Shown here in pieces: positions 1-64,000 of a stretch of 64,000 bases of DNA; positions within the stretch are counted from its first letter, which is position 1; every line of letters begins with the position of its first letter. A program made the position numbers and the translations under genes. The stretch spans positions 9,761-73,760 of the forward strand of contig JAIRPF010000044.1 of the NCBI GenBank assembly GCA_031257115.1, given 5' to 3'. This DNA comes from Accumulibacter sp. (lineage in GTDB: Bacteria > Pseudomonadota > Gammaproteobacteria > Burkholderiales > Rhodocyclaceae). A model generated the notes under the pieces. That model did not search any database, was not told the DNA's origin, and saw nothing but the letters and a program-made list of their open reading frames with translations.

Positions 1-131
1 GGATACGGAAACATCGACAGGCAATAATACTTGGGCCTGCCCGCATCCTCGACGGCGCGCGCCGCGCCGGTCTTTTTCCAATGCGCCTGGACGGCAAGCT
101 CGATTTCCTGGGGTTGGTATTTTTCCTGCAT
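1..131 (-). CDS. leuS: leucyl-tRNA synthetase, N-terminal fragment (runs off the left edge)
   Basis: Own translation from ATG at 131: MQEKYQPQEIELAVQAHWKKTGAARAVEDAGRPKYYCLSMFPYP. KYYCLSMFPYP precedes the HIGH motif in LeuRS. Not in the ORF track. Confidence 0.92.
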   Translation of the reverse strand, partial: MQEKYQPQEIELAVQAHWKKTGAARAVEDAGRPKYYCLSMFPY

Positions 132-301
132 GGTCTGGAAAGAATGGGTCAAATGCGAAATTATAGGGAGTATTTCAATGGAGGACGGCGCGCCGATGAA
201 AAGAATTGATTTTGCGCGAATTTTTTCCGCTGTTTTCGATTCCCCGGATGCCGCAACTGTGATATACATGTCGTATTTTCTTAACAACCGGTGACAAAAT
301 C

Positions 302-988
302 ATGAGTCCGCTGGAAAAAACCGTCGTTTTCGGAACCGAGGATGTGCTCGTCAACCTGTGCGATTCGGTCACCAAGGTGTTGACCCTGGCGACCAACAGT
401 CAAATCCATTATTCGGCGATGGTCCAGCGCATCAGCAAGACCTGCCTCAAGCCGGACATCGGCTGCTTCGTCCTTTTCGACGGCGGATTTTCCGGGCTTG
501 TCATCATCAACTTCTCCGCCCAGGCGGCGATGGAGCTTTACGAACGCTACATGCTGAACATGGGGCTTCCAAAGGACGGGCTGGCCAGCGCCTTCACGTC
601 GGACGAAGTCGCCAACGTCATGGGCGAGCTGATGAACCAGATCGTCGGCGACTTCACCGGCAAGATCGGCCGCGAGCTGCAAACGCACATCACGCAGAAC
701 CAGCCGAAGATGCTGGCCATCAACAAGCAGGTCATCCTCAGCGTCGACGCCAACCTCGACCAGCCGGAAGCGCGGCGGGTCACGTTCTACACCGGGAGCA
801 ACAATATCTTTTACCTCGAAATGGCGATCGACCGCACCGAATTCATCAAGCTCCACGACTTCGACCCGAACGAGGCGCTCGATCCGGACGAACTGATCGC
901 GCGGGCCGGCGAGACGAAACCCGAAGCCCCGCCGCCGTCCGGCGGCCACGACGACAGCGACGAGCTGCTCAAATCGCTCGGCATGTGA
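302..988 (+). CDS. DUF3334 family protein (CheX/CheC-like fold)
   Basis: 228 aa; IGCFVLFDGGFSGLVIINF and DEVANVMGELMNQIVG resemble the CheC/CheX ExxN phosphatase motif. Confidence 0.7.
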   Translation: MSPLEKTVVFGTEDVLVNLCDSVTKVLTLATNSQIHYSAMVQRISKTCLKPDIGCFVLFDGGFSGLVIINFSAQAAMELYERYMLNMGLPKDGLASAFTSDEVANVMGELMNQIVGDFTGKIGRELQTHITQNQPKMLAINKQVILSVDANLDQPEARRVTFYTGSNNIFYLEMAIDRTEFIKLHDFDPNEALDPDELIARAGETKPEAPPPSGGHDDSDELLKSLGM

Positions 989-1095
989 ACCGCGCGTCCA
1001 CCGGCTTTCGTCCTCGCAGGTTCCCTACCTCGTCATTTCCTTGATAAGCGGGAATTCAACGCTTAGTTTCCGGCGCTGTGCGCCGCAAACTAAGC

Positions 1096-1352
1096 TTCCC
1101 TCTTGAGGGAGATGTCACGCCGAAGGCGTGACGGAGGGAGTTTGGCAGCAGAATTCCCAGACGCGTGCAAACAGGAAAACAGTCATTCCCTTGATCGCCA
1201 GAACCCAGTTCGTTCGTCAAAAATGGAGCGCGGGCGGGACACCAACGCTCCATGTCCAGCCCGGCCTGCCGCATTCAACCGTCAAGCTCTTTCCTCAATC
1301 GCTCGACTCCCTCCGACCCACGGCTTCGCCGTGGGTCACCGATCTCAAGAGG
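1096..1352. repeat. composite palindromic intergenic element with inverted ~45 bp arms
   Basis: ttccctcttgagggagatgtcacgccgaaggcgtgacggagggagt (1096-1141) has a diverged inverted copy at 1306-1352. Related copies lie at about 8000-8075 and 14925-15075. Confidence 0.75.
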
Positions 1353-1480
1353 ATGCTTATCCAAACTCGCACAGGGAAGCCGATATCCGGCGCCGTGGGC
1401 CAGCGCCCTCAAGAGGAAGGTTTATCCAGGGCGCTTCGCGCGGGTTGAGACCGTCGCGCGAGCCTCGTTCTTCAGAAAAC

Positions 1481-1510
1481 CCGTCATTCCCGCGTTCGCG
1501 GGAATGACGG
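1481..1510. repeat. REP-like palindrome CCGTCATTCCCGCG-TT-CGCGGGAATGACGG
   Basis: Perfect 14 bp inverted arms between convergent genes; a degenerate copy lies near 1031-1057. Confidence 0.8.
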
Positions 1511-1524
1511 GGTCTTTCTTTCGC

Positions 1525-1600
1525 TTTTCGTCGTGGTTAAAAAGATTTTTGCTTTTGACTTTCGTTGCGTCCGTTGTGCTCTCCGTGGCTAATAAGATTT
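1525..1600 (-). repeat. 9-mer-based intergenic repeat element (CCACGGAGAGCAC family)
   Basis: Its reverse complement aligns by eye with 34848-34940 (ccacggagagcac...gaaag.caaaagc...tttt..accacga). Confidence 0.7.
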
Positions 1601-1629
1601 CCGCCCCCGCCGCGCCTGGCTTTGTCCGC

Positions 1630-2904
1630 TCAGAAAAGAATATCCGGGAGAAACGTCGACATGATTGGCACGAAGGCTAGGAAGAGCATTCCGCCGATCA
1701 GCACGGCCAGGAAGGGGATGACCTGTTTGCTGAGCTTTTCGATGGATACTCCCGAAACGCCGCAGGTGGCGAAAAGGGAAATTCCCACCGGCGGGGTCGC
1801 CATGCCGATGGCCAGCGAGATCACCGTCACCACGCCGAATTGCACGAGGTCGATGCCTACCTGTTGGGCGATGGGCGCGAAGATGGGCACGACCAGCAGG
1901 ATGATGGCGCCGGTCTCCATGAAGCATCCCAGGATGAGATAGCAGATCAGCATCAGGACGTAGAGAATGGCCCAGTTGGTGGTCAGCGAGAGCATTGCCT
2001 GGGACGTGTGCTGGGGCACCTGCAAAATGGTCAGCAGCCAGCCGAAGGGGGCCGCCGCGGCGATCAATACCATGATCATCGAGGAACTCAGGGATGCCTT
2101 GTAGAAGATCGGGACGAGGTCCTTGAAGGTCAGTTCCTTGTAGATGAAGCAGCTCACCAGCAGGCCGTAGACCACGGCGATGGCCGCGGATTCGGTGGGC
2201 GTGAATACCCCGGTCATGATGCCGCCGAGAATGATGACGGGCATCATCAGGCCCCAGAAGGATTCGGCGAAGCTTTTCCAGCGCTCGCCCCAGCTTTGCC
2301 TTCTCTCGGTGGGAATCGCCTTGCGCTTGGTGAGGAAGTAATTGGCGGTGATGAGCAACAGGGAAAGGAACAGGCCGGGAATGATGCCGCCGATCAGGAG
2401 CTTGCCGATCGAGACGTTGGCGACGACGCCGAAAACGACCATGGTGATGCTCGGCGGGATGATCACGCCCAGGCACGCGGCGGAAGCCACCACGGCCGAG
2501 GCGTAGTCCTGGGCGTAGCCGCGCTCCTCCATTTCGGGGATGGTCAGCTTGCCCACGGCGGCGGCCGTCGCCGGCGTCGAGCCGGAAATGGCGGCGAAAA
2601 AGGTGCAGGCCAGGATCGATACCGAGGCAAGGCCTCCGGTGACGTGCCCGACCAGCGAGGACGCCAGGTTGACGATGCGGCGGGAAACGCCGCCCCGCTC
2701 CATGATCGTGCCCGCCAGCATGAAGAAAGGAATCGCCATCAGCGGGAAGGAATCCGCGCCGGCGATCATGCGCTGGGGCACCACGATCGGCGGCATCGCG
2801 CCGGAGGCCAGCACGCAGGCGACGGAGGCCACCGCCAGCGCGAAACCGATCGGCACGTTGATGACGAAGCAGAAGAGAAGGGCGGCTACAAGCGCGGTCA
2901 GCAT
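1630..2904 (-). CDS. dctM: TRAP transporter large permease (DctM family)
   Basis: Hydrophobic protein starting MLTALVAALL at 2904 behind an AGGAGG RBS. Motifs AIPFFMLAG, GLASVSILACTFFAAISGS, IIPPSI, GVFTPTESA. Confidence 0.93.
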   Translation of the reverse strand: MLTALVAALLFCFVINVPIGFALAVASVACVLASGAMPPIVVPQRMIAGADSFPLMAIPFFMLAGTIMERGGVSRRIVNLASSLVGHVTGGLASVSILACTFFAAISGSTPATAAAVGKLTIPEMEERGYAQDYASAVVASAACLGVIIPPSITMVVFGVVANVSIGKLLIGGIIPGLFLSLLLITANYFLTKRKAIPTERRQSWGERWKSFAESFWGLMMPVIILGGIMTGVFTPTESAAIAVVYGLLVSCFIYKELTFKDLVPIFYKASLSSSMIMVLIAAAAPFGWLLTILQVPQHTSQAMLSLTTNWAILYVLMLICYLILGCFMETGAIILLVVPIFAPIAQQVGIDLVQFGVVTVISLAIGMATPPVGISLFATCGVSGVSIEKLSKQVIPFLAVLIGGMLFLAFVPIMSTFLPDILF

Positions 2905-3419
2905 GATTGTTGTACCTCCTTCGCCGCGTCTCCGCCATCGCGTTTGCCGTCCCGGCGGCGGAACAGTTCGACGATGTCGAGGGCGCTGAACAGAACCATC
3001 AGCATACCCATGCACGGCGCCGCGGCATAGACGATGCCAATGGAGATTCCCGCCGCCGGCGACATTTGCGTATGGGTGATCCCGACGACCTTCCAGCCAT
3101 ACCAGGTCAGGAAAGCGCCCAGGCAAAGAATGATGAGCGCGACCATGTATTGCGTGACGCGCCTTGCCGCCGGAGGAAGAAGATTGACCGCGGCGTCGAT
3201 ACCGATGTGAATGTGCTCGCGGACGCCCATGCCGGCGGCGAAGAAGCTCGACCAGATGAACAGGTAGCGCGATATTTCCTCCGTCCATTCGGGTGCGTCG
3301 TTGAATACGTAGCGCATGATGATCTGATAAAAGATGAAGACGGTCATCAGCATGAGCTGCGCCGCGACAAAAAACTTCATCGCACTATAGAGATGAGAAG
3401 AAATCTTTTTGCCCGACAT
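2898..3419 (-). CDS. dctQ: TRAP transporter small permease (DctQ family)
   Basis: 173 aa with 4 TM segments; RYVFNDAPEWTEEISRYLFIW and EHIHIGID. Confidence 0.92.
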   Translation of the reverse strand: MSGKKISSHLYSAMKFFVAAQLMLMTVFIFYQIIMRYVFNDAPEWTEEISRYLFIWSSFFAAGMGVREHIHIGIDAAVNLLPPAARRVTQYMVALIILCLGAFLTWYGWKVVGITHTQMSPAAGISIGIVYAAAPCMGMLMVLFSALDIVELFRRRDGKRDGGDAAKEVQQSC

Positions 3420-3524
3420 GCGAATTCCCCCACGGTCGTTTTTTTATGGGAAACCATCCACGGAAGACGGGCCGCCCGAAACGGGATTTCCGGGCAGGCC
3501 CGCCGATGCCGCGGCGATGCGGAA

Positions 3525-4532
3525 TCACTTCGTATCGATGATCTGCTGGATGACCTTCTTGCCCTCGGCTTCCGTGCCGAAAATCTTGGCATAAAACATC
3601 GGGTAGACCTTTTCCTGGGATACCTTGATGAACGGCGGTTTGTCGAAATCCTCGACGATCTGCATTCCCTTTCCGGCCAGCACCTTCTTCATTTCGTCTT
3701 CATATTTCACCAGCGCCGCGCGCTGAATGTCGCAGGCTTCCTTCGCCGCGTCGGCGACGATCTTCCGATGCTCCGGCTTCAAGCTCTGATAGAAGGTCTC
3801 GCTGATGAGGTATTGGCGCGGATAATAGAAGTGCTGGCTCATGGAGAGATACTTCTGCACTTCATAGAAGCGTTGGCTGAAAATGAGGTTCATCGGGTTT
3901 TCCTGGCCGTCGACCGTGCCCTGTTGCAGCGCGGTGTAAAGCTCGCCGAAAGCCATCGGCAACGCGGCGGCGCCGAACGCTTTCATGGTGGCGAGCATTA
4001 CCTCGCTTTCCATGACGCGAATCTTGAGTCCTTCCAGATCCTTCAGCGTCCTGATCGGGCGCTTGCTGTTGGTGAAATAACGGAATCCCCCGTCGTTATA
4101 GGCCAGATGGCGGATGTTCCTGGCCAGGAATTTTTCCTGGAACGCCTTGCCGATCGGGCCGTCCAGCACTTTGTGCGCGTGCTCGATGTCGCGGAAGATG
4201 AAGGGCAGATCCCAGACCATCGCTTCCCTGACGAAACGCCCCATCGGGCCATTTTCCACGTCCCCCATCTCGATGGTGCCCATCTGCACGCCCTCGGTGA
4301 TGGTGCGGGCGTCGCCGAGCTGGGCCGCCGGGTAAATCTGGACCTGGATTTCGCCCTTGCTTCTCTCCTCGACCATCTTCTTGAAGGCTGTCACGGCCAC
4401 GTTTTGCGGGTCTTCGGGAATCGTGTTGCCATTGTGGGCGAACTTGATGGTCACGGCGGCCGTGGCGAATCCTGCCGTGAGAGCGGTCAATGCGACGGCG
4501 CATGACAGAAGCTTGAACATCTTTTTCATCAT
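3525..4532 (-). CDS. dctP: TRAP substrate-binding protein (DctP family)
   Basis: Signal peptide; QIYPAAQLG, GFRY, DLEGLKIRV, PMAFGELYTALQQGTVDGQENP. Confidence 0.93.
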   Translation of the reverse strand: MMKKMFKLLSCAVALTALTAGFATAAVTIKFAHNGNTIPEDPQNVAVTAFKKMVEERSKGEIQVQIYPAAQLGDARTITEGVQMGTIEMGDVENGPMGRFVREAMVWDLPFIFRDIEHAHKVLDGPIGKAFQEKFLARNIRHLAYNDGGFRYFTNSKRPIRTLKDLEGLKIRVMESEVMLATMKAFGAAALPMAFGELYTALQQGTVDGQENPMNLIFSQRFYEVQKYLSMSQHFYYPRQYLISETFYQSLKPEHRKIVADAAKEACDIQRAALVKYEDEMKKVLAGKGMQIVEDFDKPPFIKVSQEKVYPMFYAKIFGTEAEGKKVIQQIIDTK

Positions 4533-4678
4533 GAAAACCTTTCTCTGAAATGGGTTGGCGTATCAGCGTTTCTCCGGATTCCTACCATCATCGCCGGCAT
4601 GAAACGCCGGCCGTGCATCAAAGCGGGAAAGCACCGATTTCCGATTCAACCGGCGCTTCCCCGATTGTGTTTTTGCTT

Positions 4679-5917
4679 TTATCCAAGAACCTTGCGGGCG
4701 ATTTCCTCGAACTCGCCCACGGTGAGCAGGCTCATTTTCTCGAAAGCCTTTTCCTTCATCTTTCTGACGATTTCGAGCTTCTGCTCCTCGTCCTTCGCCT
4801 TCAGGCCCAGTTTGTCGAGGAAAATGTCCACCGTCGGGATGCCGCTCATCTTGCCGATGACCACTTCCGTGTCCGGGTGCCCGGTCAGGGAATAAAGATA
4901 GGGCGAGAGTTCCAGCGGCGCGATGCCTTCGACATTCTTGTACCACGCGGCGACGATTCCCGATTCGATCTTGTTGATGTCCTCGCCGATGATGCCGCGG
5001 CTTTGACGGCAGCGCAGGCCGGACATCTTGCGGAAATACTCGGCCAATGGATAGATTTTCTCATATTTCAGCCCGGTGTCGATGCCGTACAGGGTGAGCA
5101 GCGCCATCGCCACGTCCTCGTAGGCCGCGTTGCCGGCGCGTTCGCCGCAGGCCGAGACCGAGGTATGGGCGATGTCCACGCCGGCGGCCAGCGCGGCCAC
5201 CGTGATGGCGCTGCCCATGCCGTAATCGTCATGGACGTGAATGCCGAGCGGCACGTTCGGAACGGCTTCCCGCACGCTCTTCACCAGGAAGGGTATGGCA
5301 TGGGGATTGAGGCCGCCGAAGGTGTCGACGATGGTCAGTTCGTCCATGTGGCCCTCCCTGGCCACGGTCTTCACGATGTGCAGGTATTCATCGATGTCCG
5401 CGCGCGAGCCGTCGATGGTGAAGAAGGAGACGGTCAGCCCGTTGTCATGGGCGAACCGGGTCGCTTCGATCGAAGTCTCGATCGCCTTTTCCGTCGTCCA
5501 TTTGTAGGCGTATTGCAGCAGATGGCCGCTGGTCGGCACTTCGAGCACGACGTTCTTCACGCCGCAATCGACGGAACGCTTGACGTCGTCCTTCATGCAA
5601 CGGGCAAACGACCAGATTTCCGGCCCGAGATCGCGCTTGACGATTTCCCGGATGGCCGCCTCGTCCTGCGGAGACACGGCGGGCATACCGGCCTCGATAC
5701 GGTGGATGCCGAGTTCGGCCAGCTTTTCGGCCAGGGCGACTTTCTGGTCCTTGTCGAAAATCAGGCCGGCCTGTTGTTCGCCGTCGCGCAGCGTGACGTC
5801 ATGGAATTTGATGTTTCTTGAAAACGTCATGTTCTTGCGGGTTTCCGGCTCGAAATTCCACGGGCTGGTATACCATTTGTCGGTTTTCCACGGGGTTTTT
5901 GAATCAATGGCTTGCAT
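4679..5917 (-). CDS. LeuA/homocitrate-synthase-like DRE-TIM metalloenzyme
   Basis: DVTLRDGEQ, IHVHDDYG, ACGERAGNA. No LeuA regulatory domain. Start MQAIDSK at 5917. Confidence 0.8.
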   Translation of the reverse strand: MQAIDSKTPWKTDKWYTSPWNFEPETRKNMTFSRNIKFHDVTLRDGEQQAGLIFDKDQKVALAEKLAELGIHRIEAGMPAVSPQDEAAIREIVKRDLGPEIWSFARCMKDDVKRSVDCGVKNVVLEVPTSGHLLQYAYKWTTEKAIETSIEATRFAHDNGLTVSFFTIDGSRADIDEYLHIVKTVAREGHMDELTIVDTFGGLNPHAIPFLVKSVREAVPNVPLGIHVHDDYGMGSAITVAALAAGVDIAHTSVSACGERAGNAAYEDVAMALLTLYGIDTGLKYEKIYPLAEYFRKMSGLRCRQSRGIIGEDINKIESGIVAAWYKNVEGIAPLELSPYLYSLTGHPDTEVVIGKMSGIPTVDIFLDKLGLKAKDEEQKLEIVRKMKEKAFEKMSLLTVGEFEEIARKVLG

Positions 5918-5949
5918 GGTTTCTCCTTTTGGGGTTTGGGTCGTTTCTC

Positions 5950-6915
5950 TCATCCCCTGGGCGCGTTGACCCAGAATTTCGGCTTGCCCTCGGTGAGCGT
6001 CCGGATGGCTTCCTGCATGGCTTTCGCGCGCAGTTCAGGCTCCGACGATTCCGAGTAGTAGGCGGCGTGCGGCGTAATCAGGACATTGTCGAGTTCGTTC
6101 AGCGGCAAGGGGAATACCGGTGGCTCCCGTTCTGTCACGTCGAGCGCGGCGCCGGCGATGACGCCTTCCTTCAGCGCCCGATGGAGGCCGTCATGGTCGA
6201 TCAGCGGGCCGCGCGCCGTATTGACGATGATCGCGGTCCTTTTCATTTTCCGCAGAGCGTTCTCGTCGATGACGTGATGGGTTTCCGGCGTCAGGGGCGC
6301 GTGCAGGGAAATGAAGTCGCTCGCGGCGTAAAGCTCGTCCGGGCTGTTCATTTTCCGGATACCCGCCCTGGCGAAAACGGCGTCCGGCAGATAAGGATCG
6401 AAACCACAGACGGCGATGTCGAAAGCCTGGGCGCGCCTGGCGACGCCCTGCGCGATATTGCCGCATCCATAGAGGCCGAGCGTGGTTTCCGACAGGCGCG
6501 GAATGGGTTTCGCGTCGATGAAGGACCATTTCTCCTTCTTGACCTGGCTGGAAAGGAAAGTCACCTTGCGCACGAGCGAAAGCAGCAGGGCCATGGCGTG
6601 GTCGGCGACTTCTCCGGCGCAGTAATCGGGCACGTTCGCCACCATGATGCCCCTGCGGCTGGCGGCTTCCACGTCGATGTTGTTATAGCCGATGCCCGTG
6701 CGGACGATGACCTTGCATCTCTCCAGGGACGAAATGATCCTCTCGGTGATCTGCGCATAGACCACCACCAAGCCATCGGCATCGCCCGCCCCCCTGATGA
6801 TGGCCTCTTCATTCCCGGTGTTCAGGCAGGCGAACTCGAACCCCTTTTCTTTCGCGATTTTTGCTTCCAGGTCGAAACCGGGGAAACCGCCGATATCGGT
6901 CATGACTATTTTCAT
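5950..6915 (-). CDS. D-isomer-specific 2-hydroxyacid dehydrogenase (CtBP-like)
   Basis: GIGYNNID, GLYGCGNIA Rossmann motif, NTARG, DVTERE, TPHAAY. Confidence 0.88.
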   Translation of the reverse strand: MKIVMTDIGGFPGFDLEAKIAKEKGFEFACLNTGNEEAIIRGAGDADGLVVVYAQITERIISSLERCKVIVRTGIGYNNIDVEAASRRGIMVANVPDYCAGEVADHAMALLLSLVRKVTFLSSQVKKEKWSFIDAKPIPRLSETTLGLYGCGNIAQGVARRAQAFDIAVCGFDPYLPDAVFARAGIRKMNSPDELYAASDFISLHAPLTPETHHVIDENALRKMKRTAIIVNTARGPLIDHDGLHRALKEGVIAGAALDVTEREPPVFPLPLNELDNVLITPHAAYYSESSEPELRAKAMQEAIRTLTEGKPKFWVNAPRG

Positions 6916-6999
6916 GAATGCCCTCTGTAGAATCGTTACGGCGCAACGGGCGCCGGGTTGTCGTGCAAGGATCGTCGTTCAAAAATCGTCGCGCAAAAC

Positions 7000-7036
7000 G
7001 GTCTGACCACTTTGGCAATCCAATCTGGTCTGACCA
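7000..7036. promoter_or_regulatory. two FadR/GntR-type operators (T)GGTCTGACCA
   Basis: GGTCTGACCA at 7000-7009 and TGGTCTGACCA at 7026-7036, between the catabolic operon and the divergent FadR-family gene. Matches the TGGTnnnACCA FadR-subfamily consensus. Confidence 0.75.
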
Positions 7037-7227
7037 GTTTGGCTCAGTGTAGTAAAAAGCCGATCGAGTTGTCAACAGGTTTTCCCCACTGGCACAATCA
7101 CGAGCAATCACGAAGGCCGGCATGAATGTGGTCTGGCCGGTGGGAAGGCCGTTTCCGGGATCGGCGTCGCCATTTCGCCCGGCTTGCCGAAAAAATTCAC
7201 CCGCTAGGCCGGTGGGAGGATAATTAC

Positions 7228-7944
7228 ATGTTTTGTCGTATCGAGCGCGATGACATGACGGTACCTGATTCGGTTTTCGAAAACCTGTGCGAACTGATTT
7301 CCTCGGGCACGCTGGAGGCCGGGCAGCGCCTGCCTTCCGAGCGCCAACTGGCCTCGCTGCTCGGAGTCAGCCGCCCTTCCATCCGGGAGGCGCTGAGAAC
7401 GCTCGATACCCTGGGCCTGACCCAGACCCGGCTGGGAAGCGGAAGTTATCTCCGGGAAAACGTCGCCTCGCTCAGCCATTACTTCGTCAGGAGACAGACC
7501 GCGAAAGCCTACGAACTGGGCGAATTGCTGGAGGCGCGCATATCCCTGGAATGCGAGGTCGTGGCCTTTGCCGCCGCGCGGGTGGACGCGGAGGGTAAGG
7601 AGGCCCTGAAGACCCTGCTGGAGCATCAGGAAGAAATGGAAGACGCCAGCGGTTTCCTGAAAGCGGATTTCGCCTTCCACGAACTGATCGCCCGCATCTC
7701 CAGCAACTTTTTCCTGCTGGAAATGTTGAAGACCGTTCGGGAACTCATGCTGGAAGTCAACATGGACGTCATCAAGCGGCCAGGCCAGCGGCTCGTTGCG
7801 CTGCGGCACCATCACAGGATTTACGAGGCCATCTGCGAGCAGGATCCCGGCAAGGCGCGCCGCGCCATGTTGAAGCACCTGGAGAGCATTTTCGGTGGGA
7901 AAAAACCCAGGCGGCCGGCGGCGTCCAGTAAAAAAACCGGATAA
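7228..7944 (+). CDS. FadR/GntR family transcriptional regulator
   Basis: LPSERQLASLLGVSRPSIREAL HTH plus FCD domain (DFAFHELIA). GGAGG RBS before ATG 7228. Confidence 0.92.
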   Translation: MFCRIERDDMTVPDSVFENLCELISSGTLEAGQRLPSERQLASLLGVSRPSIREALRTLDTLGLTQTRLGSGSYLRENVASLSHYFVRRQTAKAYELGELLEARISLECEVVAFAAARVDAEGKEALKTLLEHQEEMEDASGFLKADFAFHELIARISSNFFLLEMLKTVRELMLEVNMDVIKRPGQRLVALRHHHRIYEAICEQDPGKARRAMLKHLESIFGGKKPRRPAASSKKTG

Positions 7945-7999
7945 TCCCCCAGCTTTGCCGGAGGATGGTTACTCGAAAACGCGCAAAATTCAACCGCCC

Positions 8000-8075
8000 G
8001 ACTCCTCCCGACCCGCCTTCGGCAAACCACTTCCCTTCTGAGGGGGGTGGCCCGCCGAAGGCGGGCCGGAGGCAA
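8000..8075. repeat. copy of the palindromic CCCT(C)TGAGGG...CCGAAGG...GGAGG element
   Basis: cttcccttctgaggggggtggcccgccgaaggcgggccggagg resembles 1095-1140; lies between convergent genes. Confidence 0.65.
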
Positions 8076-8217
8076 CGAACTGAATCCCCGCTTGTCAAGA
8101 AAATGACGACGACGATGGAACCAGTAAAGGCATCCACGCTATCCGAAAAGCAAGATGATCCCGATCGCCAAACCAGTCAAAATCAGGAAATCTTGGACAT
8201 TTGCCGTCATGGAATAT

Positions 8218-9252
<1,035 letters not shown>

Positions 9253-9256
9253 GCCG

Positions 9257-9667
9257 TCATCCTGAAAGGCCCGGATCGAGGCGTTCTATTTCCGCCTGCT
9301 GTCCATTGCGTTCGACGGCTTTTCCGGGCGCGCCGGATTGCCGCAGGAATTCGAGCAGGCCGGAATCGAGCGGGTCCAGGGCAAGGCGGCTCATCTTTTG
9401 CGCCTCGACCCACATTTCGCCCAGATCGCCGATCACGCTTTGTTTTCCTTTCCTGTCGCTCAGGAGATATTTGCTGCCGTTCCAGTCCTTGAGGCTCAGG
9501 CCGTAATAGGCGAGGATCATATTGACGAAACGGACGCGCTCGAGGCGGTTGCGCATACGCTCCCGTTGCAATTGGCCGACGACCACTTGGTTGGAATACT
9601 CCCGATCGTGGGCCTTCTGGTCGGTCCAATGGATATGCGTGACCAGTTCGCCGCACAAAACGCACAT
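9257..9667 (-). CDS. small conserved hypothetical protein with N-terminal CxxC
   Basis: 136 aa MCVLCGELVTHIHW..., tightly packed between the deacetylase and the GTPase. Confidence 0.7.
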   Translation of the reverse strand: MCVLCGELVTHIHWTDQKAHDREYSNQVVVGQLQRERMRNRLERVRFVNMILAYYGLSLKDWNGSKYLLSDRKGKQSVIGDLGEMWVEAQKMSRLALDPLDSGLLEFLRQSGAPGKAVERNGQQAEIERLDPGLSG

Positions 9668-9744
9668 GTTCTTCGTCTCAGCGATTCGCCCTCTCCTTTC
9701 CGGCGGACGCCAGAAAACGCCCGCCGGAGCCGTCGGAGAGAAGG

Positions 9745-10623
9745 CTATTTTTTCGGAAAGCGGCGGATGAAGTCGTCGGCGATCTGGTCGAAAGTCACCC
9801 AGCGCACGCCATCGTGCCTGTTGATGTGCTCGATCAGCCGCTCATGGGCGAGGATACATTGCGGACGGCCGCTGACGTCGGGATGGATGGTCATGGCGAA
9901 TACCGCGTAGTCATATTCCCGATAGCAGAAATCGAAAGTGTCCTGCCACATGCCGAAAATGTCACGCGGATTGGCGAAGCCATAGCTGTTGGGGTTTTTC
10001 TTGACGAACATCATGGGCGGCAGATCGTCGAGATACCAGTTGGCCGGAATTTCCACCAGATCGGTGAGCTTGCCGCGGACCAGCGGTTTCATCCAGTCCC
10101 CGGCTTCCCTGGAATAATCGATCTTCGTCCAGCTGTCCCCGACGCGCACGTAATAGGGATGCAGATCGTCGTGCATGAGGCTGTGATCGTACTTGATGCC
10201 GTGCTTGTTGAGGAGTTCGGCGGTCACGTTCGAGAATTCCCACCAGGGCGCCACGTAGCCGGTGGGAGCCTTTCCCGTCAATTGGGTGATGAGACCGATG
10301 CACTTGACCAGAACGTCTTCTTCCTGTTTGGGCGTCATGGCGATGGGATTTTCATGGGAATATCCGTGCACACCCATTTCGTGCCCGTCGTCGACGATCA
10401 TCTTCATTTCGACCGGGAAGGTCTCGATGGAGTGTCCGGGCGAAAAGAACGTGGCGGTAATGCCGTATCTTCTGAACAGTTTCAGTATTCGCGGAACGCC
10501 GATCTCGCCGGCGAACATGCCCCGCGAGATATCATCCGGCGAGTCCTCGCCACCATAGGAACCCAGCCATCCGCCTACCGCGTCGATGTCCACGCCGTAA
10601 GCAACCAGAATTTCCTTTGCCAT
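9745..10623 (-). CDS. polysaccharide deacetylase family, PuuE/HpPgdA-like
   Basis: GVDIDA, GVPRIL, HGYSHE metal motif, [19 protein letters not shown]. No signal peptide. Confidence 0.88.
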
Positions 10624-10669
10624 TGCCAATTTCCTTCCTTCAGTGGTTTGAAAATTTACGCGCATGGAA

Positions 10670-11470
10670 TCATGCGCGGTAATAGCTCGCGGCGATGTCT
10701 CGCCGCAAGTTTTTCAGGTAGGGCAGCGCCGATCTTTGTTTCCGCATTTCCCCGAAATCGACCTCGGCGACGATGACGTCCTCGCCGTCCCCGGCGGAAG
10801 CGAGGACATTGCCCCTTGGGCCGATGATGCGGCTCGCGCCGGCGAATTGCGTCTCCCCCTTTTCGACGCCGCAGCGATTGCAGGCGATGACGTAACTGCC
10901 GTTTTCCAGCGCGCGGGCGCGGGACGCCAGATCCCAGGCATAAAGGCGCGCCATGCCGAAGGCCGACGTATAGGCGACGATGTCCGCCCCCTGGATGGAC
11001 AATATCCTCGCGCCCTCTGGAAAGCCGATGTCATAGCATATCTGCAATCCAAGACGGCAGAAGCCGATGTCATGGACGGGGAGCGTCTCGCCTCTCGCGA
11101 ACCTTTCGACTTCGCGTGCCCACAGATTGTTCTTGCGATACGAGCCGACGAACCCGTCCGGGCCGACCAGGATGGCGGTGTCGTAAAGACGCTCTCCATC
11201 CCGTTCGATGACGGCGCCCGCGATGAACATGTCCAGCGTCCGGCCGATGGCCGACATCCGCTCCGTCACGGCTCCGGGGACGGGGTGCGCAAGCTCCCGA
11301 TCCCGGTCTTCGACGCGGTAGCCCGTATTGAACAGTTCGGGCAAGACGGCCAGAACGGCTCCACGGGCGGCGGCGTTTTGGAGCAGACGCTCCGCGGTCG
11401 CGAAATTCCGTTCCGGTTCGTAGGCTGCGCAATCCATCTGCACCGCCGCGACTCTGAATATCTTGTCCAC
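10670..11470 (-). CDS. carbon-nitrogen hydrolase (nitrilase superfamily)
   Basis: LPELF (E), YRK (K), QICYD (C) catalytic triad. Start moved to GTG 11470 because the sigma54 promoter lies at 11542-11557. Confidence 0.88.
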
Positions 11471-11541
11471 GTAGACACCTTCTCTTCCTGCGGATTTCAC
11501 GGCTTGCGGGAGCAAAAGAGCAATGAGCGATTCAAGCAATT

Positions 11542-11557
11542 AGCAATTCCCGTGCCA
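11542..11557 (-). promoter_or_regulatory. sigma54 -24/-12 promoter
   Basis: Minus strand reads TGGCAC-GGGAA-TTGCT. Confidence 0.85.
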
Positions 11558-11622
11558 TCCTGTTTTGTCCGTCACATTCCGTGGGCGATGGCCACGGCTC
11601 CCGGGCACGAACCCGGAAAGCC

Positions 11623-11656
11623 ATGCGCCGGCGCATAGAGTCATGCGGTTTTGCAT
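11623..11656. promoter_or_regulatory. paired enhancer-like inverted repeats ATGCG-N4-(C/T)GCAT
   Basis: atgcgccggcgcat (11623-11636) and atgcggttttgcat (11643-11656), 20 bp apart and about 70-100 bp upstream of the sigma54 promoter. Confidence 0.6.
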
Positions 11657-11679
11657 AGGGGATGCCGCGAAAAACGCCT

Positions 11680-13182
11680 TCAGGAAAACCTCTTCAGCTT
11701 GCGGCAGATGGTGCTCTGATTGACGCCCAGAACCTCGGCGATCTTCGTGGTGCTGCCGTAGCGGGCGGCCGCCATGTCGAGCAGCTGGCGCTCGACGCTG
11801 TTTATCGCCTCCTTCAGCGGCATGATGCGATCCACGACGACGCCTTCGCGGCAGAAATCGTCGCGGATGCCGTCGGGCAGATCCGCGCGGCCGATGATCG
11901 CGGCGTCGGCCAGCACCACCAGGCGCTCCATGACGTTCTGCAATTCACGGATATTGCCGTGCCAGGAATACGTTTCGAGGCAATGCAGGGCCTCCATGTC
12001 CAGGACGATATTCTTGCCGTACCGGGTGTTGTAGCGGTCGAGAAAGAACAGGGCGAGCGGCAGGATGTCCTCGGGACGTTCCCGCAGCGCCGGGATGTGG
12101 ATGGGAACCACGTTGAGGCGATAGAACAGATCCCGCCGGAAACGCTTTTCCAGCACTTCCGTTTCGAGATCGCGGTTGCTGGCGGCGATGATCCTGACGT
12201 CGACGCACACCGGTTTCGTGCCGCCCACCCGCATGAAAACCTTGTCCTGCAAGACGCGCAACAGCTTGACCTGCATGGCGAAAGGCATTTCCGATATTTC
12301 GTCGAGAAACAGCGTGCCCTTGTGGGCCAGTTCGAACATCCCCGGCTTGCCGGCCTTGCCGGCGCTGGTGAAAGCGCCCGCCTCGTAGCCGAAAAGTTCC
12401 GATTCCAGCAAGGCTTCCGGGATGGCGCCGCAGTTGATCCTGATGAAAGGCTGTTCCTTGCGCTGGCTGTTGGCATGGATGAAGGAGGCGATGACTTCCT
12501 TGCCGACGCCGGATTCCCCGGTAATGAGCGCCGAGGCGTCGACGCCGGCCACCTTGGCCGCCATGCGCGCCACTTCATCCATCGCGTCGCTGACATAGAC
12601 GAACCGGTCATCGGTCATGGCGAGGAATCTCAGGCCGTCCGGCTCCTGCCGATAGGCCCTGACGAGCTGGCCGAGGCCGTCTATCTCGGCGAGCATGTCG
12701 GCCTGGGAGATGATTTCGCGCGACATGTTGACGACCTTGATGATGTTGCCGGCGCCGTCGCGGATGGGCGTGCCGACCACCGCCAGCTTCCTGCCGGTCT
12801 TCGTTATCTGGAAAGTCTGGATGCGCCGCCCCGTCTCCAGCACCAGGCGCGTCACCGAAGGCTGGTAGATACCGTCCTTTTCCAGCTCATAGACGCTGCG
12901 CCCGACGAGATCGGCGGCGCGCAAGCCCCAGATTTTCTCGCAGGCGTTGCTGACCTTCCGGGTTACGCCGTTGGCGTCCGAGGAATAAACGACGTCGAAC
13001 ATGGAGTTGAAGACCGTCTTGATGTCCAACTCCATGTCCGCATAGGCAAGCTGTTTTTCCGGGGATTCCAGCAAACGCCCCGACCGGACGTCCGGCGGAT
13101 CTTCCGCGTTCCAGTTGCCGGAATCGCACGCGCCGCCCTTCTCGCCGGGGCGGATACCGTATTCTGTTTCATTCCGCCGCAT
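11680..13182 (-). CDS. sigma54-dependent enhancer-binding protein (PAS-AAA-HTH)
   Basis: GESGVGKE, ESELFGY-GAFTSA (GAFTGA variant), LFLDEI, RRDLFYRL, C-terminal HTH. The true start may be downstream of the ORF-track start. Confidence 0.9.
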   Translation of the reverse strand: MRRNETEYGIRPGEKGGACDSGNWNAEDPPDVRSGRLLESPEKQLAYADMELDIKTVFNSMFDVVYSSDANGVTRKVSNACEKIWGLRAADLVGRSVYELEKDGIYQPSVTRLVLETGRRIQTFQITKTGRKLAVVGTPIRDGAGNIIKVVNMSREIISQADMLAEIDGLGQLVRAYRQEPDGLRFLAMTDDRFVYVSDAMDEVARMAAKVAGVDASALITGESGVGKEVIASFIHANSQRKEQPFIRINCGAIPEALLESELFGYEAGAFTSAGKAGKPGMFELAHKGTLFLDEISEMPFAMQVKLLRVLQDKVFMRVGGTKPVCVDVRIIAASNRDLETEVLEKRFRRDLFYRLNVVPIHIPALRERPEDILPLALFFLDRYNTRYGKNIVLDMEALHCLETYSWHGNIRELQNVMERLVVLADAAIIGRADLPDGIRDDFCREGVVVDRIMPLKEAINSVERQLLDMAAARYGSTTKIAEVLGVNQSTICRKLKRFS

Positions 13183-13272
13183 TGCTTCCGCACACTACGT
13201 AGTATCAGTATGTTCTGTCCATTTATACCATGTTTTCATGAGTGGGCGACGATCCGTGGCGATCCGGCGGAT

Positions 13273-13710
13273 TTACCGTTTATTCATCCGGACGCCGGGA
13301 AAAAACTTCGCCGCATACGCGGAAACGAGACCGAGGGCGATGCCGCACAGCAGGCCGGCCACCGCGCTCGGCGCGTCGTTGCCGCTGGCGTGAAAGCAGG
13401 CGTTGCCGATGAAGGTTGCCGGGATGAACGACAAAAGCGGAATCTTGGCCTGCCAGCACATGAACGCGGCGGCGAAGACGACGGCGATCGGCGCGTGGCC
13501 GGCGAGAAACACGGTCACGACGCCCCACAGCACGCCGCTCATGTTGCAACAGGCCGCCCTGATGGCGCCCGCCTTGCCGCCGCCGGCGGCGAAATAGCTC
13601 GCCCAGCCCAGAAAGCCGGCAAAACCGGCCATGCCCAGCGATTCGGCGCCATAAACCCAAGCGCCCGCCAACAAGCCGACGGTGACGCCAACGGTAGTGA
13701 GATAGTTCAT
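13273..13710 (-). CDS. DUF1097 (YcdZ-like) membrane protein
   Basis: 145 aa hydrophobic; GFLGWASYFA, NMSGVLWG, LLSFIPATFIG. Start MNYLTT at 13710. Confidence 0.75.
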   Translation of the reverse strand: MNYLTTVGVTVGLLAGAWVYGAESLGMAGFAGFLGWASYFAAGGGKAGAIRAACCNMSGVLWGVVTVFLAGHAPIAVVFAAAFMCWQAKIPLLSFIPATFIGNACFHASGNDAPSAVAGLLCGIALGLVSAYAAKFFPGVRMNKR

Positions 13711-13905
13711 GAGTTTTTCTCCTTGGTCGTAAATTCCGAAAACGCGCGCCCCACGAGAGCGTCGTTTCTCGTATGGCTTCCCATGAACTCTCCAGCAATT
13801 TTCATACCCAGGCGTCGGCGAAAGAAAACGGTTGTCCCTGGAAATGGAATCAGTGGTTACACTGCGCGTGTCTACCGTTTTTATCGCGGACGGCGAAAAA
13901 CCTTC

Positions 13906-13990
13906 AGCCACGAAGTTTACGGAGAACGCGGAAAAAATCTTTTGAGAATTTTTGCTTCTCTCCGCGTTCTTCGCGCGCTTCGTGGTTAGA
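13906..13990. repeat. 9-mer-based inverted repeat element
   Basis: agccacgaagtttacggagaacgcggaa ... ctctccgcgttcttcgcgcgcttcgtggtt. Confidence 0.65.
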
Positions 13991-14049
13991 ATTTTTGATT
14001 TCGCCGTGTCCGTTGCGGTCAACCGTTTCATCGTTTGGAGGAATTCCTG

Positions 14050-14883
14050 GTGGAAAACAGGCGTTTGGCGGGTAAAACCGCGTGGGTCACGGGATCGAGC
14101 CGTGGCATCGGACGGGCGATCGCGGCGCATCTGGCCAGCCGCGGCGCGCGGATCGTATTGCACGGATCGGCGGCAGCGGCGCCGAAAGTCGCCGGCGCCG
14201 AACGGAGCCTGCCGGAAATCGCGGACGAAATCCGCGCCGCGCATGACGTCGAAGTCGCGCACGTCTATGGCGACCTCTCGCGGCCGGACGTGGTAAAGAC
14301 GCTCGTGGCGCGAATCGGCGAGCGTTTCGGCGGCATCGACATCCTCGTCAACAACGCCGGCGGCGACATCGGCGTGAAAGGCGTGGCGTCTCCGAACGCG
14401 GGGAAGCCGGAACGCAACGACGCCGTCTTCATCGGCGAAGAAGATTTGCGCATGATCCTGGACCGCAATCTGATGACGTGCATTTTCGCGTGCCGCGAAA
14501 CGGTTCCCGGAATGATCGAGCGCAAGCGCGGCTGGATCGTCAATATCGGCAGCGTCGACGGCGTCGTGGGCAACGCCGAACGAGCCATCTACTCGACGGC
14601 CAAGGCCGCGATCCACGAATACACGCGCTGCCTGGCGGCGATGCTGCGCCCCCACGGCGTTTACGCCAACGTCGTGGCGCCGGGCGGCACGATGAGCGAA
14701 CGCTTCAAGGCCAGCCGACCGATCGACGAAACCAGGGTCGCGCCGGTGGGCGGCTCGCTGGAACGCTACGGCTACATGGAAGAGATCGCCCAGGCGGTGG
14801 AATTCCTGGTTTCGGAAGCATCGTCGTACATCACTGGCCAGGTTTTGCGCGTCGACGGCGGCAGCCAGCTCTGGCCGGCGTAA
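14050..14883 (+). CDS. SDR family oxidoreductase
   Basis: TGSSRGIG, VNNAGG, YSTAK. GTG start behind GGAGG. Confidence 0.88.
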   Translation: MENRRLAGKTAWVTGSSRGIGRAIAAHLASRGARIVLHGSAAAAPKVAGAERSLPEIADEIRAAHDVEVAHVYGDLSRPDVVKTLVARIGERFGGIDILVNNAGGDIGVKGVASPNAGKPERNDAVFIGEEDLRMILDRNLMTCIFACRETVPGMIERKRGWIVNIGSVDGVVGNAERAIYSTAKAAIHEYTRCLAAMLRPHGVYANVVAPGGTMSERFKASRPIDETRVAPVGGSLERYGYMEEIAQAVEFLVSEASSYITGQVLRVDGGSQLWPA

Positions 14884-14924
14884 CAGAGTCCCCGGCGCAA
14901 AGCGCCGCTGAAACAAAGCCTCCC

Positions 14925-15075
14925 GCCAGAGGGATGTGTCGCGCCGAAGGCGTGACGGAAGGAGTTCGGCGGTCGAATTCCCAAACACTGATGAACAGAA
15001 AACCGTCATTTCCTCGATCGCCGGAATCGAGTTCGTCCATCAAAAATGGAGCACGGGCGTCTCGTCAACGCCACG
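14925..15075 (+). repeat. diverged copy of the 1105-1255 element
   Basis: Shares gatgt..cgccgaaggcgtgacgga.ggagtt.ggc...gaattccca...gaaaac.gtcatt.c.t.gatcgcc.gaa...gttcgt...tcaaaaatggagc.cgggcg. Confidence 0.75.
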
Positions 15076-15366
15076 ACGGGTTCGTTCATGTTGGCCGCCG
15101 CGCCGCGCGCGGGCCGCCGAAACCTTGCTGTTCGAGCAGGGTGGCGACATACCGGTCGGGATGATCGGGAATGGCCCGCGACGGGTGGCGCGACAACGGC
15201 CCGGCCAGCTCGCAGACCTGGTGGTCATGACGAGGCCCAGGTCGCCGGCGAGGCCGCCGTTGCGCGGGCTGGTGGAAATCACCCGGCGCGGGACGAGAAA
15301 ACGCGGGGCGGCAAACTTGTCGTTGCGATGCGGTTCGATGGCGTCAAAATGGACGTTCGGCAACAT
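15065..15366 (-). pseudogene. cbiZ: adenosylcobinamide amidohydrolase (CbiZ-like) 5' fragment, frameshifted and truncated
   Basis: GGAGG RBS, then MLPNVHFDAIEPHRNDKFAAPRFLVPRRVISTSPRNGGLAGDLGLV; shifted frame gives DHQVCELAG...HPDRYVATLL; later AANMN. Truncated at the repeat element. Confidence 0.6.
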
Positions 15367-16385
15367 GTTCCGGGTCCTCCGGTTCGGATGGCGTGATCGC
15401 GTCTCCGTCCGCCGCCGGCCGGCGCGACGCGGCTTGCCGCAGCAGGCAATCGAGGCGGCCGGCGCGTTTCGACAACAGCGCGAGCGACGGGCAGCGGCCA
15501 TGACAGCCAGCGACGGCGCAGCCGCCACAGGCCGAGGCGTCGAACGGCAATCCCCGGCGCAGGCGCGCGTAATCGGGCGCGCGCGCCGTTCCGCACTGGA
15601 ATTCCGGCAGGCCGGCGAGCGAGGCGCAGGGATAGAGCGCGCCGTCGGCGGTCAGCGCGGCGCCGCGGCCCGATTCGCCCGGACAGCGGCCCGGAGTCCC
15701 GCCGCATTCGGCGGCGGCCAGTTCGCGCAGGCGGAGCGGCGCGCGGCGATGGCGATTGACCCATTCGAGGCGTTCGACGAGCGCGGCGAAGGCTTGGCGC
15801 AGCTCGGCCGGCGCGGCGAGATCGGTTTCGCGGGCGCGTCCGGCCGGGCGCAGGATGTCGAGGCCGAGCGAGCGCGCCTGCGCGAAACCGGCGAGCAACA
15901 GGGCGAGATCGGGCAGCGTGGCGACGGTGTCGCGGCTCACCACGGCGGTGACGCCAAAGGGAATGCCTGCGGCTTCCAGGCGCGCGAGACCGCGCAACAC
16001 TTCGGCGCTCCGCCCGCGCGCGCGGTCGTTGACCGCCGGCGGTCCGTCGAGACTGACGCCGACGGCCAGCCGATGACGCTTGACGAGGGCGACGAAACGC
16101 TCGTCGATACCAATGCCGTTGGTCTGCACCGCGACGCGCGTGACGCCGAGGCTCCGAGCGCGCGCGGCGATGTCTTCGACGACGTCCGGGACGAGCAGCG
16201 GCTCGCCGCCGGCGATCTGCACCTCGGCGCCGGGGCCGAGGCCGAGATGACGCGCGGCCGCCGCGAAGGCTCGAACATCGAGATCGATCTCCGGCGTATC
16301 GCCCGCGCTCATGTAGCAATAGCGGCAACGCAACTGGCAGCGCGTCGTGGCCCAGACGACGAGGAAGCCGATGGCAATTGGCGGA
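15344..16385 (-). CDS. radical SAM protein with C-terminal Cys-rich (SPASM/twitch-like) region; start uncertain
   Basis: CQLRCRYC (CxxxCxxC), AGGEPLL, VSLDG, C-terminal C...C...CxxC...C. No clear start codon; the 5' end abuts a repeat element. Confidence 0.75.
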
Positions 16386-16394
16386 TGGCCGTGA

Positions 16395-16508
16395 GAGCGA
16401 AGGGGGAAGGGAGAGGCGGGAAGGGGGAAGAGAGAAGGGGAAAGGGTAAAAACCGAACGGCCGGTTCTGCCCTCCGCCTCCCACTTTCCCGCCTTTTTCC
16501 TCTCTCCC
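16395..16508. repeat. purine/pyrimidine heptamer hairpin element
   Basis: GGGGAAGGGAGAGGCGGGAAG...AAAAACCG-loop-CCGGTTCTGCCC...CTTTCCCGCC. Confidence 0.7.
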
Positions 16509-16534
16509 GGCCGATATGACAAATGCCGATCTTT

Positions 16535-17072
16535 CACGTCGAAACTCCTGAAGGCTGTCATCTCAATCCACGATAACGAAAGATGGAAAGAAGATACATC
16601 GGGGAAATGCGCCACGGTTGGAGTCTTGCATGAACTACGTGGGCTTTATGAAAAATTTCCGGAGCTTGTCGGCGATTGGCGCGTGAGTGCCGATACCGTC
16701 GACAGGCGCGCGGTGGGCGAACTTGGAGAAAAACTGAAAGGCAAATCAGATAACGGTTTTCCAAGGGAAAATGATTTCGTGTCGCCGACGCCAGAGGCCA
16801 AGGCGACGGAACAGCAGTTCGAAGGCAAAGCGCCGCAGCCAAAAATACCGACCGAAAACAAGGCCGAATCGGCTAATGCGCAACTCAAGAAAACAAGCGA
16901 TGCCATGAAAAAGCCCTCACTAATCGTCGAATACGACGATCGCTCTGCGGTTGTACTTTTGCATCGCCGGCCATCGTCGTCAGGTTTGTTGTACATCCGC
17001 TATGAGGATGGAGGTGGTAAGGAAGAAGTTGACGCTGGTTCGTGCAAGATCAATCAACTGACCGAAGCCTGA
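16535..17072 (+). pseudogene. 5'-truncated fragment of an unknown protein
   Basis: The frame is open upstream of the track start (SKLLKAVISIHDNERW...) with no RBS or ATG. Composition differs from the flanking operon. Confidence 0.4.
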
Positions 17073-17203
17073 CCGGCAAGCCGAGAAAAACCCCGAAAGG
17101 GCGTATTCCGTCAATCCCATATATAATGATGGCCGAGACGGTCTGCTCCTCCACTATCCGATTGTAGAAAGCTCTGCTCATACTCGATTGCGTCCCTTTC
17201 AAA

Positions 17204-17774
17204 CTACCATTTATACTCTAAATGCAAAGAATATGTGCTATTTGGCATCAGCCTCTTATCTGAGATAAGGTTCAACTGCAAACAATAAGTTAAGAGCATA
17301 TTTTTCGTCAGACGTTCCTTTTTTAAACATTTCTTATACTGTGCGGTATCTTCAAACCATAGTGGTGTCCCCGCTTGATAAAACACCCACTGTCCATCAT
17401 CGAACAGGGTATAAACGACTCTCGTCTGCGAACCATTCTTTGTGTGTATCATATAGTTACATTGTCCATCTGAGCTTAACCTAAAATAATACCCTTCAAG
17501 GCGTAATGCACCACTGACATTGCAAAATAACGAATGCCAACCATCCTCAATATTTGCAACCATACATACACCGCTTTCCAAAGAAAAAAATCCGCAGTTA
17601 TGGAATTATGATTGTATGCAGACTTAAACTCTATATCCTCTATTTTTGTTTCTCCAAAGTATTGTGCGTGGAGTCAAAAAATCTATCCGAATAAAGATAA
17701 TCCTCGATTATTTCGAGCGATGTATCAAACCACGAGAACACAAAGTAATCTGTATTATTTAAATCAATCGTCAT
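17204..17774 (-). pseudogene. AT-rich immunity-like protein, frameshifted
   Basis: GAGAGGGG RBS + ATG at 17774 (MTIDLNNTDYFVFSWFD...), stop after 45 codons. The reading continues after shifts near A and T homopolymers into ...DGWHSL...RVVYTLFDDGQWVFYQAGTPLWFED. Confidence 0.5.
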
Positions 17775-17798
17775 GACGTCCCCTCTCTAAATTCCAAT

Positions 17799-18098
17799 TT
17801 ATCGATCTATAATCTGTTTTTCCAAAACATGAAATATCGATTCGCCGTCCGTGGATTCAATATAATATGGCTTTTCTAAATTGAAACACACTATATTGCC
17901 ATTTTGTGAAACTATTTCACCTGCAAGATACCCCCGTAATGGGAGAACTGTAGTTGCAACAATATTCTCCCAGGAAACAATGGGCACTTTCTCGCATACT
18001 TCATGTTGCCTCTCATAAGCATCTATAAAAACGCATCTTACCCAACCAGGGAAGTGGTCGTCTGTGTATTCAATAATTTCAGAGAGGAGGTACTTCAT
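17799..18098 (-). CDS. AT-rich hypothetical protein
   Basis: 99 aa MKYLLSEIIEYTDDHFPGWVRC..., GGAGG-like RBS upstream. Confidence 0.65.
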   Translation of the reverse strand: MKYLLSEIIEYTDDHFPGWVRCVFIDAYERQHEVCEKVPIVSWENIVATTVLPLRGYLAGEIVSQNGNIVCFNLEKPYYIESTDGESIFHVLEKQIIDR

Positions 18099-18177
18099 TT
18101 CATCACTCTTTCAATTTCTAATTTGTTCTCATTGCCGCCCACGCCAATTTTGCGCCTACATTTGCTCTTTCTATTCC

Positions 18178-19287
18178 TTACACGTCCACAAGCTCAATGC
18201 CATGCTCGCGCAATAGCTCGCACGTCTTCTTGTTGAATCGAGACATCACATTTGTAATCTTCCTCAAGTTGGGGAATTGTGCAAGCTCGGCTTCCTGTAT
18301 TGCCTTGACGTCGAAGCATCTGTCCTCGCCGTCCCATTGGGGGCAGACCTGAAGATATATCTCGTTGCCGCCGTCTATGTATAGTTCTTCTACAAGCGCG
18401 CCGAGGGAGGCTGGAACCGGCAAGTCCTTGAACCACGCCTTGACCTCGCGGATTGGCTCGTATCCCTCGCCGTCCACGTCAATCTCGCGCTTCGCGTAGC
18501 CTTTGGCGAAGTCGTAGACGTCAAACCTCGGCAGGAGCGCGCCCTTGTCATACATCAGCGCCTGCACGACGGCGAGCTTGAAGTTGAAGTCTGAAAACGA
18601 GAGCGGCGGCTCTTCCGTCTTCTGATAATCATGCTTGCCCGTGGACACGCGCGGCGCGCTGTAGCTGACCCACGCGAACGCAAACGGCCGCGCCTCGCCG
18701 CGCACGATGGCGGCTACCGCTGCTTCTGCGTCGTCGTGGCTCGCCCGCCACTTCCAGTCATACGGTTCCAGCTTTGCGCCAAGCGCCTCGGTCAAATGCA
18801 AGCTCACGCGCCAGTTGCCAAATTTCAGGTCGGAGATGATGCCGTAAGACTTTCCGAGCCGCTTGTCGGAGAGCTTCTCCATCACAGGCTTGCCGCCCAG
18901 CGTGAGCGTCCCTGAGAAGTCTGCGCGGGATTCCCGGACCTTGCGGTCATACTTCGGCTCCCAAGCCTCCTCATAGACCAGCCGGATGGAGATTTCCTCA
19001 ACCGCGCCGCCGTCCAAATCCTTCGTATAAGCCCACACGCCCGCGTCGTCCCAAATCAAGAGCGTGTTCTGCGCCTCGCTGTCCGCCTCCGGCAAAACGA
19101 CGCGCGGCACGCCGAACACCGCCGTGAGCGCGGGCATTGTCAGCTCCTCGACAAGCACCCCGCTGATTAGCAATCCCTTCTTGCTCACGTCGATGTCAAA
19201 AGCCTTCGCGGGCAGCGCGGACGCGCCTATCTGTGCCCCTGCGCCGGAAACCTCCGCATTCTTCTTGAACCTATCAAACAATCCCAT
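18178..19287 (-). CDS. two-domain hypothetical protein with C-terminal DUF6892-like domain (immunity-like)
   Basis: MGLFDRFKK start; C-terminal FSDFNFKLAVVQALMY...ELYIDGGNEIY...WDGED...QFPNLRK. GGAGG RBS. Confidence 0.6.
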   Translation of the reverse strand: MGLFDRFKKNAEVSGAGAQIGASALPAKAFDIDVSKKGLLISGVLVEELTMPALTAVFGVPRVVLPEADSEAQNTLLIWDDAGVWAYTKDLDGGAVEEISIRLVYEEAWEPKYDRKVRESRADFSGTLTLGGKPVMEKLSDKRLGKSYGIISDLKFGNWRVSLHLTEALGAKLEPYDWKWRASHDDAEAAVAAIVRGEARPFAFAWVSYSAPRVSTGKHDYQKTEEPPLSFSDFNFKLAVVQALMYDKGALLPRFDVYDFAKGYAKREIDVDGEGYEPIREVKAWFKDLPVPASLGALVEELYIDGGNEIYLQVCPQWDGEDRCFDVKAIQEAELAQFPNLRKITNVMSRFNKKTCELLREHGIELVDV

Positions 19288-19432
19288 CTTCGCCCTCCGT
19301 CAGTTGCCACTTCTATTACCATACGCGCTTTTCTTTCGCTTCAAGGCAAAATTACGCATCCGCCATGCGCCCTGAAGCATTTCCTCGCGGTGGTATTCAT
19401 GATTCTCTCCATGATCAAAATGTAGCAATATA

Positions 19433-19490
19433 GTGAAGAGGCAAAAACCGAGCGCCCGGTTTTGCCCTTCTCCCTTCCCGCTTTCCCCCC
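19433..19490. repeat. half copy of the heptamer hairpin element
   Basis: aaaaaccgagcgcccggttttgcccttctcccttcccgctttcccc matches the core and right arm of 16448-16500; the left arm is mostly missing. Confidence 0.65.
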
Positions 19491-19491
19491 A

Positions 19492-20238
19492 TCAATCCCT
19501 CGCCCGCCCCACCGAGGACAGCGCCAGGGCGAAAAACACCGCGCCCGCGCCGGCCAGCGCGATGAAATCCATCGGTCTCGCCGGCAGGCCGAGCGAAGCG
19601 TTGCGGATGGCGTCGGCGGCGTGGGTCAGGGGCAGCAGCCAGACCAGTGGCTGCGCCCAGCCGGGCAGGCTGTCGACCGGAAAGAGCGTACCGCCGAGAA
19701 AGGACATCGGCGTGATGACGAAGGACATCAGCAGGGACTGGTCGGCGTGCGATTTGACGATCATCGCCAGAAACACGCCGAGCGCGGCGAAGGCGAAAGC
19801 ATTGAGCGCCGCGGCGAGCAGGAAGCAGGCATCGACGCGGATGCCGATGGAAAAGACGAGCGCCACGGCAAGGATCACGGCGACTCCCAGAGCCGCGCGC
19901 GTGATCCCCGCGCAGACTTCGCCGAGCACGAAGGCGGCGTTGGGGATCGGCGCGGCCTGGAATTCTTCGAACACGTACAGGTAGAAGCGCGCGACGTTGA
20001 TTTCGGTGGCGATGCCGTAGGCTTGCGTCATGCAAGTCATCGCCGCCAGGCCGGGGATCAGGAATTCAAGATAGCCACGGCCGGGCAGCGGCGAATGCGC
20101 GCCCATCGCCGCGCCGAAAGCGACGAGGTAGAGCAGCGGCAGCACCGCCATCGACGCGACATGGCGGAAAAAACGCCGGCGCAGAAGGCGCATTTCGCGC
20201 AGGTAGACGGCGGCGAAGCCGTTCCATCCGTTCAGCAT
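19492..20238 (-). CDS. ABC-2 type exporter permease
   Basis: LEFLIPGL, EEFQAAPI, PMSFLGGTLFPVDSLP, LPLTHA. Confidence 0.9.
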   Translation of the reverse strand: MLNGWNGFAAVYLREMRLLRRRFFRHVASMAVLPLLYLVAFGAAMGAHSPLPGRGYLEFLIPGLAAMTCMTQAYGIATEINVARFYLYVFEEFQAAPIPNAAFVLGEVCAGITRAALGVAVILAVALVFSIGIRVDACFLLAAALNAFAFAALGVFLAMIVKSHADQSLLMSFVITPMSFLGGTLFPVDSLPGWAQPLVWLLPLTHAADAIRNASLGLPARPMDFIALAGAGAVFFALALSSVGRARD

Positions 20239-21071
20239 GAGGACTCCTTTCCGGTCATGCGCAGGAAGGCGTCCTCCAGGCTGACGCGGCGCAGCGTCAG
20301 CGCCTCGCGGAAGCCTTGCGCCGCCCGCCGCGCCGCCTCGTGGCCGGGAAAATAATCGGTGCGCAGACCGTCCGGCCCGGCCCGGTCGATGGCCCATTCG
20401 CCGACGCGCGCCTTCAGCGCGTCCGGCGTATCGAGCGCGCGCAGGCGGCCGTCGTCGAGGAAGGCAACGCGGTCGGCGAGGAATTCCGCCTCCTCGATGT
20501 AATGCGTGGTCAGGAAAATCGTCGCGCCGCCGGCCTGTATGGTTTTTATCAGCCCCCACAGGCGGCGGCGCACGTCGGCGTCGAGTCCGACCGTCGGCTC
20601 GTCGAGGAAGAGGATTTTCGGGCGGTGCATCAGCGCGCGGGCGATCATCAGCCGCCGCTTCATGCCGCCGGAGAGCGTGCCGGCGCGCTGCTCGCGGCGC
20701 TCGCTGAGGTCAACGTAGTCGAGCAGCGCGCGCGCCCGCTCCGCGCGGTCGACGGCCGTCATGCCGAACAGCCGGCCGTGGATGTCCAGGTTTTCGGCGA
20801 GCGAAAGATCGTTGTCGACGTTGGTGTGCTGCCCGACGAGTCCGCACTGGCGCTTGGCGCCGAGCGGATCGGCCTCGACGTCGGCGCCGCCGACGAGCGC
20901 GCGTCCGCCCGAAAGGCGGCAAAGGCCGGAAAGGATGCGAATGGTCGTCGACTTGCCCGCGCCGTTCGGTCCCAGGTAGGCGAACAGCTCGCCGGGCGCG
21001 ACGCGCAGGCTGACGCCATTGAGCGCCATGCGCTCGCCGTACTTTTTTTGCAGATTGTCGCGGAGAATCAT
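20232..21071 (-). CDS. ABC exporter ATP-binding protein (DrrA/NodI-like)
   Basis: GPNGAGKST, LSGGMKRR, FLDEPT, TTHY. Confidence 0.92.
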   Translation of the reverse strand: MILRDNLQKKYGERMALNGVSLRVAPGELFAYLGPNGAGKSTTIRILSGLCRLSGGRALVGGADVEADPLGAKRQCGLVGQHTNVDNDLSLAENLDIHGRLFGMTAVDRAERARALLDYVDLSERREQRAGTLSGGMKRRLMIARALMHRPKILFLDEPTVGLDADVRRRLWGLIKTIQAGGATIFLTTHYIEEAEFLADRVAFLDDGRLRALDTPDALKARVGEWAIDRAGPDGLRTDYFPGHEAARRAAQGFREALTLRRVSLEDAFLRMTGKESSC

Positions 21072-21077
21072 TTTTGC

Positions 21078-21166
21078 GAGAAGGGAGAAGGGAGAAGGGT
21101 GTAAACCGATCGAGGCGGTTCAATTCTTTCGGTTTTACCCTTCCCCCTTCTCCCTTCCCCCTTCCC
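21078..21166. repeat. heptamer hairpin element (GAAGGGA)n...(TCCCTTC)n
   Basis: gagaagggagaagggagaaggg-tgtaaaccg...cggttttaccc-ttcccccttctcccttccccc. It supplies the stop codon of the chlI-like gene. Confidence 0.75.
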
Positions 21167-22160
21167 TCACAATCCCCTCGAACGGCCTTCTCCTCACCCG
21201 ATGCGCGAGCGCCAGCGCCGCGGCGGCGTCGACGTCCGCGTCGCTTACCTCGTCGCGGCCGGCCCAGGCGGCAAGCGCCTTGGCGGCCTTGAGCATGACG
21301 ATGTCGCTGCGGTGGCCGTCGACGCCGAGTTTCAGCGAGCGATCGGCGATGGCGTAGAGAATCGCGTCGGACGCCTTGACGCGCGGGTACGCGGCGATCG
21401 CGGCGGCGATCGCCTGCCGCGTCTTTTCGGTTTCCCCGGCCCAGCGTTCGGCGAAGGCGGCGGGGTCGTCCTCGAAGGCGGCTCGGCGCTTGACGACTTC
21501 GACGCGCCGCGCGGGATCGGTGAGGCCCTCGACCTGCACGCACAGGCCGAAACGGTCGAGCAGCTGCGGGCGCAGTTCGCCTTCTTCGGGATTCATCGTG
21601 CCGATCAGCGTGAAGCGCGCCGGATGCGAGAGGCTGACGCCCTCGCGCTCGATGGTGTTGACGCCCATCGCCGCCGAATCGAGCAGCACGTCGACGACGT
21701 GGTCGTCGAGCAGGTTCACCTCGTCCACGTACAGGATGCCACGGTGAGCGGCGGCCAGGAGACCCGGCTCGATCACCTTGCGGCCTTCCTTGAGCGCGGT
21801 TTCGAGGTCGATCGTGCCGATCACGCGATCCTCGGTCGCCGAGACCGGCAGTTCGACGACGCGCACCTTGCGCCGGCGGACGGGAAGCCGCTCTCCGGCC
21901 AGATGGCGCGCCAGCGCGTCCGGCGCCATCGCGCGCGGATCGCGCGGGTCGCTCTGGAACGGATCACCGTCGACGACTTCGATCTCCGGCAGCAGGTCGG
22001 CCAGCGCGCGCACGGCCGTGGATTTGGCGGTGCCCTTCTCGCCGCGGATCAGCACGCCCGACAGGCCGGGGTTGATGACGTTGAGGATCAGGCTGGTCTT
22101 GAGGTCTTCCTGTCCGACGATGGCGACGAAGGGATAAGGGATGGGGCTGTTCGTGGTCAT
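21135..22160 (-). CDS. ChlI/BchI-like AAA+ chelatase subunit
   Basis: [56 protein letters not shown]. Confidence 0.9.
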
Positions 22161-22175
22161 GATGGGCTTTCTTTT

Positions 22176-22285
22176 GGTGAAAGGTGAAACGTGAAAAGTG
22201 AGAATTTCCGGCGCTGAGCGCCGCGTAGAACCTACGAAACACCGGTCGGTTTTCCACGTTTCACGTTTCACCTTTCACCTTTCAC
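22176..22285. repeat. heptamer hairpin element (GTGAAAG)n...(CTTTCAC)n
   Basis: ggtgaaaggtgaaacgtgaaaagtga ... ccacgtttcacgtttcacctttcacctttcac. It supplies the stop codon of the chlD-like gene. Confidence 0.8.
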
Positions 22286-24239
22286 AGCTTTTGGCAATCG
22301 AAACGAGGTCCTCGGCGCGGAGTTCCTCGACCTTGAAATAGGCGGCGTCGAGCGCCGTGGCGAGCTGGCGCGCGAGCGCGAGCCGCACGATGCCCGGCGC
22401 CTCGGTGTCGACGACGGCGAAGCGCGCCGTCGGAAAGCGCCGGCCGAGCGCCCCGGCGGCGCGCAGCGCCTCGTCGCGGGCAATGCCGCCGCCGAGCGCG
22501 GCGTTGGCGCGGCCGTCGGTCATCAGGATCACCAGCGGCATGACCGCCGGTTCCTTCAGCAGCGCGCGGCGCAGGACTTCCGCCGCCTCGGCCAGCCCGG
22601 CGGTCAGCGGCGTGCGCCCGCCGACCGGCAGATCGGCCAGCAGGCGGGCGGCGCGCTCGATCGAGCCGGTCGGCTCCAGCACGGTTTCGGCGCCCGCGCC
22701 CCGGAAGCACACCATCGCCACCTTGTCGCGCTTCTGGTAGGCGTCGAGCAGGAGGCTCATGATCGCCGCCTTGGTTTCGACCATGCGCCGCCGCGCGCCC
22801 ATCGAGCCGGAACCGTCGACGACGAAGAGCAGGAAATTGCCGACGCGCCGCTCGCGGATTTTCTCGCGGATGTCGTCCGGCCAGATCAACACCGCCAGGT
22901 CGCGGGTCGCGGCGAAACGGCGAAACCGCTGGTGCGGCGCGGCGGCGCGCAGCGTGGCGTCGAGCGCCAGGTCGTTGCGCTCGGTGCGGCGCGGCGTGCT
23001 CTTGACGTAGCGTCCCTGCCTGCTCGCCGAGCGCGAGCGCGAACGCCGTCCGGAGCCGGCGCGCGGGATTTGATCCTTGGTCTGTTGCGCGATCGGCCGG
23101 ACGGCGTAGGTCGCGCCGATTTCCTGCGCCTCGCCGGGAACGTCGCCGCCGCCATCGTCCTTGCCGTCCCCGGCGTCGCCGCCGTCACAGCCCTTCCCCT
23201 CGTTCGGCGGCGGCGCGGCGGCGCTTTCGCCGTTCTCCCGCGCTTCCTCGCCTTCCGGCGCTTCGCTCGGTGGCGGCTCCGCGGATTCCTCCGTTTCCCG
23301 GTCGTCTGGCTCTTCCATCGGCGGTGGTGGCGGCGGGGGCGGCATTTCCGGTTCGCCGGCGCGCATCCGGTGCAGCAGCGCCATCGGCGCGACGGCCAGG
23401 ATGTCGTCGGCGTTTACGTCGCCGCGTCCATGCCACGCGGCGTGAGCGCGCGCCGCGCGCGCGACGGCGAGGTCGGCGCGATGGCCGGCGACGTGATTGC
23501 GCAGGCAGATTTCGCCGATGAAGGCGGCGAGGTGGGCGGGAATGAGCACATCGGGCAGCCGCTCGCGCGCGGCGGCGAGACGCCGGCCGAGCGCCGCCGT
23601 CTGTTCGCGCCAAGCGGCGGCGAAGGCGTCGGGATCGCCGTCGAAGGCTTCGCGCCGCCTGAGCAGTTCGACGCGCGCGGCGGGATCGGTTTCTCCGCCG
23701 ACCGACACGGCGAGGCCGAAGCGGTCAAGCAGTTGCGGCCGCAGTTCGCCCTCCTCCGGGTTCATCGTGCCGATCAGGATGAAGCGGGCCGGATGGCGCA
23801 GGCTTTGCCCCTCGCGTTCGACGATGTTCTCGCCGCTCTCGGCGGCGTCCAGGATGCTGTCGACGAGATGGTCGTCGAGCAGGTTGACCTCGTCGATGTA
23901 CAGCACGCCGCCGTGCGCGCGCGCGAGCAATCCGGGCTGGAAGCGCGGCTCGCCGTCGCGGATCGCGCGCTCGAAGTCGATCGAACCGATGACCATGTCC
24001 TCGGTCGCGCCGAGCGGAAAATCGACGAAGGGCGGCGACGCGCCGCCGGCGGGCGGCAACAGTTCGCGGATGCCGCGCGCGGCGGTCGACTTGGCGGTGC
24101 CTTTCTCGCCGCGCACGAGCACGCCGCCGATCGCCGGATTGACGGCGTTGAGCAGCAGCGCCAGCTTCATTTCCTCCTGCGCGAGAATCGCCGGAAAGGG
24201 GTAGACGCGGCGCGGCGGGCGGGCGCCGTCCGGCGTCAC
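22275..24239 (-). CDS. ChlD/BchD-like chelatase subunit (AAA + Pro/acidic linker + VWA)
   Basis: [26 protein letters not shown] linker, VVDGSGSMG MIDAS, GGRTPL, MTDGRAN. GTG start overlaps the upstream TGA. Confidence 0.88.
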   Translation of the reverse strand: MTPDGARPPRRVYPFPAILAQEEMKLALLLNAVNPAIGGVLVRGEKGTAKSTAARGIRELLPPAGGASPPFVDFPLGATEDMVIGSIDFERAIRDGEPRFQPGLLARAHGGVLYIDEVNLLDDHLVDSILDAAESGENIVEREGQSLRHPARFILIGTMNPEEGELRPQLLDRFGLAVSVGGETDPAARVELLRRREAFDGDPDAFAAAWREQTAALGRRLAAARERLPDVLIPAHLAAFIGEICLRNHVAGHRADLAVARAARAHAAWHGRGDVNADDILAVAPMALLHRMRAGEPEMPPPPPPPPMEEPDDRETEESAEPPPSEAPEGEEARENGESAAAPPPNEGKGCDGGDAGDGKDDGGGDVPGEAQEIGATYAVRPIAQQTKDQIPRAGSGRRSRSRSASRQGRYVKSTPRRTERNDLALDATLRAAAPHQRFRRFAATRDLAVLIWPDDIREKIRERRVGNFLLFVVDGSGSMGARRRMVETKAAIMSLLLDAYQKRDKVAMVCFRGAGAETVLEPTGSIERAARLLADLPVGGRTPLTAGLAEAAEVLRRALLKEPAVMPLVILMTDGRANAALGGGIARDEALRAAGALGRRFPTARFAVVDTEAPGIVRLALARQLATALDAAYFKVEELRAEDLVSIAKSCER

Positions 24240-25423
24240 GCGGCCCATTGCGGACGGCCCCGTATGCGGTCGATGCGGTCGATGGCCGCGGAAAGCTCGG
24301 CGACGCTGGCGCAGGCCGCCGTCGGAGCGCGCGCGCCGGCAAGGCCGAGCAGGGGCAGTCCGCGCCGCGCCGCGCGCGCCCGGAGGGCGTCGGCCTCGTC
24401 TCCCGCGCCGCCGCCGTCGATGACCATGTCGCAGGCGGAAAGCGCCGTCAGCGCCGCCGCCAGCGTGTCGTCCGCCGACTCGCCAGGCCGGTGGACATGA
24501 CTTTTCGCGCCGAGCGCGGCGGCGACGAAGGCGTCGAGGTCGCCTTCGTCGAACACGCCGGTTTCGATGCTCCATCCCTTCTTGCTGAGCAGCCGGAACA
24601 GCGTCGCGCCGGTGCCGCGCCCGGCGATCACGAAAGCCTTGCCGGCGCGGCCGTCGCCGCGAAACTCGATGCCGCCGAGGCGGCCGTCGAAGTCGGCGGC
24701 GGCGAAGCCGTAGAGGCTGGCCACCTTTTCGGAAGTCAGCACGGCCTCCGGCAAGCCCTGGCCGCAAACCCGCCCGTCGCCGACCAGCAGCACGCCGTCG
24801 GCGATCTTGGCGGCGATGTCGACGTCGTGCAGCGAGGCCAGCACGGTGAGTCCCTTGGCGCGGCACAGCGCGCGCAGGATGCCCAGCACCTCGACGCGGT
24901 GCTTGAGGTCGAGGTGCGCCGTCGGCTCGTCGAGCAGCATCAGCCTCGGCTCCTGCGCCAGCGCCCGCGCCAGGATCGCCTTCTGCCGCTCGCCGTCGCT
25001 CAACTGTTCGACGAGGCGTCCGGCCAGGCCGCCGGCGGCGACCGCGTCGAGCGATTCGCCGACGACCTCGGCATCGCGCGCCGACAGGCGTCCCATGAAG
25101 CCGGTATGGGGATAGCGGCCGAGCGCGACGAACTCGCCGACCGACAGGAGCGGCGGCCGGGCGTTGTCGGTCAGGCAGACCGAGACGATGCGGGCGAGAT
25201 CGAGCGCGGCGATGGCGTTCAAATCCTGTCCGAGGAGGCGTATCTCGCCGGCCAGCGGCCGGATGTGCCGCGACAGGGTGCGCAGCAGCGTCGTCTTGCC
25301 GGCGCCGTTGGGGCCGAGCAGCGCGATGAACTGCCCCGGCCCGAAATCGAGGTCGATGCCGCTCAGCACCGGCCTGCCGTAACCGATGGCGAGTCCCGCG
25401 CTTTGCAGAATGCTCCGGTTCAC
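24236..25423 (-). CDS. FecE/BtuD-like ABC ATPase with C-terminal extension
   Basis: GPNGAGKTT, LSDGERQK, LLDEPTAHLD, SLHD, plus about 140 extra C-terminal residues. Confidence 0.88.
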   Translation of the reverse strand: MNRSILQSAGLAIGYGRPVLSGIDLDFGPGQFIALLGPNGAGKTTLLRTLSRHIRPLAGEIRLLGQDLNAIAALDLARIVSVCLTDNARPPLLSVGEFVALGRYPHTGFMGRLSARDAEVVGESLDAVAAGGLAGRLVEQLSDGERQKAILARALAQEPRLMLLDEPTAHLDLKHRVEVLGILRALCRAKGLTVLASLHDVDIAAKIADGVLLVGDGRVCGQGLPEAVLTSEKVASLYGFAAADFDGRLGGIEFRGDGRAGKAFVIAGRGTGATLFRLLSKKGWSIETGVFDEGDLDAFVAAALGAKSHVHRPGESADDTLAAALTALSACDMVIDGGGAGDEADALRARAARRGLPLLGLAGARAPTAACASVAELSAAIDRIDRIRGRPQWAA

Positions 25424-26481
25424 GACGGCCTCCCTCTTTTCAGCAGCAGACAGATGACCACCGGCGCGCCAAAAAACGCGGTGATCGCCGACAGCGGCAG
25501 TTCGACCGGCGACAGCCACATGCGGGCGATCAGATCGCACAGGCTGGCGATCAGCGCGCCGGCGAGCGCGGCGCCGGGCAGCAGCACGCGGTTGTCGGAA
25601 GTGCCCAGCGAAAGGCGCGCCATGTGCGGCACGGCCAGTCCGATGAAGGCCACCGGCCCGGCCACGGCGGTGACGAGACCGGCCAGCGAGGAGGCGAGCA
25701 GCAGGATCGACACGCGGAAGCGGCGGATGTCGACGCCCATCGAAGCGGCATAATCCTCGCCGAGCAGAAGCGCGTTGAGCGGCTTGCTCATCAGGTAAGC
25801 GCCGCCGAGGATCAGGCCGCCGAGGACGAGCATGATCCACACCTCGATCCATTTGAAGCCGGAAAAGCTGCCCATCTGCCACAGCACGAAGCCCTTGATC
25901 GCCTCCTTTTCCGCCAGCGCGGTGAGGATCGAGGTCGCCGCGCCGCACAGGTAGCCCATCATCAGCCCGATGATCAGGAGCGTCGCGCCGCCGCGCACGC
26001 GCGCGGCGATGGCCACGATCAGCGCGGTCACGCCGTAAGCGCCGAGGCACGAGGCGATGGTGTTGAGGTACGGCGCGTAACCCGAAAAACCCATGCCGAT
26101 GCTGGTCAGCATGACCAGCGAGACCATCACCGTCGAACCGGAGGAGATGCCGAGAATGAACGGCCCGACGATCGGGTTGCGGAAATAGACTTGCAGCAAC
26201 AGTCCGGATACGGCGAGAAAAGCGCCGCCCAGCGCCGCCGCGATGGTTCTCGGCAGGCGGATGTTCCAGACGATGTAGGCGACGTCGCTTTTTCCGGCGG
26301 GATCGAGCAGCGCGCCGAGCAGCTGGTCGACGCTGTACGAGATCGATCCGATGCGCAGGTTGAGCGCCATCATGACGGCGGTCAGCGCCAGCAGCGCGGC
26401 GAAAACGCCGGCGCGGCGGCTGACCGGGACGATCGGCGCGGCGCGGGCGGGAAGGGTTCGGGTTTGTGCGATGGGTGGCAT
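25420..26481 (-). CDS. FecCD/BtuC family permease
   Basis: IRLPRT, FRNPIVGPFILGISSG, EDYAASMGVD, GPVAFIGLAVPH. Start approximate. Confidence 0.9.
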   Translation of the reverse strand: MPPIAQTRTLPARAAPIVPVSRRAGVFAALLALTAVMMALNLRIGSISYSVDQLLGALLDPAGKSDVAYIVWNIRLPRTIAAALGGAFLAVSGLLLQVYFRNPIVGPFILGISSGSTVMVSLVMLTSIGMGFSGYAPYLNTIASCLGAYGVTALIVAIAARVRGGATLLIIGLMMGYLCGAATSILTALAEKEAIKGFVLWQMGSFSGFKWIEVWIMLVLGGLILGGAYLMSKPLNALLLGEDYAASMGVDIRRFRVSILLLASSLAGLVTAVAGPVAFIGLAVPHMARLSLGTSDNRVLLPGAALAGALIASLCDLIARMWLSPVELPLSAITAFFGAPVVICLLLKRGRPS

Positions 26482-26582
26482 GGGAGGTTGGAGGCGGGAA
26501 TCGGGGAAGGGGAGAAGGGCGTGAAAGGTGAAGGGTGAAAAGTGAAACGTGAAAAGTGGAAGGTGGAAGGTGAAAATCGGAC
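26482..26582. repeat. tandem heptamer array (GTGAAAA/GTGGAAG), single arm
   Basis: gtgaaaggtgaagggtgaaaagtgaaacgtgaaaagtggaaggtggaaggtgaaaa between the SBP and permease genes. Confidence 0.8.
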
Positions 26583-26585
26583 GAT

Positions 26586-27698
26586 TCATCCCCCCGGATC
26601 GACGTCCGGCAGTTCGACGAAGAACGACATCCGGTGTCCGGGATAAGCCCGTGGATGCAAAATGGCCGAAATCTCGGTCAGGATTTCGTCGAGCCGGTCG
26701 GCCGATTGCGCGTAATGCGGTTTCGGCGCATAGACGCGGCCTTCCGGGCCGAGCGGGCGAATTCCGGCGATCAGCGGATTGGTGCGCGCCAGGGCCGCTT
26801 TCGACGAAGCGCCGCGTCTCGCCGTGCGGTAGGTGAAGTAGATGTCGGCTTCCTTGCCGCTGTGGATGAATCGCTCGGTGGAAATCTCGATGCACGAGGC
26901 GCCATAAACGTCGTCGAACAGGTAGTCGCTCTGCGCCAGTCCGATCAGCTCGGCGACCCAGGCGTTGCCGGGTTCGACGAGCACGCGCTTCTCGTAGATG
27001 TCGCCCCACATGGCCCTGGGTTTCGGCAGCCCCCGCGTGCGGTCGCGGATGTCTTGCAGCGCCGCGGCGACTTTCTTGAAGTACGCCTTGCCCTCGTTCT
27101 CGCGGCCGAAGAACGGCGCGATGAATTCGACGAAACGCATGTGCGTGTTGAGGCAGGTGGCGATCGGCGTCGTGGTGACCACGACGGGAATGCCCAGGCT
27201 GTCCATCATCGGAATGATCGACGGATCCCAGGTCATCACCACGTCGGGGCGCTGTGTCTTGACGCGCTCGAAGTCGATGGCCGTGCTCGGGCCGACGTAG
27301 GCGATGCGCCCTTCCTCGAAACCCCGGCGCACGTCGTCGCGCGTCCATTTCTCCTTTGGCTCGGTGACGCCGACCAGCGTCTCCGGGACGCCGAGCGCGG
27401 CCAGGATGCCGACCTCGAAGGCGCGGTAGGCGATCACCCGCCGCGCCGGCACCTCGATGACGTCGGTCGGCCCGAAGCCTTCGGGCGCTTTCGCGCCGCG
27501 CGGCACCAGCGCCAGCCGGCGTCCCGCGCCGTCGCGCACCTCGATGTGACCACTCTTCCTGCTCACCGAAAATTCGCCGATGTTCATGAACGACTGTTTC
27601 GGCTTCTGCCCGTCGTTCTGGCAGGCGGCCAGCGCGCCGAGGAGCGTGGTCAAAACGGTCAGACGGACAAGGCATTTGAGCCATGCGGGATTTTTCAT
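26586..27698 (-). CDS. ABC substrate-binding lipoprotein (BtuF/TroA-like)
   Basis: Start MKNPAW at 27698; lipobox LAAC; IDFERVKTQRPDVV; ADIYFTY. Confidence 0.82.
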   Translation of the reverse strand: MKNPAWLKCLVRLTVLTTLLGALAACQNDGQKPKQSFMNIGEFSVSRKSGHIEVRDGAGRRLALVPRGAKAPEGFGPTDVIEVPARRVIAYRAFEVGILAALGVPETLVGVTEPKEKWTRDDVRRGFEEGRIAYVGPSTAIDFERVKTQRPDVVMTWDPSIIPMMDSLGIPVVVTTTPIATCLNTHMRFVEFIAPFFGRENEGKAYFKKVAAALQDIRDRTRGLPKPRAMWGDIYEKRVLVEPGNAWVAELIGLAQSDYLFDDVYGASCIEISTERFIHSGKEADIYFTYRTARRGASSKAALARTNPLIAGIRPLGPEGRVYAPKPHYAQSADRLDEILTEISAILHPRAYPGHRMSFFVELPDVDPGG

Positions 27699-28489
27699 GC
27701 CACTTCCTTTTTCCTGAAATTGCGTCCGTGGAAATACAGGGCGAGTCCGAGCACGAACATCGCCATGCCCAGCCGATAGACGACAGCCGACGGGTCGCGC
27801 CGCACGATGAGCCGGATGTAGTTGTGGCCCGCGCCGCCGCCCGATCTGCGCGGCTGGAAATCGTTCAGGTGGATGCCGACGCCGCCGGCGCGGATCGGCT
27901 CGTTGAAATTGAGCACGGCGGAATATTCCTTGCCGCCGTCGCCGATCGTCATCTGCGCGTTCGGCCGGATGACGTAGCCATCGAAGGCGTCGACACGGTC
28001 TCCGCGAAAAACCTCCGCCCGGAATCCGTGGAACGCCACCGTCACCCCCGCGCCAGGCAGGGAGAAACGCTCGCCCGGACGCAGCGCGCGGCCGGTGTCG
28101 CTGGTGGAAAACAGGTAGCTGCACAGGTAGCCGGCGAGGATGACCAGCACCGCGTAGTGCATCAGGTGCGGCGCGAGGCGGAAGGGCAGCTCGCGCCGGG
28201 CGTGCCCGCGCGCCAGGATGTACAGCACGCGGTCGGTGGTGCAGACGAAAGTGTTCACCGCCAGGCACCCGAGCAGCGCGAGCATGGCGAAAAACCACGC
28301 CGCGTGGCGCGGATTGGCCGCGCCGTAGGTGTCGATCCATTCGAGCAGGCCGGTACGGCTCATCGGCTCGAAAATTTCGAGGTTCTCGCGCAGCGACAGA
28401 TAGCCCAGCGCAAGATCGGCGGCGAGCAGGAAGCACAGCGCGACGGTCAGCCGGATGCTGCGCAGCGAATGCCACGCGCGGAGCATCAT
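27695..28489 (-). CDS. short ResB/CcsB-like membrane protein
   Basis: SIRLTVALCFLL, LAVNTFVCT, HLMHYAVLVILAGYL, FNEPIRAGG. 264 aa, much shorter than canonical ResB. Confidence 0.6.
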   Translation of the reverse strand: MMLRAWHSLRSIRLTVALCFLLAADLALGYLSLRENLEIFEPMSRTGLLEWIDTYGAANPRHAAWFFAMLALLGCLAVNTFVCTTDRVLYILARGHARRELPFRLAPHLMHYAVLVILAGYLCSYLFSTSDTGRALRPGERFSLPGAGVTVAFHGFRAEVFRGDRVDAFDGYVIRPNAQMTIGDGGKEYSAVLNFNEPIRAGGVGIHLNDFQPRRSGGGAGHNYIRLIVRRDPSAVVYRLGMAMFVLGLALYFHGRNFRKKEVA

Positions 28490-29274
28490 CGCGCGCCTCC
28501 CGCGACGGCCAGCGGATCGACGAACGGCCCCATGTCCGGGCCGCCGTTCAGCGCGAGAATCAAGACGGCGCCGAGAACGCTCATCGCGGCGCGCGTCCGG
28601 CGGCTCGATAGCCCACCGAGGTACAGGTGGATGACGCCGACGTAAAACAGCCAGGTGCCGATGGCCGTCAGCGTGGAGGCGTCTTCCCAGACCATCGGCA
28701 CGCCCCAGCCGGTGTAGGACCACATCTCCCCGGAAAACAGCGACAGCGTCCAGAAGCCGAAGCCCCAGACCATCCAGCGGAAAACGCGCGGCATGGCGTC
28801 GTGTCCGCGCAGCGCGGCGCAGCCCCAGGCGCCGGCGACGAACAGGCAGGCGCGGGCAAGCGAGCCGAACAGCAGCGCGCCGTGCGCATACGGCGAGGTC
28901 GTCTTGATCATCGGCAGGTAGAAATCCTTGGGAAAGAAGACGCCGGCGAGCGTCGCGGCCAGACCGAAGGCGATCAGCCAGCGCCGCGCGACGGGCGCGC
29001 CTCCGGGATCATTTTGGGGATCGCTTCCGCGCAGCGACAGCGCGCCGAGAACGGCCAGCAGGGGTGGATGGAGAACGCTGCCGGCGAACATCGGCGTCAT
29101 CGGCCAGCTCGCCCGGTAACGCATACCGGCATAAACGACGCCGGCGGCTGCGGCGAGTAGCCACGGCGCGGCGGCAGCGCGATTCGCGCGTCCCGGCAGC
29201 GACGCGGCGATCAACGCGAAAAGCAACAGCAGCGCTTCGATTGCGAGCACCAGACGGCTCGTTTCCATGCCCAT
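28486..29274 (-). CDS. CcsA/ResC-like heme-handling membrane protein
   Basis: Tryptophan-rich GEMWSYTGWGVPMVWED (variant of WGxxWxWD), with His in AHG and IHLY. Confidence 0.7.
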   Translation of the reverse strand: MGMETSRLVLAIEALLLLFALIAASLPGRANRAAAAPWLLAAAAGVVYAGMRYRASWPMTPMFAGSVLHPPLLAVLGALSLRGSDPQNDPGGAPVARRWLIAFGLAATLAGVFFPKDFYLPMIKTTSPYAHGALLFGSLARACLFVAGAWGCAALRGHDAMPRVFRWMVWGFGFWTLSLFSGEMWSYTGWGVPMVWEDASTLTAIGTWLFYVGVIHLYLGGLSSRRTRAAMSVLGAVLILALNGGPDMGPFVDPLAVAGGAR

Positions 29275-29429
29275 CCCCAGTCACGGTCAAACGGCGCGGG
29301 AAATCACCGGAGGGAACGGCGTCGGACGGTCGAGGCCACGGGGGGCGGAACGAAGGGCACATCGGACGCTGCCCTTGCCACGCCGTGGCATCAGACGGTC
29401 TTCACCCACCCCGGGGAATACCCATCCAC

Positions 29430-29635
29430 GTTTCCAGGCCGGTCTTCTGGCTCGCCGTCGTCCTTCTCCGGCACCTTCCCGCGCGAAACGTCGCGCAGTG
29501 GCGCTTGGCCGGAGTCGTCAGGCTTACAGCAGCGGGGGCTGCGCCGGAATGTCCTGTCTCGCGTATCGAAGAGGAGTCACCGGCTTCCCGTTTCACCCTC
29601 CCCGCGGCCGCGGGGACGGGCACCTGAAACAGGGC
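29430..29635 (-). ncRNA. cobalamin riboswitch
   Basis: Minus strand: AGGTGC...GAAACGGGAAGCCGGTG...CCGGCGCAGCCCCCGCTGCTGTAA...GCCACTG...GGGAAGG...GAGCCAGAAGACCGGCC (B12 box). Confidence 0.9.
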
Positions 29636-29780
29636 GGATTCTATACCCGCCGGTCGGCGAGGAACAAGGGGGTTGCGGGTTTCCGCTGTTCAGGGATCGG
29701 AATTTCCGACCGTATGGATTTGCGACGCTCCACGCCGGCGCTTTTGCCCTGGACGGCGCAATGCGTCTTGCCCCGGCGCG

Positions 29781-30101
29781 TCACAAACCCAGGACGGCGC
29801 GGAGCTTTTCCGAAACGCGCGCCATGTCTTCATCCGATAATCTGCCGATCCGTTTGTCGAGGTCGTTTTTGTCGAACGAGAATATTTTGTCCGTCATGAC
29901 ATAGCTCGCTGTTTTGAGCTTGTTGCCGGCATCGGGATCGATCTTGATGCGGGCGATATCGTTTTCGTTTTCAAAGCTCGTGAACAGACAAGTGATGGTC
30001 GAACCATAAGCATCGTAGCCATCCGCCTGGATCACGAGCACCGGCCGCACCTTTGTTGCGTACAGTTCCGCGCGCGCGATCCATATCTCACCACGCATCA
30101 T
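29781..30101 (-). CDS. PemK/MazF family toxin
   Basis: MRGEIWIA...KVRPVLVIQ...SYVMTDKIFSFDK...IGRL. Confidence 0.85.
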   Translation of the reverse strand: MMRGEIWIARAELYATKVRPVLVIQADGYDAYGSTITCLFTSFENENDIARIKIDPDAGNKLKTASYVMTDKIFSFDKNDLDKRIGRLSDEDMARVSEKLRAVLGL

Positions 30102-30318
30102 TGAGTGCCTTTCTGGATAAACGGCGTGTCATTTGCATCGCGTCCGTTTCGTCATCCGTTTCGGCTTTCAAATCAAAGGGGATACCTCTCGTGGCGACGA
30201 CTTTTTTCAGATAGATGTTGATGCCCGCGCTGGTTGTCAGCCCGATCCGCGAAAAGATCGCATCGGCCCGCTTTTTCAGTTCATCATCGATTTTTATGTT
30301 CAGTGATACGGAGGGCAT
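30088..30318 (-). CDS. RelB/DinJ family antitoxin
   Basis: SLNIKIDDELKKRADAIFSRIGLTTSAGINIYLKKVVATRGIPF; overlaps the toxin start. Confidence 0.85.
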   Translation of the reverse strand: MPSVSLNIKIDDELKKRADAIFSRIGLTTSAGINIYLKKVVATRGIPFDLKAETDDETDAMQMTRRLSRKALNDAW

Positions 30319-30380
30319 CTATATAGACTCCATATGTTTTATTCACGATATACGTATTCTTTCTATCTTATCAGTTCTGG

Positions 30381-31778
30381 TCATCGAATCAAGCTCGTCC
30401 GCCACTCCAGTTTCTCATGCAGCGAAACCACCGAGCCGATGATGATCAGCGCGGGCGGCTCGATGGAGGCTTCTTCCATCAGGCGGGGCAGGTTGCCCAG
30501 GGTGCCGACGACCGTCCGCTGCCTGTCGGTGGTGGCGCGTTCGACGATCGCGGCGGGAGTCTCCGGCGCGCGGCCGTGGGCGATCAACTGCCGGCAGATG
30601 GTCTCGGCCTGCTGCACGCCCATGTAGATGACGAGCGTCTCCGTATCGCTGGTCAGGCGCGGCCAGTCGAGATCGACCTGTCCGTCGCGGCGGTGGCCGG
30701 TGACGAAGGTCACGGATTGCGCGTGATCGCGGTGCGTCAGCGGGATGCCCGCGTAGCACGACGCGCCGGCCGCCGCGGTGATCCCCGGCACGACCTGGAA
30801 CGGAATGCCCGCTTCGGCGAGTTCCTCGATTTCCTCGCCGCCGCGCCCGAAGATGAACGGGTCGCCGCCTTTCAGCCGCAGCACGGCCTTGCCAGCCTGG
30901 GCCAGTTCGATCATCAGGCGGTTGATTTTCTGCTGCGGCAAGGGATGCTTGTCGGCCTTTTTCCCGACGTAGATGCGTTCCGCCTCGCGCCGGGCCAGCG
31001 CGACGATTTCCGGCGAGACGAGGTTGTCGTACAGGACGGCGTCGGCCTGCTGCATCAGCCGCAACGCGCGGAAGGTCAGCAAATCCGGGTTGCCCGGCCC
31101 GGCCCCGACCAGATAGACCGCTCCCCGGATCGAGGACTCCGGCTCGCGGGACGCGAGTTCGGAACGCAATATTTCCTCGGCTCCGGCGACATCCCCCGCC
31201 AGCGCCCGCTCGGCGGCCGGCCCTTCCAGGACGCGCTGCCAGAAACGGCGGCGCGCCGTGGGATCGTTCGGGAAGCGCCGCCCGACGGCGCCGCGCAGGC
31301 GTCCGGCCAGATCGGCCAGACCGCCGTAGCCGTGCGGCAGCCAGGCCTCGATCCGGGCGCGCAGCAGGCGGGCGAGCATCGGCGTCCGGCCGGCCGTGGA
31401 TACGGCGAGCATCAGCGGCGAGCGGTCGATGATCGACGGGACGATGAAACGGCTTTGCTCCCTGGCGTCGGCGACGTTGACCAAGATGTTCGCCGCCTCG
31501 CAGGCGGAAAATACCGCCTCGTTGACCCGCCGGTCGCCGGTGGCGGCGATGACCAGTCGCCGCCCTCGTTCGTCGCCCGGCCGGTAGGCGCGCCGCAGGG
31601 CGCTCAGGCGGCCCGCCTCGCTCCATTCGGCCAGTGTCGGATGCAGTTCCTCGGCGATCACCGTGAGCGCCGCGCCCGCGTCGAGCAGCAATCCCGCCTT
31701 GCGCGCGGCGACCTCGCCGCCGCCGACGATCAGGCACGGCTGCCCGGCCAGTTTCAAAAACAGGGGAAAATAATCCAT
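30381..31778 (-). CDS. cysG: siroheme synthase (CysG B + uroporphyrinogen-III methyltransferase)
   Basis: MDYFPLF, VGGGEVAARK, VGAGPGNPDLLT, RLKGGDPFIFGRGGEE. Confidence 0.95.
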   Translation of the reverse strand: MDYFPLFLKLAGQPCLIVGGGEVAARKAGLLLDAGAALTVIAEELHPTLAEWSEAGRLSALRRAYRPGDERGRRLVIAATGDRRVNEAVFSACEAANILVNVADAREQSRFIVPSIIDRSPLMLAVSTAGRTPMLARLLRARIEAWLPHGYGGLADLAGRLRGAVGRRFPNDPTARRRFWQRVLEGPAAERALAGDVAGAEEILRSELASREPESSIRGAVYLVGAGPGNPDLLTFRALRLMQQADAVLYDNLVSPEIVALARREAERIYVGKKADKHPLPQQKINRLMIELAQAGKAVLRLKGGDPFIFGRGGEEIEELAEAGIPFQVVPGITAAAGASCYAGIPLTHRDHAQSVTFVTGHRRDGQVDLDWPRLTSDTETLVIYMGVQQAETICRQLIAHGRAPETPAAIVERATTDRQRTVVGTLGNLPRLMEEASIEPPALIIIGSVVSLHEKLEWRTSLIR

Positions 31779-31792
31779 GCGTCATCCATTTT

Positions 31793-32482
31793 TCAGGCCA
31801 GTTCCAATTCCAGATACCAATACTCGTCCGAGGGCCGCGTCTTGCGCGGGACGTGTTTCTGGTAGCGTTTCCCCTCGCGCGCGGTGATCGGGCCGGAAAA
31901 CTCGCGGCAATCGAAAACGAAGGAATGATATTCGCCGTTCTCGCCGCAGGCGTCGACGCCGGCCGCTTCCAGATCGACGAGCGTTCGCGCGTCCAGAACC
32001 CGCCCAAGAAAACCCTCGCCCAGGCGTTCGTTGCAGGAGACGATTTTCGCTTTCAGCCCGGACGCGATCATGTCCTCGACGAGCCTGCGGCGGTTGACTT
32101 CCCAGAGCGGGAACAGCGGCTTCAAGGCCACGTCGGGACGGGCGCAGACCCGTTCCACCCAGTCGCGGTGCGTTTGCACGTCGATGTCGCCGAACACCGC
32201 CGCGTCGGCGTCAAATTCGTCGCGCGCGCGGATCAACTGCTCGACGAAGGCGCTCTCGTAGTCGCTCCACGACGGGCTGCTGCGCAGCAACGGCACGTTC
32301 AGGCGCTCGGCCTGCGCCCGCAGCAGGCTGGCGTCCAGACCGTGCGAGCGCGAATGCTCGCCGGCCGGCTCCAGCATGGACAACAGCGCGACGAGCCGAT
32401 GCCCCTGCGCGCGGGCCAGTCGCATGGCATGGCAGCTATCCTTGCCGCCGCTCCACGAGGTAACGAATTTATGTTTTGCCAT
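31793..32482 (-). CDS. DUF71/COG2102 (Dph6/MJ0570-like) PP-loop ATPase
   Basis: SWSGGKDS, VFGDID, PLW, DACGENGEYHSFV. Confidence 0.85.
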   Translation of the reverse strand: MAKHKFVTSWSGGKDSCHAMRLARAQGHRLVALLSMLEPAGEHSRSHGLDASLLRAQAERLNVPLLRSSPSWSDYESAFVEQLIRARDEFDADAAVFGDIDVQTHRDWVERVCARPDVALKPLFPLWEVNRRRLVEDMIASGLKAKIVSCNERLGEGFLGRVLDARTLVDLEAAGVDACGENGEYHSFVFDCREFSGPITAREGKRYQKHVPRKTRPSDEYWYLELELA

Positions 32483-32595
32483 ATGATCATCCTTTCAATC
32501 GGAGATGTAAAAAACGACCCGGAAAAAGCGATCGGCCGCAACGAACACGATGAACTCCTCCCGCTTTTCGCCGTGGTTGATTGCTTTTTCCAAAA

Positions 32596-33195
32596 TCAAA
32601 ACTCTATGCCCGCCTGCGCCTTGATGCCCTGATCCCGGTACGGATGCTTGACCGATTTCATTTCGGTGACCAGGTCGGCGGCGTCGATCAGCGCCCGCGG
32701 CGCGTGCCGTCCGGTCACGATAACGTGCGTCTTTTCGCTGCGTTTTTCCAGACCCCGCAAGACCTCGTCGATATCCAGATACCGATATTTCAGGACGACG
32801 TTCAGTTCGTCCAGCACCACCACGGCATGGCGCCCGTCGGCGAGCAGGCGTTCGGCCCGCCGCCAGCCGTCGTTCGCCGCCATTTCGTTTTCGGCGCGGT
32901 TTTCGGCGGTCCAAGTGTAGCCCTTGCCGGCGACATGGAAATCGCACAGTTCGGCGGCCTGAAAGAAATCCCGCTCGGCGCTCGGCAGCGCGCCCTTGAT
33001 GAATTGGACGATCCCGGCGCGTTTGCCGTGCCCCAGGCAGCGCAGCACCATGCCCCAGGCGGCGGTGCTTTTGCCCTTGCCGTCGCCGGTATGCACGATC
33101 AGCAAGCCTTTCTCGCCCTGGGCGCGGGCCTGTTTCTTGGCGAAACCGGCCCTGTGCCGCTCGCGCGTTTCCCGGTCATCGAAAGTGTTTGTCAT
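32596..33195 (-). CDS. cobO: cob(I)yrinic acid a,c-diamide adenosyltransferase (CobO/BtuR)
   Basis: TGDGKGKSTAAWG, QFIKG, LDELN, TGRHA, ADLVTEM, GIEF. Confidence 0.93.
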   Translation of the reverse strand: MTNTFDDRETRERHRAGFAKKQARAQGEKGLLIVHTGDGKGKSTAAWGMVLRCLGHGKRAGIVQFIKGALPSAERDFFQAAELCDFHVAGKGYTWTAENRAENEMAANDGWRRAERLLADGRHAVVVLDELNVVLKYRYLDIDEVLRGLEKRSEKTHVIVTGRHAPRALIDAADLVTEMKSVKHPYRDQGIKAQAGIEF

Positions 33196-33207
33196 GAGTT
33201 TGAATCC

Positions 33208-33302
33208 GTGAAAAATGAAATGTGAAAAGTGAAAAATGGAAATTTGATGAACGAAAAACCGTTTCTCCGATGGGTTTTCTCACGTTTCACTTTTCACTCT
33301 TC
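33208..33302. repeat. heptamer hairpin element
   Basis: gtgaaaaatgaaatgtgaaaagtgaaaa...gaaaaaccg...gggttttctcacgtttcacttttcac; overlaps the cbiJ stop. Confidence 0.75.
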
Positions 33303-34058
33303 GCCCCCCAACGCCAGAAAAATGTCGTCCATTCGCCGAAAACGATTCGGGTAGTCGACGGCGGGCCGGTCGATCAGCACGACGGGGACCGCGCATTCGG
33401 CCGCCGCCGACAGTTTTTCCGGCATCCCTCCCACTTCGCCGCCATCCTTGCTGATCAACAGGCGAATGCCGAAGTGCTCGATCAGCGCCTTGTTCAGCGC
33501 GTGACTGAACGGCCCCTGCATGGCGACGATCTGGCGCGCCGCGAGGCCGAGCCGCTGGCATTGCCGCAACGCCTCGGCGGTGGGAAGCACGCGGACGACC
33601 AGGCGCTCCACGCCGAGAATTTCGGCGAAGACGCCCAGCGTCTTGCTGCCGGTGGTGAGCAGCGCCGGCCCGTCGCCGTGCGTCCGCGCCCATTCCGCCG
33701 CCTCGCGGTAGCCGGCGGCCCGGATCAGCGCGCCGGGAAAATCGTCCGGCTGGACGGGCGGCCGTTCGTAGCGCAGATAGCGGCAGCCCGTCGCGCGGCA
33801 GGCCGCGATCGCCGCGCGCGAGGCGGCCTCGGCATACGGGTGGGTGGCGTCGACCAAGGCATCGATGCCGTGCCGGCGAATGAATTCCGCCAGCCCGACC
33901 GCGTCGAGCCGGCGCGCCTGGATTTCTTTCTGGCCCTGTTCGCGCAGCAACCGCGCGCCGTATCCGGTCGCCGCGCTGGCGATGACCCGGCGACCGGACG
34001 CCGCGATCCGGCGGACGAGTTCGCGGCCGTCGGCCGTGCCGCCCATGACCAGGATCAT
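33294..34058 (-). CDS. cbiJ: cobalt-precorrin-6A reductase
   Basis: ILVMGGTADG, VDATHPYA, YLRYERP, AMQGPFS, SKDGG. Confidence 0.93.
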   Translation of the reverse strand: MILVMGGTADGRELVRRIAASGRRVIASAATGYGARLLREQGQKEIQARRLDAVGLAEFIRRHGIDALVDATHPYAEAASRAAIAACRATGCRYLRYERPPVQPDDFPGALIRAAGYREAAEWARTHGDGPALLTTGSKTLGVFAEILGVERLVVRVLPTAEALRQCQRLGLAARQIVAMQGPFSHALNKALIEHFGIRLLISKDGGEVGGMPEKLSAAAECAVPVVLIDRPAVDYPNRFRRMDDIFLALGGEE

Positions 34059-34837
34059 GTCTCCGGCTCCCCCCGCGCGCGGCTGGCGTAGCCGCGCGGC
34101 GTGATCATCCGGCCGTCATGAACGCGGGTCTGGCTGTTGCCGACGATGATGACGGTCAGCATGTCGACCTCGTGCGCCATCATTTCGCCGAGCGTGGTGA
34201 TCGTCGCGCGCTCGCCGTCGCGCCGGGCCTCGCGCACGATGCCGACCGGCGTTTCCGGGCGCTTGCGCCTGAGCAGGATTTCGCGCGCGCGGCCAAGCTG
34301 CCAGTCGCGCCCGCGGCTTTTCGGGTTGTACAGCGCGATGACGAAATCCGCGCCGGCGGCGGCGTCCAGGCGTTTTTCGATCAGCGCGAAGTCGGTCATC
34401 AGGTCGCTCAGGGAGATCGTGGCGAAATCGTGCATCAGCGGCGCGCCCAGCAAGGCGGCGGCGGCATGGGCGGCGGTGATGCCGGGCAGGATGCGCACGG
34501 GGGGCGGATCGGGCCGTTCCGCGAGAAGTTCCAGCGCCAGCCCGGCCATGCCATAGACACCGGCGTCGCCGCCGCTGATGAGCGCGACGCGGCGTCCGGC
34601 GCGCGCCATTTCGATGGCTTGCCGGCAACGCTCGACTTCGCGGCGCATCCCGGTCTTCGTCACCGCCTTGCCGTCGAGCAGGCCCTCGACCAGCCTGACG
34701 TAGGTCTTGTAGCCGATCACCGCCTCGGCGTCGCGGATGGCATCAAGACATTCCAGGCTCATGCAGGATCGACTGCCCGGCCCGATGCCGACGACGTCGA
34801 TTCGTCCGGTTTTTTGCGTGTCCGTCATTTCGTTCAT
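34055..34837 (-). CDS. cbiH: cobalt-precorrin-3B C17-methyltransferase
   Basis: VGIGPG, ISGGDAGVYGMA, LMHDFATISLSDL, LYNPKS, ITPRGY. Confidence 0.93.
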   Translation of the reverse strand: MNEMTDTQKTGRIDVVGIGPGSRSCMSLECLDAIRDAEAVIGYKTYVRLVEGLLDGKAVTKTGMRREVERCRQAIEMARAGRRVALISGGDAGVYGMAGLALELLAERPDPPPVRILPGITAAHAAAALLGAPLMHDFATISLSDLMTDFALIEKRLDAAAGADFVIALYNPKSRGRDWQLGRAREILLRRKRPETPVGIVREARRDGERATITTLGEMMAHEVDMLTVIIVGNSQTRVHDGRMITPRGYASRARGEPET

Positions 34838-34847
34838 CCTGGGAAAA

Positions 34848-34940
34848 GGTTAACCACGGAGAGCACGGCGGGCACGGTGAAAGACAAAAGCCTTTTTGAC
34901 CACGATAGGCACGATAAACACGACGGACACGACGAAAACC
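34848..34940 (+). repeat. 9-mer tandem element (CACGGAGAG/CACGATAGG/CACGACGGA units)
   Basis: aaccacggagagcacggcgggcacggtg ... accacgataggcacgataaacacgacggacacgacg between cbiG and cbiH. Confidence 0.75.
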
Positions 34941-35026
34941 AGAACCCGTTCTTGTTTCCCGTCGTGATCGTCGCGCCGTCGCGGATGAACTCTCGTTTTT
35001 CCTGCTTCTCGCCGCGCGCGCTGTGA

Positions 35027-36097
35027 TCAATCATGATTTTCGGCTCCGTGGCCGGATTCTTCGGGCCGCCGCGCGAGCGCCACGGTGACGCCGTTCCCGG
35101 CGCGCTTTCCCGCGATCAGCGGGCCGCCGCCGCACAGCATCGCCGCCGGTTCGCAGACGCCGGCGACGCCGATGGCGGAACGGACGAAATCCGACGCTTG
35201 GTAGCGCCCGTCCAGGCGCGCGATGGCGTCGCGCCCGACGAAGCGCAAGGGAACGCCCAGGGATTGCGCGGCTTCGATCAGGCCCGCCTCGTCCGCCTTC
35301 AGATCGACGCTGGCGATGCGGGACAGGGCGCGGATGTCGATGGCGGCGTCATTCATCGCCGCGCGGATCGCGCGGACGATGTCCGCCGCGCCTTTCCCCC
35401 GCTTGCAGCCGACGCCGGCGACGACGCGCCGTGGAATCAGCCAGGCCTGGTTGTCGTGCCGGTATCCGGGCGGCGTTTCGCTGATGGCGATCAGCCCGTC
35501 GTATTCCCCTGGATCGTCCCGCGCCCCGATTGGTTGAATGTTGTCCGGCAGCGGCGCGTCGACCGGCCACGGCGCGGACAGCGCGACCCGCGCGCCATTG
35601 ACGATCTCCGCCGTCACCCGTTTGGCCGCTTCCGGATCGTCGATCGCGCAGTCGAGCCGCATCGCCAGCGTATCGACGGCCAGACGGCCGGTAACGTCGC
35701 TCGCCGTGGTGATGACCGGCTCCGCGCCGAGCAGCGCGGCGATTTTCCGGGCGTCGTCGTTGGCCCGTCCGAGATGCCCGGAAACGAGACTGACGACGAA
35801 GCGGCCGCGCTCGTCGATCACCAGCACCGCTGGGTCGCTCGCCTTGTTCCTGAGCAGGGGCGCGATGCCGCGCACGACGATGCCGCTGGCCATGATCCAG
35901 ACGAGGCTGTCGTAACGCGCGAACAGATCGGCGGCGAGTTCCGCGAGCGAGCCTTCGATGAGGCGCTCGTTTGGCGCGGCGGTCGCCGCGAAGCTCCGGT
36001 TGAGGTAAAGGTCGCTGCCGGGCAGCCGCGCGGAGAGCCGGCGGCCGAGCGCGAGCGCGCCGCGCGTCAGCGTCACGATGGCATGGCGGCGGGTCAT
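35027..36097 (-). CDS. cbiG: cobalt-precorrin-5A hydrolase
   Basis: GIVVRGIAP, DPAVLVID, SGHLGRAN, ITTASD, GVGCKRG, GVCEPAA. Confidence 0.9.
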   Translation of the reverse strand: MTRRHAIVTLTRGALALGRRLSARLPGSDLYLNRSFAATAAPNERLIEGSLAELAADLFARYDSLVWIMASGIVVRGIAPLLRNKASDPAVLVIDERGRFVVSLVSGHLGRANDDARKIAALLGAEPVITTASDVTGRLAVDTLAMRLDCAIDDPEAAKRVTAEIVNGARVALSAPWPVDAPLPDNIQPIGARDDPGEYDGLIAISETPPGYRHDNQAWLIPRRVVAGVGCKRGKGAADIVRAIRAAMNDAAIDIRALSRIASVDLKADEAGLIEAAQSLGVPLRFVGRDAIARLDGRYQASDFVRSAIGVAGVCEPAAMLCGGGPLIAGKRAGNGVTVALARRPEESGHGAENHD

Positions 36098-36858
36098 CGG
36101 CCGCCCTCCGCCGTCCGGTGGCCGTGGCTGAACGCCTTGTCGTACAGGCGGGATTTTTCGTACCCGCCGCCGAGGAAACGCCCCACGAGAATCTGCGCGG
36201 TCTTGCCGATTCTGGCCGCTTTCACCTTGCCCGCGATGTCCGCCAGTGTGCCGCGCACGCACACCTCGTCCGGCCAGCTTGCCCGTTGCACCACCGCGAC
36301 GGGCGTATCGGGCGGGTAGTGTCGGCCCAGTTGACGCGCGACTTCGTCGATATTCTGTACCGACAGGAAGACGCACATCGACGCCTGGTGCGCGGCCAGG
36401 CTCTCCAGGCGCTCGCGCTCCGGCACGGGCGTGCGGCCTTCCAGGCGTGTCAGGATGACGGTCTGCGACACGGCGGGCAGGGTGAATTCGCGCCTGAGCG
36501 CGGCGGCGGCGGCGGTAAATGAACTCACGCCGGGAATCACCTCGCAGGCGACGCCCTTTGCTTCCAGCGCGTCGATCTGTTCCTGAATCGCCCCGTACAG
36601 GCTTGGGTCGCCGGTATGCACGCGGGCCACCGTTTGCCCCGCGGCGACGCCGCGCAAGGTCGCCTCCAGAACTTCCTCCAGCGTCATGCCGGCGCTGTCA
36701 TGCACCTGGGCGTCGGAACGGCGTTCGGCGAGCACGGCGACGTTCACCAGCGAACCCGCGTAAATGATGACGCCGGCCCGGCGGATGACGTCGAGTCCCT
36801 TGACCGTGATGAGTTCCGGGTCGCCGGGGCCGGCGCCGACGAAATAAACCTGGGTCAT
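36094..36858 (-). CDS. cbiF: cobalt-precorrin-4 C11-methyltransferase
   Basis: VGAGPGDPELITVKG, YAGSLV, VHTGDPSLYGA, SQTVILTR, ASWPDE. Confidence 0.93.
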   Translation of the reverse strand: MTQVYFVGAGPGDPELITVKGLDVIRRAGVIIYAGSLVNVAVLAERRSDAQVHDSAGMTLEEVLEATLRGVAAGQTVARVHTGDPSLYGAIQEQIDALEAKGVACEVIPGVSSFTAAAAALRREFTLPAVSQTVILTRLEGRTPVPERERLESLAAHQASMCVFLSVQNIDEVARQLGRHYPPDTPVAVVQRASWPDEVCVRGTLADIAGKVKAARIGKTAQILVGRFLGGGYEKSRLYDKAFSHGHRTAEGGR

Positions 36859-37574
36859 GCCGCGCGTCCCTTGCTGGCGAGAACTTTGCTGGCGAGAATG
36901 ATGGAAAGGTATTCGACCGCGCCGGGATCGACCGCCCGCAAGTCGCCGTGAATCCGTTCCGTGGCGTGGCCGCAGTTCGACACCATGACGGCGTTTTCCA
37001 GAAAACCGTGTTCGCCCAGCGCCCCCGCGAGCGCCGCGTAGCCGCGCGAGGGTTTCATCACCACCACGTTGTCAACCGCCGCCAGCAGGGCGGCGAGACG
37101 CGGCTGCCGGTAGGCGGCGGGAATGATGGCGACGGTCTCGTTTTCCCCGGCCACCGCCCGGTTCAGCCGGGCGGCCGCCGCGCAGAACGCCGGGACGCCG
37201 GGCACGGTTTCGATCCGGACGTCGCGCGATCGCAAATGGCGCATCAAATGAACGCAGGTGCTGTACAGCATCGGGTCGCCCAGCGTGACGAAAGCCACGT
37301 CGCCGCTTTCGAGATGCGTCAGCACGGCGTCCAGATTGGCTTGCCAGGCGGCGTCGAGCGCGTCCCGGTCGTAGGTCATCGGAAAGGTGAGCGGCGCGAT
37401 CTTGCCCGGATCGTCGAGATGGACGCGCGCGATGTCGGCGGCAAGGCTGCCCCGGCCGGGCGCGGATTCCGGCGCGACGACCACCGCCGCCTGGTTCAGG
37501 ACGCGCCTTGCCTTCAGCGTCATGAGTTCCGGATCGCCGGGGCCGACGCCGACGCCATAGAAAATTCCCGTCAT
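36855..37574 (-). CDS. cbiL: cobalt-precorrin-2 C20-methyltransferase
   Basis: FYGVGVGPGDPELMTLKA, FPM, TLGDPMLYST, VPGV, YLS. Confidence 0.9.
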   Translation of the reverse strand: MTGIFYGVGVGPGDPELMTLKARRVLNQAAVVVAPESAPGRGSLAADIARVHLDDPGKIAPLTFPMTYDRDALDAAWQANLDAVLTHLESGDVAFVTLGDPMLYSTCVHLMRHLRSRDVRIETVPGVPAFCAAAARLNRAVAGENETVAIIPAAYRQPRLAALLAAVDNVVVMKPSRGYAALAGALGEHGFLENAVMVSNCGHATERIHGDLRAVDPGAVEYLSIILASKVLASKGRAA

Positions 37575-37656
37575 GCGTTTTCCTCCGGGCGCGCGCCGTT
37601 TCCTCGCGGGAATGCCGGGCGGCCACTCGTCCATGCTGTTTCCATCGTTCCTTCCT

Positions 37657-38271
37657 TCACGTTTCGCCTTTCGCCCCGCCATCGCCACGGGTCGCCGAAA
37701 TCACATACACCGGATTGAATCCTTCCATCAGCGTCGAGCCGCCGACGAAGCGTCCGCGAGCCACGTTCAGCGAAACCACGTCGAGTTCTTCGTAATCGTC
37801 CGACTTCAGAACGTCGAGCGCGCGGTAGACCGTTTCGACGGTGACCGCGTTGATCACCATCCGCCCGCCCGGCGAGAGCCGCCGGCCGCACACCCGCAGA
37901 ATATCGCGCAACCGGCCGCCGCTGCCGCTGATGATGACCCGGTCGAAGCCGCCGATCGCGTCCAGTTGCTCATACGCCTCGCCCGGCAGGATGCAAAGTT
38001 CCACGCCGAAACGGCGGCGGTTCTGTTCGATCAGCGCCAGCGCGTCGCCGTTGCGTTCGATCGCATATACCCGTCCTCGCGGACACAGGAGCGCCGCCTC
38101 GACGGCGATTGAGCCGGTGCCCGCGCCGACATCGACCACCACGTGATCGGGCAGCAGGCGCAGCTTGCTCAGCGTCACGCAGCGGACTTCCGCCTTGGTC
38201 ATCGGCACCTTGCCGCGAATGAACGCGCTGTCCGGAATGCCCGGCGTCAGGTAGGGCCAGTCAAGCGTCAT
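37657..38271 (-). CDS. cbiT: cobalt-precorrin-6B C15-methyltransferase (decarboxylating)
   Basis: GIPDSAFIRGKVPMTKAEVR, DVGAGTGSI, GFNPVY. Confidence 0.92.
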   Translation of the reverse strand: MTLDWPYLTPGIPDSAFIRGKVPMTKAEVRCVTLSKLRLLPDHVVVDVGAGTGSIAVEAALLCPRGRVYAIERNGDALALIEQNRRRFGVELCILPGEAYEQLDAIGGFDRVIISGSGGRLRDILRVCGRRLSPGGRMVINAVTVETVYRALDVLKSDDYEELDVVSLNVARGRFVGGSTLMEGFNPVYVISATRGDGGAKGET

Positions 38272-38890
38272 GGTTGATCACCGCCGCCGTGGCCATGCCG
38301 AACGGCGCTTCTTCGAGTATCCGCGCCGGCGCGCCGCGCGCGATGCGCTCTTCCGGGTAGGACAGGTCGGCGCCGACGATCATTTCGATCCGCGCGGCGT
38401 CCGCCCTGTCCAGCAGGCGGGCGGCGAGCCAGTGCGCCGACCGTTCCCCGCCGGTGAGGAGCGCCGTGCGGCGATGGCGGTCGATCAGCGCGTGGAAGTC
38501 GCAGCCGCGCCCGTGCAGGCTGGCGAGTGCCGCGCCGTGCCACGGTTCGCCGATTTTCGCCATCAGGTATTGAAAGGCGCTGATTCCCGGCTCGACCCGC
38601 AATTCATCCGCCGGAAAGTGCCGGCGCAGGAAATCCAGCAGCCCGTAAAAGCCGGGATCGCCGGAGACGAGCACCGCCACCTGGCGCGAGGCGCGTTCCC
38701 GGCGAATGAGATCGGCCAGCGCGGACAGATCGCCGCGCAAGGGAAAGCAGACCTTGCCGGAACCGGCATGAGCCGCCAGATGGCGCTCACCGCCGATCAG
38801 CGCGCCGCTTTCCGCGATCAATCTCCGCGTCAGCGGCGGCACGTAATCGGGATGCCCCGGCCCCATGCCCAGGACGTAGACCTTATTCAT
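38261..38890 (-). CDS. cbiE: cobalt-precorrin-7 C5-methyltransferase
   Basis: LGMGPG, LVSGDPGFYG, PGISAFQ, DLSYPEE. Confidence 0.9.
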   Translation of the reverse strand: MNKVYVLGMGPGHPDYVPPLTRRLIAESGALIGGERHLAAHAGSGKVCFPLRGDLSALADLIRRERASRQVAVLVSGDPGFYGLLDFLRRHFPADELRVEPGISAFQYLMAKIGEPWHGAALASLHGRGCDFHALIDRHRRTALLTGGERSAHWLAARLLDRADAARIEMIVGADLSYPEERIARGAPARILEEAPFGMATAAVINHDA

Positions 38891-40037
38891 CCCGAAGCTC
38901 CGGCTTCCCGCGTTGCGCGTCCACGCGCCAGCATTCCAGCATTTCGTCGGCCATCTCTCCACTCCCCAGCGTCCGCCCATCGAGCGAGAACATCAGCACG
39001 CCGACGCGCATTTCGCCATATACCCGTTGCGACGCCCGCTGCTCGGCCTTGCGGCACAGCAGCGCGTACAGTTCGCCGTGGCCATTCCGGTCGATCACCT
39101 CCAGCGCCGCCTCGGTGGTCACGCAATCGAACAGCTCGCGGATCGCCGCCCGCGGCGCGCCGAGCCAGGCGAGATTGGCCGCCAGAATCTCGATACGCGC
39201 GTCGGCCACCTTGCTGTAACTGTCGAACACGCCGCCCGCCAGACGCGCCAGTTTGCCGATATGGCCGATCATCAGGACTTCTTCGATCCCGCGCGCCCGG
39301 CATTGATCGAGCATGTAGCCCAGATGGTTGCCGATCTTGATCGTCGCCTCCTCCGGCAGACCCAGCCGCGCGGCCATCGCCAGCCCGTGGTTGCCCGGCG
39401 TCAGGATCAGCCGCCGATGCCCGGCCTCGGCGGCGACGTTTACCTCCAGCGCCATCGACTCCCGGATCGCCTCGTCCGACATCGGTTCGACGATCCCCGT
39501 CGTGCCCAGCACGGACAGCCCGCCGACGATGCCCAGGCGCGGATTGAAGGTCTTTCGCGCCAGTTCCTCGCCGCGCGGCAGGCGGATTTCCACCCGCGCG
39601 CCCCGGCCCGGCGGCAGAAGCGCGGCGATCTCCCGCGCGATCATCCGCCGGGGCACCGGATTGATCGCCGCCTCGCCCGGCGGCACCGCCAGACCTTTCT
39701 TCGTCACCCGCCCCACGCCGCGCCCGCCGTCGATCCGCACGCCGGGTTCGTCCAGCAGGCGGCAATGCGCTTCCACCAACATGCCGTGCGTCACGTCGGG
39801 ATCGTCGCCGGCGTCCTTGCGCACCGCGCACGACATCCCGCCGTCGGCGGGCCGACAGTATTCGACGTCCAGATCGACCGTCCAGCCCTTCGGCGTGTGA
39901 ATCCGCACACGGCGGGGAGCCTGGCCCAGCAGCGCCAGCATCGCCGCCTTGGCGGCCGCGGCGGCGCAGCTTCCGGTCGTCACGCCGTAACGGAGCCGTT
40001 TGCCGTTCCTGGAAAGGGTTTGCTCGAGCATCTTCAC
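38883..40037 (-). CDS. cbiD: cobalt-precorrin-5B C1-methyltransferase
   Basis: LRYGVTTGSCAAAA, KDAGDDPDVTHG, GVGRVT, AINPVPR, NPRLGIVGGLSVLGTTG. Confidence 0.95.
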   Translation of the reverse strand: MKMLEQTLSRNGKRLRYGVTTGSCAAAAAKAAMLALLGQAPRRVRIHTPKGWTVDLDVEYCRPADGGMSCAVRKDAGDDPDVTHGMLVEAHCRLLDEPGVRIDGGRGVGRVTKKGLAVPPGEAAINPVPRRMIAREIAALLPPGRGARVEIRLPRGEELARKTFNPRLGIVGGLSVLGTTGIVEPMSDEAIRESMALEVNVAAEAGHRRLILTPGNHGLAMAARLGLPEEATIKIGNHLGYMLDQCRARGIEEVLMIGHIGKLARLAGGVFDSYSKVADARIEILAANLAWLGAPRAAIRELFDCVTTEAALEVIDRNGHGELYALLCRKAEQRASQRVYGEMRVGVLMFSLDGRTLGSGEMADEMLECWRVDAQRGKPELRDE

Positions 40038-40657
40038 ATCATGTAGAGGATGGCGTTGACGATGCAGGCCGCGATCGCGCTGCCCCCCTTGCGCCCGCGC
40101 GTGACGATGTGCGGCACGGCGAGTTTTTCCAGCGCCGCCTTCGATTCCGCCGCGCCGACGAAACCCACCGGCACGCCGATGACCAGCGCCGGCGCGAGAT
40201 CTCCGCGCGCGATCAATTCCCCCAGCGCGAACAGCGCCGTCGGCGCGTTGCCGATGGCGAAAACGCGGTTCGCGGCGTCCCGCGCCGCCTTGCGCATCGA
40301 GACCATCGCGCGGGTGATCCCCTCGGCCTCGGCTTCGGCGGCGACGTCGCCGTCGGCCATGAAACAGCGGATTTCGCCGCCGTGGCGGGAGAGCCGCGCC
40401 CGGTTGATGCCGGCGGCCGCCATGCGCGTGTCGGTCACGACATGCGCGCCCTCGCGTATCGCCGCCATGCCGGCCTCGATCGCGCCGTCGGAAATCCGCG
40501 TCAGATCGGCGAAATCGAAATCGGCGGTGGTATGGATGATCCGCTTGACGATCTTCGCCTCCGCCTCGCCGCGAAAGGCGCGCGGTCCGAGTTCCCCGGC
40601 GATGATCTCGAAGCTGCGGGTTTCGATGTCCCGCGGCGCGGTGATGTAATCGCTCAT
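40034..40657 (-). CDS. cbiC: cobalt-precorrin-8 methylmutase
   Basis: IETRSFEII, RIIHTTADF, IGNAPTAL, GVPVGFVGAAESK, GRKGGS. Confidence 0.95.
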   Translation of the reverse strand: MSDYITAPRDIETRSFEIIAGELGPRAFRGEAEAKIVKRIIHTTADFDFADLTRISDGAIEAGMAAIREGAHVVTDTRMAAAGINRARLSRHGGEIRCFMADGDVAAEAEAEGITRAMVSMRKAARDAANRVFAIGNAPTALFALGELIARGDLAPALVIGVPVGFVGAAESKAALEKLAVPHIVTRGRKGGSAIAACIVNAILYMM

Positions 40658-41046
40658 GATCCGGTCCGCCCGTCCAGCGCCTGCCGCGCCTCTCTGGCGC
40701 GTTCCTCGATGATGTCGGCGAGCCGCGCGTCCGCGCCGATCGGCCCGGTCATCACGAAACGCACGCCGGGATGCGCCCGGCGCAGGGCTTCGAGTTCCTC
40801 CGGAATGTCGAACTTGACGTGATTGCCGCTGAAAATGAACATCGGCATGACGACCATTTCCCGCACGCCCTCGTCCAGCAGGCGCTGCACCCCCTCGGCG
40901 AAGGTCGGGCGCGACAGTTGCAGCGAGCCGCTGGCGACGTGCTCGAAACTGCTGATTTCGCGCACGCGATCGACGATCTTCGCAAAAATCTCATCCGCCT
41001 CGGCGGCCTTGCTGCCGTGGCCGAGCACCAGCAAACCGGTTTTCAT
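40654..41046 (-). CDS. cbiX: sirohydrochlorin cobaltochelatase, short CbiX
   Basis: LVLGHGSK, PMFIFSGNHVKFDIP, PIGAD; about 130 aa single domain. Confidence 0.85.
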   Translation of the reverse strand: MKTGLLVLGHGSKAAEADEIFAKIVDRVREISSFEHVASGSLQLSRPTFAEGVQRLLDEGVREMVVMPMFIFSGNHVKFDIPEELEALRRAHPGVRFVMTGPIGADARLADIIEERAREARQALDGRTGS

Positions 41047-41214
41047 GTCAAACAAGAGAATTTCCAGCATCCGCCGGAATCGCCGGCGCGAAGCCGATGA
41101 CCGTCCCTCCGCGGTCAGGCGGCGCTCGACGCTAGGCTTCCGGAAAGGGGACGGGCTTCAGGCCATGAACACGGGCCGCGATGCCGAATCATCCTCCTGC
41201 CGGGACTTTTCGTC

Positions 41215-41420
41215 ACTCGTTCTGGCCGGTATCCGGGCTGGCGATGATCGACGCGCCCGCCTTACCATGAATTTTTCACAGTGGCCTTTGGGCGGTCCAG
41301 CCGGTCGAACCGGCTTTTCGCTTACCGTTGCGGGGACAGCACAGGTTGGCGCCTTGGCTTCCTGTTTCCCGTTTAACCGTCCGCCCCTGGGAGAGGAGGA
41401 CGAGCACCAAAACGGACGCA
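41215..41420 (-). ncRNA. cobalamin riboswitch
   Basis: Minus strand: GGTGC...TTAAACGGGAAACAGG...CCTGTGCTGTCCCCGCAACGGTAA...GCCACTG...GGTAAGG...AGCCCGGATACCGGCC. Confidence 0.9.
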
Positions 41421-41448
41421 CTCTAAGGCTTTGGCCAGCCGTTGTCAA
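41420..41448 (-). promoter_or_regulatory. sigma70 promoter of the cbi operon
   Basis: TTGACA-N17-TAGAGT on the minus strand, directly upstream of the riboswitch. Confidence 0.6.
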
Positions 41449-41621
41449 TCGGCGTTTACCGAATTCCCTTGCCTGGACGGGCCATCATTCCTGATGGAGG
41501 CGGCTCGCGCCCTGGCGATCCCCCGTGCCCATCCTGAGCGGGCGCGCGGGGCCGCCGCTTGCCGCGCGCCTTTTCCGCCTTCCGTAATGATCGGAAACGC
41601 GCCAAGCGGCGCGGTTCGGGG

Positions 41622-42653
41622 TCAGGGCGCGACGATAACCTTCATCAGTCCCGGTTCGCCCTTGTGCAGGCGGAAGAACCAGTCGGCGGCCTCGGCGAGC
41701 GGCACGACGGCCGAGATCATTTCGTCGACTTTCACCCGGCCGTTGGCGATCATGTCGAGGCAGGCCGGATATTCGCCGGCGGACGCGCAGGAGCCGGTGA
41801 TCCTGATCTGGCGCGTGACGATGACCTGCAACGGCACTTCGATCTTCGACGCGAAGTTGCCCACCAGGACGACCTGCCCGCCCTTGCGCACACCGCGAAC
41901 GGCGAGGTCGATCGTCGGCGTCGTGCCGACCGCTTCGACCGCCAGGTCCGGGCCGCGCCCGCGCGTCAGTTGCCTGATCTTGTCGGCGATGTCGGGATCC
42001 TTGCCGTTGATCGCGTGATCCGCGCCGAACTTCAGCGCCGCGTCGAGGCGCGACGGGTCGAGGTCGACGGCGATGATTTCGCCGCATCCCCGGATGCGCA
42101 GCGCCTGCACGACGAACAGCCCGATCATGCCGCAGCCGATCACCAGCGCGCTGTCGTTGATCTCGCTGTCGAGCAGGCCCACCGCGTGAAAGGCCACGGA
42201 AACCGGCTCGACCATCGCCGCCTGCTCGAAACTCAAGCCTTCCGGCAGGCGATAGAGAATCGATTGCGGCACCGCCACGAATTCGGCGAAAGCGCCATGC
42301 TGCCGGTATTCGTCGCACGAGACGCCGAGTACCCGGCGATAGTCGCTCAGGTTGAAGACGCCTTTCTGCGAGTAGAAATCCGGCCGCATGACGATCGTCG
42401 AATCGAAGGTGACGCGCTCGCCGACCTTCCAGTCGACGACGTTGCCGCCGACGCGCTCGATCACGCCGGCCGCCTCGTGCCCCATGATGATCGGCGGGAT
42501 GCGCCGCCCCGTGCTGCCGTCGATGCCGTGAGCGTCGCTGCCGCAGATGCCGCACGCCTTGACGCGGATCAGCACGTCCTCGGCGCCGATCTCCGGCACG
42601 GGGACGTCCTCATACGAAAACCGGTTGTATTCCTTCAGAACGAGTGCTTTCAC
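41622..42653 (-). CDS. Zn-dependent (sugar/polyol) dehydrogenase, MDR family
   Basis: GICGSD, MGHEAAG, VEPVSVA, IGCGMIG. Confidence 0.88.
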   Translation of the reverse strand: MKALVLKEYNRFSYEDVPVPEIGAEDVLIRVKACGICGSDAHGIDGSTGRRIPPIIMGHEAAGVIERVGGNVVDWKVGERVTFDSTIVMRPDFYSQKGVFNLSDYRRVLGVSCDEYRQHGAFAEFVAVPQSILYRLPEGLSFEQAAMVEPVSVAFHAVGLLDSEINDSALVIGCGMIGLFVVQALRIRGCGEIIAVDLDPSRLDAALKFGADHAINGKDPDIADKIRQLTRGRGPDLAVEAVGTTPTIDLAVRGVRKGGQVVLVGNFASKIEVPLQVIVTRQIRITGSCASAGEYPACLDMIANGRVKVDEMISAVVPLAEAADWFFRLHKGEPGLMKVIVAP

Positions 42654-42679
42654 GGTGAATCTCCTTTTTCGTCATTTTT

Positions 42680-43816
42680 TCATTTCAGCGGCATCGCCGC
42701 GTATTGGCCGTAATCCTGGTCGGCCGCCTCCGGCGCGAGCGGAAACCTGACCGGCGCGCCGGTGCGCTGCGCGCGGTAGATCGCGGTGAAAATCTCCACC
42801 GTCCTGCGGCCGTCGTCTCCGGTGACCAGCGGCGGACGGTCTTCGATCACCGCGCGCAGGAAATCGCCGATCTGCAACTGGAAATAATGCCCGGTCGCGT
42901 CGGGCAGGCCATTGAAAAGCGCGCTGTCCTGCTTTTTCCATTGTTCGAGCAGGTCCTCCTCGCCGGGCACTGTCCACAAATCGTTGACCGGCGGCTCCAG
43001 AACCGAGGTCATGCCGGCGATGAACATCGCGCCGCCGTCGGTCTGCACGCCGACCGACGCGCCGTTCTGCCCATGCACGTGCACCTTGCCGAACAGTCCG
43101 GGCTTCTGCGAATTGCTGACCAGGACGTTGCCCAGCGCGCCGTTCTTGAAGCGGATCACCGCCACGGCCGAATCCTCCACCTCGATATAAGGATGGTTGA
43201 GGTTCGACCACGCGCCGTAGAGCGTGTCGACCGGCCCCATGAACCATTGCAGCAGGTCGAGCTGGTGCGGCGCCTGGTTGACCAGGACGCCGCCGCCTTC
43301 CGAGCGCCACTGGCCGCGCCAGGGATCGCTCGCGTAATACTTCTCGTCGCGCCAGCCGAGCATCGTCACCACGCCGAGCGCCGGCGCGCCGATTTTCCCC
43401 TCGTCGATGGCGCGCCGCATCCGCTGGACCGGCGCGTAGAAACGCCGCTGGCACACGAGACCCAGCTTCACCCCGGCCTCTTTCGCCGCGGCCAGCATGT
43501 CGTCGCAATCCCGCAGGGAGGACGCCAGCGGCTTTTCCACCAGAACGTGCGCGCCCGCCCGCGCGGCGGCGACGGCGGCGTCGCGGTGCGCCGGGTGCGG
43601 CGTACATACGATCACCGCCTCGACGCCGCCCCTGGCGACCATCTCGCCGACGTCGCAAAAGCCCTGGACGCCATAGCGTTCCGCGTATTTCCCGGCCTTC
43701 TCCGGACTGCGGCTGCAAACCGCCGCGAACCGCGCCTCGGGAACATTCTTCAGCGCCGCCGCGTGCAAATCGCTGACCTTGCCGCAACCGATGATGCCAA
43801 CCTTCACTTTTTCCAT
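42680..43816 (-). CDS. Gfo/Idh/MocA family oxidoreductase
   Basis: GIIGCG, CTPHPAH, VEKPLA, GGGVLVNQAPHQLD. Confidence 0.9.
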   Translation of the reverse strand: MEKVKVGIIGCGKVSDLHAAALKNVPEARFAAVCSRSPEKAGKYAERYGVQGFCDVGEMVARGGVEAVIVCTPHPAHRDAAVAAARAGAHVLVEKPLASSLRDCDDMLAAAKEAGVKLGLVCQRRFYAPVQRMRRAIDEGKIGAPALGVVTMLGWRDEKYYASDPWRGQWRSEGGGVLVNQAPHQLDLLQWFMGPVDTLYGAWSNLNHPYIEVEDSAVAVIRFKNGALGNVLVSNSQKPGLFGKVHVHGQNGASVGVQTDGGAMFIAGMTSVLEPPVNDLWTVPGEEDLLEQWKKQDSALFNGLPDATGHYFQLQIGDFLRAVIEDRPPLVTGDDGRRTVEIFTAIYRAQRTGAPVRFPLAPEAADQDYGQYAAMPLK

Positions 43817-44074
43817 GCCTACCCGCTCCTTTTCCGATCGAAATGTCTTGTCGAGGCCCATGAAACTTCCAGCGCCAGGCGGCTTGCCCGCTCCAACCGC
43901 GCCGTGTTTCACGGCCCGCGGCGCATCCGCTGGCGGAACGGCCTTTTATCGAGGCCGGAGTATACCGCCGATGAACCGGGGTTTGTCCCCGTCATGACGA
44001 TCGCGGCGCAGGAAATGGGCGCGTTCGTGAGCGCCACGCCCGGTATTCGCCACGATGCCGGAGTTTCGGGCAAG

Positions 44075-44102
44075 AAAAACCCAACCGATGACGGCTGGGG
44101 CT
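44075..44102 (-). terminator. probable intrinsic terminator
   Basis: Minus strand CCCCAGCCG-TCAT-CGGTTGGG followed by TTTTT. Confidence 0.45.
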
Positions 44103-44218
44103 TGGTCGGTGGTGGCGGACGGACACCGGTTCGATTCTGGCTCTGTCGAGTGAATGGCCGTGTAGCGGGGTGGCGAGGGAATGCGGGCAGAGCGCATCAG
44201 ATCTGCCGCTGCCAAACA

Positions 44219-45367
44219 TTACCGCGTAAGCAGATCGACGTAGGCTTGGTAGCTGTAGCTGCGGTTCTTCTTCTGGCCCGTCACTTCCACCACCACGTCC
44301 AGTTGCTCCAGCACCCGCACCGCCGCATTCGCCGTCGGGAACGTGGTATCCAGTTGCTGCCGCGCGCGCTCCACGGTGAAGCGCGGCATCATTGGCAGCC
44401 GTTCGAACAGCCGATAGGTGGCCGGGCTGGCCTTGGACGATTGCAGCAGCTTCCGGCGGTCGGCGGCAATCAGACTGGCGATGGCGATGATGCCGCGCTC
44501 GGCGTCCGCTGCCGCGACCGCCACCGCTTCCAGAAAGAACGACACCCACGATTCCCAATCGCCCTCGGTGCGGATGACCGAAAGGCGGCGGTAATACTCG
44601 GCCTGATGCTGCTTCAGGTAGCCGCTGAGGTACATCAACGGTTCAACCAGCAAGTTCCAGTGTTCCAGCAACGCTCCAATCAGCAGACGTCCGATGCGTC
44701 CGTTGCCATCCAGAAACGGATGGATGGTTTCAAACTGCGCATGGATCAGCGCGATTTTCACCAAGGGCGGAAGATCGCCTGCTTCCCCGTGGATGAATCG
44801 TTCCAAGCTGGATAGCAGTTCCGGCACACGCTCCGGCGGTGGCGGCACGAACACCGCATTACCCGGTCGCGTGCCGCCAATCCAGTTCTGCGAATGCCGC
44901 GGTTCGCCGGGTTGCTTGCCCGCGCCGCGCGCACCATCGAGCAACAGCCGGTGCGCATCGCACAGCAGGCGACCGCTGATTGGCAGACCTTTCGGGTCGC
45001 GCAGTTGTTCCCGCACCAAGCGGAATGCCCGCAGGTAATTGGTCACCTCGGCCACGTCGTCGGTGTTGCTGACCTTGAAGCCCGCTTCCTCGTCGAACAG
45101 GTCGGTCAGCGTGGCCTGCGTACCCTCGATCTGGGATGTGAGCAGGGCTTCCTTGCGCACGGCGCTGTAGAGCAGCCAGTCCACCGACGGCACCAAGCCG
45201 GATACGCCGGACAGCCGGGCCAGCGCCAGTTCCGCCTGCCGGTTCAGGTCAGTGAACGAGGCCGCCGCCAACGGCGGATCGGCAGGTGGCAGTGGATGCG
45301 GCACGAAAGCCCGCACCGACTCGCCAAGCGTCGTGGAGGTAGCGTAAGTGCCGGTAGCGCGGTTCAT
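44219..45367 (-). CDS. Fic family protein with C-terminal HTH
   Basis: HPFLDGNGRIGR Fic motif; SSQIEGTQ (class III inhibitory motif). Confidence 0.93.
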   Translation of the reverse strand: MNRATGTYATSTTLGESVRAFVPHPLPPADPPLAAASFTDLNRQAELALARLSGVSGLVPSVDWLLYSAVRKEALLTSQIEGTQATLTDLFDEEAGFKVSNTDDVAEVTNYLRAFRLVREQLRDPKGLPISGRLLCDAHRLLLDGARGAGKQPGEPRHSQNWIGGTRPGNAVFVPPPPERVPELLSSLERFIHGEAGDLPPLVKIALIHAQFETIHPFLDGNGRIGRLLIGALLEHWNLLVEPLMYLSGYLKQHQAEYYRRLSVIRTEGDWESWVSFFLEAVAVAAADAERGIIAIASLIAADRRKLLQSSKASPATYRLFERLPMMPRFTVERARQQLDTTFPTANAAVRVLEQLDVVVEVTGQKKNRSYSYQAYVDLLTR

Positions 45368-45392
45368 CTGGAGCCATTTTCATTGCGTCGTT

Positions 45393-45418
45393 TCACATTA
45401 AACCATGCTTTAATGTGA
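45393..45418. promoter_or_regulatory. inverted-repeat operator upstream of fic
   Basis: TCACATTAAA-N6-TTTAATGTGA. Confidence 0.55.
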
Positions 45419-45444
45419 TTCACCAGCATGAAAGCTGGCTTTAA

Positions 45445-46090
45445 TTATGGTGCCGGCGCGTGAAAGCTGATTTCGCTCATTTCGCGGCGCGCCTCGATTT
45501 GATACCCCATCGCCCGATAACCGCGCTGGCGGTTGGTCAGCGACCGCGGCAGTTGCACTTTCTCGAAATAGACCCGATTGGCAAGCGCCGCGGTCAAGGC
45601 GAGAGGCACGTCACTGGTCAACTTCCCGACCGGTGCGCTGCGCTGTTTCCACGGCGTAGCCAAATCTTCATCGTCGATGAAGGTCATGTCCAGCGGATAA
45701 ACACCGCCCGTCGCGCGCGGAATGGTCGGCTCGATGTCATGGGCGGGCATCGGTTCGATGGATGCGAGAAAGCCCCATTGATCGGGATGCGGCCGCAGGT
45801 CGGTATCGACGAACACGAAAAAGCCGTTCTCGCGGGGCTTGGAGATTTTCCAAGCCCTTGTGGGTGGTGGCGAAACACGGAACCGAACCCGTGTCCCGCA
45901 GCTCGTGTAAATAGTAACGCCTCCGGTTCTTTCGGAACGGTTTGGAGAACTTGGCCGTTTCGCGTCGCCTGCTGGCCGCCATTGAGCGAACGAACCCATC
46001 ACGCGCATCAGCACGTCCCGTCGCGTCAGCGGCATGCAACTCGCTCACGGTGATGAAATTTTCCATCTTCGATCGCTTATGGTCGCCAAT
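45445..46090 (-). pseudogene. remnant of a TOTE-type primase/DEAD helicase gene
   Basis: Fragments KPRENGFFVFVDTDLRPHPDQWGFLAS...DDEDLATPW...LANRVYFEK recognised from that family; the pieces are discontinuous and the helicase part is absent. Confidence 0.55.
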
Positions 46091-46140
46091 ATGAAAGTTT
46101 TGCACTATCCTGCCGTTCTTTACCACCGACTGACCGATCC

Positions 46141-46344
46141 ATGCCCAAGAACAGTAGCGAAAGCGGAATCCTGACGATCAAGGATGTCGCCGAGTACCTG
46201 AAGGTCACGGAGCGGACGATCTACCGGCTCGCGGCAGCCAAGAAGATCCCCGGCTTCAAAGTTGGCGGGATGTGGCGCTTCAGGCAGGCGGACATCGATG
46301 CTTGGATCGCCGCGCAAGCGAACAACGTGGAGGGAAGGGATTGA
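46141..46344 (+). CDS. excisionase-family (HTH_17) DNA-binding protein
   Basis: LTIKDVAEYLKVTERTIYRL...PGFKVGGMWRF. Confidence 0.85.
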   Translation: MPKNSSESGILTIKDVAEYLKVTERTIYRLAAAKKIPGFKVGGMWRFRQADIDAWIAAQANNVEGRD

Positions 46345-49280
46345 TCTCCGCCTACCACGCCAAATATTATGCCCACGAGCTGACGCGGCGGCACACCGCA
46401 GACGGCGTAGATCGCCTGTCGCAGTCGCTGTTCGACGCCAGCGTCGATCTGAACCCTCACCAGATCGAAGCGGCACTGTTCGCCATTCGGAACCCATTGC
46501 AGGAAGGCGTACTGCTGGCCGATGAAGTCGGCTTGGGCAAGACCATCGAAGCTGCGCTCGTGATCTGCCAGCACTGGGCCGAACGTCGCCGACGTTTGCT
46601 GGTGATCTGCCCCGCGAGCCTGCGAAAGCAGTGGGCACAGGAACTGCACGACAAGTTTGCCGTGCCATCCACCGTGGTGGATGCCGTCTCCCTGCGCAAG
46701 CAATCGGCGGGCGACTTTCTCGCCACCTTGCAGGGGTTGGTCGGCAAGACGGTCATCATCATGTCCTATCAGTTCGCCGCCAAGCTGGAGGCCGAACTGC
46801 GCGCCGTGCCGTGGGACATGGTGGTCATTGACGAAGCGCACAAGCTGCGCAATGCCCACCGCGCCAGCAATCGCACCGGGCAGGCGCTCAAGCGCGCGCT
46901 GGAAGGCCGCAAAAAGCTGCTGCTCACCGCTACGCCGTTGCAGAACTCGCTGATGGAGCTGTACGGCCTTTCCACGCTGATCGACGAACACCTGTTCGGC
47001 GATGAAGCCGCTTTCCGCAAGCAGTTCCTGAACAGCGGCACGGGCATGGACGAACTGCGCGAGCGCATCGCCAGTTTCGCCAAGCGCACCTTGCGGCGCG
47101 ACGTGCTGGAGTACATCAAATACACCGAGCGCAAGGCGCTGACACAACCGTTCAACCCCACTGACGACGAACAGGCGCTCTACGAGCGCATCTCGGCCTT
47201 CCTGCAAAAGGAAGACTCCTATGCCTTGCCCAAACAGCAGCGCCATCTCACCGCGCTGATCCTGCGCAAGCTGCTGGCTTCCAGTTCGCACGCGGTCTCC
47301 GCCACGCTCGTCACCATCCGCGAACGGCTGCAAGGATTGTTGACGGCGGGCAGGACGGAAGACGACGGCACAGAATTGGTCGAGCAGATCATCGCCGAGG
47401 ACGATCTGGAGCAGGACTATCTGGAAGAGGAAGCCAGCGAGGACGAGGCTGCGACCGACGACGGCGCACCCGCGTCCGGCGATGATGGCAAGCCGGATGC
47501 CGCAAGAGCAGCCAACGCCGTCCGCGCCGCCATCGCCGCCGAGATCGAGGAACTGACCGCCTTCATCGAAGCCGCGCAGGCGCTGCAAACCGACACCAAG
47601 GCGCAGGCGCTCTTGAAGGCGCTCTCGCTGGGTTTCGGCAAGATGGCCGAACTGCGCGCCCCGCGCAAAGCCATCATCTTCACGGAGTCCAAGCGCACAC
47701 AGGAATACCTGCATCGCTTCCTCTCCGCCAACGGCTACGCGGGTAAGCTGGCGCTATTCTCCGGTACCAACACGCACGAAGAATCCGCCGCCATCTACCA
47801 ACGCTGGCTGGAGGAATTCAAGGGCACGGATCGCGTCACCGGCTCGCCGCAGGTGGACAGGCGCACCGCGCTGATCGACCACTTCCGCAAGGACGACGGC
47901 ACGGGCGCGGAAATCATGATCGCCACCGAAGCCGCCGCCGAAGGCGTCAACCTTCAGTTCTGCGCGCTCATCATCAACTACGACCTGCCCTGGAACCCGC
48001 AGCGCGTTGAGCAGCGTATTGGCCGCTGCCACCGCTACGGCCAACGCTTCGACGTGGTGGTCATCAACTTCCTCAACACCCGCAATCAGGCCGATCAGCG
48101 CGTGCTGGAGCTGCTCACCAAAAAGTTCAATCTGTTCTCCGGCGTGTTCGGCGCGTCCGACGAAGTGCTGGGCCGCATCGAAGGCGGTCTCGACTTCGAG
48201 AAGCGCGTCCTCCTGATCTACGACACCTGCCGCAAGCCGGAAGACATCGAAGCCGCCTTCAACAAGCTGCAAACGGAACTGGAAGAAGCCATCGCCGACC
48301 GCATCAGGGAAACCCAGACGCAACTGCTGGAGAACTTCGACGAGGACGTTCACGACCGCCTTAAGCTGCGGCTGGACGAGGCCGAAGCCCGCCTCGACAA
48401 GCTGGGCCGCTGGTTCTGGGGCGTCACCCGCTACGCCTTGAGCGAGCGCGCCCGTTTCGACGAGCAGTCCTACGCTTTTTCCCTGAGCGCGCCGCCCGCT
48501 GGTATTGCCTCATTAGCCCCATCTGGCCGCTACCAGCTCATCCGTGGCGCGGCACAGCCGGACATGCTGGCGCACGCCTATCGCCTCAGCCACCCGCTGG
48601 GCGAATGGAGCATTAATGCAAGCCTCGGCGCATCCACGCCCACGGCCACCCTGAAACTGGACTACGGCAAGCACGGCGCGCGCATCTCCGTGGTCGAAAG
48701 ACTGCGGGGAAAAACCGGCTGGCTCACGCTGGCGCGGCTGGAAGTCAGCGCCTTCGAGACTACCGAGGCCTTGCTGTTTTCCGGCCTTACCGACGACGGC
48801 GATCCGCTGGATCAGGAAACCTGCGAAAAACTGATGAGCATTCCGGCGGCGGGCAAGCCCACCGCGCTCAACGCCGCCGTGCCGCCTATGCTGGCCGCCA
48901 ACAGCCAGCGCGCCGTGGCCGCCACCATTGCGCAGGTGCTGGAAGCCAACCAGCGCCTGTTCAATGAGGAGCGCGACAAGCTGGAACGCTGGGCCGACGA
49001 CAAACTGCTGGCCGCCGAAGAAGCCCTGAAGAACACCAAGGCGCGCATTGCCCAGTTGAAGCGCGATGGGCGCGGAGCCGCCACCTTGCAGGAGCAGGAC
49101 GGCATCCAGCGCGAGATCGCGGAACTGGAACGCAAGCAGCGCCGCCTGCGGCAGGAAATCTTCACCGTCGAGGACGAGATCATCGCCAAGCGCGACGAAC
49201 TCATTGCCTCGCTCCAGCAGCGCCTGCAAGAAAAGACATCCACCGATACCCTGTTCAGCATCCGCTGGCGGGTGTCGTGA
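46341..49280 (+). CDS. SNF2-family helicase with C-terminal coiled coil
   Basis: LADEVGLGKT, IDEAH, LTATPLQN, ATEAAAEGVNLQ, YDLPWNPQRVEQRIGR. TTG start overlaps the HTH stop. Confidence 0.92.
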   Translation: MISAYHAKYYAHELTRRHTADGVDRLSQSLFDASVDLNPHQIEAALFAIRNPLQEGVLLADEVGLGKTIEAALVICQHWAERRRRLLVICPASLRKQWAQELHDKFAVPSTVVDAVSLRKQSAGDFLATLQGLVGKTVIIMSYQFAAKLEAELRAVPWDMVVIDEAHKLRNAHRASNRTGQALKRALEGRKKLLLTATPLQNSLMELYGLSTLIDEHLFGDEAAFRKQFLNSGTGMDELRERIASFAKRTLRRDVLEYIKYTERKALTQPFNPTDDEQALYERISAFLQKEDSYALPKQQRHLTALILRKLLASSSHAVSATLVTIRERLQGLLTAGRTEDDGTELVEQIIAEDDLEQDYLEEEASEDEAATDDGAPASGDDGKPDAARAANAVRAAIAAEIEELTAFIEAAQALQTDTKAQALLKALSLGFGKMAELRAPRKAIIFTESKRTQEYLHRFLSANGYAGKLALFSGTNTHEESAAIYQRWLEEFKGTDRVTGSPQVDRRTALIDHFRKDDGTGAEIMIATEAAAEGVNLQFCALIINYDLPWNPQRVEQRIGRCHRYGQRFDVVVINFLNTRNQADQRVLELLTKKFNLFSGVFGASDEVLGRIEGGLDFEKRVLLIYDTCRKPEDIEAAFNKLQTELEEAIADRIRETQTQLLENFDEDVHDRLKLRLDEAEARLDKLGRWFWGVTRYALSERARFDEQSYAFSLSAPPAGIASLAPSGRYQLIRGAAQPDMLAHAYRLSHPLGEWSINASLGASTPTATLKLDYGKHGARISVVERLRGKTGWLTLARLEVSAFETTEALLFSGLTDDGDPLDQETCEKLMSIPAAGKPTALNAAVPPMLAANSQRAVAATIAQVLEANQRLFNEERDKLERWADDKLLAAEEALKNTKARIAQLKRDGRGAATLQEQDGIQREIAELERKQRRLRQEIFTVEDEIIAKRDELIASLQQRLQEKTSTDTLFSIRWRVS

Positions 49281-49315
49281 ACCCTGAATCACAAGATCAA
49301 AGAAATGAGTCCGCC

Positions 49316-52300
49316 ATGACCAACAAGCACAACCCAAAATTTCAGGAGCTCGTCGCCAAGCTGCGCGAAATTTTCCAGATCGACCGCCCGGAACTCGACT
49401 TCGGCATCTACCGCATCCTCAACGCCCGCGCTGGTGAGATCAACGGCTATCTGGAAAACCGGCTGGCGGAAAAGGTGCGAGCCGCGCTATCAGCGGGCAA
49501 CGCCGCCAGCGCCACGGCTTTGCAGGCCGAATTGCAGGAAGCCGAAAAGAACGCGCGGGCGCTCGGCGTCAGCCCCGATGCCGTGCCCAAGGCGCAGGAA
49601 TTGCGCGCCAGGCTGAAAGACGCCACCCAAGGCGCAAACGAACACGAAAACGCCGTGTTCTCGCACCTGCTCACCTTCTTCTCTCGCTACTACGAGCAAG
49701 GCGACTTCATCAGCCAGCGCCGCTACAAGGGCGACACCTACGCCATCCCCTACGCGGGCGAGGAGGTGATGCTGCACTGGGCCAACAAGGATCAGTACTA
49801 CACCAAGAGCGGCGAGAACTTCAGCAATTACAGCTTCAAGCTGGAAGACGGGCGCACCGTGCATTTCCGCCTCGTGGCAGCGGATACCGCCAAGGACAAC
49901 CGCAAGGACAACGACAAGGAACGCCGTTTCGCGCTGGTCGAGAAGAAGACCGTCACCCGTATCGACGAACAGGGCGACGAGCACGGGGAAGACATCCTGC
50001 CGGTGGAGGAAGTGAACGGCGCGGACGGCCGCAAGGCGCTGATCGTCCGCTTCGACTACGCCGCCCAGCCCAAAGGCACCAAGCAGGAGGCGCTGGTGAC
50101 GAAGGCAGTGGATGCCGTGCTGGCGGATGCAGCGGTCAAGGCGCGCTGGCTGGCCTTGGGCAACCTCGCACCCACGGAAAAGAATCCGCAGCGCACCCTG
50201 CTGGAAAAGCACCTGACCGACTACACCGCCAAGAACACGGCGGACTACTTCATCCACAAGGACTTGGGCGGCTTCCTGCGCCGCGAGCTGGACTTCTACA
50301 TCAAGAACGAAGTGATGCACCTGGACGATGTGCAGAACGCGGGCGCGTTCGCGGACATCGAGAAGAACCTGCGGATGATCCAGTGCCTGCGCGCGATTGC
50401 GCTGGATCTGATCGCCTTTCTCGCGCAGTTGGAGGATTTCCAGAAAAAGCTGTGGCTGAAGAAGAAGTTCGTGGTCTCCAGCCACTACTGCATCACGCTG
50501 GATCGCGTGCCGGAGGCGCTATGGCCGGAGATCGTGGCGAACGACCGGCAATGGGCGCAGTGGCAGCAGCTTGGATTGAGAGAAGTTTCGAAATCCGGTG
50601 AGATCGACGACCTTAAGCAGAACCCATACCTTCTGATAGACACGTCCCTTTATTCAGATTCGTTTGGAAGGCGCCTTCTCAGTGCGTTGGAAAACTTGGA
50701 TGTCACGTCGAATGGACTGTTGATTCACGGTGACAACTTTCAAGGGCTTAGGTTACTTGCCGAAAAAGCGCGGGGACGGATTCAGTCTGTTTACATTGAT
50801 CCGCCGTACAACACAAACGCCTCTGCGATTGCTTATAAAAACGGCTTCAAAGATTCCTCTTGGTTGTCGCTGATGGAAAGCAGGCTTTCCGCGGTACGCC
50901 CGATGTTGACCCCCAAGTCCGTGGTCTGCATCGCTATAGATGACGTGGAAGCGGCAAATCTTAAGTTGTCTGTTTCCAGACTGTTCCATGCTGTCCTCGG
51001 GGTTGCGGCTGTCAGAAGTAATCCGTCTGGCCGATCCACTCCAAAGGGGTTTGCCGAAGCGCATGAATACGCGATTTTTGCCGCTGCTGGAGAGGATGCC
51101 TCTGTGGGCAGGTTGCCTAGAAACGAGAAGCAGCTGGCGCGCTACTCAGAGACTGATGATCGCGGGCACTTTGAGTGGGTCAACTTCCGGAAGCACGGCG
51201 GAATAGAAGCCACGAGGCGAGCGCGACCGCGCATGTACTACCCGATCTATGCTTCCTCTGAAAAAGTTCGCCTTCCACAATTAGAATGGAACGAACAGGC
51301 GAATGCTTGGAACGTGCTTGAGAAGCCGCGCCAAGGCGAGCAGGTAATCTGGCCCCATAGCGAATCCGGCGATGAACTTCGGTGGAAGTGGGGAAAGGAT
51401 TCTTTCCTGGATGAAATCGAGCATTTCAAGGCACGGCCCGATCAGGCCGGAAAAATGGGAATCTACATGAAGTCACGGATGAGCGCTGACGGAATGCTGC
51501 CCGTGACTTGGTGGGATAACAAGGAATACTCGGCTACCGAGTATGGAACGAATCTTTTGACGAAGATGTTCGGGCGCATTGCGGATTTTTCGTTCCCTAA
51601 AGCGGTTCAGCTAGTGATGGACTGTTTGCGTGCGACGAATATGAGTTCTAAAGACACAGTCATCGACTTCTTCGCCGGATCTGGAACAACTGCTCACGCC
51701 GTGATTGATATGAACCGGAAGGACGGAGGGAGCCGGAAATACATCCTGATCGAACAAGGTGAGTACTTCAACAACGTGACCAAGCCGCGTGTCCTGAAAT
51801 CTGCATTCAGTCCGGAATGGAGAGACGGCAAGCCCGCGAAACCTAATACACTAGGTGCATCCCACTGCTTCAAAGTCCTCAAACTCGAAAGCTACGAAGA
51901 CACCCTGAACAACCTGCGCCTGAACCGCACATCCGCGCAGGGCGAACTGCTGTCCACCTTGCCGCAGCAAGCCCGGGACGACTACCTGCTGCACTATATG
52001 CTGGACGTGGAAAGCCGTGGCTCGCTGCTGTCGGTGGCGGATTTCAAGAAGCCCTTCGACTACACCCTGAACGTGGCCGTGGATTCAGCGGGCGCGTTCG
52101 AGCCGCGCAAGATTGATCTGGTGGAAACCTTCAACTACCTGATTGGCCTGCGCGTCAAGCACATCGACGCCCAGCCGGAGCGCGGCTTCGTCACCGTCAC
52201 CGGCACCCTGCCCAGCGGTGAAACCTGCCTCGTCCTCTGGCGCGACTGCGATGTGCTGGACTACGAAGGTATCAGCAATCTGTGCGACAAGCTCGCCATC

Positions 52301-52465
52301 AACCCGGCGGACAACGAGTTCGACGTGGTTTATCTCAACGGCGACCATAACATCCCGACCGTGCTCACCCAGACCGCCGAGGAAGGCGGAGCCACCCGCG
52401 TGTTCAAGCTGCGCCAGATTGAACCCGAATTCCTCGACCGTATGTTCAATGTGGAGGACATCTGA
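49316..52465 (+). CDS. mod: type III R-M Mod-like adenine DNA methyltransferase (long form)
   Basis: ELDFGIYRI N-terminus, YIDPPYN (motif IV) before DFFAGSGTT (motif I), i.e. beta class. Confidence 0.9.
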   Translation: MTNKHNPKFQELVAKLREIFQIDRPELDFGIYRILNARAGEINGYLENRLAEKVRAALSAGNAASATALQAELQEAEKNARALGVSPDAVPKAQELRARLKDATQGANEHENAVFSHLLTFFSRYYEQGDFISQRRYKGDTYAIPYAGEEVMLHWANKDQYYTKSGENFSNYSFKLEDGRTVHFRLVAADTAKDNRKDNDKERRFALVEKKTVTRIDEQGDEHGEDILPVEEVNGADGRKALIVRFDYAAQPKGTKQEALVTKAVDAVLADAAVKARWLALGNLAPTEKNPQRTLLEKHLTDYTAKNTADYFIHKDLGGFLRRELDFYIKNEVMHLDDVQNAGAFADIEKNLRMIQCLRAIALDLIAFLAQLEDFQKKLWLKKKFVVSSHYCITLDRVPEALWPEIVANDRQWAQWQQLGLREVSKSGEIDDLKQNPYLLIDTSLYSDSFGRRLLSALENLDVTSNGLLIHGDNFQGLRLLAEKARGRIQSVYIDPPYNTNASAIAYKNGFKDSSWLSLMESRLSAVRPMLTPKSVVCIAIDDVEAANLKLSVSRLFHAVLGVAAVRSNPSGRSTPKGFAEAHEYAIFAAAGEDASVGRLPRNEKQLARYSETDDRGHFEWVNFRKHGGIEATRRARPRMYYPIYASSEKVRLPQLEWNEQANAWNVLEKPRQGEQVIWPHSESGDELRWKWGKDSFLDEIEHFKARPDQAGKMGIYMKSRMSADGMLPVTWWDNKEYSATEYGTNLLTKMFGRIADFSFPKAVQLVMDCLRATNMSSKDTVIDFFAGSGTTAHAVIDMNRKDGGSRKYILIEQGEYFNNVTKPRVLKSAFSPEWRDGKPAKPNTLGASHCFKVLKLESYEDTLNNLRLNRTSAQGELLSTLPQQARDDYLLHYMLDVESRGSLLSVADFKKPFDYTLNVAVDSAGAFEPRKIDLVETFNYLIGLRVKHIDAQPERGFVTVTGTLPSGETCLVLWRDCDVLDYEGISNLCDKLAINPADNEFDVVYLNGDHNIPTVLTQTAEEGGATRVFKLRQIEPEFLDRMFNVEDI

Positions 52466-53595
52466 TGAACGCTCATCACAAACCACATCACCTGCAAGGG
52501 CGAATCACGGAAGTCTCCATCGAGGGTTTCCGCAGCCTGAAACGCATCGAAAAATTGCAGCTTCCGCAGTTGACGGTGCTGATCGGCGCGAACGGCGTGG
52601 GAAAATCCAGCTTCATCCGCTTCTTTGAAATGCTGGGCTGGATGCTTCGCGCCCGGAACCTGCAAGATTTCGTCGTCCGCAAGGGTGGTGGCGATGATCA
52701 GTTTTTCATGGGATCTCGCACCACGCCGCAGATCAAGGCCGAATTGCGGATCGCCACCGACAAGGGATTCAACGACTACCAGTTCGAGATGGCGCATCTG
52801 TCGGCGGGCGATACGGTGATGTTGACGCACGAGGCGTATCGGTATTCCGACGCCAGCAAATCCGGGCAGGCCAAGTGGAGCAATTTGTCGGGTGTTGGCA
52901 AAGAGTCGTCACTGCCGGATCAGGACAACAAGACGGCCAAGACCATCTACATCTTGCTCCGGCAATGTTCGACCTATCAGTTCCACGACACGTCCGCCAA
53001 CGCCTCGTTGCACCAGCGTTGGGACGTTTCCGACTTTGCGCGCCTGCGTTCGGATGGCGGCAATCTTGCTGCCGTGCTGCTCGATCTGCGCGAGAACGAT
53101 TTACCACGCTATCGACAGTTGGTGCGCCAGATTCAGCGCGTGTTCCCCACGCTGGAGGATTTCATTCTGGAGCCGGTGGCAGGCAAGGTACTGCTGCGCT
53201 GGAAGAGCAAATACAGCGACAAGGTGTTCGGCGCGCATCTGACTTCCGATGGTTCCTTGCGCCTGTTCTGTCTGCTGACGCTCCTCAGCCTGCCGGACGA
53301 ACGCCTGCCGGACATGCTGTTTTTCGACGAACCCGAACTGGGCCTGCACCCGCACGCTATCACACTGGTGTCGGAAATGCTCAAGCGCGTCGCCAAGACG
53401 CGACAGGTCTTCATCGCCACGCAGTCGCCCTACATGGTGGATTGCTTCGACTTGGAGAACATCATTGTCGCCGAAACCACAAATGGCGCGACCACGTTGC
53501 GGAATCTGCCGAAGGAGCAGTATCAGCAGTGGCTCGATGACGACTACCTGTTGTCGGATATCTGGTTGAAGACGCCGGCCGGGGTGTCTGCATGA
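52465..53595 (+). CDS. ABC-type (AAA_21-like) ATPase
   Basis: GANGVGKS Walker A, TSDGSLR signature, FFDEPELGLHP Walker B/D-loop, ATQSP. No TM segments. TGATG coupling to mod. Confidence 0.88.
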   Translation: MNAHHKPHHLQGRITEVSIEGFRSLKRIEKLQLPQLTVLIGANGVGKSSFIRFFEMLGWMLRARNLQDFVVRKGGGDDQFFMGSRTTPQIKAELRIATDKGFNDYQFEMAHLSAGDTVMLTHEAYRYSDASKSGQAKWSNLSGVGKESSLPDQDNKTAKTIYILLRQCSTYQFHDTSANASLHQRWDVSDFARLRSDGGNLAAVLLDLRENDLPRYRQLVRQIQRVFPTLEDFILEPVAGKVLLRWKSKYSDKVFGAHLTSDGSLRLFCLLTLLSLPDERLPDMLFFDEPELGLHPHAITLVSEMLKRVAKTRQVFIATQSPYMVDCFDLENIIVAETTNGATTLRNLPKEQYQQWLDDDYLLSDIWLKTPAGVSA

Positions 53596-54239
53596 TCCGC
53601 GTCTGCATCGTCTGCGAGGGCGCGACCGAAGCCGAATTCGTCAAGACTTGCCTCACGCCGCATCTGCTGAACCACAACGTCAATGCGTATCCCGAGATCC
53701 TTCAAGCGCCATCGGGACGGCATCGCGGCGGGCGCGTCACAGTCGAAAGACTGGCGCGATTCATCTCGCACGAATACCACGACACGGACCGCTTGACGAC
53801 ACTGGTGGATTTCTACGGCTTTCAGGATGCGGATGGACGCACACGGCAAGAACTGGAGACGGCCATTGCCGATGAAGTTGCGAAGCTCACCACCGGATTC
53901 GATCCACGCTTCGTGCGGCCGTATGTGCAGATGCACGAGTTCGAGGGATTGCTGTTCTCGGATGTCGAGCAGTTCCAATACGTTCTGGACGGTTGGGACG
54001 CGAATGTCCGACAGAAGCTGACGGATATTCGCGCGCAATTCCAGACGCCGGAAGACATCAACAACCACCGCGAAAGCGCGCCGTCCAAGCGGATACTTGC
54101 GACCTTCCCGAATGGAACCTACAACAAGACCGAGCACGGCCCAGTGATTGCGGAATCCATCGGGCTACCCGTGATTCGTCAGCAGTGCCCGCAGTTCAAC
54201 GACTGGTTGAGTATGCTGGAAACATGGGGGGCATCCTGA
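53592..54239 (+). CDS. DUF4276-like protein (TOPRIM-like acidic motifs)
   Basis: IVCEGATEAEF, TTLVDFYG, YVQMHEFEGLLFSD, PEDINN...PSKRI, YNKTEHG, CPQFNDWL. Confidence 0.75.
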   Translation: MIRVCIVCEGATEAEFVKTCLTPHLLNHNVNAYPEILQAPSGRHRGGRVTVERLARFISHEYHDTDRLTTLVDFYGFQDADGRTRQELETAIADEVAKLTTGFDPRFVRPYVQMHEFEGLLFSDVEQFQYVLDGWDANVRQKLTDIRAQFQTPEDINNHRESAPSKRILATFPNGTYNKTEHGPVIAESIGLPVIRQQCPQFNDWLSMLETWGAS

Positions 54240-57200
54240 TGGCACCCCCCCAAAAAACCATTAAGCGCAGCTTTCATCAGGAACTGGTGCTCAACCGCTG
54301 GGTGCTGGGCTTCTTCCACGGCGGCACGCTGGCGGCGCTCAAGATGCGCCTGGGCGATGACCGCTTCGAGGGCATCGACGAGGACGGCCAGACCAAATTC
54401 TTCCACGAGCTGGTGCGCGGCCTGTTCGACCCCAACCGCGTGCCGGAGGCCGACCTGCGCCGCTACGACCTGAACGTGGTGGCGCACTGGCAGGCCATCA
54501 CCGCCCAGCGCAACAAGCAGGAAGGCCATGAGTTGCAGATGAAGTACTTCCAGTACCTCTCGCTGCTGCTCACCGAGCTGTATCTGGACTGGTATTTCAA
54601 CCACCGCCAAGACCTGCTGGACGGCCTGAACGAGGAGATGACGCGCTACCGCGCCGAGAACGGCGCGGAGCCGTTCCGCGACTTCGAGGCGGACGACCTG
54701 AACAAGATCGCCTTCTGGAACGCCACCGGCAGCGGCAAGACCCTGCTGCTGCACGTCAACATCCGCCAGTACCTGCACTACTTTCAGGCGGGACGCGGCG
54801 ATCACTACCCCAGCAAGATCATCCTGCTTACGCCCAACGAAGGCTTGAGCCGTCAGCATCTGGAGGAGCTGCACCTGTCCGGCTTCGGCTTCGCGCAGTT
54901 CTTCAACAAGACGCAGACCCCACCGCGCGGCACCATCGAAATCATCGACATCAACAAGCTGGGCGATGAGATGGGCGACAAGACCGTTGCCGTGGACGCC
55001 CTCGAGGGCAACAACCTCGTGCTGGTGGACGAAGGCCATCGCGGCACCGGCACGGCGGCGGGCGCGTGGATGGCGCGGCGCGACGCGCTGGTGCGCGGTG
55101 GCTTCGCCTTCGAATATTCGGCTACTTTCGGGCAGGCGGTGGCCAAGGGCATGACGGTGGCGCAGGCCGAAGAGGACATCCAGAAAAAGTGCGCCAAGAG
55201 GCTGTTCAACACCACCAGTCTGCGCAGTCTGGACGACGGGCAGAAGGCGCAATTGGCGCTGACGGCGGAGGACAAGCGCCGCGCGCGCATCATCGCCACC
55301 CGCGAGATTTACGCCAAGTGCATCCTGTTCGACTATTCCTACAAGTTCTTCTACGAGGACGGCCACGGCAAGGAATCGCTGATCCTCAACATGAACGGCG
55401 AAGCCTACGAAACGGACGACAACGCCACCAAATACTTCACCGCCTGCCTGCTGGCCTTCTACCAGCAGCTTTGGCTGTGGAGCACGCACCGATCGGCGCT
55501 TGCCGATTTCAACATCGAAAAGCCGCTGTGGGTGTTCGTGGGCAACACGGTGTCGGGCGAGGAATCGGACATTCTGGAAGTGGTGAACTTCCTCGCCGCG
55601 TTCTTGGACAACGACGCGCAGATCAAGACCTGGCTGGCCGCCCTGATTGCCGACCGCGCGCAGATTCTGGATGCCAAGGGCAACAACATCTTCTGCGGAC
55701 GCTTCAAGCCCTTGATGGGCTTCTCCGGCAAGGAGGATGAACTCTACGCGGATATTCTGCTGCGCGTGTTCAATGCACCGGCCAAGCAACGGCTGAAACT
55801 GGTCAACATCAAGAGCAGCAAGGGAGAACTTGCGCTGCGCGTGGGCGATGCGGAACCCTTCGGCCTCATCAACATCGGCGACGACGCGGGCTTCTACGGC
55901 ATGGCCGAGAATGTGAAAGCCTTTGACAGCGAGCGCGACGATTTCGGCGGTGCGCTGTTCGGCACGCTGAACAACAAGGACAGCCGCCTCAACGTGCTGA
56001 TTGGTTCGCGCAAGTTCACCGAGGGCTGGAGCAGTTGGCGCGTCTCGACGATGGGCCTGCTCAACATGGGGCAAGGCGAAGGTTCGCAGATCATCCAGTT
56101 GTTCGGACGCGGTGTGCGCCTGAAGGGCAAGGGCTTCTCGCTCAAGCGCGCCTTGCCGCAGGACAGGCCCAAGGGCACGCATCTGGACAAGCTGGAGGCG
56201 CTGAACATCTTTGGCGTACGCGCCAGCTACATGGCCGCGTTCAAGGATTATCTGCGCGAGGAAGGCATCACGCCCAGCGACGAGATTCTGGAACTGGACT
56301 TTCCGACGCGCGCCAACCTGCCCACGGACAAGCTCAGGACGCTGGCGCTCAAAGACGGCTACAAGGACAACCAGAAGCTCGGTTTCAAGCGCGCCCACTT
56401 CCCGTGGCTGTATGAGATTCCGGCGCAGTTTCAGGGCAAGATCAAAGCCCCGCATGTGGTGCTCGACCTGTATCCGCGCGTCGAGGCGCTGTCCAGCAAG
56501 GATAAGGGCGCAGCACCCACGACGGAAGCGCGCAACAAAGGCAAGCTGAATCAGACGCTGTTCTCGGTTTTCAATTGGGATCGCGTCTATCTGGCCTTGC
56601 AGGACTACAAGTTGCTGCGCAGCTGGAGCAACCTGCGGTTGGAACGGCAGAAGCTGATCGACTTCTGCGCGGGCGCGCAGGATTGGTACACGCTGTTCAT
56701 TCCGGCGGCGGAGCTGAACGTGACGACCTTCGCCGATATCCGCAAGCAGGAGGACATCCTGATCCGCCTGCTGACCGACTACACCGACCGCTTCTACAAA
56801 GCCTTGAAGACCGGCTACGAAGGCCAGTTCTACGGCATCATCCACATGGATGAAGATCATGGCTCGATGCTCAAGCTGTACCAGTTCGAGATCGAGAACA
56901 GCGACGACGGGCTGGAATATCAGGCCAAACTGGAAGTGCTGAAAAAACTGGTGGCCGAAGGCAAGATCGGCGAAGCCAGCCAGTGGAACGCGCCACACAT
57001 GGTGGCCATCAGCTTCGACCGGCACTTGTACTACCCGCTGCTGGCATTGGAGGACAAGGATGCCGTGCCGCTGAAGCTGCGCCCGCTAGCCTTCGATGCG
57101 CCGAGTGAATGGGAGTTTGTCCGCGATTTGGAGGCGTTCTACAACTCTGAGGATGGCAAGGAAGCCATTGGCCATCGCAGCCTGTACCTGCTGCGCAACG

Positions 57201-57583
57201 CGGATCGGGAGGAAAAGGGCTTGGGCTTCGCGCTGGCGGGCAACTTCTACCCAGACTTCCTGTTGTGGTTGGTGGACGACGCCAGCGGCAAGCAGTGGCT
57301 GACTTTCGTCGATCCGAAGGGGCTGCGCAATCTCGACCTAACACACCCTAAGCTGGGCCTCTATAAGGAAGTGAAAATCTTGGAGACGACGCTGGCGGGT
57401 CAGGCCAAGGCGGGCGAACCGCCGTTGGTGTTGAATGCCTTCGTACTGTCGCCGACGAAGTTTGCCGACCTGCTCAACGTGGGCGATCTCACGAAGAAGG
57501 CCGATCTGGAAAGTCGCCATGTGCTGTTCATGGAGGACGGTGGGAACGCCTACTTGAAGAAGCTGTTTGCCGTATTGATTTGA
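54239..57583 (+). CDS. res: type III R-M Res-like helicase-endonuclease
   Basis: NATGSGKT, VDEGHR, YSATF, KFTEGW, QLFGRGVRL, C-terminal FYPDFLLW...FVDPKG (PD-(D/E)XK). Confidence 0.9.
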   Translation: MAPPQKTIKRSFHQELVLNRWVLGFFHGGTLAALKMRLGDDRFEGIDEDGQTKFFHELVRGLFDPNRVPEADLRRYDLNVVAHWQAITAQRNKQEGHELQMKYFQYLSLLLTELYLDWYFNHRQDLLDGLNEEMTRYRAENGAEPFRDFEADDLNKIAFWNATGSGKTLLLHVNIRQYLHYFQAGRGDHYPSKIILLTPNEGLSRQHLEELHLSGFGFAQFFNKTQTPPRGTIEIIDINKLGDEMGDKTVAVDALEGNNLVLVDEGHRGTGTAAGAWMARRDALVRGGFAFEYSATFGQAVAKGMTVAQAEEDIQKKCAKRLFNTTSLRSLDDGQKAQLALTAEDKRRARIIATREIYAKCILFDYSYKFFYEDGHGKESLILNMNGEAYETDDNATKYFTACLLAFYQQLWLWSTHRSALADFNIEKPLWVFVGNTVSGEESDILEVVNFLAAFLDNDAQIKTWLAALIADRAQILDAKGNNIFCGRFKPLMGFSGKEDELYADILLRVFNAPAKQRLKLVNIKSSKGELALRVGDAEPFGLINIGDDAGFYGMAENVKAFDSERDDFGGALFGTLNNKDSRLNVLIGSRKFTEGWSSWRVSTMGLLNMGQGEGSQIIQLFGRGVRLKGKGFSLKRALPQDRPKGTHLDKLEALNIFGVRASYMAAFKDYLREEGITPSDEILELDFPTRANLPTDKLRTLALKDGYKDNQKLGFKRAHFPWLYEIPAQFQGKIKAPHVVLDLYPRVEALSSKDKGAAPTTEARNKGKLNQTLFSVFNWDRVYLALQDYKLLRSWSNLRLERQKLIDFCAGAQDWYTLFIPAAELNVTTFADIRKQEDILIRLLTDYTDRFYKALKTGYEGQFYGIIHMDEDHGSMLKLYQFEIENSDDGLEYQAKLEVLKKLVAEGKIGEASQWNAPHMVAISFDRHLYYPLLALEDKDAVPLKLRPLAFDAPSEWEFVRDLEAFYNSEDGKEAIGHRSLYLLRNADREEKGLGFALAGNFYPDFLLWLVDDASGKQWLTFVDPKGLRNLDLTHPKLGLYKEVKILETTLAGQAKAGEPPLVLNAFVLSPTKFADLLNVGDLTKKADLESRHVLFMEDGGNAYLKKLFAVLI

Positions 57584-57734
57584 TCGGTTATGGCGCGAGG
57601 ATGGCGGCCTCGGCTCTGCGCCGCGCCAAGAGGCCCGGCAACACTTTCCCTCCGCCGTAGCCCCAGCGCCGCAGCTTCGTCGCGGCAACGGGTCCGTCTC
57701 GCTGGCTGATCCGTCGCCGCAGGGTCGAGGTCTG

Positions 57735-57829
57735 CAAGCGCCCGCCTCGATGTCGAGGAACAGTGTGGTCTTGCCGATGCCGGACTTGCCGAGCATCAAC
57801 AGCTTGACGCCCTTGCGATCGGCCATGCG
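57735..57829 (-). pseudogene. fragment of a phage-type AAA (AAA_24/Sak4-like) ATP-binding gene
   Basis: MADRKGVKLLMLGKSGIGKT followed directly by TLFLDIEAG; internally deleted and truncated. Confidence 0.5.
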
Positions 57830-58371
57830 GGCTTAAACAGTTTTCTTGAAATCTGCTTGAGCATGAACTACCACAAGAAAGGCTTGAAGAAGCTCCTGCC
57901 GGCGATTCTGGACAATGACGTGGGCAGGTTGGTACTCACGCACAAGGACAGGTTGCTGCGCTTTGGCGCGGAACTGGTTTTCGGCATCTGCGAGGCGAAA
58001 CAAGTCGAGGCAGTCATCCTCAACCAGGGTAAGGACACGAGACAAGGCGGCGATGCGCGGCGGCATGGTCGTGGCGGCGGACAGGTTCTTCGCAAGCTCC
58101 AAGACCTGCTCTTGCTGCGGGCACAAGCTGGAAGGATTACCGCTTTCGGTACGGGAATGGACATGCCCACAATGCGGCGCGCATCATGACCGTGACGCAA
58201 ATGCCGCGATCAATTTGAAAAATTACGCCGTGAGTTCCACGGTGTCAGTCTGTGGAGAGGAAGACGCTGGCCCCTGTCGCAAGACAAGAGCGAAACCATC
58301 CTCGGCGAAGCAGGAAACCAACAATAGACTTACTCAGTTATGAGTAGATTTGTGTAAGTTTGGTAGAATGG
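57830..58371 (+). mobile_element. internally deleted IS607-family element (TnpA and TnpB fragments)
   Basis: TnpA piece MNYHKKGLKKLL...HKDRLLRFGAELVF; TnpB C-terminus ADRFFASSKTCSCCG...WTCPQCGAHHDRDANAAINL; GG at both apparent ends. Confidence 0.75.
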
Positions 58372-58767
58372 TATCTGTTCGGTGTATGTGTTGGTCGAAT
58401 CCAGCGCGCGGGAACGAATCCTGGGCTACTACACGCTCGGCGCGGCTGAAATCGATTCCACGCTGATGACGGAAAGCGACCGAAGAAACTTCCCCGTTAT
58501 CCGGTGCCCTGTTTTCGTCTGGGCCGCCTTGCCTGCCGCGCCGATGAACGGGGGCGCGGCCTGGGCAAAAGGCTGCTCGCTTGCGCTATCGACCGCTGCC
58601 TGATCGCTCGCGCCTACGTCGCCGCGTATGCCCTGACCGTCGATGCCAAGGACGCCAACGCCAAGGCTTTCTGCGCGCATTACGGTTTCACGCCACTTTC
58701 CGGCCGGCCAATGACGATGTACCTGCCATTGGCCGCAATGCCAAAACGGACGTCCGGCGGGAGATAA
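58370..58767 (+). pseudogene. GNAT acetyltransferase toxin-like gene, 5'-truncated and frameshifted
   Basis: ILGYYTL in one frame; LGRLAC...RGRGLG...VDAKD..A..F..HYGF in another. Confidence 0.7.
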
Positions 58768-58889
58768 CGCTTTTTGCCGATGGAATGGCGAATGGCGGAT
58801 TCACCAATAAAACCGCGTTGTCGGAAGTACACGCTTCAAGATTCTCAACTTCCATTTCGACAAGACTTATTTTTCTTGACGTATTGCCG

Positions 58890-58924
58890 TTTACGCCTAT
58901 TTAATGATACATTATCGGCGTAAA
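58890..58924. promoter_or_regulatory. operator palindrome upstream of the HTH-hipA pair
   Basis: TTTACGCC...GGCGTAAA arms downstream of TTGACG (58876). Confidence 0.5.
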
Positions 58925-58937
58925 TGCATCATGAAAG

Positions 58938-59249
58938 ATGCCCAAAATGGCTTCGTTCGTAGTAATGCGCGCTCTGAAGCGGTTGGGGGGCGATCTGAAG
59001 GACGCTCGCCGCCGCCGTCGCATCAAGACCGCCCTGATGGCCGAGCGCGTGGGCGTGACGCGCGCGACCCTGGATCGCATGGAGAAAGGATCGCCGAGCG
59101 TGGGAATGGGCATCTATGCCACGGCGATCTACAGTCTCGACCCTGACAAGCTCGAAGCCCTGGCGACGATTTTCGGCAACGACACGCTGGGACAGGCCAT
59201 TTCCGATCGTGAATTGCCGAAACGCATTCGCGGAAGATCGGCGCTGTGA
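58938..59249 (+). CDS. XRE-family HTH antitoxin (HipB-like)
   Basis: LKDARRRRR...MAERVGVTRATLDRMEKGSPSVGMG; GTGA overlap with hipA. Confidence 0.8.
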   Translation: MPKMASFVVMRALKRLGGDLKDARRRRRIKTALMAERVGVTRATLDRMEKGSPSVGMGIYATAIYSLDPDKLEALATIFGNDTLGQAISDRELPKRIRGRSAL

Positions 59250-59743
59250 AGCTCATCGTCACGATGGATTGGCCTCCGTGCCCCGGCAAGGTCGGGGAAC
59301 TGGAAGTGTTCAGTTCGCGCGGCGCGGAAACGTACCAATTCACTTACACCAAGGAATGGACGAAAAACGGATTTCAGATCGATCCCGCGTTGCCGCTGGT
59401 TCCTGGCCTGAAGCAACACAGCCAGAAACTTCCCGGCGCTTTCGAGGATATTTCACCGGATCGCTGGGGCCGGATGGTGCAAAAGCGCGCCCGTGGGGGA
59501 TACATGAGCGATGCCGATTTCATGGTCGGCGTCAGCGACATGATGCGCATGGGGGCGCTACGACTGGCGCGCGCCGAGTCTCCGGACACGTTCATCGCCG
59601 CCAACACCGACGTTCCAAAGCTGGTCGATTTGCGAGAACTGGAAGCGGCTTGCCTTCGCATCGAAAAAGGGCAGGAAACGGACAGTGATCTGCGCCAATT
59701 GCTGGGGCCGGGATCGTCCCTGGGCGGCGCGCATCCCAAAGCC
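59246..59743 (+). pseudogene. hipA: HipA-family kinase toxin, C-terminally truncated
   Basis: HipA N-terminal coupling region, DISPDRWGR, RMGALRL; breaks right after SSLGGAHPKA. Confidence 0.8.
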
Positions 59744-59906
59744 GGGGTGCCTGGAATCTTGCCCATCTTCGGATACGCGGACAGTTTTGCCGCCGCATCG
59801 CTGAAAAGCGCATCCAGACGGGTAGCCGCGCCTGGATTGTCAGCCGCGATGTAGTCCAAATGTCGGCACGGTCTTGTTCCGCCTCCGGCGTCCAGACAAC
59901 AATCAT
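59744..59906 (-). pseudogene. RelE/ParE toxin, frameshifted and truncated
   Basis: MIVVWTPEAEQDRADIW, then a 1-nt shift to DYIAADNPGAATRLDALF...MGKIPGT, ending at the hipA junction. Confidence 0.75.
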
Positions 59907-60184
59907 GCCTGGTTTGCCATTATCTGGTGACGCTTGGCGGCGAACGCGGCTTCGACCTCGCCGTTTGACCAGCCCCGGCCGGCGCGCATCGAGGCGCGGC
60001 CAGCTTCGACCTTGTGGCGCAGATAATCGTCATATTCGCGGGCCTGCCGGCGCTGTTCGATATAGTCGCGCATCAGTTCGCGCATGACCTGCGATGCTGG
60101 CCGATCTTCGACGGCAGCTTCGGCCATGAATTCGGCACGCAGTTCCGGATCCAGTTTCATCGTGAAAACGGCTTCTTTAGACAT
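59903..60184 (-). CDS. CopG/RHH-type antitoxin
   Basis: MSKEAVFTMKLDPELRAEF...RPASQVMRELMRDYI; ATGA overlap with the toxin. Confidence 0.8.
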   Translation of the reverse strand: MSKEAVFTMKLDPELRAEFMAEAAVEDRPASQVMRELMRDYIEQRRQAREYDDYLRHKVEAGRASMRAGRGWSNGEVEAAFAAKRHQIMANQA

Positions 60185-60400
60185 GGCGTACATCCTTGCG
60201 ACAAGATACTTGCATTGTCTATACACATTATCAGTATTTGGCAAGCCGTTTCCCCATTCCGATCATCGGTCGTGGCAAGACGTGTATCATGCGCCTTGCC
60301 CGAACGGGAAAATGGCCTGGGCAGGCATCCCGAATCGTTGAGCGAGATGATGAACGAGGCAGTCGCCTGATTTTCCGGTTTCGCTCGATTGGATCATTCA

Positions 60401-60631
60401 ATGACACGCACCATTGGCCGCCGCAAGGAGCGCCGCATCACCTTCTCCGCCTCCGCCGAACTCCTGGCCGAGGGGGCGCGGTTCAATGATGAATTACACC
60501 GGCTGCCCACCGGCAATCGGACTTTCATCCCCAAGGGGGTCATCCGCTTCAAAAGCCACGAAGAGATGAATCGCTACGATCTGGAATGCTTGGCATTGGG
60601 CATGGCTCGCGTCGCCCTGGAGCGCTCCTGA
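60401..60631 (+). CDS. small hypothetical protein coupled to the nucleotidyltransferase
   Basis: 76 aa ...KGVIRFKSHEEMNRY...; TGATG overlap with the next gene. Confidence 0.6.
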   Translation: MTRTIGRRKERRITFSASAELLAEGARFNDELHRLPTGNRTFIPKGVIRFKSHEEMNRYDLECLALGMARVALERS

Positions 60632-61158
60632 TGGAAGAATACAGCCGTCCGGCCACTTTCGAAGACCTCAAGACCCTGATCCTGGCCCTGGATGGGCAAG
60701 GTGCCGACTATCTTCTGATTGGCGGTTACGCCTTGTTTGCTCATGGTTATCATCGGGCCACCGTCGATATCGACGTGCTTGTGCCCGCTACCCGGTCGTC
60801 CGGCGAAAAGGTGCGCAACGCCATGATGATATTGCCCGATCGGGCGGCCAAGGACCTCGATCCCGCCTGGTTCGAGGAAGGCGACAACATCCGCGTGGCG
60901 GACGCTTTCGTGGTGGACATCATGCTCAACGCCTGTGGCGAAACTTTCGAGACCCTGAAACAGTACGCCGAAACCGTGGAATTGGATGGCGTTCCCATCC
61001 GCACCGTCAATCTGGAGGGTTTGTTGTTGACCAAGCGAACCATGCGCGACAAGGATGTGGCCGACCGAATCGTCCTGGAGCGGGCGCTGGAGACGCTCCG
61101 GCGGCAACAGGCCAGGAAAACGGAATCTGATACGACATTCAAGCCAGCAACTCATTAG
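60631..61158 (+). CDS. nucleotidyltransferase-fold protein (DUF6036/AbiEii-like)
   Basis: LIGGYAL..HG..RATVDIDVLV (GG...DxD), VDIM, LLLTK...RDKDVAD. Confidence 0.75.
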   Translation: MEEYSRPATFEDLKTLILALDGQGADYLLIGGYALFAHGYHRATVDIDVLVPATRSSGEKVRNAMMILPDRAAKDLDPAWFEEGDNIRVADAFVVDIMLNACGETFETLKQYAETVELDGVPIRTVNLEGLLLTKRTMRDKDVADRIVLERALETLRRQQARKTESDTTFKPATH

Positions 61159-61295
61159 CGGCAGGCATTCATGCCTGCCGCTGTGAACGAACCTGGAAGG
61201 GGTTTGCACTCCTCCCAAGTGGCTACGGTCGAAACCCCGGCCTTCAGGCCGGGGTTCCAGCCTTCGCGCCGCCCTGAAGGGCAGGGTTTCAAACC
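61157..61295. repeat. cluster of REP-like hairpins
   Basis: agcggcaggcattcatgcctgccgct, aaccccggccttcaggccggggtt, gccctgaagggc. Confidence 0.65.
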
Positions 61296-61447
61296 GGAGT
61301 CAGTTTTATGATGAATGAAGCCGCCAGCCGCGCGATACCGAGGGGAAACAAAGTTTCCGGCAAGATCGTCATTCCGCGCGGGACGTCAAAGCCTCGTACA
61401 AGAGGATTCTTGCCGATATAATGGTGAATTCACATGGAGGGAGTAGC

Positions 61448-62482
61448 ATGAAGACAGCGATAATTACCGGCATCACCGGCCAGGACGGCGCTTATCTCGC
61501 CGAGCTTTTGCTGGGCAAGGATTACGTCGTTTACGGCGCTTATCGCCGCACCAGCTCGGTCAATTTCTGGCGTATCGAGGAACTGGGCCTGCGGGATCAT
61601 CCGAATCTGCGTCTGGTCGAGCATGATCTGACGGATTTGTCCGCCAGCATCCGCCTGCTTCAAACGACCGGGGCGACCGAAGTGTATAACCTGGCGGCGC
61701 AGAGTTTCGTCGGCCTGTCGTTCGACCAGCCGGCCACGACGGCGGAAATCACGGGGCTGGGCGCGTTGAATCTGCTGGAGGCGATCCGCGTCGTCGATCC
61801 GAAAATCCGTTTCTATCAGGCCAGCACGTCGGAAATGTTCGGCAAGGTGCAAGAGATTCCGCAGGTGGAGACGACGCCGTTTTATCCGCGCAGCCCCTAC
61901 GGCGTCGCCAAGCTGTACGCGCACTGGATGACGATCAACTACCGCGAGTCCTACGACATCTTCGGGTGCTGCGGCATTTTGTTCAATCACGAGTCGCCGT
62001 TACGCGGGCGCGAGTTCGTGACGCGCAAGATCACCGACAGCATGGCCCGGATCAGGCTGGGCAGGCAGGAAACGTTGGAACTCGGCAATCTGGACGCGAA
62101 ACGCGACTGGGGTTTCGCCAGGGAGTACGTCGATGGCATGTGGCGCATGTTGCAGGCGGATCAGCCCGATACCTATATCCTCGCCACCCACCGCACCGAG
62201 ACGGTGCGCGATTTCGTGTCGATGGCGGGCAAGGCCGTGGGCTTCGATCTGGCGTGGGAAGGCCGCGCCGAGCGGGAAATCGGTATCGACAGGCAGTCCG
62301 GCAGGACGCTGGTCAAGGTCAACCCCCGGTTCTACCGGCCGGCCGAAGTCGAACTGTTGATCGGCAATCCGGTCAAAGCGAAGTCGGTGCTGGGCTGGGA
62401 AGCAAAAACCACGCTGGAGCAACTTTGCGAGATGATGGTACGGGCGGACATGCGGCGCAACGAAACGGGGTTCTCATTCTGA
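61448..62482 (+). CDS. gmd: GDP-mannose 4,6-dehydratase
   Basis: [52 protein letters not shown]. Confidence 0.96.
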
Positions 62483-62483
62483 A

Positions 62484-63422
62484 ATGGCCATCGCGCTCAT
62501 CACGGGCATCGCGGGTTTCACCGGGCATCATCTGACCCAGGATTTGCTTGCCCGTGGCTATCGGGTCGCGGGACTGGACCAGGCGCGCGGCGAACCGGCC
62601 GGGGGCGCTCCGCCGCCAGACGCGGGGCCGGTAATGACCTATCGTTGTGACTTGATGGATCGCGCGGCGACGTTCGACGCCGCGCGGCGCATCGCGCCGG
62701 ATGTCGTCGTGCATCTGGCGGCCATTTCGTTCGTGGCGCATGGCGACGCCGAGGCCATCTACCGGATCAACGTCGCCGGTACGCGCAACCTGCTGGAGGC
62801 GCTGTCCTCGCTGGAAAAAAAGCCTTCGGCCGTGCTGCTGGCGAGCAGCGCCAACATTTACGGAAATGCGACGGTCAGCCCGATCGATGAATCCGCGCCG
62901 CCGAATCCGGCCAACGATTACGCGGTCAGCAAGCTGGCGATGGAATACATGGCGCGGCTGTGGATGGATCGCCTGCCGATCGTCATCGTCCGCCCTTTCA
63001 ACTACACGGGCGTCGGCCAGGCGCCGCAATTCCTGCTGCCGAAAATCGTCCGGCATTTCCAGCGCGGCGAGAAAATCATCGAACTGGGCAACATCGACGT
63101 CGAGCGGGATTTTTCGGACGTGCGTTTCGTGAGCCGGGCCTATTGCGGGCTTCTGCAAAAAGCGCCCGCCGGAGAGGTGTTCAACGTGTGTTCCGGCAAC
63201 GTTTATTCGCTCAAGCGGATTCTGGCCATGATGGCCGAAATCGCGGGGTATGAAATCGAAGTACGGGTCAATCCCGCGTTCGTGCGGGAAAACGAGGTCA
63301 GGCGGCTGGAGGGAAGCAACCGTAAGCTGCTTGGCGTGGTCGGCGATCTGCCGACCATGCCGTTGCGCGATACCTTGACATGGATGATGGCGGCATCGGA
63401 CGGCGGGCGGCTTCACGGATGA
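62484..63422 (+). CDS. rmd: GDP-4-keto-6-deoxy-D-mannose reductase (Rmd-like extended SDR)
   Basis: TGIAGFTG, HLAAISFV, YAVSK, RPFNYTGVGQ, GNIDVERDFSDV; directly follows gmd. Confidence 0.75.
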   Translation: MAIALITGIAGFTGHHLTQDLLARGYRVAGLDQARGEPAGGAPPPDAGPVMTYRCDLMDRAATFDAARRIAPDVVVHLAAISFVAHGDAEAIYRINVAGTRNLLEALSSLEKKPSAVLLASSANIYGNATVSPIDESAPPNPANDYAVSKLAMEYMARLWMDRLPIVIVRPFNYTGVGQAPQFLLPKIVRHFQRGEKIIELGNIDVERDFSDVRFVSRAYCGLLQKAPAGEVFNVCSGNVYSLKRILAMMAEIAGYEIEVRVNPAFVRENEVRRLEGSNRKLLGVVGDLPTMPLRDTLTWMMAASDGGRLHG

Positions 63423-63495
63423 GGAATATCCCGGCATTGGTTGCTTCTCCGGAAGGGTTCGATGCCCCGGCTCGATCCGTCGAAAGAAAAACCGG

Positions 63496-64000
63496 ATGAT
63501 CGCCGCTCAGAAAATACGCGCCGGGATCAATGCCACGGCATTGCTTTCCCCGCGCACGGGGATCGGCAAATATGTTTTCATGCTGGGCAGGGAATTTCTT
63601 TCCTCGGCGGAGATCGATCCGAGCTTCTTTTACGCGAAACATTGGAGCAATGCCTTGCGAGAGGAGTCCCTGCCCCATGTCGAGTTGATCAAAGCCTGCA
63701 AGAAATACATTCCCTGCGCCTATGCGTTGTCACGCATCGCCATGCAGGCGCGTTTCAGCGCGGGAATGCGGAGCAGGTCACTGGACATCTACCATGAACC
63801 GAACTATCTGGCCTATCGTTTCAATGGGCCGACGGTGATTACCGTCCACGATCTCTCTTGGATTCGCCACCCCGAAACGCATCCCGTGGATCGGATACGC
63901 GCCATGAATCGGTATTTCCCGCGATCCCTGGAACGCGCATCGGCCATCATCACGGATTGCCAGTTCGTCAGGAAAGAACTGATTGAAGCCTTTGGCGCGC
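63496..64000 (+). CDS. glycosyltransferase family 4, N-terminal part (runs off the right edge)
   Basis: Own translation: MIAAQKIRAGINATALLSPRTGIGKY...YHEPNY...VITVHDLSWIRHPE...IITDCQFV. Not in the ORF track. Confidence 0.85.
   Translation, partial: MIAAQKIRAGINATALLSPRTGIGKYVFMLGREFLSSAEIDPSFFYAKHWSNALREESLPHVELIKACKKYIPCAYALSRIAMQARFSAGMRSRSLDIYHEPNYLAYRFNGPTVITVHDLSWIRHPETHPVDRIRAMNRYFPRSLERASAIITDCQFVRKELIEAFGA

Follow-up and report, generated by a model that had tools for sequence, protein, structure and literature searches.

Bacterial genomes commonly contain inverted arrays of tandem heptamers, with published examples from Xanthomonas, Nostoc, Geobacter, Beggiatoaceae and, as intervening sequences (IVSs), Coxiella; to our knowledge, nobody knows their origin or role. 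Stop codons are in some cases provided by other short dispersed repeats, namely REP/BIME (REPIN) elements and MITEs (Correia, ERIC, RUP), which are known to act as substrates of RNases or as barriers to them. The 23S rRNA IVSs of Coxiella burnetii and Leptospira that carry an S23p/PF05635 open reading frame (ORF) form a long stem with tandem-heptamer terminal inverted repeats, the heptamer being GACAGAT in C. burnetii (PMC4990558). Intergenic heptamer repeats have also been described in Xanthomonas (GGGAATC) and Nostoc (GGGGA(C/T)T) (Rehm et al. 2015, PMC4692102); they have a conserved core, variable positions and mostly about four units, and 70–75 of the Xanthomonas repeats occur as convergent (inverted) pairs. 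In marine Beggiatoaceae, the heptamer TAACTGA forms direct repeats (MacGregor 2015, PMC4679880).

Here, we describe a family of heptamer-armed elements in an Accumulibacter sp. genome, six of which lie in the window, that is, the whole 64,000-nt stretch of DNA analyzed (Table 1). A first-pass annotation had marked these six sites as tandem heptamers lying between genes, and both statements hold. With at most two mismatches, (GTGAAAN)x3 matches 16 times in the window versus 0.00 expected from shuffles, and (GAAGGGN)x3 matches eight times versus 0.01, while all six elements lie between minus-strand genes in the cobalamin-riboswitch region. They are real copies of a repeat family with about 45 sites. 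The AAAACCG...CGGTTTT core, which had also been noted, is present in elements 1 and 2 and, in a looser version, in the other loops. An Rfam search of the window returned two cobalamin riboswitches only, with no match at any of the six elements.

Table 1. Heptamer elements and associated low-GC stretch in the window (window positions; no strand assigned).
Feature	Positions	Type and context	Parts
Element 1	16399..16508	GAAGGGN type, decayed; degenerate fold (z −1.5)	purine arm 16399-16446; core TAAAAACCGAACGGCCGGTTCTG 16447-16469; degenerate pyrimidine arm 16470-16508
Low-GC stretch, 2.9 kb	16509..19432	bounded by elements 1 and 2	KorB_C-like ORF; DUF6892/DUF7738 gene
Element 2	19433..19490	truncated; core and one arm	purine stub 19433-19441; core CAAAAACCGAGCGCCCGGTTTTG 19442-19464; CCCTTC-type arm 19465-19490
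Element 3	21078..21166	GAAGGGN type, full hairpin; between chlI and ABC ATPase gene	arm 21078-21099; loop 21100-21137; arm 21138-21166
Element 4	22176..22285	GTGAAAN type, full hairpin; between chlD and chlI	arm 22176-22204; loop module C 22205-22250; arm 22251-22285
Element 5	26495..26576 (26482 in the first-pass annotation)	single-arm composite without inverted partner	GGGAATC/GAAGGG-type units ~26495-26520; GTGAAAN x8 26521-26576
Element 6	33208..33304	GTGAAAN type hairpin; between cbiJ and cobO	arm 33208-33241; loop (module A) 33242-33277; arm 33278-33304

The elements are closely interlocked with the ends of the genes, and the three stop codons reported to lie inside them are indeed there. 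The chlI stop codon (TAA, 21135–21137) falls at the arm/core junction of element 3, so that this arm encodes the C-terminal tail of ChlI; the chlD stop codon (TGA, 22275–22277) lies within one arm of element 4, and that of cbiJ (TGA, 33294–33296) within the outermost unit of element 6. The start codon of chlI (22158–22160) is 16 nt past the other arm of element 4, and that of cobO (33193–33195) is beside element 6. The ABC-2 permease stop codon (19492–19494) is found 1 nt past the end of element 2, and element 5, whose pyrimidine version is the one in the mRNA, occupies the 104-nt spacer between the stop codon of a binding-protein gene (26586–26588) and the FecCD start codon (26479–26481). Element 1 has the low-GC stretch on one side and a radical SAM gene on the other, the ORF of which stays open across the element. 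Gene annotation should take into account that the elements alter the C-termini of ChlI, ChlD and CbiJ and can sit within open frames. The apparent donation of stop codons is a by-product of the heptamer array, arising because TGA recurs with a 7-nt period: GTGAAAN contains TGA and seven is not a multiple of three, so three units close all three frames. The TAACTGA arrays of Beggiatoaceae, which have a patchy phylogenetic spread, likewise close all three frames, run over the stop codon of the preceding gene and finish shortly ahead of the next start codon, but are almost all direct, with neither an inverted partner nor a core hairpin (PMC4679880).

A genome-wide motif count, which the first-pass annotation had proposed, returned 62 heptamer-array loci, 45 of them of the GTGAAAN/GAAGGGN type. 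The order within a locus is constant: a purine-rich arm (GTGAAAN or GAAGGGN), the AAAACCG...CGGTTTT core, a directional loop module and a pyrimidine arm. The partner of a purine array is always downstream and that of a pyrimidine array always upstream, never the reverse, and the same purine-then-pyrimidine order is seen in all 12 paired copies of a second species (G359). The loops are 35–120 nt long, non-repetitive and directional, and their modules are shared among dispersed copies; loop module A occurs at at least ten dispersed loci (90–97% identical in six, 80–87% in the rest), in either orientation and with either type of arm. Unit number and variable positions differ in every copy, the core spacer ranges from 3 to more than 40 nt, and few heptamer families are used at what are diverse gene ends. 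The genome also holds hybrid copies with a GACAGAN-type arm (C83, C50 and C41/C185) and a few GGGAATC units (C74 and window position 26495). That the AAACCG...CGGTT core is simply the common terminator of this genome was considered and rejected: the short AAACCGGNNCCGGTTT palindromes that occur frequently are members of a different repeat family.

With genes called by a model trained on ORFs having GC3 above GC1, all copies were placed between protein genes or at their ends, and co-directional genes flank 34 of 39 loci. The upstream stop codon is within the purine arm or at most 15 nt from it, the downstream start codon follows 7–21 nt past the pyrimidine arm, and a Shine–Dalgarno sequence is usually kept just past the 3' arm. 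Single arms hold the same positions relative to stop and start codons. As in Xanthomonas and Nostoc, the genome contains runs of two or more heptamers that combine a conserved core with variable positions, are mostly intergenic and include many convergent pairs. However, the elements described here are set tightly between stop and start codons within operons, and have a core and non-repeat loop modules in common, features that were not met in the parts of PMC4692102 considered here. Moreover, whereas GAAGGGN has GGG every 7 nt, a spacing as in quadruplex formers, the dominant unit GTGAAAN is devoid of GGG tracts and would be unable to form a G-quadruplex.

All six elements had been described as having a mirrored inverted arm, but this is strongly developed in three. 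Long stems are predicted at elements 3, 4 and 6 only (ΔG of −57.3, −56.8 and −32.1 kcal/mol; z of −6.9, −7.6 and −3.9, respectively), each with at least 20 bp formed by tandem-heptamer terminal inverted repeats. The arm is decayed in element 1, element 2 folds into a short core hairpin plus one arm, and element 5 has no inverted arm (z −0.2). Across the genome, 41 of 64 arrays have a pairing partner, likewise giving predicted stems of at least 20 bp, and 23 fall below the partner cut-off, with about 15 true single arms; four to five copies are hybrids with non-pairing arms. The annotation had further claimed that arms differ between copies while staying complementary within a copy, and had taken this as a sign of selection on structure. 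The complementarity stands at the level of the heptamer family: arms matched their own partners no better than those of other copies, whether by sequence permutation within the family (p = 0.94 and 0.48) or by RNA duplex energy (p = 0.996 and 0.51). Arm complementarity reflects the fact that both arms are arrays of one word, not copy-by-copy compensation, and therefore provides no evidence of selection on RNA structure. Hybrids and single-arm copies also exist. The selection claim is unsupported, and nothing shows that the hairpin shape is under selection. The negative result should temper similar findings elsewhere.

Comparison with relatives indicates a burst in this lineage. The (GTGAAAN)x3 motif has 76 matches in this genome versus 0–8 in 30 relatives, and (GTGAAAN)x4, with 32 matches here, was found in one other of 300 genomes sampled from the phylum. 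Several junctions filled here are empty elsewhere: chlD/chlI is a GTGA overlap in the metagenome contig L121 and has an 8-nt spacer in G018, the chlI/ABC junction is an ATGA overlap in G018, the C212 junction has a 4-nt spacer in G006, and those at C190 and C2 correspond to 13-nt and 8-nt spacers in relatives. In general, congener junctions with the same genes and no element are overlaps or spacers of 4–18 nt. The converse is also seen, with junctions filled in G006 or G344 and empty in this genome, and these differences in both directions imply that copies are gained and lost quickly. Seven to eight filled/empty comparisons revealed no target-site duplication and none revealed sharp conserved termini; clean insertion boundaries are blurred because the nearest relatives are only 77–88% identical. 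At the 3' junction of ABC2, an identical 16-nt core is found in this genome and in G010, where it is located after the ABC2 stop codon, with a flanking protein that is only 55% identical. Such conservation may point to a core under constraint and not to a neutral passenger. A search for related loci with ChlI among genome contigs matched distant phyla only, because the gene travels horizontally, and yielded no useful junctions.

The only transposase family searched was Y1 (RAYT), for which the sole match was a 54-residue remnant (C166:8193–8354) without arrays nearby; no intact Y1/RAYT transposase was found in this genome. The one reverse transcriptase gene sits inside a retron-like defence cluster and was dismissed as an unrelated candidate for the mobiliser. 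A link between similar heptamer arms and four-helix-bundle genes, mentioned in the first-pass annotation, does exist in the genus. G004 and G013 carry PF05635 genes inside 23S rRNA, flanked by GACAGAN/NTCTGTC heptamer arms (the type found in Coxiella as GACAGAT, and in the hybrids here) and with an inner junction, AAACCG/GGGTTTT, similar to the element core. In this assembly, which has no LSU rRNA and in which an rRNA-borne copy would be missed, no PF05635 gene was matched and no copy encloses one. Judged from their sequences, the elements have the same build as these rRNA-gene insertions: a long stem from tandem-heptamer terminal inverted repeats, the purine arm first and an A-rich/ACCG inner junction. 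They differ in having no ORF in the loop, in lying between protein genes and not in 23S rRNA helix 25 or 45, in their number (about 45) and in their main heptamers, GTGAAAN and GAAGGGN. An improbable reading is that the rRNA hairpins with their four-helix-bundle gene and the gene-less copies form one mobile system lacking a classical transposase. The core would then be a site of strand exchange or hairpin-directed insertion, and the arrays would be binding platforms, e.g., for a pentameric four-helix-bundle protein from an rRNA-borne master copy absent from the assembly; DNA might also be captured, as in the 2.9-kb stretch between two half-good copies.

The explanation that we consider fairly probable is that the elements are a gene-less palindromic dispersed repeat, a heptamer-armed hairpin that is gained and lost in gene gaps and mostly tolerated as a passenger. 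They are most likely a dispersed repeat like REP or the IVSs, and RNase III may cut the transcripts of such copies. REP elements and MITEs are likewise short, high-copy, intergenic palindromes that are transcribed within operons and lineage-specific. Unlike REP/REPIN elements, the elements here are not accompanied by any intact RAYT that we could find; unlike MITEs, they show no target-site duplication in the comparisons made; and unlike either, they have variable tandem arrays as arms instead of terminal inverted repeats of fixed sequence. The earlier suggestion of a non-autonomous mobile element gains from the lineage burst, the dispersed loop modules and the junctions filled and empty in both directions, but neither movement nor target duplication was found, nor a mobilising enzyme among the Y1 transposase, reverse transcriptase and PF05635 candidates considered. 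Taken as a whole, the first-pass observation is partly confirmed and its interpretation partly supported.

The proposed unit would consist of three to eight purine-rich heptamers on the 5' side (GTGAAAN or GAAGGGN, with GACAGAG and GGGAATC as rare variants), the AAAACCG...CGGTTTT inner junction, a directional loop module drawn from a small set, and complementary pyrimidine heptamers on the 3' side. Having expanded within this species to about 45 loci, the family would add and lose copies where a stop codon is closely followed by a ribosome-binding site, whether the genes are a few nucleotides apart or overlap by 4 nt. Spread would be by copy-and-paste without target duplication, and insertion may be aided by similarity between the native gene end and the heptamer. 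Arrays could lengthen, shorten and drift through replication slippage, and neighbouring or nested copies may recombine or delete via the shared core to give hybrids and single arms. An upstream gene reading into an arm would simply end there. Copies would be transcribed as part of operon mRNAs, in which full ones would form stems of 25–35 bp, presumably of the kind that RNase III cuts in the 23S rRNA IVSs of the same genus. Most copies are probably tolerated passengers and not purpose-built regulators.

We regard it as rather unlikely that the hairpins are instead selected RNA elements, kept for setting operon expression. Between cistrons, cutting by RNase III or protection of 3' ends could result in segmental mRNA stability, or a stem by the start codon could enforce translational coupling with an upstream gene ending in the 5' arm. 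The very stable stems exactly between stop codon and ribosome-binding site, the usual retention of the Shine–Dalgarno sequence, the core conserved at the ABC2 junction, the presence of an RNase III gene (rnc) and the fact that the rRNA counterparts are RNase III substrates (PMC4990558) all agree with such a role. However, there is no copy-specific compensation between arms, true single arms and non-pairing hybrids exist, the transcribed minus strand has no terminator-like pattern (GC-rich stem and U tract) at any of the six elements, and congeners have the same genes without the elements, which are therefore dispensable. It is also quite unlikely that the arrays are home-grown, arising in situ when gene ends that resemble a heptamer, such as (A/G)TGA start-stop overlaps, expand by slippage, with the inverted arm made by template switching and no transfer between loci. 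Native empty junctions do look like the arm present at the same place here: in L121, GTGTGAATA is found at the point where a GTGAAAN array begins in this genome, G006 has AAGGGTGAAGA at the site of a GAAGGG-type copy, and in G018 AGTGAATGG is duplicated with a period of 14 nt. The copy-to-copy variation in unit number and variable positions is also as expected, and among the long simple repeats of bacteria those with heptamer units are the most over-represented (PMC4692102, PMC4679880). Local slippage, however, cannot produce directional, non-repetitive loop modules common to dispersed loci in both orientations, and the use of only a handful of heptamer families contrasts with the diversity of gene ends.

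A very improbable alternative is that the palindromic core, with its two AAAACCG half-sites and short spacer, is a crossover site and that the elements mark cassette boundaries. In favour of this, the 2.9-kb low-GC stretch is bounded by near-identical cores (18/21) and has good outer and poor inner arms at elements 1 and 2, as expected from a crossover in the core. Neither the orthologous junction of G344 nor L121 contains the stretch. Hybrids always follow the order purine arm, core, pyrimidine arm, and many contigs break at elements. On the other hand, no recombinase was noticed among the insert ORFs examined (without a dedicated search), the variable core spacer is unlike that of real recombinase sites, and the hybrids are explained equally well by deletions that join two copies in tandem or nested arrangement (C137, C114 and C120). 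The empty site in G344 is a 309-nt AT-rich spacer without an element, and insertion of the 2.9-kb stretch into a pre-existing element is thus unsupported.

With regard to inverted heptamer arrays in general, this genome offers a useful case: a recent burst in which two arm families and three loop modules recombine freely under a strict purine-then-pyrimidine order, with clear filled/empty junctions in congeners and true rRNA IVSs of the same build in the same genus. Many contigs of the assembly end at elements, and a 924-nt Logan contig, identified by an exact protein match, breaks within element 6.

All six sites of the first-pass annotation carry tandem heptamers as described, and Pfam scans together with an ORF caller trained on GC3 show each to be flanked by minus-strand genes. 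If two mismatches at most are allowed, (GTGAAAN)x3 has 16 matches in the window compared to 0.00 in 100 shuffles, and (GAAGGGN)x3 has 8 compared to 0.01. With a slash for each element, the gene order is cbiG, methylase gene, cbiJ / cobO ... riboswitch, ccsA-like, resB-like, binding protein / FecCD, ABC ATPase, chlD / chlI / ABC ATPase, ABC-2 permease / 2.9-kb low-GC stretch / radical SAM. The mirrored arm is less general than had been claimed. When the transcribed strand is folded as RNA, long hairpins are formed only by elements 21078 (-57.3 kcal/mol, z -6.9), 22176 (-56.8 kcal/mol, z -7.6), and 33208 (-32.1 kcal/mol, z -3.9), while 16395 is decayed (z -1.5), 19433 retains a core hairpin and one arm, and 26482 is a one-armed composite array without a fold. 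An Rfam scan of the window found no family at the elements, nor was a terminator signature found on the transcribed strand there.

Features of the window and other repeats of the source genome (C, its contigs)
Feature	Position	Strand	Remark
Period-7 array	16399-16446		Tandem Repeats Finder
Period-7 arrays	21078-21099/21138-21166		Tandem Repeats Finder
Period-7 arrays	22176-22201/22255-22285		Tandem Repeats Finder
Period-7 array	26521-26575		Tandem Repeats Finder
Period-7 arrays	33208-33235/33280-33302		Tandem Repeats Finder
chlI stop TAA	21135-21137		inside element
chlD stop TGA	22275-22277		inside element
cbiJ stop TGA	33294-33296		inside element
Riboswitch	29420-29642		Rfam
Low-GC stretch, 2.9 kb, 50% GC	16509-19432		splits riboswitch operon
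KorB_C-like ORF	16626-17072		within 2.9-kb stretch
DUF6892/DUF7738 gene	18178-19287		within 2.9-kb stretch
Radical SAM ORF	15344-16615	-	open through whole element 16395-16510
CCTTCGCGCCGCCCTGAAGGGCGGGGTTTCAAACCGGAGCCGGTTTTACGATGAA repeat	C164:9091-9160, C166:4967-5040, C131:34625-34700		examples
GCGAAAN-led repeat	C39:13022, C77:6944, C149:26122, C54:272		examples

The assembly (3.36 Mb, 212 contigs, 63% GC, 100% marker completeness) holds 62 heptamer-array loci, 45 of them of GTGAAAN or GAAGGGN type, with arrays on both strands (22+22 and 10+10, respectively). They follow one constant plan, in which a purine-rich array leads into an inner junction (GTGG(A/G)AAAACCG or GAAGGGTAAAACCG) and then a loop, which is followed by CGGTT(T/C) and a pyrimidine array. 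Genome-wide, the duplex partner always lies downstream of a purine array and upstream of a pyrimidine array, with no case of the reverse order, and 12/12 paired copies from a second species, G359, follow the same rule. The purine-core-pyrimidine order is kept even in four to five hybrids whose arms cannot pair (C83, C50, C74, C41/C185); G359 has one hybrid (locus L209). Loops belong to a small set of directional modules. Of these, A (TTTGATGAACGAAAAACCGTCTCTCCGATCGGTT) is found at at least 10 loci, in either orientation and with either arm type (identity 90-97% in six, 80-87% in the rest), B accompanies GAAGGG arms, and C bears a GGCGCTNAGCGCC hairpin; copies in G359 join the same arms to their own module-C-like loop. 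Nested and tandem copies occur at C114, C137, and C120.

The placement of the copies is equally regular. The upstream stop falls inside the purine arm (~10 cases) or at most 15 nt before it, and the downstream start lies 7-21 nt past the pyrimidine arm; most of these gaps hold a Shine-Dalgarno sequence. Single arms keep this placement as full copies do, with lone purine arms on stops or just past them and lone pyrimidine arms 7-13 nt ahead of starts. Flanking genes are co-directional at 34/39 loci with both neighbours called, compared to 75% of junctions genome-wide, but the filling of spacers by copies is more telling.

Among relatives (54 species of the genus in the collection), (GTGAAAN)x3 has 0-8 matches in 30 genomes compared to 76 here, and (GTGAAAN)x4, with 32 matches here, is positive in one other genome of 300 phylum samples; G359 shows a separate burst of its own. 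The chlD/chlI junction, filled here, is a GTGA start-stop overlap in the metagenome contig L121 (ChlI 88% identical) and an 8-nt spacer in G018, where chlI/ABC, also filled here, is an ATGA overlap. Seven further filled sites are short spacers in G006 (77-87% nucleotide identity), for example, TGA-TCTC-ATG at C212, TAA-AGGAGTGCGTTC-ATG at C190, and 8 nt at C2. Conversely, some sites with 17-45 nt in this genome hold copies in G006, and G344 has a 190-nt composite at ABC-ATPase/chlD, a 13-nt gene overlap here. In G010, two junctions of this operon carry arms of other types; its ABC2 stop is followed by a GACAGAN-type array whose core, AAAAACCGGGCGCTCGG, is identical to that at 19442-19464 here despite only 55% identity in the flanking protein. 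At empty sites, native gene ends look like the arm that this genome has there (L121, GTGTGAATA; G006, AAGGGTGAAGA), which is a tentative hint. The "empty" chlD/chlI junction of G018 (L002 2519-2560, AGTGAATGGTAGAC AGTGAATGGTTTCA) has a 14-nt duplication of a GTGAATG-like word across the chlD stop, which may be a nascent or decayed array. In the G344 composite (C304:1800-2260, L206), two arrays of purine type in mRNA sense (GACAGAG x6, GGAAATG-type x6) flank a GGGCGCGAAGCGCCC hairpin and a GTCATTCC repeat, which may be an exception to the rule that the purine arm precedes the pyrimidine arm.

The elements are probably REP/IVS-like dispersed palindromic repeats. Copies would have spread by a copy-and-paste route into stop-to-start spacers and changed by slippage and by recombination via the shared core, most being tolerated passengers. 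Their transcripts are probably substrates of RNase III, which this genome encodes. The earlier proposal of mobility fits the shared loops and the junctions filled or empty in both directions; the comparisons reveal no target duplication and no fixed terminus, the relatives being too distant for base-exact boundaries, and no intact Y1/RAYT transposase gene or relevant reverse transcriptase was found in the genome. That the arrays are instead slippage repeats formed in place is improbable, being contradicted by the shared loops. A role as recombination sites is more doubtful still. It would suit the 2.9-kb stretch, which is bounded by two GAAGGG-type elements with good outer and poor inner arms and is absent from G344 (a 309-nt spacer) and L121 (radical SAM gene 9 nt after chlI).

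It also seems unlikely that these are selected RNA-processing or translational-coupling elements. Arms had been thought to stay complementary within each copy, but when each purine arm was compared with the pyrimidine arms of its own and of all other copies, arms from one copy matched no better, either by sequence score (GTGAAAN, 4.5 vs 6.9, permutation p 0.94, n=11; GAAGGGN, 11.7 vs 11.6, p 0.48) or by RNA duplex energy (-36.2 vs -40.3 kcal/mol, p 0.996; -52.4 vs -52.8 kcal/mol, p 0.51). Between families, the mean duplex energy is -19.9 kcal/mol. Complementarity thus belongs to the word family, not to the individual copy, and the argument for selection on structure is therefore removed. The elements do supply or overlap the stops of chlI, chlD, and cbiJ, as first noted. 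We read this as a by-product, because GTGAAAN holds a TGA that the 7-nt period shifts through all frames, so that three units close any incoming frame; the complementary arm is without stops. A published account of the Beggiatoaceae TAACTGA repeats makes the same argument (PMC4679880).

The suggested link between heptamer arms and four-helix-bundle genes was recovered in congeners. G004 and G013 have PF05635 genes within 23S rRNA (Rfam LSU), bracketed by GACAGAN/NTCTGTC arrays with the purine arm first and an AAACCG/GGGTTTT inner junction. The PF05635 gene of G014 has TTAAGTG-type arms and lies between two sugar-nucleotide genes. No PF05635 gene was found in this assembly, whose 23S rRNA is unassembled. 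The hybrids here carry GACAGA-type arms, as do these intervening sequences and that of Coxiella (heptamer GACAGAT), which is excised by RNase III (PMC4990558). Inverted heptamer arrays are already in print for Xanthomonas (PMC4692102) and tandem ones for Geobacter (PMC2700814), to which the present elements are a well-populated addition. What may be new here is that arms and loops combine freely, that the order of the arms is strict, and that a single operon shows a series of filled and empty junctions.

The conserved N-terminus of the radical SAM protein (PPIAI...VVW) starts right at the pyrimidine-arm edge, and the start codon of G344 and L121 is lost here. A retron-like defence cluster (C106:1721-3752) comprises genes for a 294-aa reverse transcriptase and a phosphoribosyltransferase-like protein plus a small third gene. 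Two other repeats have ~10 copies each: an intergenic one, CCTTCGCGCCGCCCTGAAGGGCGGGGTTTCAAACCGGAGCCGGTTTTACGATGAA, with a perfect AAACCGGNNCCGGTTT palindrome, and a longer one that opens with a GCGAAAN heptamer array and contains GTCATTCCCGCGAAAGCGGGAATCCAG, which resembles the Neisseria dRS3/NIME repeat.

Follow-up and report, generated by a model that had tools for sequence, protein, structure and literature searches.

Organization of the locus

The analysed window, a stretch of 64,000 nucleotides from Accumulibacter sp., contains between positions 46141 and 57583 six ORFs, all on the + strand and without an internal stop. The first one (46141-46344, 67 aa) encodes a small DNA-binding protein of the HTH_17/excisionase type and is followed by a SNF2-family ATPase resembling RapA and DrmD (46341-49280, 979 aa), a long beta-class N6-adenine methyltransferase, Mod (49316-52465, 1049 aa), a soluble ABC-type ATPase of the HEC-01A family (52465-53595, 376 aa), a DUF4276 Toprim-like protein of the HEC-01B family, predicted to be a nuclease (53592-54239, 215 aa), and a long Res-like protein with predicted helicase and nuclease activities (54224-57583, 1119 aa). 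Inspection of the junctions gave the same count as the initial annotation, with overlaps at four of the five. The HTH and SNF2 genes overlap in TTGA, Mod and the ABC ATPase in TGATG, and the ABC ATPase and DUF4276 genes in the 4 nt ATGA, while the overlap between DUF4276 and Res is 1 or 16 nt according to the start codon, an alternative ATG for Res being found at 54239. SNF2 and Mod are separated by a 35-nt gap if Mod begins at ATG 49316 and not at the alternative GTG at 49277; the ATG start is the one used in the public annotation and gives the spacing annotated in the plasmid pE31A (see below). Since the ORFs are uninterrupted and all the catalytic motifs checked are present, the earlier description of an intact, co-oriented six-gene operon holds, and the sequence supports its reading as a putative multi-gene defence operon.

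The surroundings of the operon are decayed only in part. An AEP/PrimPol fragment (45445-46035) precedes it, and directly after its end at 57583 only gene fragments are found, namely a TnpB C-terminus (57915-58343) and a truncated HipA (59246-59854). However, the adjoining SoFic gene (44219-45367) is full-length and uninterrupted, and a pair formed by a small ORF and a nucleotidyltransferase gene (60389-61158) is also uninterrupted and looks intact. The contrast drawn at first between an intact operon and a decayed island is thus correct for AEP/PrimPol, TnpB and HipA, but it was overstated, because SoFic is intact.

Mod and Res in comparison with type III restriction-modification

In Mod, the motif DPPY (VYIDPPYNT) lies ahead of FAGSGTT, which is the beta-class order, and the protein matches the PADLOC model MTase_III (PDLC03646) over its full length with 1155 bits. 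Among PDB chains, phmmer retrieved EcoP15I Mod (4zcf_A, E 1.9e-15), Mbo45V (7dsu, E 4e-30) and the Mod of 6k0w; on these similarities Mod is a homologue of type III Mod proteins. Identity taken by region is mostly 80-95% over residues 101-400, decreasing to 70-89% in the bin 201-300, and it is 62-94% over 841-1062 versus 20-60% over 401-840. The centre of the protein, with the catalytic core and the target-recognition region, is therefore hypervariable between conserved N- and C-terminal domains. The 90% cluster of Mod has one member, and that of Res at 90% identity has 666.

Res matches the PADLOC model REase_III (PDLC03654) over its full length with 1608 bits and Pfam ResIII with 28 bits, above the cut-off. 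The motifs ATGSGKT, DEGH and QLFGRGVR are present, and GSGKT, DEGH and QxxGRGxR are unchanged in 35 homologues, as is the C-terminal PD...DPK at 1005-1027 (P1005-D1006...D1025-P1026-K1027). The AF2 model (pLDDT 82) shows at 955-1071 an alpha-beta-beta-beta-alpha-beta pattern fitting a PD-(D/E)xK nuclease. Its top Foldseek matches are generic SF2 helicases (RIG-I/MDA5, XPB, HsdR) and not the Res of 4zcf. Neither phmmer nor profile searches gave any match of Res to PDB chains, and the hhalign alignment with EcoP1I Res had a probability of 1.4%, with the DExH region alone aligned. The likeness of Res to EcoP1I and EcoP15I Res appears then to be one of architecture, with no detectable similarity in sequence or profile beyond the SF2 motifs; for this reason the term "type III-like" is used here on the basis of architecture, Mod homology and a PADLOC model derived from REBASE.

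Classical type III enzymes such as EcoP1I and EcoP15I (Mod2Res) are two-gene systems, whose sites are asymmetric and hemimethylated and whose ATP-dependent cleavage requires a pair of sites in inverse orientation. The locus shares with them the homology of the Mod catalytic region to EcoP15I Mod, the layout of Res, in which an N-terminal SF2 DExH ATPase is followed by a C-terminal PD-(D/E)xK nuclease, the position of mod ahead of res in one operon, and the variable centre of Mod, as expected of a specificity determinant. It differs in that a third gene, SNF2, is conserved in the operon, Mod exceeds the classical length by about 400 aa and has additional conserved domains at its N- and C-termini, and the inter-gene junctions behave as slots for other defence genes. 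Its difference from the two-gene EcoP1I and EcoP15I agrees with the initial annotation, which had considered the locus unlike canonical type III.

SNF2 as a partner of Mod and Res

The SNF2 protein matches Pfam SNF2-rel_dom and Helicase_C, and its motifs GLGKT, DEAH, TATP and QRIGRxHRxGQ are unchanged in 21 homologues. It has a C-terminal beta domain, which is kept within the family, and a long coiled coil. The best fold match is RapA (about 1040 aligned columns), for a model of modest quality (pLDDT 70).

A dedicated SNF2 partner had been proposed from the window, and a synteny survey bears this out. Of 78 informative related loci, about 69 (~88%) have a cognate SNF2 next to Mod/Res, 67 of them with a sound copy and 2 with a degraded one, and in an unbiased phylum sample of 400 genomes it is adjacent in four of the six genomes that possess Res. 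The trio occurs in two gene orders, SNF2-Mod-Res and Mod-Res-SNF2, and in several phyla. Moreover, SNF2, Mod and Res co-vary in their identity to the window copies (Spearman 0.78-0.89, n=56). These data support SNF2 as a conserved third partner of Mod-Res.

It could be argued that SNF2 is a separate single-gene defence, or a housekeeping helicase, which adjoins this restriction-modification family by tendency and has no physical or functional coupling with Mod-Res. SNF2 is indeed absent from 8 of the 78 loci, and for this reason it may be dispensable; in one genome (G215) it is a pseudogene next to an intact Res, and SNF2 helicases serve many unrelated defence systems. However, the adjacency is held in both gene orders and across phyla, SNF2 and Res co-diverge (rho 0.81), the C-terminal domain is kept within the family, and in the window the start codon of SNF2 shares bases with the stop of the HTH gene, mod following after 35 nt. 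We consider such independence quite unlikely.

The optional HTH gene

The HTH protein matches Pfam HTH_17 (70.7 bits) and passes the cut-off of NCBIfam MADS1 (85.4 bits versus 80). In 11 out of 64 loci, and also in pE31A, a homologue immediately precedes SNF2, and the gene is therefore an optional accessory. Its product probably regulates transcription of the operon.

The ABC ATPase/DUF4276 pair and the junction slots

The ABC ATPase carries Walker A (GANGVGKS), signature (LSDGS) and Walker B (FFDEPE) motifs and matches Pfam AAA_21. Its similarity to PADLOC HEC-01A (PDLC04175) amounts to 393 bits and covers positions 5-356 of 363, while PADLOC mad3 gives 81 bits and NCBIfam MADS3, with its cut-off of 420, only 106 bits; from these scores it appears to be a distant relative of MAD3. 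The following protein matches Pfam DUF4276 (163 bits), with conserved E9, E13, D73 and HEFE115-118, and PADLOC HEC-01B (PDLC04188; 220 bits, positions 12-226 of 230); among the NCBIfam models it gave no MAD4 match. DUF4276 has been placed in the Toprim superfamily, and Mad4 has been called a homologue (PMC12065111). HEC-01 is the Hma-embedded candidate 01 of PADLOC, composed of an ABC ATPase and a Toprim protein, and in the only published assay, in E. coli, it gave no protection when alone (Payne et al., bioRxiv 10.1101/2024.01.29.577857). MAD3 and MAD4 together form a DNA-cleaving ATPase-nuclease complex of 2:2 stoichiometry (PMC13662399).

The two middle genes of the operon correspond then to HEC-01A/B in sequence, in the ATPase-then-Toprim order and in adjacency and, like HEC-01 in Hma and MAD3-MAD4 in MADS, they are embedded in a methylation-based system. 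Here, however, the SNF2-Mod-Res trio takes the place of Hma/DUF499 or MADS as the host, and the similarity to MAD3 is weak, as its score shows. It should be noted that mad3 and mad4 are essential in MADS, so that the label "cargo" could be wrong for the pair described here.

Of the 80 related loci, only 7 carry the pair and 73 are without it, many of the latter with mod and res directly abutting. In the 400-genome sample HEC-01B outnumbers this Res family about sixfold and occurs in 35 other genomes, in 34 of which the Res family was not found. Elsewhere the two inter-gene slots hold YhcG, RhuM, ParE, GmrSD, NERD-helicase, Fic, Abi_2, AAA_15+PIN or toxin-antitoxin genes, contents which match the embedding pattern already described (bioRxiv 10.1101/2024.01.29.577857).

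The initial annotation had proposed one selected system of six components. With the pair catalogued separately, rare at the related loci and found elsewhere without Res, and with the HTH gene limited to 11 of 64 loci, this proposal is unsupported. An integrated six-component machine, in which the restriction complex would depend on the ABC/Toprim pair as its nuclease or sensor, much as MADS depends on mad3/mad4, would nonetheless account for several observations. All the cargo junctions are translationally coupled, the six-gene order recurs in Thauera, Aeromonas, Comamonas and pE31A, and MADS itself has the order HTH-MTase-ATPase-Toprim, with mad3/mad4 needed for defence. In addition, SNF2 is missing in 3 of the 7 HEC-01 loci versus 5 of the 71 others (Fisher p=0.02), so that the pair could functionally replace SNF2. 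Against this stand the many loci without the pair, the unrelated genes that fill the same slot, the almost nil co-occurrence of the commoner HEC-01B with Res, and the divergence of the pair, which shows 58-70% identity when six-gene copies are compared, versus 83-93% for their Res proteins. On balance we regard a single machine as rather unlikely, and the locus as probably a composite, made of a SNF2-Mod-Res core, an optional HTH regulator and embedded ABC/DUF4276 cargo. Given the full-length PADLOC matches for MTase_III, REase_III and HEC-01A/B, a PADLOC-type check would probably return "RM type III + HEC-01" with an orphan DrmD-like gene.

Comparison with DISARM, MADS and Hma

The SNF2 protein finds its best PADLOC and NCBIfam matches in DrmD models, and in class 1 DISARM, too, the DrmD gene adjoins an adenine methyltransferase gene; the locus could then be a reduced or variant DISARM in which SNF2 is DrmD and Mod stands in place of DrmMI. 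However, the similarity to PADLOC DrmD (PDLC02619, 636 bits) is confined to the helicase core, and the same holds for NCBIfam DrmD_b (NF038318), which is matched with 634 bits at model positions 22-655 of 868, below the cut-off of 950. With 288 bits against the 610 required by NF038317, SNF2 fails as a DrmD equivalog also on the second model. No DISARM model recognizes Mod or Res, the methyltransferase being a type III Mod (PF01555) and not DrmMI, and the six proteins together gave, against DISARM models, only the DrmD and a weak DrmA-helicase similarity. The operon is without DrmA, DrmB and DrmC, and a search of the whole genome for DUF1998/DrmB (PF09369) found no match, whereas control genomes gave matches. 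A reduced or variant DISARM is thus highly improbable, and the initial statement that the locus is not DISARM stands.

A MADS-type system or a MADS fragment could be suspected from the HTH score, from the weak MADS3 match of the ATPase and from DUF4276 being the fold family of Mad4. The published MacSyFinder model of MADS, however, has MAD6, MAD7 and MAD8 as mandatory genes, and these are not in the operon, which is followed by gene fragments alone; the MADS3 score remains far below its cut-off, and Mod, Res and DUF4276 match no MADS model. This assignment is scarcely credible.

Finally, Hma/DUF499-centred BREX-related systems, as defined in PMC12839542, resemble the locus in having a SNF2 helicase and an N6-methyltransferase and in hosting embedded defence genes. 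They differ from it by the dedicated Res helicase-nuclease found here and by the class of the methyltransferase. Similarity to HmaA is only 186 bits (PADLOC), and among the six proteins neither Pfam nor PADLOC gave a match to the DUF499 ATPase/HmaC.

A model for the locus and its significance

Under the composite reading, Mod would methylate the host DNA at sites chosen by its variable central module, and unmethylated incoming DNA would be cut by Res through its predicted SF2 ATPase and PD-(D/E)xK nuclease. For SNF2 our best guess is a subunit translocating along DNA or clearing proteins from it, which would aid the reach or communication of Mod-Res along the target DNA, with the HTH protein probably setting transcription of the operon. 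The HEC-01-type pair, lying in the mod-res junction and coupled translationally to its neighbours, would be independent of the core; by analogy with MAD3-MAD4 it may assemble into a heterotetramer able to bind DNA and to nick or cleave it, probably as a second-line effector. A more ambitious proposal, which we offer tentatively as a minority possibility, is that the trio represents a distinct and widespread class of ATP-dependent restriction systems. SNF2 would be in this case an obligatory subunit altering site finding or communication, the extra domains of Mod would be a docking surface, and the mod-res junction a docking slot whose cargo, here the MAD3-MAD4-like pair, would be triggered once the restriction-modification core is blocked by anti-restriction proteins of a phage.

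The trio is frequent among bacteria and their plasmids. At least 587 confirmed relatives of Mod were counted in a collection with one genome per species, the annotation of the Aeromonas media plasmid pE31A shows an identical array of six genes, and in Klebsiella and E. coli a four-gene version is carried by conjugative IncF plasmids. In the literature we found neither a name for the SNF2-Mod-Res trio nor a study of it. Because of its presence on these IncF plasmids, the trio may shape the traffic of plasmids and phages in clinically relevant hosts. The locus extends to a type III-like host the pattern of defence genes embedded in defence systems, and it offers a natural context for probing the activity of HEC-01, which gave no protection when assayed alone. 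If SNF2 is a true subunit, a variant with three motor proteins would be added to the classes of restriction enzymes, and the trio would provide a simple bacterial setting for the action of SNF2 remodellers on naked or protein-coated DNA.

Organization of the operon

Six open reading frames without internal stops lie on the forward strand at 46141-57583, and their identities were assigned with Pfam, PADLOC and NCBIfam models. The first encodes a 67-aa helix-turn-helix (HTH) protein of the HTH_17/excisionase type, which also scores above the cut-off of the short MADS1 model (85 bits vs 80), and is followed by a 979-aa SNF2 ATPase whose nearest models are those of DrmD. Mod (about 1050 aa; PADLOC MTase_III PDLC03646, 1155 bits) and Res (about 1115 aa; REase_III PDLC03654, 1608 bits) are both matched over their full length, and between them lie a 376-aa ABC-type ATPase (HEC-01A, 393 bits) and a 215-aa DUF4276 protein (HEC-01B, 220 bits). 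Catalytic motifs are in place and do not vary across the family alignments.

The count of four overlapping junctions out of five was also right. Public annotation of the exact sequences places the start of Mod at ATG 49316 and that of Res at ATG 54224; given these starts, HTH/SNF2, Mod/ABC, ABC/DUF4276 and DUF4276/Res overlap, and the sole non-overlapping junction is SNF2/mod, with a 35-nt gap. The annotation of plasmid pE31A shows the same SNF2/mod spacing. A scan for promoters and terminators returned matches no more numerous than expected by chance.

Conservation of the SNF2-Mod-Res trio

A search with Mod, taking one genome per species, gave at least 587 confirmed relatives, of which the best 80 loci were examined. 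The initial annotation had asked for a survey of synteny, and this came out in favour of the association: according to tBLASTn and an SNF2 profile, a cognate SNF2 adjoins Mod/Res in 67 of these best 80 loci and two more hold degraded copies, while eight loci with adequate flanks possess no SNF2 and two are uninformative. SNF2-Mod-Res is the usual gene order, Mod-Res-SNF2 being found in Pasteurellaceae and Neisseria. Of 400 genomes sampled without bias from the same phylum, six contain the Res family, and in four of them the cognate SNF2 is adjacent. Over 56 loci, SNF2, Mod and Res co-vary in their identity to the copy in the window (Spearman 0.78-0.89), as expected of a unit inherited and transferred together, and the family extends over several phyla as well as plasmids.

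In one genome (G215:C12:319185-322028) Res is open but is followed by a cognate SNF2 with two in-frame stops (TAG and TAA), so SNF2 can decay while Res persists.

Optional genes of the operon

The HTH gene and the ATPase/Toprim pair are optional parts of the operon: an HTH_17-type gene stands upstream of SNF2 in 11 of 64 loci, and the ABC/DUF4276 pair (52465-54239 in the window) separates mod from res in only 7 of the best 80. In the remaining loci the mod-res and SNF2-mod gaps measure a few bases or are filled by unrelated genes, among them YhcG/DUF1016 nucleases (seven loci), RhuM (five), ParE-type toxin-antitoxin genes, NOV_C, AAA_15 with PIN, other ABC ATPases, GmrSD, NERD-helicase, Fic, Abi_2, HigB with HTH-M78 and a sigma factor. 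These contents are the embedding pattern already known for Hma, BREX, DISARM and type I systems (Payne et al., bioRxiv 10.1101/2024.01.29.577857). The same study defined HEC-01, an ABC ATPase with a Toprim protein, which gave no protection when tested alone in E. coli.

HEC-01B was found in 35 of the 400 sampled genomes, and the Res family in only one of these 35, where HEC-01B is a decayed fragment beside Res. From its rarity in the related loci, the other genes occupying the gaps and the occurrence of HEC-01B mostly without Res, we conclude that the ABC/DUF4276 pair is an independent module inserted in the operon and translationally coupled to its neighbours. The single six-component system proposed by the initial annotation is thus not borne out by these frequencies. 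There is only a hint in the other direction: SNF2 is absent in 3 of the 7 HEC-01-bearing loci vs 5 of 71 others (Fisher p=0.02, on few loci), the three being L001, L011 and L031, with no SNF2 within about 10 kb.

Elsewhere in the same phylum, at G070:C190:13389-17109, a Res homologue is immediately preceded by two DUF4276 gene fragments and the cognate SNF2 is absent, as though a copy of the form with the cargo pair were decaying there.

The closest characterised analogue of the pair is MAD3-MAD4 of MADS, in which ATPase and Toprim subunits form a 2:2 heterotetramer with DNA-binding and DNA-cleaving activity (PMC13662399); the fold family of Mad4 is reported to be DUF4276 (PMC12065111).

Relationship to known systems

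The catalytic region of Mod is clearly homologous to that of solved type III Mods, including EcoP15I Mod, but the protein described here has conserved extra domains. Close relatives are 80-95% identical through most of residues 101-400 and 62-94% identical across 841-1062, but only 20-60% identical in residues 401-840, which include the catalytic core and the recognition region; the divergence is therefore concentrated in a segment that spans the catalytic motifs and goes beyond a recognition loop. At 90% identity the Mod cluster has one member vs 666 for Res, consistent with specificity changing rapidly while the scaffold is conserved.

Res is organized as in type III enzymes, with PD-(D/E)xK C-terminal to a DExH ATPase. 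However, homology to EcoP1I or EcoP15I Res could not be demonstrated: sequence and profile searches of the PDB gave no match at all, hhalign against EcoP1I Res returned a probability of 1.4%, and structural placing beside EcoP15I Res failed, as Foldseek matched generic SF2 helicases only. Given a homologous Mod and a Res whose resemblance is confined to architecture, we class the trio as type III-like and not among the canonical systems. For SNF2, the structural model is modest (pLDDT 70), and its best fold match is RapA, over about 1040 columns vs about 590 for eukaryotic remodellers.

The statement of the initial annotation that the operon does not match DISARM holds: DUF1998/DrmB is absent from the genome and the SNF2 score is under the DrmD cut-offs (634 vs 950). 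Assignment to the MADS family was rejected because MAD6-8 are absent, and Hma/BR systems were rejected because DUF499 is absent and the HmaA match is weak; the SNF2 contexts of ARMADA, ietHAS and Zorya are unrelated to the trio. No published name or study of the SNF2-Mod-Res trio was found in the open literature, a scope outside which REBASE and most subscription journals lie.

Genomic surroundings

Upstream of the operon are the cobalamin genes cbiD/C/X, two oxidoreductases, a SoFic gene and a PrimPol/AEP fragment. The SoFic gene (44219-45367, reverse strand; PADLOC SoFic model, 361 bits) encodes a full-length Fic-domain protein and is an intact single-gene defence system adjoining the operon. 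The 196-aa reading frame at 45445-46035, also on the reverse strand, is matched by AEP/PrimPol models in its C-terminal part only and looks like a primase remnant from an older mobile element.

The downstream genes are on the forward strand as far as 61158. A 142-aa frame (57915-58343) is a truncated IS200/IS605-type TnpB, in which the C-terminal TNB/zinc-ribbon domain of TnpB/Cas12f-like proteins is all that remains. At 58938-59854 a HipB-like HTH gene precedes a 202-aa frame holding only the N-terminal coupling domain of HipA, which is overlapped in another frame by the ORF 59116-59688, suggesting that hipA is frameshifted. An 80-aa frame overlapping a 190-aa nucleotidyltransferase (60389-61158; weak DUF6036/AbiEii matches, none in PADLOC) forms a pair that looks intact, and gmd/fcl and a glycosyltransferase follow.

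With these flanking genes, SoFic and gene fragments included, the operon is placed within a small defence island at roughly 44-61 kb. The initial annotation regarded this island as decayed; several genes are indeed fragments, but decay is not uniform and the intact SoFic contradicts the picture of everything around being broken. Neither a tRNA gene nor an integrase was found nearby, and a scan for repeats showed none that bound the island.

Plasmid copies

Plasmid pE31A of Aeromonas media carries an identical six-gene array flanked by IS4 elements, while IncF plasmids of Klebsiella and E. coli carry an HTH-SNF2-Mod-Res version; PGAP gives the genes of the plasmid copies generic names only. Res matched E. 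coli plasmid pEC316_2 (locus L082) and some 188 further plasmid records, mostly at 80-90% identity. Coverage of Res reaches at least 80% in only 25 records, so many Enterobacteriaceae plasmids seem to carry truncated remnants of the system, frequently next to IS26.

Proposed mechanism

In the proposed mechanism Mod would mark self DNA, and Res, acting with Mod and using ATP, would cut unmarked DNA. As the conserved partner, SNF2 may contribute directed translocation, the displacement of DNA-bound proteins or communication from site to site. Expression would be set by the HTH protein, and the ABC/Toprim pair may provide a second-line nuclease, perhaps set off by a block of the restriction-modification core.

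Follow-up and report, generated by a model that had tools for sequence, protein, structure and literature searches.

Results

An ABC ATPase and a DUF4276 protein are encoded exactly between mod and res

The window, i.e. the whole stretch of 64,000 nucleotides of Accumulibacter sp. DNA that was analyzed, contains an operon of six genes:

46141–46344, + strand: small HTH_17 (AlpA/Xis-like) regulator, first gene of the operon (Pfam HTH_17, 1.2e-19; PADLOC mad1, 2.7e-10)
46272–49280, + strand: SNF2-family helicase, DrmD-like (Pfam SNF2-rel_dom, 6.1e-37, and Helicase_C; PADLOC DrmD PDLC02619, 635 bits)
49277–52465, + strand: mod, type III-like N6/N4 DNA methyltransferase (Mod), 1062 aa (Pfam N6_N4_Mtase, 3.5e-24; PADLOC MTase_III PDLC03646, 1155 bits, full length)
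52465–53595, + strand: HEC-01A, soluble ABC ATPase (AAA_21/AAA_15 type), 376 aa, predicted sensor/regulator subunit
53592–54239, + strand: HEC-01B, DUF4276 Toprim-like protein, 215 aa, predicted metal-dependent nuclease effector
54239–57583, + strand: res, type III-like helicase-nuclease (Res), 1114 aa, ATG start at 54239 (PADLOC REase_III PDLC03654, 1608 bits; Pfam ResIII)

The ORF listing and the sequence confirm the initial annotation in placing the ABC ATPase and the 215-aa DUF4276 protein exactly between mod (itself delimited from both sources) and res, and the junctions read exactly as it had claimed. The mod stop and the ATPase start have one nucleotide in common (atcTGATGaac), the two cassette genes overlap by four nucleotides at 53592–53595 (gcATGAtcc), and the DUF4276 stop meets the res start in tccTGATGgca. 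Both frames of the pair are intact and tightly coupled translationally on both sides. A promoter/terminator scan inside the operon yielded signals no higher than shuffled background and, except for the regenerated TGATG, the sequences at the cassette borders showed no evident sign of a repeat or recombination site.

The host operon resembles an enlarged type III system

Translation of the SNF2 gene probably begins at a TTG at 46341 that overlaps the HTH stop, yielding a protein of ~979 aa; its relatives are ORFs of 976 aa, with the alignment beginning at about residue 24. An HTH gene also precedes the SNF2 gene in four related loci (L028, L031, L075 and L080). Among the best 25 of its 28 PADLOC matches, Mod matched MTase_III and MTase_II models only, while Res matched only REase_III. 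The Walker A (NATGSGKT), DEGH and C-terminal PDF...DPKG (PD-DxK-like) motifs of Res are invariant in seven homologs. With an N6/N4 Mod and a Res that carries helicase motifs and a PD-(D/E)xK-type nuclease motif, the operon conforms to the definition of type III restriction-modification (R-M); as judged from its sequence, it is an atypical, enlarged type III variant owing to the extra SNF2 helicase and HTH regulator. Hma systems are defined by the m5C methyltransferase HmaB and the ATPase HmaC (PMC8565338), and Hma was rejected as the host operon, as Mod is an N6_N4_Mtase and not an m5C methyltransferase.

The pair matches the candidate system HEC-01

The ATPase matched the PADLOC HEC-01A profile (PDLC04175) with an E-value of 2.3e-118 and 393 bits (residues 13–370 on profile positions 5–356 of 363) and Pfam AAA_21 at 3.7e-27. 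Its Walker A (G41-N-G-x-G-K47), signature (S261-D-G263) and Walker B (D288-E289) motifs are invariant in 14 homologs, and the H-loop position is taken by an invariant Q320. The best Foldseek matches of its AF2 model (pLDDT 80.3) were PtuA, the SMC head and Rad50 (E 1e-13 to 1e-15). A profile search of the PDB returned OLD, PtuA, AriA and GajA among its matches, the best being an OLD ATPase (6p74, 3.8e-10); a single-sequence search against PDB chains gave no match. Walker A, signature and Walker B/D-loop motifs together with an SMC/Rad50-like head fold assign the protein to the OLD/AAA_15/21 branch of ABC ATPases.

The smaller protein matched the HEC-01B profile (PDLC04188) over its full length (E 6e-66, 220 bits) and Pfam DUF4276 at 1.2e-47. 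Residues E9, E13, D73, E116 and E118 are invariant in 65 DUF4276 homologs, and K166 is nearly so. Its AF2 model (pLDDT 91.8, pTM 0.88) shows the element order b1-a1-b2-a2-b3-a3-b4, with the invariant E9 following b1 and the invariant D73 at the end of b3, where D73-F-Y stands in place of a canonical DxD. This predicted fold, with acidic residues after b1 and b3, is that of the Toprim superfamily. The Toprim fold suspected in the initial annotation was recovered: the only Foldseek match below 1e-3, albeit a modest one (TM 0.42), was the C-terminal Toprim region of an OLD nuclease (6njv, E 5.5e-4, probability 1.0). Neither the sequence nor its 65-sequence profile matched PDB chains, and hhalign detected no similarity between the profile and the GajA Toprim region. 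Because these searches gave nothing, the Toprim assignment rests on the predicted structure and on the literature, where DUF4276 has been placed in the Toprim superfamily and its homology to Mad4 stated (PMC12065111). As a soluble ABC ATPase combined with a predicted Toprim-type nuclease, the pair falls into the broad OLD/Gabija/PARIS class of ATPase-nuclease defense modules.

HEC-01 (Hma-embedded candidate 01) was described by Payne, Hughes, Fineran and Jackson as an embedded ABC ATPase plus TOPRIM pair (bioRxiv 2024, PADLOC-DB v2; 10.1101/2024.01.29.577857). In the window, the HEC-01A and HEC-01B profiles are matched by neighboring, codirectional genes, A before B, which makes the pair a member. 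It shares with the published candidate the gene order, the 4-nt overlap, the embedding in a multi-gene methylase/helicase defense operon and the predicted ABC ATPase and Toprim proteins. The hosts differ: HEC-01 takes its definition from Hma, a system with an m5C methylase, whereas the host here is an SNF2, N6/N4 Mod and Res type III-like operon, and the host types covered by Payne et al. were Hma, BREX, DISARM and type I, not SNF2-Mod-Res (10.1101/2024.01.29.577857). The HEC-01 representative that they tested protected against none of their phages (10.1101/2024.01.29.577857).

Likeness to MADS, PARIS, PrrC and OLD-family nucleases

The MADS system of Pseudomonas aeruginosa likewise contains adjacent ATPase and DUF4276/Toprim-like genes inside a methylation-based defense operon that opens with a small HTH gene. 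MAD3-MAD4 is a 2:2 heterotetramer with ATPase activity and Mg-dependent DNA nicking/cleavage activity (PMC13662399); mad3/mad4 are needed for methylation-based defense, and mad5 can be deleted only together with mad2 or mad3 (10.1101/2023.03.30.534895). The MAD4 pocket is reported to hold clustered acidic residues (D12, D55, D81, E83, E119 and E121) along with a lysine (K164), to be set beside E9, E13, D73, E116, E118 and K166 of the window protein as unaligned residue lists only. However, the ATPase scored 81 bits (2.1e-23) with the mad3 profile against 393 bits with HEC-01A, and the PADLOC mad4 profile did not match the DUF4276 protein of the window. Moreover, none of the six genes of the operon was assigned to MAD6, MAD7 or MAD8 by Pfam or PADLOC, the only MADS-type matches being mad1-like and mad3-like, and the host has its own Res nuclease. 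MADS membership was rejected for want of the mandatory MAD6-8.

PARIS resembles the pair in being a two-gene system, with a Toprim effector encoded after an ABC ATPase, and DUF4276 is among the domain annotations in the tree of AAA15/21 ATPase defense proteins in the PARIS paper (PMC11464382). The effector is DUF4435 in PARIS and DUF4276 here, and the solved AriA chain has 464 aa as compared to 376 aa for the ATPase. The ATPase matched the PADLOC AriA model (PDLC02980) at 1.5e-26, but with 92 bits against 393 for HEC-01A, and this model is a generic one whose 304 positions equal Pfam AAA_21 in length. Its match to the PDB AriA sequence (3.6e-7) spans 66 residues of the signature/Walker B segment, and AriA was not among the top 50 structural matches of its model. 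The expected similarity to AriA/AriB thus failed to materialize: neither Pfam nor PADLOC yielded a DUF4435 (PF14491)/AriB match, the similarity to AriA is generic, and PARIS membership was rejected.

PrrC and RloC offer a conceptual precedent for R-M-linked back-up, as an ABC-ATPase-containing accessory defense encoded between R-M genes. However, PrrC unites an N-terminal ABC ATPase and a C-terminal anticodon nuclease in a single chain that is encoded in a type Ic hsd locus, and solo copies are common for the pair studied here. PrrC/RloC was rejected on architecture, given the two genes, the Toprim effector and the type III-like Mod/Res host. The description of the pair as PARIS/PrrC-like in the initial annotation therefore holds insofar as a soluble ABC ATPase accompanies a Toprim-type protein in an R-M operon, but not with respect to AriB, an AriA-specific match or a fused anticodon nuclease. 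[quoted passage not shown]

Close relatives of the pair occur without R-M genes

At E<1e-5, 1504 homologs were found, and in all 27 strong DUF4276 loci sampled elsewhere (27/27) the ATPase gene lies directly upstream, A preceding B; the gene pair is therefore real and conserved rather than a chance arrangement. Solo pairs with 66–82% identical DUF4276 proteins and no R-M gene nearby were found in other genomes, namely in an integrative element of P. aeruginosa, between glgP and glpD in Pectobacterium, beside a Phd/PIN pair and among housekeeping genes. No Res homolog was found in the Pectobacterium genome, which is complete. DUF4276 is present in 66 of 401 sampled genomes (~16%) versus 7 of 401 for the Res family of the window, and "not embedded", as applied to the DUF4276 loci of this sample, is meant relative to that Res family only. 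The distribution is patchy and often multi-copy, with up to seven matches per genome.

Solo copies resemble the window pair more than do the embedded pairs of the R-M loci most like its own. The DUF4276 protein of the window is 79–82% identical to solo copies versus 62–68% to the embedded copies in L028, L029 and L034, and its ATPase is 88–89% identical to solo copies versus 64–70% to those in L028 and L029. No relative was found in viral contigs scanned with the DUF4276 alignment, a weak negative because the search hinges on two peptide patterns.

The mod–res junction accepts different cassettes

The comparison of homologous loci proposed with the initial annotation revealed a variable cassette site. 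In 75 related SNF2-Mod-Res loci, the mod–res junction is empty in 49, holds HEC-01 in six and other content in 20. The other occupants include PDC-S02 (five loci), RhuM/PDC-S05 (five loci), SoFic, Ppl-like and AbiU-like genes, four unassigned ORFs and others, so that HEC-01 is the commonest single cassette (6 of 26 occupied junctions); it recurs there in Pseudomonadota, Planctomycetota and Verrucomicrobiota. The pair is absent from L027, L030, L031, L033, L075 and L080, although Res in these loci is 87–91% identical to that of the window.

A single clade of embedded pairs was rejected by the AU test (p = 0.011), i.e. embedded pairs are polyphyletic, and in a 40-row tree well-supported branches force at least four changes. 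The embedded G070 pair, whose DUF4276 core carries an internal deletion, is sister to a pair that adjoins HlyD genes in G034, a genome numbered under the same genus in the search. As read from these trees, the pair was gained or lost independently several times at the mod–res junction. A distant Res clade also bears a distant pair, which raised the possibility that the pair and Mod/Res had diverged together; the trees rejected it.

Discussion

Based on these results, we suggest that the pair is probably an autonomous cassette of the HEC-01 type, with an OLD-like ATPase and nuclease, that has been captured again and again at a junction open to many cassettes, and neither an obligate subunit nor a dedicated monitor of Mod/Res. 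The two genes would have been inserted exactly at the mod/res stop/start overlap of an HTH-SNF2-Mod-Res operon. By analogy with MAD3-MAD4, OLD, Gabija and PARIS, an ATPase dimer may hold and regulate the nuclease, and a phage-derived cue would trigger nucleic-acid cleavage that stops the infection and possibly the cell. Embedding would let the pair be transcribed, translated and transferred along with the R-M system and might thereby create a layered defense unit.

The initial annotation had gone further in proposing that the pair senses inhibition of the type III complex. This specific proposal found little support, given that close pairs live without R-M genes, most mod–res loci are empty or hold other cassettes and embedded copies are polyphyletic; a more general trigger by anti-restriction proteins of phages, as in PARIS, is conceivable. 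In its broader form, with the pair as a functional partner or guard wired to Mod/Res that fires on inhibition or imbalance (an anti-restriction protein, subunit loss), like PrrC-EcoprrI or MAD3-MAD4, the idea is possible, if rather unlikely. The translational coupling on both sides speaks for such wiring, and the status of HEC-01 as the most frequent single occupant of the junction, recurring in three distant phyla, could reflect functional synergy and not mere insertion tolerance. In addition, HEC-01 expressed by itself gave no defense (10.1101/2024.01.29.577857), and there is a precedent for a pair of this kind being coupled to an R-M-like module, since MADS defense requires MAD3-MAD4 and mad5 deletion requires loss of mad2 or mad3 (10.1101/2023.03.30.534895). 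Yet the close relatives of the pair persist without an R-M neighbor, in one case in a genome lacking the Res family, 49 of the 75 related operons do without a cassette and 20 more hold something other than HEC-01, and solo copies are nearer to the window pair than are the copies in the most similar R-M loci. One could go on to speculate, with considerable doubt, that the mod–res overlap is a dedicated docking slot in which cassettes are co-translated, and that HEC-01 placed there is a PrrC-like monitor, kept silent as long as Mod/Res is intact and set free to act as a Toprim nuclease when a phage anti-restriction protein disables the complex; such a monitor would explain both the lack of defense by HEC-01 alone and its position as commonest occupant across phyla.

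The lack of protection by the tested representative (10.1101/2024.01.29.577857) could also be accommodated if the pair were a selfish addiction/stabilization cassette or a decaying passenger that contributes nothing to phage defense. The patchy, often multi-copy distribution, the copy inside an integrative element and the core deletion in the embedded G070 copy would fit such an origin. We nevertheless consider it improbable, given that homologs strictly conserve the catalytic-type residues and ABC motifs, that neither frame is disrupted and the coupling is tight, that known or candidate defense genes make up the remaining occupants of the junction and that the related MAD3-MAD4 pair is required for defense. 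A true PARIS system, cleaving tRNA upon sensing Ocr-like proteins, is highly improbable: the general architecture is the same and AriA matches were obtained with both the PADLOC model and the PDB sequence, but these matches are generic or confined to the signature/Walker B segment and outscored by HEC-01A, AriA is missing from the leading structural matches, the ATPase is shorter than AriA and no AriB counterpart was detected. The viral-contig scan, a weak negative, also counts against it.

The locus reveals no new kind of system: the pair type has already been published as candidate HEC-01, and its embedding is the same phenomenon as described by Payne et al. An autonomous HEC-01-type cassette at this site nonetheless extends "guilt by embedding" to the type III-like SNF2-Mod-Res family, and HEC-01, while retaining its candidate status, emerges as a widespread candidate defense system, considering the share of sampled genomes with DUF4276. 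Loci of one R-M family whose junction is empty, filled by HEC-01 or filled by another cassette form, together with the solo pair, a natural comparison set, with which the effect of embedding on activity would be straightforward to test. The mod–res junction is thereby marked as a site at which to seek further defense genes.

An ABC ATPase-DUF4276 pair inserted between mod and res

ORF listing revealed six closely packed genes on the + strand at 46.1-57.6 kb of the window, in the following order:

HTH_17 protein, + strand, 67 aa
SNF2 helicase, + strand; top PADLOC match DrmD (635 bits)
49277-52465, + strand, N6/N4 methyltransferase (Mod), 1062 aa; PADLOC MTase_III (1155 bits)
52465-53595, + strand, ABC ATPase, 376 aa
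53592-54239, + strand, DUF4276 protein, 215 aa
54239-57583, + strand, Res helicase-nuclease, 1114 aa; PADLOC REase_III (1608 bits)

The initial annotation had placed an ABC ATPase and a 215 aa protein between mod and res, overlapping both, and these overlaps are present in the window sequence (TGATG, 52463-52467; ATGA, 53592-53595; TGATG, 54237-54241). A consensus scan found no promoter- or terminator-like signals inside the operon exceeding the shuffled background. The likely start of the SNF2 gene is a TTG overlapping the HTH TGA stop (TTGA, 46341-46344), yielding a protein of ~979 aa, which agrees with 976 aa ORFs in relatives; an alternative, GTG-initiated ORF from 46272 is longer and shares 73 nt with the HTH gene. 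Neighboring the operon are:

44219-45367, - strand, Fic/DOC gene (upstream)
57915-58343, + strand, TnpB (Cas12f1-like TNB) fragment (downstream)
58504-58767, + strand, GNAT fragment (downstream)
58938-59854, + strand, HTH and HipA N-terminal fragment (downstream)

These flanks look like a decayed toxin-antitoxin/mobile-element island, with the defence operon within it intact. No tRNA genes were found in the 64-kb window.

The pair is an OLD-like HEC-01 module

The pair is a HEC-01 member, with whole-length matches of the ATPase to PADLOC HEC-01A (PDLC04175, 2.3e-118) and of the small protein to HEC-01B (PDLC04188, 6e-66). [quoted passage not shown] DUF4276 has been assigned to the Toprim superfamily, with Mad4 of MADS called a homologue (PMC12065111).

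A model of the DUF4276 protein, built with a 65-sequence alignment, had a pLDDT of 91.8 and a pTM of 0.88 (element order b1-a1-b2-a2-b3-a3-b4). Its sole PDB match with E < 1e-3 was 6njv, the C-terminal (Toprim) region of a Xanthomonas OLD nuclease (E 5.5e-4, probability 1.0, with a modest TM of 0.42); at the sequence level, no link to solved Toprim proteins was detectable. Catalytic-type residues are present, E9 (after b1), D73 (end of b3), E116 and E118 being invariant in the 65 homologues. A canonical DxD is absent from the protein, and the correspondence of its residues with MAD4 is one of pattern only. The ATPase carries Walker A, signature and Walker B motifs that are invariant in 14 homologues. 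The closest structural matches of the ATPase model (pLDDT 80.3) are PtuA, the SMC head and Rad50, and a profile search found OLD, PtuA, AriA and GajA, all at similarly weak levels.

Based on these fold, motif and profile results on both proteins, we conclude that the pair is an OLD-like split ATPase-Toprim module, in keeping with the soluble ABC ATPase and TOPRIM-like partner originally proposed. The further suggestion of a PARIS- or PrrC-like identity did not hold: PARIS is ruled out by the lack of a DUF4435/AriB match and of an AriA-specific signal, and the pair is not a fused anticodon nuclease of the PrrC type. Hma is ruled out as the host operon, as Hma contains an m5C methyltransferase (PMC8565338), whereas the window operon combines SNF2, an N6/N4 Mod and Res and is type III-like. 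That defence cassettes can be embedded in multi-gene systems is already published; the surveys took in Hma, BREX, DISARM and type I systems (10.1101/2024.01.29.577857), host classes that do not include the SNF2-Mod-Res type III-like host.

The mod-res junction is a variable site

The window proteins were mapped onto Res-family loci of species-representative genomes, taking the top 80 of at least 562 confirmed matches; 75 of these 80 had a complete mod-res junction. The junction was empty in 49 of the 75, with the mod stop overlapping or abutting the res start (TGATG or TAATG in those read). HEC-01 pairs occupied six junctions (Comamonas suwonensis, Allochromatium humboldtianum, a Burkholderiales MAG, and one MAG each of Verrucomicrobiota, Rhodopirellula and Planctomycetota), a PD-DExK candidate gene (PDC-S02) five and a RhuM-family gene (PDC-S05) another five, while SoFic, a Ppl-like ABC ATPase, an AbiU-like gene and a possible SIR2-like gene were found once each. 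Two junctions had gaps of 600-740 bp, in which a + strand scan found no ORF of at least 60 aa. Four held ORFs of 170-286 aa without a PADLOC match, which by position are candidates for further embedded defence genes:

L041:9453-9965, + strand, junction ORF
L047:9379-10053, + strand, junction ORF
L091:7301-8161, + strand, junction ORF
L092:9094-9951, + strand, junction ORF

The window cassette is placed exactly in the TGATG overlap, with TGATG regenerated on both sides; no cassette is present in six loci with a Res of 87-91% identity to that of the window (L027, L030, L031, L033, L075, L080).

Other variations of the operon were also seen. In Marinobacter sp. ATCH36 (L016/L065, Res 80% identical), the junction holds a RhuM-family gene (PDC-S05; L016:5962-7059 (-)), not HEC-01, and a full-length GajA (Gabija) gene (L016:382-2571 (-)) directly follows res. 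The SNF2 gene and mod overlap in the window but are 1.4-3.8 kb apart in L053, L084, L092, L095, L101, L103 and L047, raising the possibility of a second site for embedded genes in this operon family. SNF2 lies after res, not before mod, in Pasteurellaceae, Neisseria, Cardiobacterium and an Enhydrobacter MAG. At L017:5751-8867 (-) (genome G183), the Mod frame is apparently split into ORFs of 862 aa and 168 aa, and the tblastn match omits residues 565-769 of the window Mod; this mod is either disrupted or has a very different target-recognition region.

The pair also occurs outside restriction operons

Where near homologues had sufficient flanking sequence, the SNF2-Mod-pair-Res arrangement recurred only at L022 (DUF4276 87% identical). 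A P. aeruginosa copy (DUF4276 80%) lies within an integrative element, adjoining a resolvase; in Pectobacterium aquaticum (66%), whose genome yielded no homologue of the window's Res family, the two genes are inserted on their own between glgP and glpD; and three metagenomic/MAG copies (79-82%) adjoin a Phd/PIN pair or lie amid housekeeping genes. Within the phylum, 66 of 401 sampled genomes contained DUF4276 and 7 the window's Res family, "not embedded" being judged for these DUF4276 loci against that Res family only. Pairing is strict, with the ATPase directly upstream in 27/27 strong DUF4276 loci of this sample.

The window pair resembles solo copies (ATPase 88-89%, DUF4276 79-82% identical) more closely than it does the embedded pairs of L028 and L029 (64-70% and 62-65%), which are among the R-M loci most like its own. 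Monophyly of five embedded pairs was rejected in a concatenated tree of ten proteobacterial pairs (AU test, p = 0.011). Mapping the embedded label onto an ATPase tree of 40 rows takes seven changes, at least four of them forced by well-supported branches; short branches join the embedded pair of genome G070 to its sister in G034, of the same genus in our search numbering, where the pair adjoins HlyD-type genes with no R-M genes nearby. Since embedded pairs thus form no clade, the pair has moved in or out of the junction several times.

Two embedded pairs have unusual features. In the Burkholderiales MAG (L034:8204-9975 (+)), the ATPase is 87% but DUF4276 only 68% identical to the window, while the two identities are similar to each other at the other loci, which suggests recombination within the pair. 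The G070 DUF4276 gene (L019:13368-13862 (+)) encodes only 164 aa, and its match to the Pfam profile is broken into two segments (profile positions 1-73 and 124-192). Part of the core has been lost by an internal, in-frame deletion, probably together with the ExE acidic motif, and this nuclease may therefore be inactive.

Autonomy versus coupling to Mod and Res

Solo relatives, the variable junction and the lack of a clade of embedded pairs indicate, at the level of sequence comparison, that the pair is not obligately tied to the window's R-M system. They also argue against dedicated sensing of its type III-like complex, and hence against the guard function envisaged in the initial annotation. 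To our knowledge, PARIS itself has no cis link to an R-M system, and solo copies are therefore still compatible with a pair that responds to anti-restriction proteins more generally.

We lean towards the pair being an autonomous module and regard real functional coupling to Mod/Res as rather unlikely. Coupling would be in line with HEC-01 being the commonest single junction occupant, recurring there in distant phyla, with the failure of the HEC-01 representative of Payne et al. to protect on its own against the phages they tested (10.1101/2024.01.29.577857), and with MADS, whose defence requires mad3/mad4 and in which deletion of mad5 succeeded only when mad2 or mad3 was removed as well (10.1101/2023.03.30.534895). 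However, solo relatives without an R-M neighbor, the many empty junctions and the scattered ancestry of embedded pairs speak against it. In an autonomous module, an ATPase dimer would bind and restrain the Toprim subunit, by analogy with MAD3-MAD4, whose solved structure is a 2:2 heterotetramer, with ATPase activity and Mg2+-dependent nicking/cleavage of plasmid DNA (PMC13662399). An infection cue sensed by the ATPase would then license cleavage of nucleic acid, either DNA or tRNA, and embedding would allow the module to be expressed and transferred together with the R-M system.

The new points are modest: a second kind of host for HEC-01 (SNF2, N6/N4 Mod and Res), an insertion point exactly defined at the TGATG overlap, a tally of mod-res junction occupants, and phylogenetic evidence suggesting that this junction has captured the pair repeatedly.
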